Shown here: positions 1 through 22,817 of the stretch, in pieces | Layout: every line of letters starts with the position of its first letter | Position numbering within the stretch: the first letter of the stretch is position 1 | Assembly: GCA_054661495.1 (NCBI GenBank) | Contig: BAAFSQ010000158.1 | Span: 1 to 22,817, forward strand | Origin: Zygophlyctis sp. KS116 | Lineage: Eukaryota; Fungi; Chytridiomycota | Direction: 5' to 3' | DNA length: 22,817 nucleotides | The notes under the pieces: generated by a model | What the model was told of the DNA's origin: nothing | The model's input: the letters and a program-made list of their open reading frames with translations, nothing else | Databases searched by the model: none | Program-made: the position numbers and the translations under genes

Positions 1-1160
1 TACTCAAAAGAAACAAAATCAAGAGAGGTATTATAGTATGATCATATTTATTATTTAGTCAAGTAAATGTGATAATTGTGAATCAGAACTAGCGATTTTA
101 CATTGTGCGGCTGACGCAGCTAATCTTTGCTCAAAATGCGACTCGCAGCTCCATTCGTCCAAATTAGCATCTCGACATGTTCGAACTCCAATAGGAAAGG
201 TGATAAAACAACATTTCTCATAATAGGGCTCAGATGTTTTTGGATATTGTAGACACCATCCAGAAAAATGTATTGAATTCTACTGTTCGCAATGCCATAT
301 ACCAGTTTGTGTTTACTGTAAAATGGTTGGGAATCATGCAAATGGTGAAGCTTCAAGGCATCAATTGGTTAGTGTTTCAGAAGCCTACCAATCAGTGATA
401 CATGAATCTTCTTCGGTATTTTGTCTATTGGTAATTTTAGCCTGATCCGATCCTTCAAAATCGACGTAACGATATTATTTCCCAAATAGGAGCGATTGAA
501 TCGAGAGCTCAAGCAGTTCAGAATTTGCGTAAAACAATAGAATTGCAGATTGAAGAAGCATACAACAAAGCAATGACAGATATTCACAAAATTACTGATC
601 AAAAGGTACAAGTGACTATACCTTTGGTCTAATGTGTAGATGAATACTTTATTAGGTGACAAACTGGAACTTAATAGACAAATGTCTGAAATTGAACGCT
701 TGGAATCTTTCTTGGCTTATCAGCAGCAAGGAGATGCAACTTCATATCTTTTCAATTGGTCACGTCATCAGATGTTTAAATCTGAGCTTCATGATTTCAA
801 GTATTTTAAAAGAGATATTGATGTCCAACTCGATGCCAAGGTACTGATACCAAGACTTATAATTAGATGGTGGGATCACTTTCTGTGGTTATAGAAGAAG
901 AAGACTTTCATTCCAGCGTGCCTGTGAATTCAAGCGCTCATAATAGTCCTTCCAAAAGTAAATCTCCTTTACGAATTTCTCCAAATAAGGTTAACAGACG
1001 GACCTCTGTATGTGTTTATTTTTATTAATGTTAGGATTTATTTGCTGAAACATTGGGGGCTCTAGATCACAGCAGCATTAGAGATGAAGATGATTTTGAC
1101 AGTATATTTTGATTATTTTATATATTAGGCTATGCAGAATCTCTTAGCTTCAGAGACTGA
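1..1160 (+). CDS. Double B-box zinc finger + coiled-coil protein (TRIM-like), 5' truncated by the window; missed by the ORF track except for one exon
   Basis: Removing GT-AG introns 28-58, 200-226, 416-440, 606-639, 841-866, 1008-1034 and 1102-1128 gives one frame: ...SKCDNCESELAILHCAADAANLCSKCDSQLHSSKLASRHVR (B-box1, CONSTANS-like spacing), YCRHHPEKCIEFYCSQCHIPVCVYCKMVGNH (B-box2), a coiled coil, then TGA at 1158-1160. The first donor could alternatively be at 36. Confidence 0.85.
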
Positions 1161-1192
1161 AACATCGCACATATTTAATAACTAAATAAAAC

Positions 1193-2694
1193 TTAAGATT
1201 TTCTACAGTAAACTAATACATTTCCTTTTCTTCTATTGTCATCATGCCAATGACTATTAAAAAAATTGGCACACTAAAAATATTATTAAGATTTATGATA
1301 CCATGGAATACCCAGAATCAGAATAAAATAGCAAATGCTTAATTTGCGGTAAGATACTCTCGAAAAATACAAAATGGCTTGGCCATGATTCCCTTTCTAA
1401 ATTCCGCCACTTAGCATTGATAAATGAGGTCGTGTTTTGATAAAAAAGAGTTTCTGTATTTTGAGAGGGAATTGAAGAATTCCAAGGAGGTTCACAAGTC
1501 AAAAAATCCATCACTATCGGATAGTGAACATGCGAAAAATAAGGAGTTGAGTGACATGGCATTAAGAAAAAAACACTTTTTGCCCTTCCTGACGCTGCCT
1601 CCTTTCTAAGAAAATGTGTAACATCAATCACACCTCTCTGATGAAACAATGAGAGATAAAAAGCCAAAGACAATTGAGTCGAAACTAAAAAAATCCATAA
1701 TTTCCTGCCAATTTTTATCGAAGCCAATCTCTTTCCTGTACTTAACAGTCCAATCGGCAGCATAGGACCTAAAAATCGAAACTCTTTGTGCTTAATAAAG
1801 GAAATAATAACCAAATTCCATACAACAAGAGAACCAAATATCTCATTTTTTAACCCAAGAACCGCCCAGGGTAAATACGTGAACAGAATTGTAGGAAATC
1901 CCTGAGAAAAATACCAGTGAAATGGATGCGTCCCATAAAATTCTGATATTCCAGATATAATGTTTGCTGAAAGAAAATTCCACGGCGTCATAATCCATTC
2001 GCCATAAAATTGATAATCGATTGCCATTATCAGTGCTATTGCACAAATCGCAACTTGTGTGATCAAAAAACATATTGATATTCTATATCCTGGCTTCATC
2101 CAGAGTAATTTTAAGCAGAGAAAGATCCAAATAATAGAACTAGTGGGTCGTATCATACAAGCCAATGCTGCAAATAACAAAGATTTCCGTAGATTTCTAT
2201 AAATAAAAGCACCTTTCCACGGATAATAATAAAATGCAATCGTTGAAAGCGTAGTTTCCAACGTATTAGAGTCTAATAATTAAAATGCTAAATTTACAAG
2301 TTCGAACCATAAAATAAAAATTAAACCAGCTAGTAATTGAAACCAAAAGTACAGTCCTTGCAACATTTAGTGAATATTGTTTATTTGCCCACTTGAATAA
2401 GAAATAATCATTCAAGGCAGCGATCATGGCTTGTAAAACCTTTGGGGCCCAAATTAATGCCAGAGAATTATCTAAATTAAGCATAGCCAACATTCTATAT
2501 AAAACATAAAATATAAAAGGATGAGCAAAACTTCTAATTTTGGCTTTCCACTCCCAAGTCAAATAACCAATATTAAATGCCTTCAAGTGTGCAATTTCTA
2601 GCGATTGCCAAGATTCGTCCGGATCAAAGAAAGTCTGTACACACCATGCATTAAAGATCCTAAAGACTATCAAAAGGAGTAAGAGCCGAAACAT
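1193..2694 (-). CDS. GPI10: GPI alpha-1,2-mannosyltransferase 3 (PIG-B/Gpi10, GT22 family)
   Basis: Motifs TFFDPDESWQSLEIAH, GYLTWEW, IRPT, YGTHPFHWYFSQG, HKEFRF, LMPCHSTP and FNSHWHDDNRRKG. Introns 2273-2297 (25 nt, restores RTYSNTLET) and 1274-1301 (28 nt). Confidence 0.95.
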
Positions 2695-2800
2695 TTTGTC
2701 TCACCTCCGCATTCCCCTGATCGTAAGGACTTTCGGACATCATGATTTCTAACTAATAATAGTAGTATGTCTTAAAATACGTCAATGTTAATACAAAACT

Positions 2801-4650
2801 TTATTCTGGTCCTGAAACATCATTCAGCTGACTCATTAATCTATTCAGACGATTATTAATTTTTGACTATATAGGTTATAAAACAATCCCTTACTGTTGT
2901 CACTGGAACGATTTGAGCTTTTTCTATTTCTTCAACTACAGATTGATCAATTTCACTCAACAAACTTAGCTGTCTCTTGAGTCTTTCCTCAGACAATACT
3001 CGTATCTCCAAGTCTAAATCATCCTTTTCAATAGTTATTTCTTCATCTTTACAAAGACTTGTATTATGTGTGGGGTAAACCCGGGTAATAGGAGCTACTG
3101 TCGTAGATTGTTCAATTCTTGATTTGATACTTGAAGGGGAATTTCTTACATCTAAATCATTTTTTAGATATTTTGATATCGGTGAAAAAAATCTAAATTT
3201 AGAAAAGACGAATTACTCTTCCGAGGAATTCCCATTCCAGAGTGAGACAGATCTAGGATTTGAATTCTGTGTCTGTGGTGTAATGTAATATTCTCTAAAA
3301 GTCTTGCATTCATCATATAAAGGCTCATTTCGATACTTCATTCTTCTAGAGTATCTAAAACTGATGTAACCATATATCATCAAGCATGACTTTGATCCGC
3401 CACGTAGATCACTGATAAATCCAGACATCATGGTGTTATCGACTTGTTCTGACAATAATATCTTGTGATAAGAATATTTTGTCAAAAGAGTATGCCAAAA
3501 CAAGATTTGTACTTGACTTGGAATCCACGCGTGTATACTATTTATGTACAACATTTCTTGAACAGAACCCACTTTTTTCATTGAATAGAAAGTCGTCATT
3601 TCAAAGACGCAGCCAATCAAAAAAGCTTCTATATCAGAAATATTCAGATTAGTAGTGTTTGATTGCTCCATTAATAATGTAAACAGTTTTCTTAACCATC
3701 TTCTAATATCTCCTGATTCGCAATAACAAGCAGTGAAATGTATAATTCGAGACAAATCCCAAGGATACTTTAGAAACGTTAATTCATCAATCAGTAATAG
3801 ATTTCCATTACTTAAAAAATCAAAAATATGCTTGGATTCTTTATCTACTGTATTCTTCAAAAGTGACATTATAGGAGGTAGCATCCAATCAATAGAGAGT
3901 CGAGTTAGATCTTTTCTTTTCACCTTGTTAGATCTCAAACTTGCTTTAAAACATAAAACATTGCCAACCATCCAATTCGACACGCAAGAGTACCTTACCA
4001 AGGTCGTAGGTTCCATATCCTTTACAGGAATATCTGTACTTATAGAAACCAGCAAGTCTATAATATCCTGATCTACATCCTTAAGCTTTGGTATGAGTAC
4101 ATTCGTAGAAACTAAAGTCTGTAAGTGATTCCATGATTTATGGAAGATAAACTTTGCATAAATTTCCTGAGTGTTATAAAAGGTTAAGTACTTGTTTTAG
4201 GTTTGACCATTCTATGGTGGCAAGTTGATCTAGTTCCTTGTCTAAAACATTGTTCATAGAGTCTAGCAAGAGTCCAAAATCATTTAGAATCTGATCCATG
4301 TTTGAATTCTTAAATGCTAAAAAATCGTAAATTGACGCTTTAACTTTTAAATAATCCAAAAGTTCAAAATTGTTTCTTTGAGAAAAGTAAGAATCAAAAA
4401 GAATGAAATTCTCTTTGAAGAATTCCAGAAATTGTTCCTGAAAACTAAAAAATTTCATCAATAAATTCCATGCTAAACTGTAATATTTTCCCAAAATTAA
4501 ATCCTTTGAAAGATTTAAAACATATTCTACAGAAATATCTTTTTTAAATGGGATTGAAGCTAGTTCTGCATGCACCTTTTTATTCCATTGCGGTGAATTG
4601 GGTTCCATTTTAAGCTTTTGCAAGGAAAACTTTAGTGATTTTAAAGGCAT
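2801..4650 (-). CDS. Hypothetical protein with a helical N-terminal part and a charged, coiled-coil-like C-terminus
   Basis: ORFs 4174-4650 and 3213-4055 plus a downstream open frame are joined by introns 4167-4191 (25 nt), 3193-3216 (24 nt) and 2867-2894 (28 nt). Stop TAA at 2801-2803. No family recognised; the last exon is less certain. Confidence 0.65.
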
Positions 4651-4736
4651 TTAAGTAGTCTAATAGCGTTTTTTGTTGTGTTCTAGTGAATCAGTCTCGA
4701 TAGAGTTTCTGGAATAAAATATTTTATAAATTTCTA

Positions 4737-6886
4737 TTAATCAACTACTCTTAGTTGCTGAATCAATTTCCAAAAATGCTTCTCGACCAATTTCCTTTTA
4801 ATCTTCAAGGATGGAGTTAAGAAACCCGATTCAACAGTAAATGGTTCATCCAGCAAGTAAATTCTTTTAGGGATTTGATAGCCTAAAAGTTCATTTGATT
4901 TTCCAACAGCTGTCATATCTTGTAAAATTTCATTCACGAGAAGCGTATTTTGACACAGTGTCCTAAAGTCTAGATTTGAAACAATATTCTTTTTGGCCCA
5001 TACTTTTACAGTTTCAAGTTCAGGGACTACTAAAGCAGTACAAAAGTTATCAAGAGGATTTCCAAATATTACAATCTGTGCAATAAACTTTGAATCCAAC
5101 TTATTTTCTATATTTTCTGGGCATATAAACTCTCCTTGAGATAGTTTGAAAATATTGCTTATACGATCAAGGATTTGAATTGTTCCATTAGGTAGAATTT
5201 GAGCTATATCACCAGTATGGAGCCATCCATCTTTAATCGTTTCTCTAGTTTTTACATCATCTTTATAGTATCCTATCATTATAAATTTAAAATATTTCAA
5301 ACCTTTCATTATAGTAGGTCCAGAGAGGCAAATTTCACCACGAGGATTGGGTTGGTCAGTAGCAAAATATCCAAGACTAGGCACATCAACAAGCTTTAAC
5401 TGCAAGCCAGGAAAAGGAGGCCCAACATGACTTCCCCAAGGATTTTCATAGTCTCCGAAAAGGGTACATGTTCCGGTTCCACAAGATTCAGTCTGACCGT
5501 ATCCTTCAACAATTTCACAACCAAGGACTGCTCTAAAGAAATTAAGAATTTTAGGGTCTACAGGAGCAGCTCCAGTCGCCTAAATTTAAAATTAAAGTGG
5601 TACAATCAATTTAATTCGTCCTCCCAGCTTTTCTGAAATTTTTGTAAAAATTAATCTATCCCAGACAGTATTTTTGTCCAAAATTCCATTTTTGAGTAAC
5701 TTTAGTTTATAACCAAGAGCCAAGTCAAAGAATATTCTCTTAAACTTTGGCAGCAATTCTAATTTTTCCAAAATTTTCGAGTATACTCTTGTTAAAAGCC
5801 GCGGGACCGTGGGGAATAATGTTGGCTTGAATTCCATAATTTCTGTTGGAAACTTGGACACATCACCCGAGGCTAAACCTATTTTAACTCCACACCAAGT
5901 AAATGCTATAAATTTACAAGATTATAAAAAATACCATGAATATTCAACCTTTCAAAAATATGACTCATTGGTAAAAATGATAAATGAGCATCTTCACTCC
6001 CAGGAAGTAAACTCTGAGGAATAATTTTCAATAGCCCTTTCCCAGCTTCAATCATATTACCATGAGTCAACATTACTCCTTTTGGATCCCCTGTAGTCCC
6101 AGATGTATAACAAATCGTAAATACATTATTCAATAAAGGCAATTCAACCTTTTGCAAACCTTTTCGACCTAATTCCAAGACATACTTAAAAGACAAAATT
6201 TCTACACCATCCACTTTCTCCATAACCTCTTTTGGAACTGAATCCACAGTAAGAATTATAAATTTCAAATATTTTGATTTAACCTTTAGTACATCTTTTA
6301 ATTTATCCAAACTAGTAATGAGAATAGTCAATTTTGAATGATTTAAGACTGATTTCAAGTCTAGAGTATTAAAAGACACGTGTATCGGTACAGAAATTAA
6401 AGAATTTATAGAGCATGCATGATCAGAAACTATCCAAAATGAAGAATTTTTCAACAAGATCCCCACCAATGAATTTTGAAAATCAGCACTAGGACTGAAA
6501 CTGGTACTAGCAACTAGACCTAAACTCTTCAAACCTGAACCCAAATCAGAAGCCTGCTCGTAAACTTGACACCAACTAACAGAGTTCCAACCAGACTCTG
6601 ACTTTACTCTAAAATATTCCAAATCCTTGTATTTATCCTTTGACTTTATAAAAGAGTCTGCCAAAGACCCAATATCTAAAATTGGCGATTCCTCGAATTG
6701 AATTAAATTTTGTTTTGCAGCAACAATTGCAGATTCTCCTGGTCTCCTAGACAGAGCAATCTCTGCCTGTCTCTTTATAAACTTTACATTCTGAGATAAT
6801 TTCATCCATAAAATAACGATTATACAAGCAAGAATTGAAGTTATTAGAGCATCCCATTCCCAACTCAGACTTTGTAATAGCGCCAT
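4737..6886 (-). CDS. Long-chain fatty acyl-CoA synthetase (AMP-binding, ACSL/FAA family) with an N-terminal membrane anchor
   Basis: Motifs CYTSGTTGDPKGVMLTHGN, SFLPMSHIFER, TGAAP, EGYGQTE, RGEICLSGP, GWLHTGDI, ILDRISNIFKLSQGEFI and LTPSLKIKR. Introns 5906-5934 (29 nt), 5580-5603 (24 nt) and in-frame 5273-5302 (30 nt). Confidence 0.95.
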
Positions 6887-7117
6887 CTGAATTGAATTGA
6901 CAGTGGTACTTTAAGTAGTACTTTAAGTCGGTCTAAATTAAGGTTTGGGTGTATGTTTACATTTGAATAGAGTTTTTCAGAAACTTGAAATACATCATCA
7001 CTTTGATAGTTTGCAGTTGTACTAAAACTAAAAAAATAAAATTACTAAGTATATAGCAAGAAATTGTAAAATCGCGAATTTCTAGAGAAATTTTTAGAAA
7101 AAAAAAACTTTTTGAAA
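6887..7117. promoter_or_regulatory. Divergent promoter region (acyl-CoA synthetase / ATP7)
   Basis: 231-nt AT-rich spacer between head-to-head genes. Contains direct repeat GTACTTTAAGT x2 (6906-6928) and AAAATCGCG (7068-7076). Confidence 0.55.
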
Positions 7118-7627
7118 ATGTCAAAATCCCTTGGAAAAATCAATTGGGGAGGCCTTTCTTCTAAACTAAGACCAGACACTCTTGCTTCAGTCTCTTCTTT
7201 CAAAAGACAATACGAAGAACTTTCTAAAAAGTTGCTAGAATTACAAGAACAATCAACTACTATTGACTGGTCTGCTTATTCTTCTATTTCTGGAACAAGA
7301 GTATTTTCTGAAGCTCAAAAATCTTTTAATAGTTTCTCTCCAGCAAAAGTAGACTTGGACAAGACTCTAAAATCTATTGCTGTTGAAGAAGAAGTTGCTC
7401 TAAAGGCTGCAAAAGAAACTTCTGCGGCTGTTGCAAAGGAATTAAAAGACTTGAAACAATTACTGGTTGATATTGAATCTGCACGTCCTATTGATCAATT
7501 AACAGTGGATGATGTTGCTAAATCTATTCCTGATTTGGATGCTAAAGTAGAAAAGATGGTTAAGCGCGGACAATGGACTCCACCTGGATATTATGAAAAG
7601 TTTGGAGAATTTAAGATTGGATTCTAA
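7118..7627 (+). CDS. ATP7: Mitochondrial ATP synthase subunit d
   Basis: Intronless. KINW...SSFKRQYEE...TIDWSAY...DIESARPIDQLTVDDV...KVEKMVKRGQWTPPGYYEKFG is typical of fungal subunit d. First ATG at 7118. Confidence 0.93.
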   Translation: MSKSLGKINWGGLSSKLRPDTLASVSSFKRQYEELSKKLLELQEQSTTIDWSAYSSISGTRVFSEAQKSFNSFSPAKVDLDKTLKSIAVEEEVALKAAKETSAAVAKELKDLKQLLVDIESARPIDQLTVDDVAKSIPDLDAKVEKMVKRGQWTPPGYYEKFGEFKIGF

Positions 7628-7668
7628 AGTAAAACTAGATAAAAATTCTTTATAATTCCTGGTTTTTG

Positions 7669-9525
7669 ATGAAAAATTTGTACCAATTCTCCACTTGTGC
7701 GCCTAATAATTTATCTAAAATTCCCTTGTCTACTATTGAGGATTCGGACATGAATAAACCTCACATGGTAAAGTTGGTCTATGAGTCTACACAACCGATA
7801 AAAGATACACAAAAAGACAATGGGAGACAAACAGGACTATCAGACTCTGATCAAGATGTCATTAAATTAAAGAATTCTATAAATTCAACTTTTAAAAAGA
7901 TTGTTCAAGACTCTGAAGAAGAGGATTTGGACATTCAAACGACTCCTGCAAAAATATGTGGAAATGATAAATGTAAAGCGGGACTATCAATTGAATGGAA
8001 AACAGGGGAAAATGGAACTATATTATGTTTTGGTTGTTGGGAATATGTCTCAAAGTACAAGAGTTTTTCAAATTATAAAAAGGAAATTAGGCCTATAATT
8101 TCTAAAAACTTTCATTTCTTAAAATCTCCAAGGAAATTGGTTCAAGAGTCTCCTAGTAAAGCAAATCAGACACTTGATTCTTCTTCGCCACGTCAAGTGA
8201 CTAGTGATTCTTCTTCTGCTAGGAAAAGGCGCCTTGTATCTGCTGCTAAAAGAAATTATAAGGAATCTTCATCAGATGATTTTGAATTTGATAAGCGGAA
8301 TCAAAAGTTGAAAAGAGTTAAACACTACGCTGAAAATAGTTCAAAAGATGTAAAACTGACTCCTGTTAAAATTGATAAAACTACTTCAGTAAGAAATCTT
8401 AATAATTCAGAAAATGAACCTCCTAAATTGATTAGAAATGCGCTAGTTTGGGCTTTTTTGAAGGAAGAAGGGTGTTATTTTAGTGTAATTTAACTGATTA
8501 TCTAATTGCAGGCTCTAGTTGTCTCTGTAGATCTTGATATTTTGGATGTATTATTTTTTCAAGGACAGTCTGGTCATCAATTGCCTCTAGGAAGTTATAA
8601 ATTAAACAAGGACCAAGTTAAAATTTTGGATTTAGAGACAAATCATGTCGTATTTATGGATCATAAAGGGATCAAGGAAGAATTTAAGGTCTCAGAGGTT
8701 CTTTCAGATGGGGCACTGTTGTTGATTCCAAAAAATGAACTTGAAAATGTTATTGTTGGAACTAGACATGGTGTATACATGGATCAAAGGATGATTTCTG
8801 ATAATTCTAAAGCCTCAATTATCAAAAAGAATAAGGAAAATTACAATCAGATTTTTGAAAACGTATTTATTATTTTCTCTGTATCTTCAAATGGGAGTAC
8901 TCAAGACACGATTGATGAATTTCAAGACATGGAAAACTTAAAAAATGCATTTATATTTAGAGGAGGAGAAATTTTTGGGATTGGTGATAATATTCCAGAA
9001 AATTGTAAACATGTTCTCTGTGTGTCCAATATGCCTAATAAAGGAACAGTTTTTTTATCATGTCTGGCTAAAAAAATACCAATTATATCAATGGGATGGC
9101 TTCAACTCTGTATAAGACATGTACTACTTTTAAATTAAGTTTATAGGAAATTTGCATTGATCCTCTTCCATATGCAATTTCAAGTGGAATATCAGAATTA
9201 ATACAAGAAACAAGTTTTCCAGTTTCAAGGTATATTTATCAAAATCTGGAAACTAATCGCGTATTTGAAGGCAAAGAGTACAAGAGTATAATTTTTCTAT
9301 TTTAACTATTTAGTAACTGGAACAAAAGATTTTGTAGAAAAATGGAAATTTATTTTAGAGTGTGGAGGAGCAACTATTGTTGATTCTAACGATGCAATTA
9401 CTTTGAGCCAAGAATCTGAAATGTGGTTGGAGCAGTGTTTGGTTCATCAGTATCATTTTGGCTATTTTGATAATGGACGCCAACTTGATTCTGATATATT
9501 TAATGTGAATAATATTAATAATTAA
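7669..9525 (+). CDS. Rad9/Crb2/53BP1-like checkpoint mediator candidate: GATA-like zinc finger + Tudor-like domain + C-terminal BRCT pair
   Basis: CGNDKC-X17-CFGC finger (7957-8037), Tudor-like VWAFLKEEGCYFSALVVSVD...VLFFQG, BRCT-like IFENVFIIFS...RGGEI...CLAKKIPIISMGWLQLCI, and a second shortened BRCT (VFEGKE...KWKFILECGGA...WLEQCL). Introns 8485-8511, 9121-9146 and 9286-9313. Confidence 0.6.
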
Positions 9526-9570
9526 GTCATGAGAAGTTGAAGTGTAGGATTAGAGACTGTGTTAATTTTA

Positions 9571-12500
9571 ATGGGAAGAGACCGTTCAAAAGATCGCTCT
9601 GAAGATCGTTCAAGGGACAAGTCTGGAGAAAGGCCAAGAAAAGAACCACTAAAAAGATCAAGATCAGGTTCAAGAGATCACAAGGAACGTCGTAGAAAAA
9701 GACATTATTCAAGAGAAAAATCTAGAAAAGACAAAAGATCTAGATCTAGAGATCGTTCAAGGGAAAAACGAAGACATAGAGATCGATCTAAAGATAAAGA
9801 GAGATCAAGTCGGAAAGACAAGTCAAGGGATCGTTCAAGAAAGAGAAGGAGATCCAGAGATCGTTCAAGGGATAGAAATAGATCCAAAGATAGATCTAGA
9901 GACAGAGACCGTTCAAGAGACAAAGATATAAATCGAACCAGAGACAGATCTAAGCACAGTGATAATCATCGTCCAAGTCCAAGGGATATAGAAAATATAT
10001 CAAATGGAGTAGATAGTTATCAAGACGAAAAAATAGGCAGAGAGGAATCTAAAATAGAACAGCCTCAAGATATGGAAATAGAAAGACTTAATGAAGAGGC
10101 GCAAGTTCTTGCAAAAGCTGCATTAATAGAAGCAGAAGAAAAAGTCAAACAACGGAAAGAAAGAATTGAACTTTGGAGAAAGGAAAAGGCATCAAAGGAA
10201 GCAGCAGAAAGTAAAAGCTTAATAGACGCTGCAAAAACTGAATCAATCCCGAAAAATAAAAAATGGAGCTTGGAAGATGAGGATGAAGATGAAGAAGAAG
10301 GTCAGCTTCCTCCTATTTTAGAAGAAAAGGCATTTCCAGAGTGTAATTTTTAAGCTTTGTTAATGATAGTTGTTCCTCCAACTTTGATAAAGAAGGAATC
10401 TAAAAAAGATTTAAAGGTCAATAAGCCCGTTTACAAAAAATCGGCTTTTGGAATCAAGATTAAGCCTCTACAAAAAAGGAAGGAGGTACTCTCTACAACT
10501 CTTTTGCCCGAATTTGAAGAGTCTTCAGAAGAAGAAGTTATCCCAGTTAAATATAATCCTTTATTGGTTAAGCGTGAAGAAATAGTTTCAGAAGCGGAAG
10601 AAGGAGATGCTCTAGAGGCTTTTATGGAAGAAGTTGATACTGCTGCTAAACAAGCGGAAACAGAAACGAAGTCAGTTTCTGCCAATGGAAATGGCCCAGA
10701 ACTTTTGGATTATCTAGTGTCTTCTGGAGATGATGAGGATGAAGAAATGAAATTCACTTCTCCTGAAGCACAAATCGCTGCTGCTGCTGCAAAGATTCAA
10801 GCAAAACGAAAAGATATGGTCAATACCAACCATTCTTTTGTTCAGTATGAGCCATTCAATAAGCAATTCTATATCGAGCCTCCTGAACTGAAGAGCATGA
10901 CTCAAAAAGAAGTTGATGATCGAAGGATAGCACTGGGAGGTATTAAAGTTCGAGGTGCTCGCTGTCCCAAACCGATTGAAAAGTGGGCGCAGTTTGGACT
11001 TCCTCCATCAGTTTTAGAAGTTATTCGAAAGGTGATGCGTTATGAAAAGCCAACTCCGATTCAAGCACAAGCTATTCCTGCGATTATGTCAGGGAGAGAT
11101 GTTATTGGTATTGCAAAAACTGGCTCTGGAAAGGTAATATGCTTAATTTTTTATGAATAGACAATCGCATTCTTGCTCCCCATGCTGCGTCATATCAAAG
11201 ATCAGCGACCAGTGGAGACTATGGAGGGTCCGATAGCATTAATTATGACGCCTACTCGGGAGTTGGCCGTGCAAATATTTCGTGAATGCAAACACTTTAT
11301 TAAACTTCTTAATATTAGAGCATCATGCGTTTATGGTGGAACACCAATAAAGGAACAGATTGCTGAACTTAAGAAGGGAGCAGAAATAATTATTTGTACT
11401 CCAGGTAGGATGATTGATTTACTATGTGCAAACTCTGGGCGCGTAACTAATCTTAAACGGATAACTTATGTGGTGTTGGATGAGGCAGATAGAATGTTCG
11501 ATATGGGCTTTGAACCTCAAGTAATCAAAATTGTAAGTTCTATTAAAAGTAAAGTTTTTTAGGTTAATAATATTCGGCCAGATAAACAGACCGTCCTATT
11601 TTCAGCTACATTCCCCAAAAAGATGGAAGCCTTGGCTCGTAAAATTCTTCGCAAACCTCTAGAAATTATTGTCGGTGGTCGTAGTGTTGTCTGTAGTGAT
11701 GTAACTCAGTATGTAGAAGTTCGAGATGAAGATTCAAAGTTTGTCAGACTATTAGAGATTTTAGGACAGACATTTATTGAAGATTCAGAGGCCAAAGTTT
11801 TAATATTCGTTGATCGACAAGAAGCAGCCGATTCTCTATTAGCCCAATTACTTAAACGTGGTTACCCATGCACAACTCTTCACGGAGGAAAAGATCAAAC
11901 AGATCGTGATTCTACACTTTCAGATTTCAAGAATGGGGATACTAACATATTGATTGCAACATCTGTTGCAGCCAGAGGACTTGATGTAAAGCAATTAAAA
12001 GTAGTTGTAAACTATGAATGTCCTAATCATATGGAAGATTACATTCATCGGTAATATATTCTTATTAATTATAGTGTTGGAAGAACTGGTAGAGCCGGAT
12101 CTAAAGGAGAAGCATACACATTTATTACGCCAGACCAAGATAAATTTGCCGGGGATATAATAGAAGCACTCAATAGATCACTAGTCCCTATTCCAGAAGA
12201 ATTAGATGCATTGGAGAGGACATTTTTAGAAAAGGTAAGAACAGGAGAAGCAGCCCCTTCCTCTTCTGGATATGGTGGAAAAGGATTAGAGAAATTGGAT
12301 AAGGAACGTGATATGAAGAAACGAATAGAGAAAAAGACACATGGAGGTGATTTAGACGAAGAAGACGAAGATGAAGACGCTGTAATTTTTTCTAAACTAA
12401 TTAAAAAAACAGAATCGTGAAGCCCGTGAAAAACTAGAAAAAAGCTTTGATGAGAAAGTTACAGCTGGTACAACTGGACCTGTTGAAGCACCAACCCCAT

Positions 12501-12948
12501 CAGCACCTGTAATCATTAGTAGACCTGGTAGACCATCAATGAATTTGAGTGGATTAGCCAAAGCCAGAGAAATCATTGCCAGCTTTTCAAAAACCCCAAC
12601 TGCTACCACCACATTTGCATCTGAATTTGCCTATGAAATTGAAATTAATGATTATCCTCAAAAAGCTCGATGGATAGTAACAAGCAAGGAAACTATAAGT
12701 AGATTATCTGAAATGACTGGAGCTGCAATTACAACCAGAGGAAGTTTTTTCCCACCTGGAACTTTTGTTCCTGTAGGACGACGCAAACTATACTTGGTAA
12801 ATTTTAAAATTTTAATAATTAGTATATTGAAGGTGATTCTCAAGTTTCAATTGATAAAGCCAAGAGTGAAGTTCGAAAGTTGATTACTGAAGCCACACTG
12901 GAAGCTATGGAAACTGATACCGTGTCATCTCGATATACAGTAGTTTAA
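9571..12948 (+). CDS. PRP5: Pre-mRNA-processing DEAD-box helicase Prp5/DDX46
   Basis: RS/RD-rich N-terminus; Q motif YEKPTPIQ; [44 protein letters not shown] and [10 protein letters not shown]; C-terminal KH-like [11 protein letters not shown]...AAITTRG; ends RYTVV. Introns 10343-10369, 11134-11160, 11533-11562, 12051-12074, 12382-12412 and 12797-12822. Confidence 0.97.
9580..9955 (+). repeat. Coding low-complexity repeat (Asp-Arg-Ser-Arg units, e.g. GATCGTTCAAG) forming the RS domain of Prp5
   Basis: Repeated GATCGTTCAAG/GATAGATC-type units translating as DRSR/DRSK. Confidence 0.8.
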
Positions 12949-12969
12949 TTCGGAAATTTATAAAGTCAC

Positions 12970-13437
12970 ATGGATCCATCTAAACAGCAATTTATGTCTT
13001 CTATTCCTCGTCCGTCCTTTGACCAAATCCCAGGATATATTTCTTCTTATTATCCAATGATTGACGACGCTTCTCCGACTGATTCATTCTCTGACCGGAT
13101 AAAGCATCGTAAAGAATTACATAAAGAAGTTGAAAAAAGGAGAAGACAAAACATCAATGATGGAATTCTAGAATTATCAAAACTTTTACCTGAAAATACT
13201 CCAAAATCTAAAGGAAATATCATTTCTTCTGCTGTTAATTATATAAAGAGTCTAAAATCCATGATTGGAAACTTTGATCAAATACAACAAGTTGAAAAAT
13301 GGAATTATGAAAAAACTAAATTGTTGGATGAAATCAAAAATCTTTCTAATCAAGTTAAATCTCTAAAAAATGAAAATGAATCCCTTAGAGCACTCAGGTT
13401 TGAAATTCCAATGATTTCAAAAGAGACTGATGATTAA
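12970..13437 (+). CDS. CBF1: bHLH-zipper transcription factor, Cbf1-like
   Basis: RKELHKEVEKRRRQNINDGILELSKLLP...KGNIISSAVNYIKSLK followed by VEKWNYEK, which resembles the Cbf1-type IEKWTLEK zipper. Intronless. Confidence 0.75.
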   Translation: MDPSKQQFMSSIPRPSFDQIPGYISSYYPMIDDASPTDSFSDRIKHRKELHKEVEKRRRQNINDGILELSKLLPENTPKSKGNIISSAVNYIKSLKSMIGNFDQIQQVEKWNYEKTKLLDEIKNLSNQVKSLKNENESLRALRFEIPMISKETDD

Positions 13438-13522
13438 ATACATACTATAAAATTAGAATTAACACTTGTCCGATTTCAACTCTTTTTAAATCTTGATTCA
13501 TATGATTTATTAAAAAAACTAG

Positions 13523-14173
13523 TTATATTTGCGAATTCAAATATTCAATCAATTGATTATTTCCACTCATCTTTGCAGAATGTTTTATAAGAAACGATAT
13601 ATTCCCTGTATCTTTAATTCCCAACCATTCTCTTATATATCTTGTAATTTCTAAATCTCCACTTCCAGCAGCACACTTTAGTGTATTTAAATTTGGTTGA
13701 ATCTTATAATCCACCATCAACATTTTTACAAGTTTTGAATTATGAGAGAATGCAGCTCTATTGAGTGTTTCATTCAAAATTAAATCTTTATCATTTACAT
13801 TTAGAGTTATCAAATTCTTAATCAACATTACAACAGCCTTAAAATTTCCTAATTGAGCAGCAAGTTTAAGAGCTCTAAAATTATCTAAACTAAAATCAAT
13901 TGTAGGATTCTTTAATAATTGTAAAAGTCTGAAATTTAGAGTTTTTGAGTCAAAAGTTGAATGTTTTACATCTACAAACCAATGTTTAAGAGCAAGCTGA
14001 TTAGCAGAGATTGCATCATGAGTAGAAATATGATTATTTTTCTTAAATTTATATTGTTCCATTTGTAAATATTCAACATTTCTCAAATTCCCAAATTCAT
14101 TAGGAACTATAGTTATAGAATTTTGAAAAGTCCCTGACACAGCATCCACAAGTAAATAGAAGAAGAAAATCAT
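13523..14173 (-). CDS. Ankyrin-repeat protein with a possible signal peptide
   Basis: Three ankyrin-like units (ALKLAAQLGNFKAVVMLI, TLNRAAFSHNSKLVKMLM, TLKCAAGSGDLEITRYI). First ATG at 14173 gives the hydrophobic start MIFFFYLLVDAVSG. Confidence 0.7.
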   Translation of the reverse strand: MIFFFYLLVDAVSGTFQNSITIVPNEFGNLRNVEYLQMEQYKFKKNNHISTHDAISANQLALKHWFVDVKHSTFDSKTLNFRLLQLLKNPTIDFSLDNFRALKLAAQLGNFKAVVMLIKNLITLNVNDKDLILNETLNRAAFSHNSKLVKMLMVDYKIQPNLNTLKCAAGSGDLEITRYIREWLGIKDTGNISFLIKHSAKMSGNNQLIEYLNSQI

Positions 14174-14422
14174 TTGCTCTGACTTGATTCCTAAACTGCT
14201 TATGCTTTTTGCAATCACCTGCTTGCTTGCTAAAGGACTCTTAAAAAATTTACTTTAAATGTTTATTTTAAAATTTAGACTATAAAAAATCATGTTTTCA
14301 TTAACAAACTTGAAGTTTTAGTGTTTGAGTAGTAGCTAGCAAGTAGAAACTAGAAACAGCAAGAGCAGAGTTTCAAAACCAGTAAAATTTTCTTTCAAAT
14401 TTTCGTTGTTTAAAAAGTTTAA

Positions 14423-16178
14423 ATGAACAAAACTTGTGCTTCTAATGGATATTTCCCATCTCCTGGCTCATCAATCGGATCTAATTCTATTGCATCAATG
14501 ATAAAGTTGAATGTTACAATTTACTTTACTCCTGAATTACCATTTATTCCACCGGCACTCACTAGACAGCCACAAAAAGTACTTGATATTGTAAAGATTA
14601 TGGTTGTTATGGCTCCTTATAAATCAGTTGCACATTTAAAGCAACAGATTTCTAAAACAATTTCTATAATTTCAAAGGATGAAAGGCTTGCATTTAATAA
14701 TTTAGAATTGTCTTCAATTAGAAATTCTCAGAATTTTGTGGCTCATAATGAGATGATTCTTGGACATGTTTTTCATCATGATGAAAATATTTATGCTATA
14801 GTTATTTCACAAGTTGGGAGGTTACAACAACAGTATATAGCTTCTCCACAATCTGATCGTAATCATCTACATCAGCATTATCAACATGGCAATGATAAAA
14901 TTCATGATTCTAAATCTCATTCTCATCATGGAAAATATTCAAGTCATCCATTGGTTGATAGAAATGAAAGATCAAGACTAGTTCAAAGTAGGGATAATAT
15001 TACAACTTCTGAAGATTCTGGGTCAGAGTCTGATGGGAGTTATGAAAGTTCTTTTGTGGAAAAAGAAGAAAGAGAAGGCTTTTTGGATTTAGAGGCTGAA
15101 GAGACTGATGGTTCAGAATCTACTGAGAATTCTCCGTCTCCTACATTCAAGGATCCTGTTTTATCTAATCGTAAAGTTTCACTAACAGAATTAAAAAAGA
15201 GAAGAAAAAGTTTGATTCAAGTCTCAGAGTCTGAAGAGGATGAATATCCAGAACAGTTTAAATCACATAGTCATTACGTGACTAATCTTGTAGAGGATAA
15301 AATTCAATTGAAATCAGAGGAAAATGGAAATGGTTTAGAGAATCAGGATGATAAAGAAGTTGATACAGAAGTTGTGGTAAAAGAAATGGAAATGGATCAA
15401 GAAAATGTTTCTGAACAAGCTAAAAATAATACAACTGAATCTTCTAGTGAATCCTCAGAAGAAGAGGAACCTGCCCAAGCTACTATTAGTAAAGGGAATG
15501 AAATTGTAAGAGATTCTGGAAATGATTCAGAAACTACTTCTGAGGCTGGCTCTGAATCTTCAGAGGAAACTACTATAGAAGAAAATGAAGACTCTAATAA
15601 TCATGATAAACCAGTAGAATCTACTAGTCAACCCAAATTCAATTTGGAAAAAGAAAAAGATTCTGTAGACTCAAAAATTGAAAAACAAGATTCCAAATCT
15701 AAAGAATCTACTCCATCAAAGCCATCTAAATCCTCTAAAAAATCCTCTGTTAAAAGAAAATATTCTTCCCTATCTGAAATTGCTAGTAATGCTTCTAATC
15801 ATAGTTCCTCTTCAAAGGCTGAAAAAAGTAAAAATCAGTCTAGATTTTCTAGCTCTTCTAGTGACAGCGACAGCTCTGAATCTCAAAATTCTAATGGAAA
15901 AAAAGTTAAAAGATCTTCTTTAAAATCTTTATCAAAAGATGGTATTAATATTTTTGAATTAATATTTAGTTTCCAATAACATCAAGAAAACTAGCAAACC
16001 AAAATCAGTACAATTAAAACCAAAAACAACTACAAAACAACCACCCAAAAAAATCGTCAAGAATACTAAAGTCTCTCCTAAATCAAAGTCTGGGAATCCA
16101 ATCAATGCCTTGTTGAATGGATCGAGTGAATTTAAATCACAGAGACAAGTTGATTCTAGCAGTAGCGAAAACGAGTAA
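14423..16178 (+). CDS. Nucleolar-type low-complexity protein with a folded N-terminal domain resembling Net1/Tof2/Dnt1 N-termini
   Basis: A 518-codon exon plus intron 15942-15969 (28 nt) and a K/S/P-rich last exon ending TAA at 16176-16178. Acidic S/E tracts and basic clusters. The family assignment is by eye only. Confidence 0.7.
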
Positions 16179-16199
16179 AAAAATCGCGTTTAAAAAAAA

Positions 16200-16582
16200 A
16201 TGGAAGAATCTGCGTACAAAGGAACTAGATTTATAGGGAACATCCCAGACTCTGCACATTCACCCTTCCCTGTAATTGCAAGTGAGCCTTCTGTGACCAA
16301 TCTTATTAGATACATGAGACCATCTGACATTATGACCATTTCTCTTATAACTACAATCCCCCCAACACTCTTAGTTTTGTGGGAAAGATCTAAACCATCT
16401 GTGTCTTATAGAATCCTACCCAAATCAATTCTTTTCATTCAAATTCCTACATTTTTTGTCGCTGGAGGACTGTGGGCACTGAAAACCTCTCTATGTAATT
16501 ATTATATTTCTTAATTTTAGTTCGATTTTGGGGAAAGTTGGAGAATTCAATTGAAGTTGAAAAATGGAATAATCAGTCTTAA
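16200..16582 (+). CDS. Complex I accessory subunit NUXM (20.9/21 kDa, NDUFB1/MNLL-related), short form
   Basis: FPVIASEPSVTNLIRYMRPSD...LWERSKP...SLFRFWGKLENSIEV matches the family pattern YP.I..DP....V.RY.RPSD...WER...RF.G..EN..EV. Intron 16495-16520 (26 nt). Confidence 0.8.
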
Positions 16583-16596
16583 TACATCATAATGCC

Positions 16597-18787
16597 TTAA
16601 TAATTTTCCTTTGCTTCTCTGGCTAATTCTTCTCCCTCTTTTTGAATAATTCCAATATGAAGAATTCGATCACCGGCTTGAGCTACTGGGTTGGATGATC
16701 TTCCAATAGTAATTCCAGATACAGGTGCGTATATTTCATCTACAATATTTCCAAATATATTCTTGATTCTAATCATTAAATAACAAGCTATATTACCTGG
16801 CAATTAAATCACCCTTCTTTAAAAATGTATTCACATTAGGATAAACCTCTAAAACACCTCCTGTACTAGTATATATCCAAAATCCTTTAGAACATATAAT
16901 CATGTTTGGAGGTTTACTTAATTCAGACTCTGGTGTGAACATACTTAGATAGGAAAGTATTCGCATTACACCCGAATAAGACCACAGAACATATCGACTT
17001 TGGAATAATTGAGGATTTCCGATTTCTACAGTTATTGCTTTTATACCTAAAGACATGGCTTCAGAACGAAGTGTACCTATGTTTGGTCAGTAATATGGTA
17101 AAATACCGTCATTTCCACTATTATGCAATATAATCTGAGGTTGCTGCAATTTGGTTAGAGTGCTAGCAACGGGATCATTCATATCAGCTCTCACGTAATA
17201 AGAATTAAGTCTTCCAAATGACGCAGTGTGTAGATCAATCAGGTAATCAAAGCATTTAATGATTTTATGCATTAATTCGTAAGCATAGACTTGAGATGCG
17301 GTTCCATTCTTGTTTCCAGGAAATGTACGATTCAGATCTTTTCCATCCGAAAATTCACGGGTAAATCGTAGGTATCCAGGAACGTTAACACATGGTACAG
17401 CAACTACAGTTCCAGAAAGTTGAGAAACATCAAGTTCATTAATTACTCTATGAATAGTAGGTACTCCATTTAATTCATTCCCATGAATAACTGCAGTGAT
17501 TCCTACCACAGGACCGGGTTCCTTGCCACGAGCAACAATAACAGGAATACGAATCCAATCTGATAGTCCTTGCTTAACCATGTTAACCCAAGCAGTTGAA
17601 ATTTGACTTGTAGGAAAATCCTCAATCACAAGGGAGTCTTTAATTATTGGAGGAGGAACTTCAGATTCATTCAGTGATCTTTCCGTAAAGGCAGGAGGAG
17701 TATAGCGCTTGGCTGATTCAAGATACGAAAATGATCCAGACTGTCCAATGCTTGATAAATCCATTAGACTCATCTGGGAGTCCAAAGCCGGAAGCGAAAT
17801 ACTGGGCGGACTAGGAGCCAACTCGTCGAAAATTATAATAGATGAAGTCCTGTCCCTCATTGGTCGTGTAACCGACATTGGTTTAAGCTCTGGAGTAGTT
17901 AATTCAATCCCAGTGAGTGATTTGACAGTGTTAATTTGGACCAATAGAACTAATGCATCATCTACCACTTTAAGAAACATAAACTAACCAGTAAAATTGT
18001 CATTCTCAACTACAGGAGTCATTGATATATCAGCAGGAGAACTTGCATCCAATCTTTCACAAACAATTGCCTCTCCTTTATCTAACTTTATATTCGAACA
18101 AGTTAAATGCATCATCTTTACATTTATAGAGCCAGATATGACATATATAATCGTATAATTGCCTAGCAAGTACTTTGAAGAAGGAGTGGATTTCGCATGA
18201 TTAGAAACGGATCCTTTTGCGTCATCATTAAGTGTATTGCTGCTAAGATCTGCATCATTTTTTACAGGTTCCCCCATTGTAGGAGCAACCACATTTTCTA
18301 AATTCATTGACACATTTGCCCATTTTTTGTTGACCGTTAGAGTCAAGTATGTCAATGGTGCCTTAACTTTACACACAGTAGGCCAGCTTCCATCAAATGT
18401 ATAAGGTATTAAAACTTTAAGCGGCACAGGAGTTTCATTATCATTATGATACAATGTAGCGAATGGTTCGCCCTAATTTTAAATAATCCAATAGATCTAC
18501 CTCATCAGGCAGCGCGAGAATTCCAACATCATAGCCCGGGGCAAAAGAAAATGAGCATGAATCAATCACACTTGACAAGCAGAGCTTCCATACAAAATCC
18601 TGTGCATCAGAAGAGAGATGAGCAGGATGTATGGCCAAGTCTATTGTTTCCCCTAAACCATTTTTCCATTGAAACTGATGGCACTTTGCCGGCGAAATTA
18701 CCTGTAATTTTATTTCTAATAAAATACTTGTATTGAAGGGAGCGGTCGGACAATAGATTTAGATCGTTTTAGATCTGTTTTGTTCAT
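16597..18787 (-). CDS. Fusion protein: N-terminal HutD/Ves cupin domain + C-terminal succinylglutamate desuccinylase/aspartoacylase (AstE/AspA, M14) zinc hydrolase
   Basis: Five introns (18702-18727, 18473-18500, 17962-17988, 17077-17106, 16769-16796) join five ORF-track fragments. HutD-like [16 protein letters not shown]...[11 protein letters not shown]...FSFAPGYD; M14 motifs [23 protein letters not shown] and ITVEIG; C-terminal barrel-sandwich APVSGITIG...[14 protein letters not shown]. Confidence 0.88.
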
Positions 18788-18982
18788 CGTTAAAATACAC
18801 TTTTCTGAGAATCACGTTGTATACCCTGAGCCCACCATTAGCATCCAAACAGTTGAAGATGTCCGAATATATTTCAGAACTCACATTAGCATATCGTTTT
18901 CTGATTTAATAATCCCACTATTCATTGCATCTATTGCGAAGCAATGCATTGCGGGAATTTTCGGGTTAATATTCCGTGAAGA
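18788..18982. promoter_or_regulatory. Divergent promoter region (HutD-AstE / STK33-like)
   Basis: 195-nt spacer between head-to-head genes. Contains 12-bp palindrome GCAATGCATTGC (18941-18952) overlapping GCGGGAA. Confidence 0.5.
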
Positions 18983-20848
18983 ATGTCCGATGAAGGAGAC
19001 AATAGTCCGGTTAATGACTCAAATGATGAATTAACAACATATGCTACAATGACTCCAAATGTATTATCACCTACTGGCTCCAAAAATGCTCTTCATGCTG
19101 AACTGGATCTCAATCGCTCGCTAGCTCTTGGACCAAAGTCGCCAATAAAGAAGAAGAGTCTTCCGGCTGGGAGAAGACTTCAAGATATTGATCCCAATCT
19201 CTCAGGATCCATTGATTTTTCTGGAGATTCAAAGCCTAAGATTTTGCATCATAGAGTTGATGATCTCTCGGCGTTGGAAGAGAGCTATGAAATCGGTAAA
19301 AAATTAGGACAGTAATTCATTTATTTTATACTAAATTAAGAGGTGCATTTGGTACAGTGAGGGTTATCGAACACAAAGCCAGTCATGAGAGCTTTGCTTG
19401 TAAATGCATAAAGAAAAGATTTGGATCGACATCATTATATGAGCAATTGCAAAAAGAATTGGTTATAATGAAAAAGGTTAAGCATCCAAATATTGTTCAG
19501 CTATACGAGGTTTACGAAACACCAAAGAAGATGTTTATGATCATGGAATGGTGATTTTTTAAAAGTGTTAATTCTTCAGTTGTAGAGGGGGCGAGCTTGT
19601 ACAGAAAATCAGAAATAGGAGATATTGTACTGAAGAAGAAACAAGGATAATTATAAGAAAATTAACGGATGTCATTGGATATCTTCATGATCATGGAGTT
19701 GTTCACAGAGATATTAAAGTATGATTCAAAATTAATTCTGATTTTAGCCTGAAAATATTCTCCTCTCGACTCTAGACGAAAATGATGAATTTAACATTAA
19801 AGTATCAGATTTTGGACTTGCGACATTCAGTGATACTTGTACAATGATGGAAAATGTGGCAGGAACTCCGATGTATATGGCTCCTGAAATTGTTAAAAAT
19901 TTGGGATATTCTGGTCAATGTGATATTTGGAGTATGGGGGTTATGATGTATTTACTGTACGTAATATTTTGAAACTTAAAATAGCTTGTGTGGATACAGA
20001 AAAGATGTAGAATTCAAACTTCATAAGTATATTGCTAATGGCTTAATCGAGTTTCCGGATGAACTATTCAAAGATATATCTCCAGAAGGTAAATTAGAGT
20101 CTAACTCATTTAAGCAATTAATTTATGCGAGCACATGCTTAAATTTGATCCAGCAAAACGTTTAACCGCAAGAGAAATCCAAGGCCACCCATGGATTACT
20201 GGTGATGCAAAAGTCTCATCCATTAAGCCGAATGTACTAGATCTAATGCGATCATATAATGCCGAGAGAAGATTGAAAAAAATTCTAATAACAGTATTAG
20301 CATCAATTAGATTTATGTCTGTTCTAATCAAAGACAGACCCCGACAGGTTCTTGGGTCATCAACGTTTGTAAGTTTCTTATCTCTGGAGGATTCGGGCAA
20401 CACCTCCAACTCATCATTGACAAAAGGGCCATCCAGCCAAAAGGGCTCTCTTCTGCTAAAAAAGACTGAATCTGGTACCAAAACACCCACACATTCAGAA
20501 AAGTCTAAAGTATCAACCAAAAGAGAATCTAAAATCAAGACAACTGAAGAAGAGTCAAAAATTAACAGACACAAGAGCGTAAAGGAAAACCAGCTCTCTT
20601 CTAATCTTAATAGAAAATCCATTGATAAAATAGCAGAAAAACTAGAGAATAAATCAAAATCTAATCGACCTAAAAGATCTTCAAAGGATTTAAATGAAGC
20701 TCGAACACCTCCTCTACCAAAATTGGGCATACCACATTTACCAACATCTTCTGCTACCATATCCACAGTCAAATCACCATCTAACCGTACGAGGAATACA
20801 CCTGGAAAATCCAATGATCTGGGACCAAAAATAGGGGAACTCAAATAA
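18983..20848 (+). CDS. STK33: CAMK-group Ser/Thr kinase, STK33-like
   Basis: LGQGAFG, ACK, HRDIKPEN, FNIKVSDFGLA, AGTPMYMAPE, YSGQCDIWSMGV and post-kinase PNVLDLMRSY, as in STK33. Introns 19312-19340 (AAG acceptor), 19551-19579, 19719-19747, 19957-19984 and 20089-20114 (AAG acceptor). Confidence 0.85.
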
Positions 20849-20913
20849 GCAAGTCTTATCAAATTATCTATTGAGCTTCAATTAACTCCTTAACTTCTCA
20901 AATAGAGAACCTA

Positions 20914-21039
20914 CTATATTAGTATTTAAAATAGATATTTGTCAGACGTGCAACATTTTGATTCCGGATGCGGTCATTTCCACTCAAATATTCGGAAGAG
21001 GGAGACCCACGATCATCATTCAAATATTTAAGTACATAC
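20914..21039 (-). other. 126-nt spliceosomal intron in the RPS12 3' UTR (snoRNA host intron)
   Basis: Minus strand reads TAA-AG|GTATGT...TACTAATATAG|TAG: a consensus donor 2 nt after the stop, a near-consensus branch point and a tandem TAGTAG acceptor (alternative end at 20911). Confidence 0.8.
20935..21027 (-). ncRNA. Box C/D snoRNA, SNORD100-like (predicted 18S rRNA 2'-O-methylation guide)
   Basis: 7-bp terminal stem ATATTTG/CAAATAT, box C ATGATGA (21019-21013), D' CCGA (20995-20992) preceded by CTCCCTCTT (complementary to conserved 18S GAGAGGGAG) and box D CTGA (20945-20942). Confidence 0.85.
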
Positions 21040-21041
21040 CT

Positions 21042-21464
21042 TTACTGGCTCTTAAAATGTTCCATGAGAACATTCATGGCTTCTGAATCCTGTCCAAAAT
21101 CTTTGACCACTACACAAGAAGCACCAACAACCTTTTTAGATTCACCTTCACGATCAATTTTGCAAAGTCCGGACCATTCTCCCAACTGTTTTGCATCAGA
21201 AACCTTGATGAGATTAATTTTGTGTTCCGCACAAAGAGCTTCAACAAGTTTAACATATTCGGCTTCATTGCATGATTCAGCCAAGACAGCTAATTGTGCT
21301 TTACGACTATCCAAAGCCTTGACAGATTCCCGAATTCCTCTGGCCAAGCCATCATGAACAAGGGCAGTCTTTAAGACTTGCTGAAGAGCTTCTTCAACGG
21401 TCATTGCACCCTTTACAATTGCTTCGGGGGCGACTTCTACAACTTCAACATCTCCATCTGTCAT
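21042..21464 (-). CDS. RPS12: 40S ribosomal protein S12 (eS12)
   Basis: [27 protein letters not shown]...[12 protein letters not shown]...[14 protein letters not shown]...[14 protein letters not shown]. Coding region is intronless. Confidence 0.98.
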
Positions 21465-21667
21465 TTGACTTCTTCAATGTTTTTTTACTACCCTAAGTTT
21501 TTTTTGTGGCGAAATCAATTCAGAGGAACCTGACTACCCCTAGAACAGCCACTTCTAATGCAACTGAAAGAGTTTGTCCAGAGATATATTCTCTACTGAA
21601 ATCCCGATTCTTTTTCTTTGGGCCGCTTTGCCGCTATAAATTGTGGCACCCCTGTGGCTCTTTAAAA

Positions 21668-22456
21668 ATGTTGTCAAAGTCAATCATCATCTCAATCATT
21701 GCTACCTTAACTTATGCTTTACCTTCTGGATCTCCATACTGTCAAATAGATGACTCAAACCGGCCTAGTTTTGAGTCTAACCATGGTAAAGAAAGCGCTT
21801 CTCCAGTCTTTGAAGCCCAATTCACTTCTGGAAATGGGGCATATAAGATAAATTTATCTAAAAAGGAAACTCCTATTCATGGCGTATTGCTATATGTTGT
21901 TGGATCAGATAAGAACAAACATCTCGGACAATTCACTCAAAAAACTGGATTTAAGTTTGTTACTGATTGTACTGGAGGTTCTGGATCAACATTAACTCAT
22001 GAGAACTCTGGGGCTAAACAAGATACAGAATTCATTTGGACGCCGGGACCAAACGATAGCGGTCCATTCACATTACATGCAGTTGTTACTGGCGATAAAA
22101 TGCCATGGCAAATTCTTACTGTAAATGCTGATCAAGGGAATGGTGGCTCTCAGACTGGTGCTGCGCCAACAGACGAATCAGTTCCAAAAGACCTTTATGG
22201 TGAATTACCAATTTTTGGAAACATAAAAGCCCAGGAAACTGAAAGTGCTGAACCTATATCAACAACGACACACAATACCTTAAAACCAACAATTGCTTCT
22301 AAAACAGCTAAAGCAACGCAACTGCCAGCTGCTTCAGATGATCCTTACTATTCTCAAACAGCAGCAGGAAATATTTCCTTGAGTGGAGTTAAATCCAAAG
22401 AGCGAGTCTTCTTATACTCATTTTCTGCTTTAGTATTGGCTGGAATTCTGATTTAA
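21668..22456 (+). CDS. Secreted, probably GPI-anchored Reeler-domain protein
   Basis: Signal peptide MLSKSIIISIIATLTYA; Reeler-like LPSGSPYC...HG...GVLLYV...GQF...C...TLTH...K...FIWTP; S/T/P-rich stalk; hydrophobic C-terminus. TATAAA at 21635-21640. Confidence 0.8.
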   Translation: MLSKSIIISIIATLTYALPSGSPYCQIDDSNRPSFESNHGKESASPVFEAQFTSGNGAYKINLSKKETPIHGVLLYVVGSDKNKHLGQFTQKTGFKFVTDCTGGSGSTLTHENSGAKQDTEFIWTPGPNDSGPFTLHAVVTGDKMPWQILTVNADQGNGGSQTGAAPTDESVPKDLYGELPIFGNIKAQETESAEPISTTTHNTLKPTIASKTAKATQLPAASDDPYYSQTAAGNISLSGVKSKERVFLYSFSALVLAGILI

Positions 22457-22817
22457 ATAAGTTTAGCAGGAAAATATCCAATAAATGGCCACAGTACCAT
22501 TTTCTCATTTTGAATATTCAACATGTGGAAAAACCTTTTTTTTATTAGGCAATTACAACATCTAAAAATCCACTTTTTAAATGTACATTCCAGGAAAACT
22601 TTGATTGAGATATAACAATTTAATGACAAAAATTCTGAAAACAATTCAACATGTGAAGTTTACCTGCAAAATAAATTCATTCTTGGCAAATATCTGCTTA
22701 ATAATCTCTATTTGAAGCCAATCCTCTTTGGATATGAGAGCATTCATCGACTATATTCTCAGCAACTAACTAAATAAGCATAATTCACAACTGTTAGGAA
22801 TTTATTCATAAATAACC

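Follow-up and report, generated by a model that had tools for sequence, protein, structure and literature searches.

How small a spliceosomal intron can become is an open question, and each lineage that has independently reached the minimum is a natural experiment on it. The window (the whole stretch of 22,817 nucleotides analysed here) raises this question because 10 of its 15 genes carry, between positions 28 and 20114, a curated set of 37 GT-AG introns of only 24–34 nt, of which 36 are firm calls and the other is doubtful. Lengths have a mean of 27.4 nt, a median of 27 and an SD of 2.2, and are distributed as 24 nt (4 introns), 25 (3), 26 (6), 27 (7), 28 (7), 29 (4), 30 (3), 31 (2) and 34 (1). 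The first-pass annotation had counted 36 introns of 24–34 nt with a mean of about 27.5, all GT-AG and AT-rich, two of them with AAG acceptors; this description agrees closely with the curated set, in which A+T is 79% (64% in coding DNA) and the AAG acceptors end at 19340 and 20114. With the 37 segments excised, all 15 genes translate with zero internal stops, whereas retention would break the frame or introduce a stop for 35 of them. The two exceptions are 466–489, which is the doubtful intron, and 5273–5302, which scores 15.8 bits better spliced than retained. In-frame stops are not significantly enriched in introns divisible by three (12/14 vs 14/23, P = 0.15). Splicing of these segments is likely on the strength of the DNA. 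They are very probably normal spliceosomal introns of the U2 type, belonging to a fungus (likely a chytrid) with a compact genome, and would have been reduced to little more than the shortest length that its spliceosome accepts.

Independent homology anchors 15 of the 37 introns, all of 24–31 nt; for the other 22 the main basis is frame restoration and splice signals, with short lengths expected by the curator. A naive predictor with zero splice-site weights and a flat 12–400 nt length prior made 38 calls, 25 of 24–31 nt and the remaining 13 of 13–21 or 37–228 nt; its long calls (42–228 nt) were discarded, as conserved coding sequence would be lost and most were a tiny intron extended. A splice-weight predictor, trained leave-one-gene-out with gene ends set by hand and a flat 16–600 nt prior (10.6% of its mass on 24–34 nt), made 35 calls, of which 34 were identical to curated introns and one was 37 nt; both stopless in-frame introns were missed. 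Ranking against homologue profiles, in which 14 introns each competed with 36–133 open-frame alternatives, gave first place by at least 13 bits to nine introns and second place, by 0.8 bit, to the 12382 intron, and was uninformative for four lying outside the conserved part. Pfam matches tile across three junctions (one in PF03901, two in PF00069). A filter of GTA donor, YAG acceptor and A+T of at least 72% is passed by 25 of the 37 introns and by only six decoys across the 19.8 kb of coding sequence. The intron-bearing genes and their introns are given below with the evidence for each (L001, a relative's DNA; X11, a sequencing run with contigs from relatives; P numbers, homologues).

1-1160, +, double B-box gene, 5′ end outside the window
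28..58, +, intron, 31 nt; frame and stop, both predictors
200..226, +, intron, 27 nt, GTG donor; in-frame stop, flanked by two B-box Pfam matches, both predictors
416..440, +, intron, 25 nt; frame, both predictors
466..489, +, doubtful intron, 24 nt, in frame, stopless; signals only, missed by splice-weight predictor, no homologue covers it
606..639, +, intron, 34 nt, the longest; splice-weight predictor, post-acceptor residues align to the starts of P0158 and P0159
841..866, +, intron, 26 nt; junction colinear in 3/3 homologues (P0158-P0160), splice-weight predictor
1008..1034, +, intron, 27 nt; same-site 20-residue (60 nt) read-through insert in P0160, splice-weight predictor
1102..1128, +, intron, 27 nt; in-frame stop, splice-weight predictor
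2694-1193, -, PIG-B/GPI10-type mannosyltransferase gene
1274..1301, -, intron, 28 nt; curated set, splice-weight predictor
2273..2297, -, intron, 25 nt; exons tile PF03901 at 2-131 and 133-414
4650-2801, -, unknown gene
2867..2894, -, intron, 28 nt; frame only, splice-weight predictor
3193..3216, -, intron, 24 nt; in-frame stop, both predictors
4167..4191, -, intron, 25 nt; frame, splice-weight predictor
6886-4737, -, long-chain acyl-CoA synthetase gene
5273..5302, -, intron, 30 nt, GTT donor, in frame, stopless; rank 1/99, 15.8 bits over retention
5580..5603, -, intron, 24 nt; rank 1/36 against homologue profiles
5906..5934, -, intron, 29 nt; rank 1/66 against homologue profiles
7750-9525, +, BRCT-like gene
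8485..8511, +, intron, 27 nt; both predictors
9121..9146, +, intron, 26 nt; both predictors
9286..9313, +, intron, 28 nt; both predictors
9571-12948, +, PRP5/DDX46 gene
10343..10369, +, intron, 27 nt; both predictors, homologue test uninformative
11134..11160, +, intron, 27 nt, at GSGK/T; rank 1/119 against homologue profiles
11533..11562, +, intron, 30 nt; rank 1/133, 30 nt with diverged interior in L001, 10-residue read-through in P0035
12051..12074, +, intron, 24 nt, at HR/VGRT; rank 1/97, exact 24-nt gap in L001, same-site 36-nt read-through in P0038
12382..12412, +, intron, 31 nt, candidate recent gain; exact 31-nt gap in L001, net 31-nt skip in X11
12797..12822, +, intron, 26 nt; rank 1/70, 24 nt in L001
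14423-16178, +, unknown acidic/serine-rich gene
15942..15969, +, intron, 28 nt; frame, both predictors
16200-16582, +, complex I 21-kDa subunit gene
16495..16520, +, intron, 26 nt; both predictors
18787-16597, -, HutD-like/AstE-AspA gene
16769..16796, -, intron, 28 nt; rank 1/106, four 1-nt deletions within it in X11
17077..17106, -, intron, 30 nt; rank 1/48, 5 nt of deletions within it in X11
17962..17988, -, intron, 27 nt, GTT donor; two 1-nt insertions within it in X11, both predictors
18473..18500, -, intron, 28 nt; both predictors
18702..18727, -, intron, 26 nt; curated set, splice-weight predictor
18983-20848, +, CAMK-type kinase gene
19312..19340, +, intron, 29 nt, AAG acceptor, at GQ/GAFG; next exon begins PF00069 position 10, both predictors
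19551..19579, +, intron, 29 nt, GTG donor; exons tile PF00069 at 10-78 and 80-125
19719..19747, +, intron, 29 nt, at DIK/PEN; exons tile PF00069 at 80-125 and 126-188
19957..19984, +, intron, 28 nt; curated to keep MYLLLCGY, splice-weight predictor prefers donor 19948 (19948-19984, 37 nt)
20089..20114, +, intron, 26 nt, AAG acceptor; both predictors, next exon matches PF00069 238-263

Donors are GTA in 33 introns, GTG in two and GTT in two; no donor hexamer is GTATCC (the U12 consensus is RTATCCTT), which rules out the U12 type. Acceptors are TAG (30), CAG (5) and AAG (2), YAG thus ending 35 of the 37. The loose (Y)TAA branch motif that had been described near the acceptor is borne out by its position, with a TAA entirely inside −10 to −6 in 18/37 introns (6.6 ± 2.3 expected from 20,000 shuffles) and an A at −8 in 25/37 (P = 0.0004 over 15 positions). 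Polypyrimidine tracts are common in, but not defining for, U2-type introns in fungi. Their reported absence here likewise holds, because the pyrimidine fraction is 0.56 before the acceptor vs 0.59 elsewhere. All 18 skipped internal AGs lie at most 22 nt from the donor, and always taking the first AG that stands 23 nt or further from the donor predicts 37/37 acceptors, although this rule is partly circular because the introns were curated with short lengths expected. A further AG within 34 nt is bypassed in six introns, and the shortage of late internal AGs is of marginal significance (P = 0.046 and 0.062).

These sequence data fit a length floor near 23–24 nt combined with selection of the first AG. 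The whole intron would be recognised as a single unit (intron definition), with U1 and U6 reading a donor pared down to GTA. U2 would read a loosely defined TAA; its branch A would lie about 7–8 nt before the intron end and about 18–23 nt past the donor. Past the branch point, the first AG would serve as 3′ site, which in practice means the first one 23 nt or more from the donor. High A+T content would distinguish intron from exons. Length would not be fixed: deletion bias may shorten introns until they reach a floor that the distance from donor to branch imposes, a model of floor and deletion bias that comes from a Mikrocytos study (PMC10245619), and turnover would continue through exact loss in relatives and the likely gain of a 31-nt intron in this lineage. 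Strict length-based intron definition, as originally suggested, stands in part. Recognition across the intron is what we infer, because introns so short leave no alternative, but 'strict length' is overstated because lengths occupy a 24–34 nt band and homologous introns differ in length among relatives.

The DNA of relatives indicates how such introns change. L001 has exact 24-nt and 31-nt gaps at PRP5 introns 12051 and 12382, retains two shared introns with kept ends and diverged interiors, and has 24 nt where the homologous intron at 12797 has 26. In the X11 run, 10 of the 12 indels listed (of 65) fall inside three called introns (16769, 17077, 17962), which thus take up frame-breaking changes. 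Eight of the 20 listed sequencing runs were aligned, all of them as DNA contigs, and the listing named no RNA source. P0037, which crosses two junctions, was considered as a spliced transcript and rejected, as L001 DNA simply lacks both introns and the P0037 ORF runs into the next intron; the related database proteins found are all unspliced read-throughs or fragments. No insert occurs at the 12382 site in 6/6 related unspliced ORFs covering it. The genomic comparison makes it likely that 12382–12412 was gained recently in this lineage, and the PRP5 intron 12051–12074 is lost exactly in some relatives. Shrinkage without loss, as had been claimed, is overstated, given a density of 1.86 introns per kb of coding DNA in the window vs 2.4–3.6 in three named chytrids and at least one PRP5 intron lost exactly in relatives. 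The shortening may be graded, from 60 nt in a distant homologue and 36 nt in a sister lineage to 24–31 nt in the clade. Of 80 metagenome loci (70–74% identity), one was used to compare introns, and none carries other window genes. Introner elements were also considered and rejected, the best intron-pair score being 11.0 vs shuffled maxima averaging 11.9, with no families of similar sequence.

A rival is a remodelled spliceosome that gauges introns by a strict ruler, an arrangement suggested for Stentor or Mikrocytos; in it U1, U2AF or SF1 would be diminished or missing, and sequence signals would hardly matter. The narrow length band, donor information nearly confined to GTA, the missing pyrimidine tract and the constant bypassing of AGs less than 23 nt from the donor all favour this reading; however, lengths range over 11 nt and take nine values, where the fixed-length regime has one or two, homologous introns differ between relatives, a positioned branch-type motif exists and all 37 acceptors are AG. 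PRP5, the sole spliceosome component in the window (an Rfam scan of which gave 0 matches and no snRNA), is also full length (1070 aa) and keeps its RS-rich N-terminus, and we regard the ruler as improbable. That the segments are unspliced, whether as assembly artefacts, in decayed genes or as mostly retained introns like those of microsporidia, whose short introns are spliced at below 20% on average (PMC6349667), is hardly credible: contigs from independent studies span intron-bearing stretches gap-free, PRP5 and the GPI mannosyltransferase, both interrupted by several introns, would be cut short if these were retained, and exons stay in frame across relatives (L001, X11) while intron interiors drift.

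Ordinary U2-type introns with a length floor, the reading that we prefer, would have no independent origin here if the host were a Rozella-like early lineage in which such introns may be the norm. No named protein is a close match (ATP7 reaches no more than 53% identity, and an ESM Atlas search with it gave the family only), rozellids are not in the trees, and R. allomycis has, at 46 nt, the shortest mean among the intron-rich genomes compared. The PRP5 phylogeny proposed by the first-pass annotation nevertheless places the host inside core Chytridiomycota, nested with Spizellomycetales, Rhizophydiales, Chytridiales and Blyttiomyces helicus at 97/97 support and with Cladochytrium, Polychytrium and Quaeritorhiza outside; this is a tree of one gene with no rozellid or sanchytrid, and FastTree did not place the host in a particular chytrid order. 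No Rozella protein appears among the 120 listed of 4931 PRP5 matches, the ATP7 matches that carry species names are all chytrids, and gene order is common to host and Batrachochytrium, PRP5-bHLH recurring in a fused B. salamandrivorans gene model. A complex I subunit is encoded here, whereas R. allomycis has lost complex I (PMC5701793), though Paramicrosporidium is described as retaining it. A Rozella-like host is thus very unlikely, and these sequences point to a likely core chytrid that is not near Microsporidia. The earlier description of a fungus-like host with full OXPHOS is refined accordingly as to the fungus, but 'full' exceeds the two genes in the window, ATP synthase subunit d and the complex I 21-kDa accessory subunit.

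Ultra-short introns are already known as a class; a 2026 survey (PMC13644364), in its account of their distribution, gives ciliates, Microsporidia, dicyemids and myxozoans, with Microsporidia as the only fungal exceptions. Paramecium (~25 bp; PMC5014332) likewise has many introns, all ultra-short and GT-AG, of similar modal size, but in this ciliate stopless 3n introns are reported to be counter-selected, whereas the chytrid has a non-significant trend only. Myxobolid myxozoans and Dicyema (median 22–27 bp, Henneguya salminicola at 27 as here) share with it a donor reduced to GTa, no pyrimidine tract and a similar weak A run upstream of AG, the presumed branch site (PMC13644364). They are animals, one without a mitochondrial genome; the host here is a fungus that carries genes for complex I and ATP synthase, and its acceptors clearly favour YAG (35/37). 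Mikrocytos mackini (16–17 nt; PMC10245619) also shows extreme shortening without outright loss, but its 224 introns are of fixed length and conserved sequence and its spliceosome is reduced, compared with nine lengths of 24–34 nt here.

Among fungi and their relatives, our comparison covers 10 genera from a table of more than 600 genomes (Lim et al. 2021, Table S1). Encephalitozoon, a microsporidian, has a similar mean of about 30 nt but about 30–36 introns per genome, poorly spliced (PMC6349667), whereas this window alone has 37. Rozella allomycis (20,623 introns, mean 46 nt, 2.77 per kb) is likewise zoosporic and intron-rich with short introns, but belongs to another phylum and is without complex I. 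Named chytrids of the same phylum have densities of the same order (2.4–3.6 per kb) and means 2.5–4.6 times longer (Spizellomyces punctatus 70 nt, Gonapodya prolifera 94, Batrachochytrium dendrobatidis 126), though these means, computed from annotation, overstate modes, and small-genome Rhizophydiales and Zygophlyctidales lie outside the comparison. The ultra-short regime calls for a genome-wide median of at most 30 nt; in this one 22.8-kb window the median is 27 and 34/37 introns are at most 30 nt, four homologous introns in close relatives are of ~24–30 nt, and long introns may occur elsewhere in the genome. No report of introns below 30 nt in Chytridiomycota was found in a full-text search of mostly non-subscription literature; the word 'intron' is missing from the main texts of Amses 2022 and the Thome preprint, and is confined to methods or references in PMC13391722 and PMC8371127. 

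On balance we lean towards a widespread freshwater chytrid clade, possibly of algal parasites, that independently evolved Paramecium-type ultra-short introns within core fungi while still intron-rich and respiring, with shrinkage recent and graded and tiny introns still arising. If the introns are spliced, fungi whose mitochondria appear normal would join the few eukaryotes with introns so tiny, as an intron-rich case inside the true fungi, and would offer a chance to watch a fungal spliceosome near its minimum substrate. Since some introns are present in one close relative and absent from another, and the sister lineage has a longer one at a site in common, changes in U1, U2AF, SF1 and SF3b could be ordered relative to shrinkage. 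Gene callers with the usual minimum intron length will fragment such genomes.

The coding introns of the window are real and well supported as a set of tiny introns, with their spliced state inferred from DNA. Curation of the sequence yielded 37 GT-AG introns across 10 genes, of 24–34 nt (mean 27.4, median 27, SD 2.2) and 79% A+T; after their removal all 15 genes of the window translate without an internal stop, and retention would disrupt the protein for 35 of the 37. Four checks were run as a guard against the curator's own expectation of short lengths. A naive predictor (flat 12–400 nt length prior, no splice weights) placed 25 of its 38 calls at 24–31 nt and 13 outside that range. A trained predictor (weights from other genes, flat 16–600 nt prior, gene ends fixed) made 35 calls, 34 being curated introns exactly and the remaining one 37 nt long, and missed two in-frame introns without a stop. 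Homologue profiles built from 28 PRP5, 74 acyl-CoA synthetase and 10 prokaryotic AstE sequences were used to rank 14 introns among every frame-restoring GT/GC-AG alternative of up to 400 nt: nine came first, one came second by 0.8 bit, and the profiles were uninformative for four. At three junctions, two in the kinase gene and one in the mannosyltransferase gene, the flanking exons also tiled the Pfam model with nothing missing and nothing doubled. Together with the sites at 841, 1008 and 12382, which relatives fix, this gives independent anchors for 15 introns, all of 24–31 nt; the least secure calls are intron 466–489 and the donor of intron 19957–19984. Compared among themselves, the introns show no common sequence family. 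The tiny, AT-rich GT-AG introns of 24–34 nt reported in the first-pass annotation are hence confirmed.

Donor information lies almost entirely in GTA (33 of 37 introns). TAA falls within −10 to −6 in 18 of 37 (6.6 expected), adenine is over-represented at −8 (P = 0.0004), and no pyrimidine tract is seen, in agreement with the loose TAA-type branch motif near the acceptor, lacking a polypyrimidine tract, that had been described earlier. With the nearest TRA taken as putative branch site (assignable in 33 introns), its distance from the donor is 16–27 nt, mostly 18–23. Eighteen AGs are passed over within introns, all at most 22 nt from the donor, and the acceptor is the first AG at least 23 nt from the donor in 37/37, a partly circular figure; late internal AGs are marginally depleted, and NMD-type selection on 3n introns is a non-significant trend. 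We infer canonical U2-type splicing through intron definition, in which the donor would be reduced to a minimum, the branch site would be loose, the 3′ site would be the first AG past it, and A+T contrast with exons would act as an additional cue. A size floor of ~23–24 nt may operate, with deletion bias pushing introns onto it, a model taken from PMC10245619. Splicing by a strict length ruler, as initially proposed, is not supported, because lengths spread over an 11-nt range and those of homologous introns shift between relatives.

Such shifts, and turnover, were followed mainly in PRP5:

9571–13437 (+): PRP5, then a bHLH gene 21 nt on
12051–12074 (+): 24-nt PRP5 intron at HR|VG
12382–12412 (+): 31-nt PRP5 intron

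In L001, a related metagenome locus whose protein is 96% identical over the query exon and whose PRP5 and bHLH are syntenic and in the same order, the 11533 intron is still 30 nt with a diverged interior, the 12797 intron is 24 nt vs 26 nt in the window, and the 12051–12074 and 12382–12412 introns are missing, base-exact. At 12382 a contig of run X11 likewise passes over a net 31 nt; among the 12 of its 65 indels that were listed, 10 lie inside three called introns. Unspliced database ORFs show that the window shares the HR|VG intron with the sister lineage P0038, where it measures 36 nt, and apparently with P0035, whose ORF ends at the site, but that four close relatives have none; it was therefore lost. 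The loss of this older intron is exact (L001 716–718). None of the six related ORFs covering the site, P0038 among them, has the 12382 intron, so the simplest reading is a gain on the window's branch, making this 31-nt intron a candidate for a recent de novo gain. No flanking duplication is visible there; its interior is a T-run/A-run. At the position of a 27-nt window intron, a B-box homologue from further away in the family has 60 nt. With graded lengths, exact loss and likely gain, the window and its relatives are useful comparative material.

The related database proteins P0035, P0037, P0038 and P0154–P0160 are all unspliced read-throughs or fragments, and the clade is thus poorly covered in protein collections; the metagenome runs examined with window-like DNA are freshwater, lake, aquatic and wetland. 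For ATP7, environmental relatives reach 80–88% identity and named matches, all chytrids, at most 53%. Placement by PRP5 phylogeny had been suggested in the first-pass annotation. In IQ-TREE (this gene only, 27 sequences, no rozellid among them), the window and P0038 group at 97/97 with Spizellomycetales, Rhizophydiales, Chytridiales and Blyttiomyces helicus. In B. salamandrivorans, a fused gene model (P0063) has this bHLH following PRP5 (E 2.7e-11). Candidate lineages for the host are Zygophlyctidales and Clade I, described in the Thome preprint as phytoplankton parasites, sister to Rhizophydiales.

Mean intron lengths in selected rows of Table S1 of Lim et al. 2021 are 70 nt in Spizellomyces, 94 in Gonapodya, 126 in B. 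dendrobatidis, 104 in Allomyces, 46 in Rozella, 48–51 in Pneumocystis, 50–61 in Wallemia and ~30 in Encephalitozoon (~30–36 introns per genome). The window's density, 1.86 introns per kb, is somewhat below the 2.4–3.6 given there for named chytrids. The nearest regimes are those of Paramecium (PMC5014332) and of myxobolids and Dicyema (PMC13644364), which resemble the window in their GTa donor, their weak run of A and their lack of a tract. A full-text search of the Chytridiomycota literature, with subscription papers mostly beyond its reach, found no report of such introns; the phenomenon itself is known, and the lineage is apparently new to it.

The window is eukaryotic (28–40% G+C per kb), and its 15 protein genes cover 87% of its length with spaces of 14–249 nt. 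Pfam identified a double B-box protein, a PIG-B-type mannosyltransferase, an acyl-CoA synthetase, a bHLH factor, an ankyrin protein, the complex I 21-kDa subunit, an AstE/AspA hydrolase with a HutD-like start, a kinase, an L7Ae-family ribosomal protein (RPS12-like) and a Reeler protein; ATP synthase subunit d and PRP5/DDX46 came from homologue searches.

2801–4650 (−): 590 aa, no Pfam match (pieces scanned)
14423–16178 (+): 575 aa, no Pfam match (pieces scanned)
1161–1193, 16178–16200, 16582–16597: intergenic gaps of 14–30 nt
16597–18787 (−): AstE/AspA-family hydrolase gene, five introns

Gaps this small at three places imply overlapping untranslated regions or promoters. The AstE/AspA domain, fused behind the HutD-like domain, shares 50–56% identity with a number of proteins from bacteria and archaea, and the gene may reflect an old transfer, in either direction.
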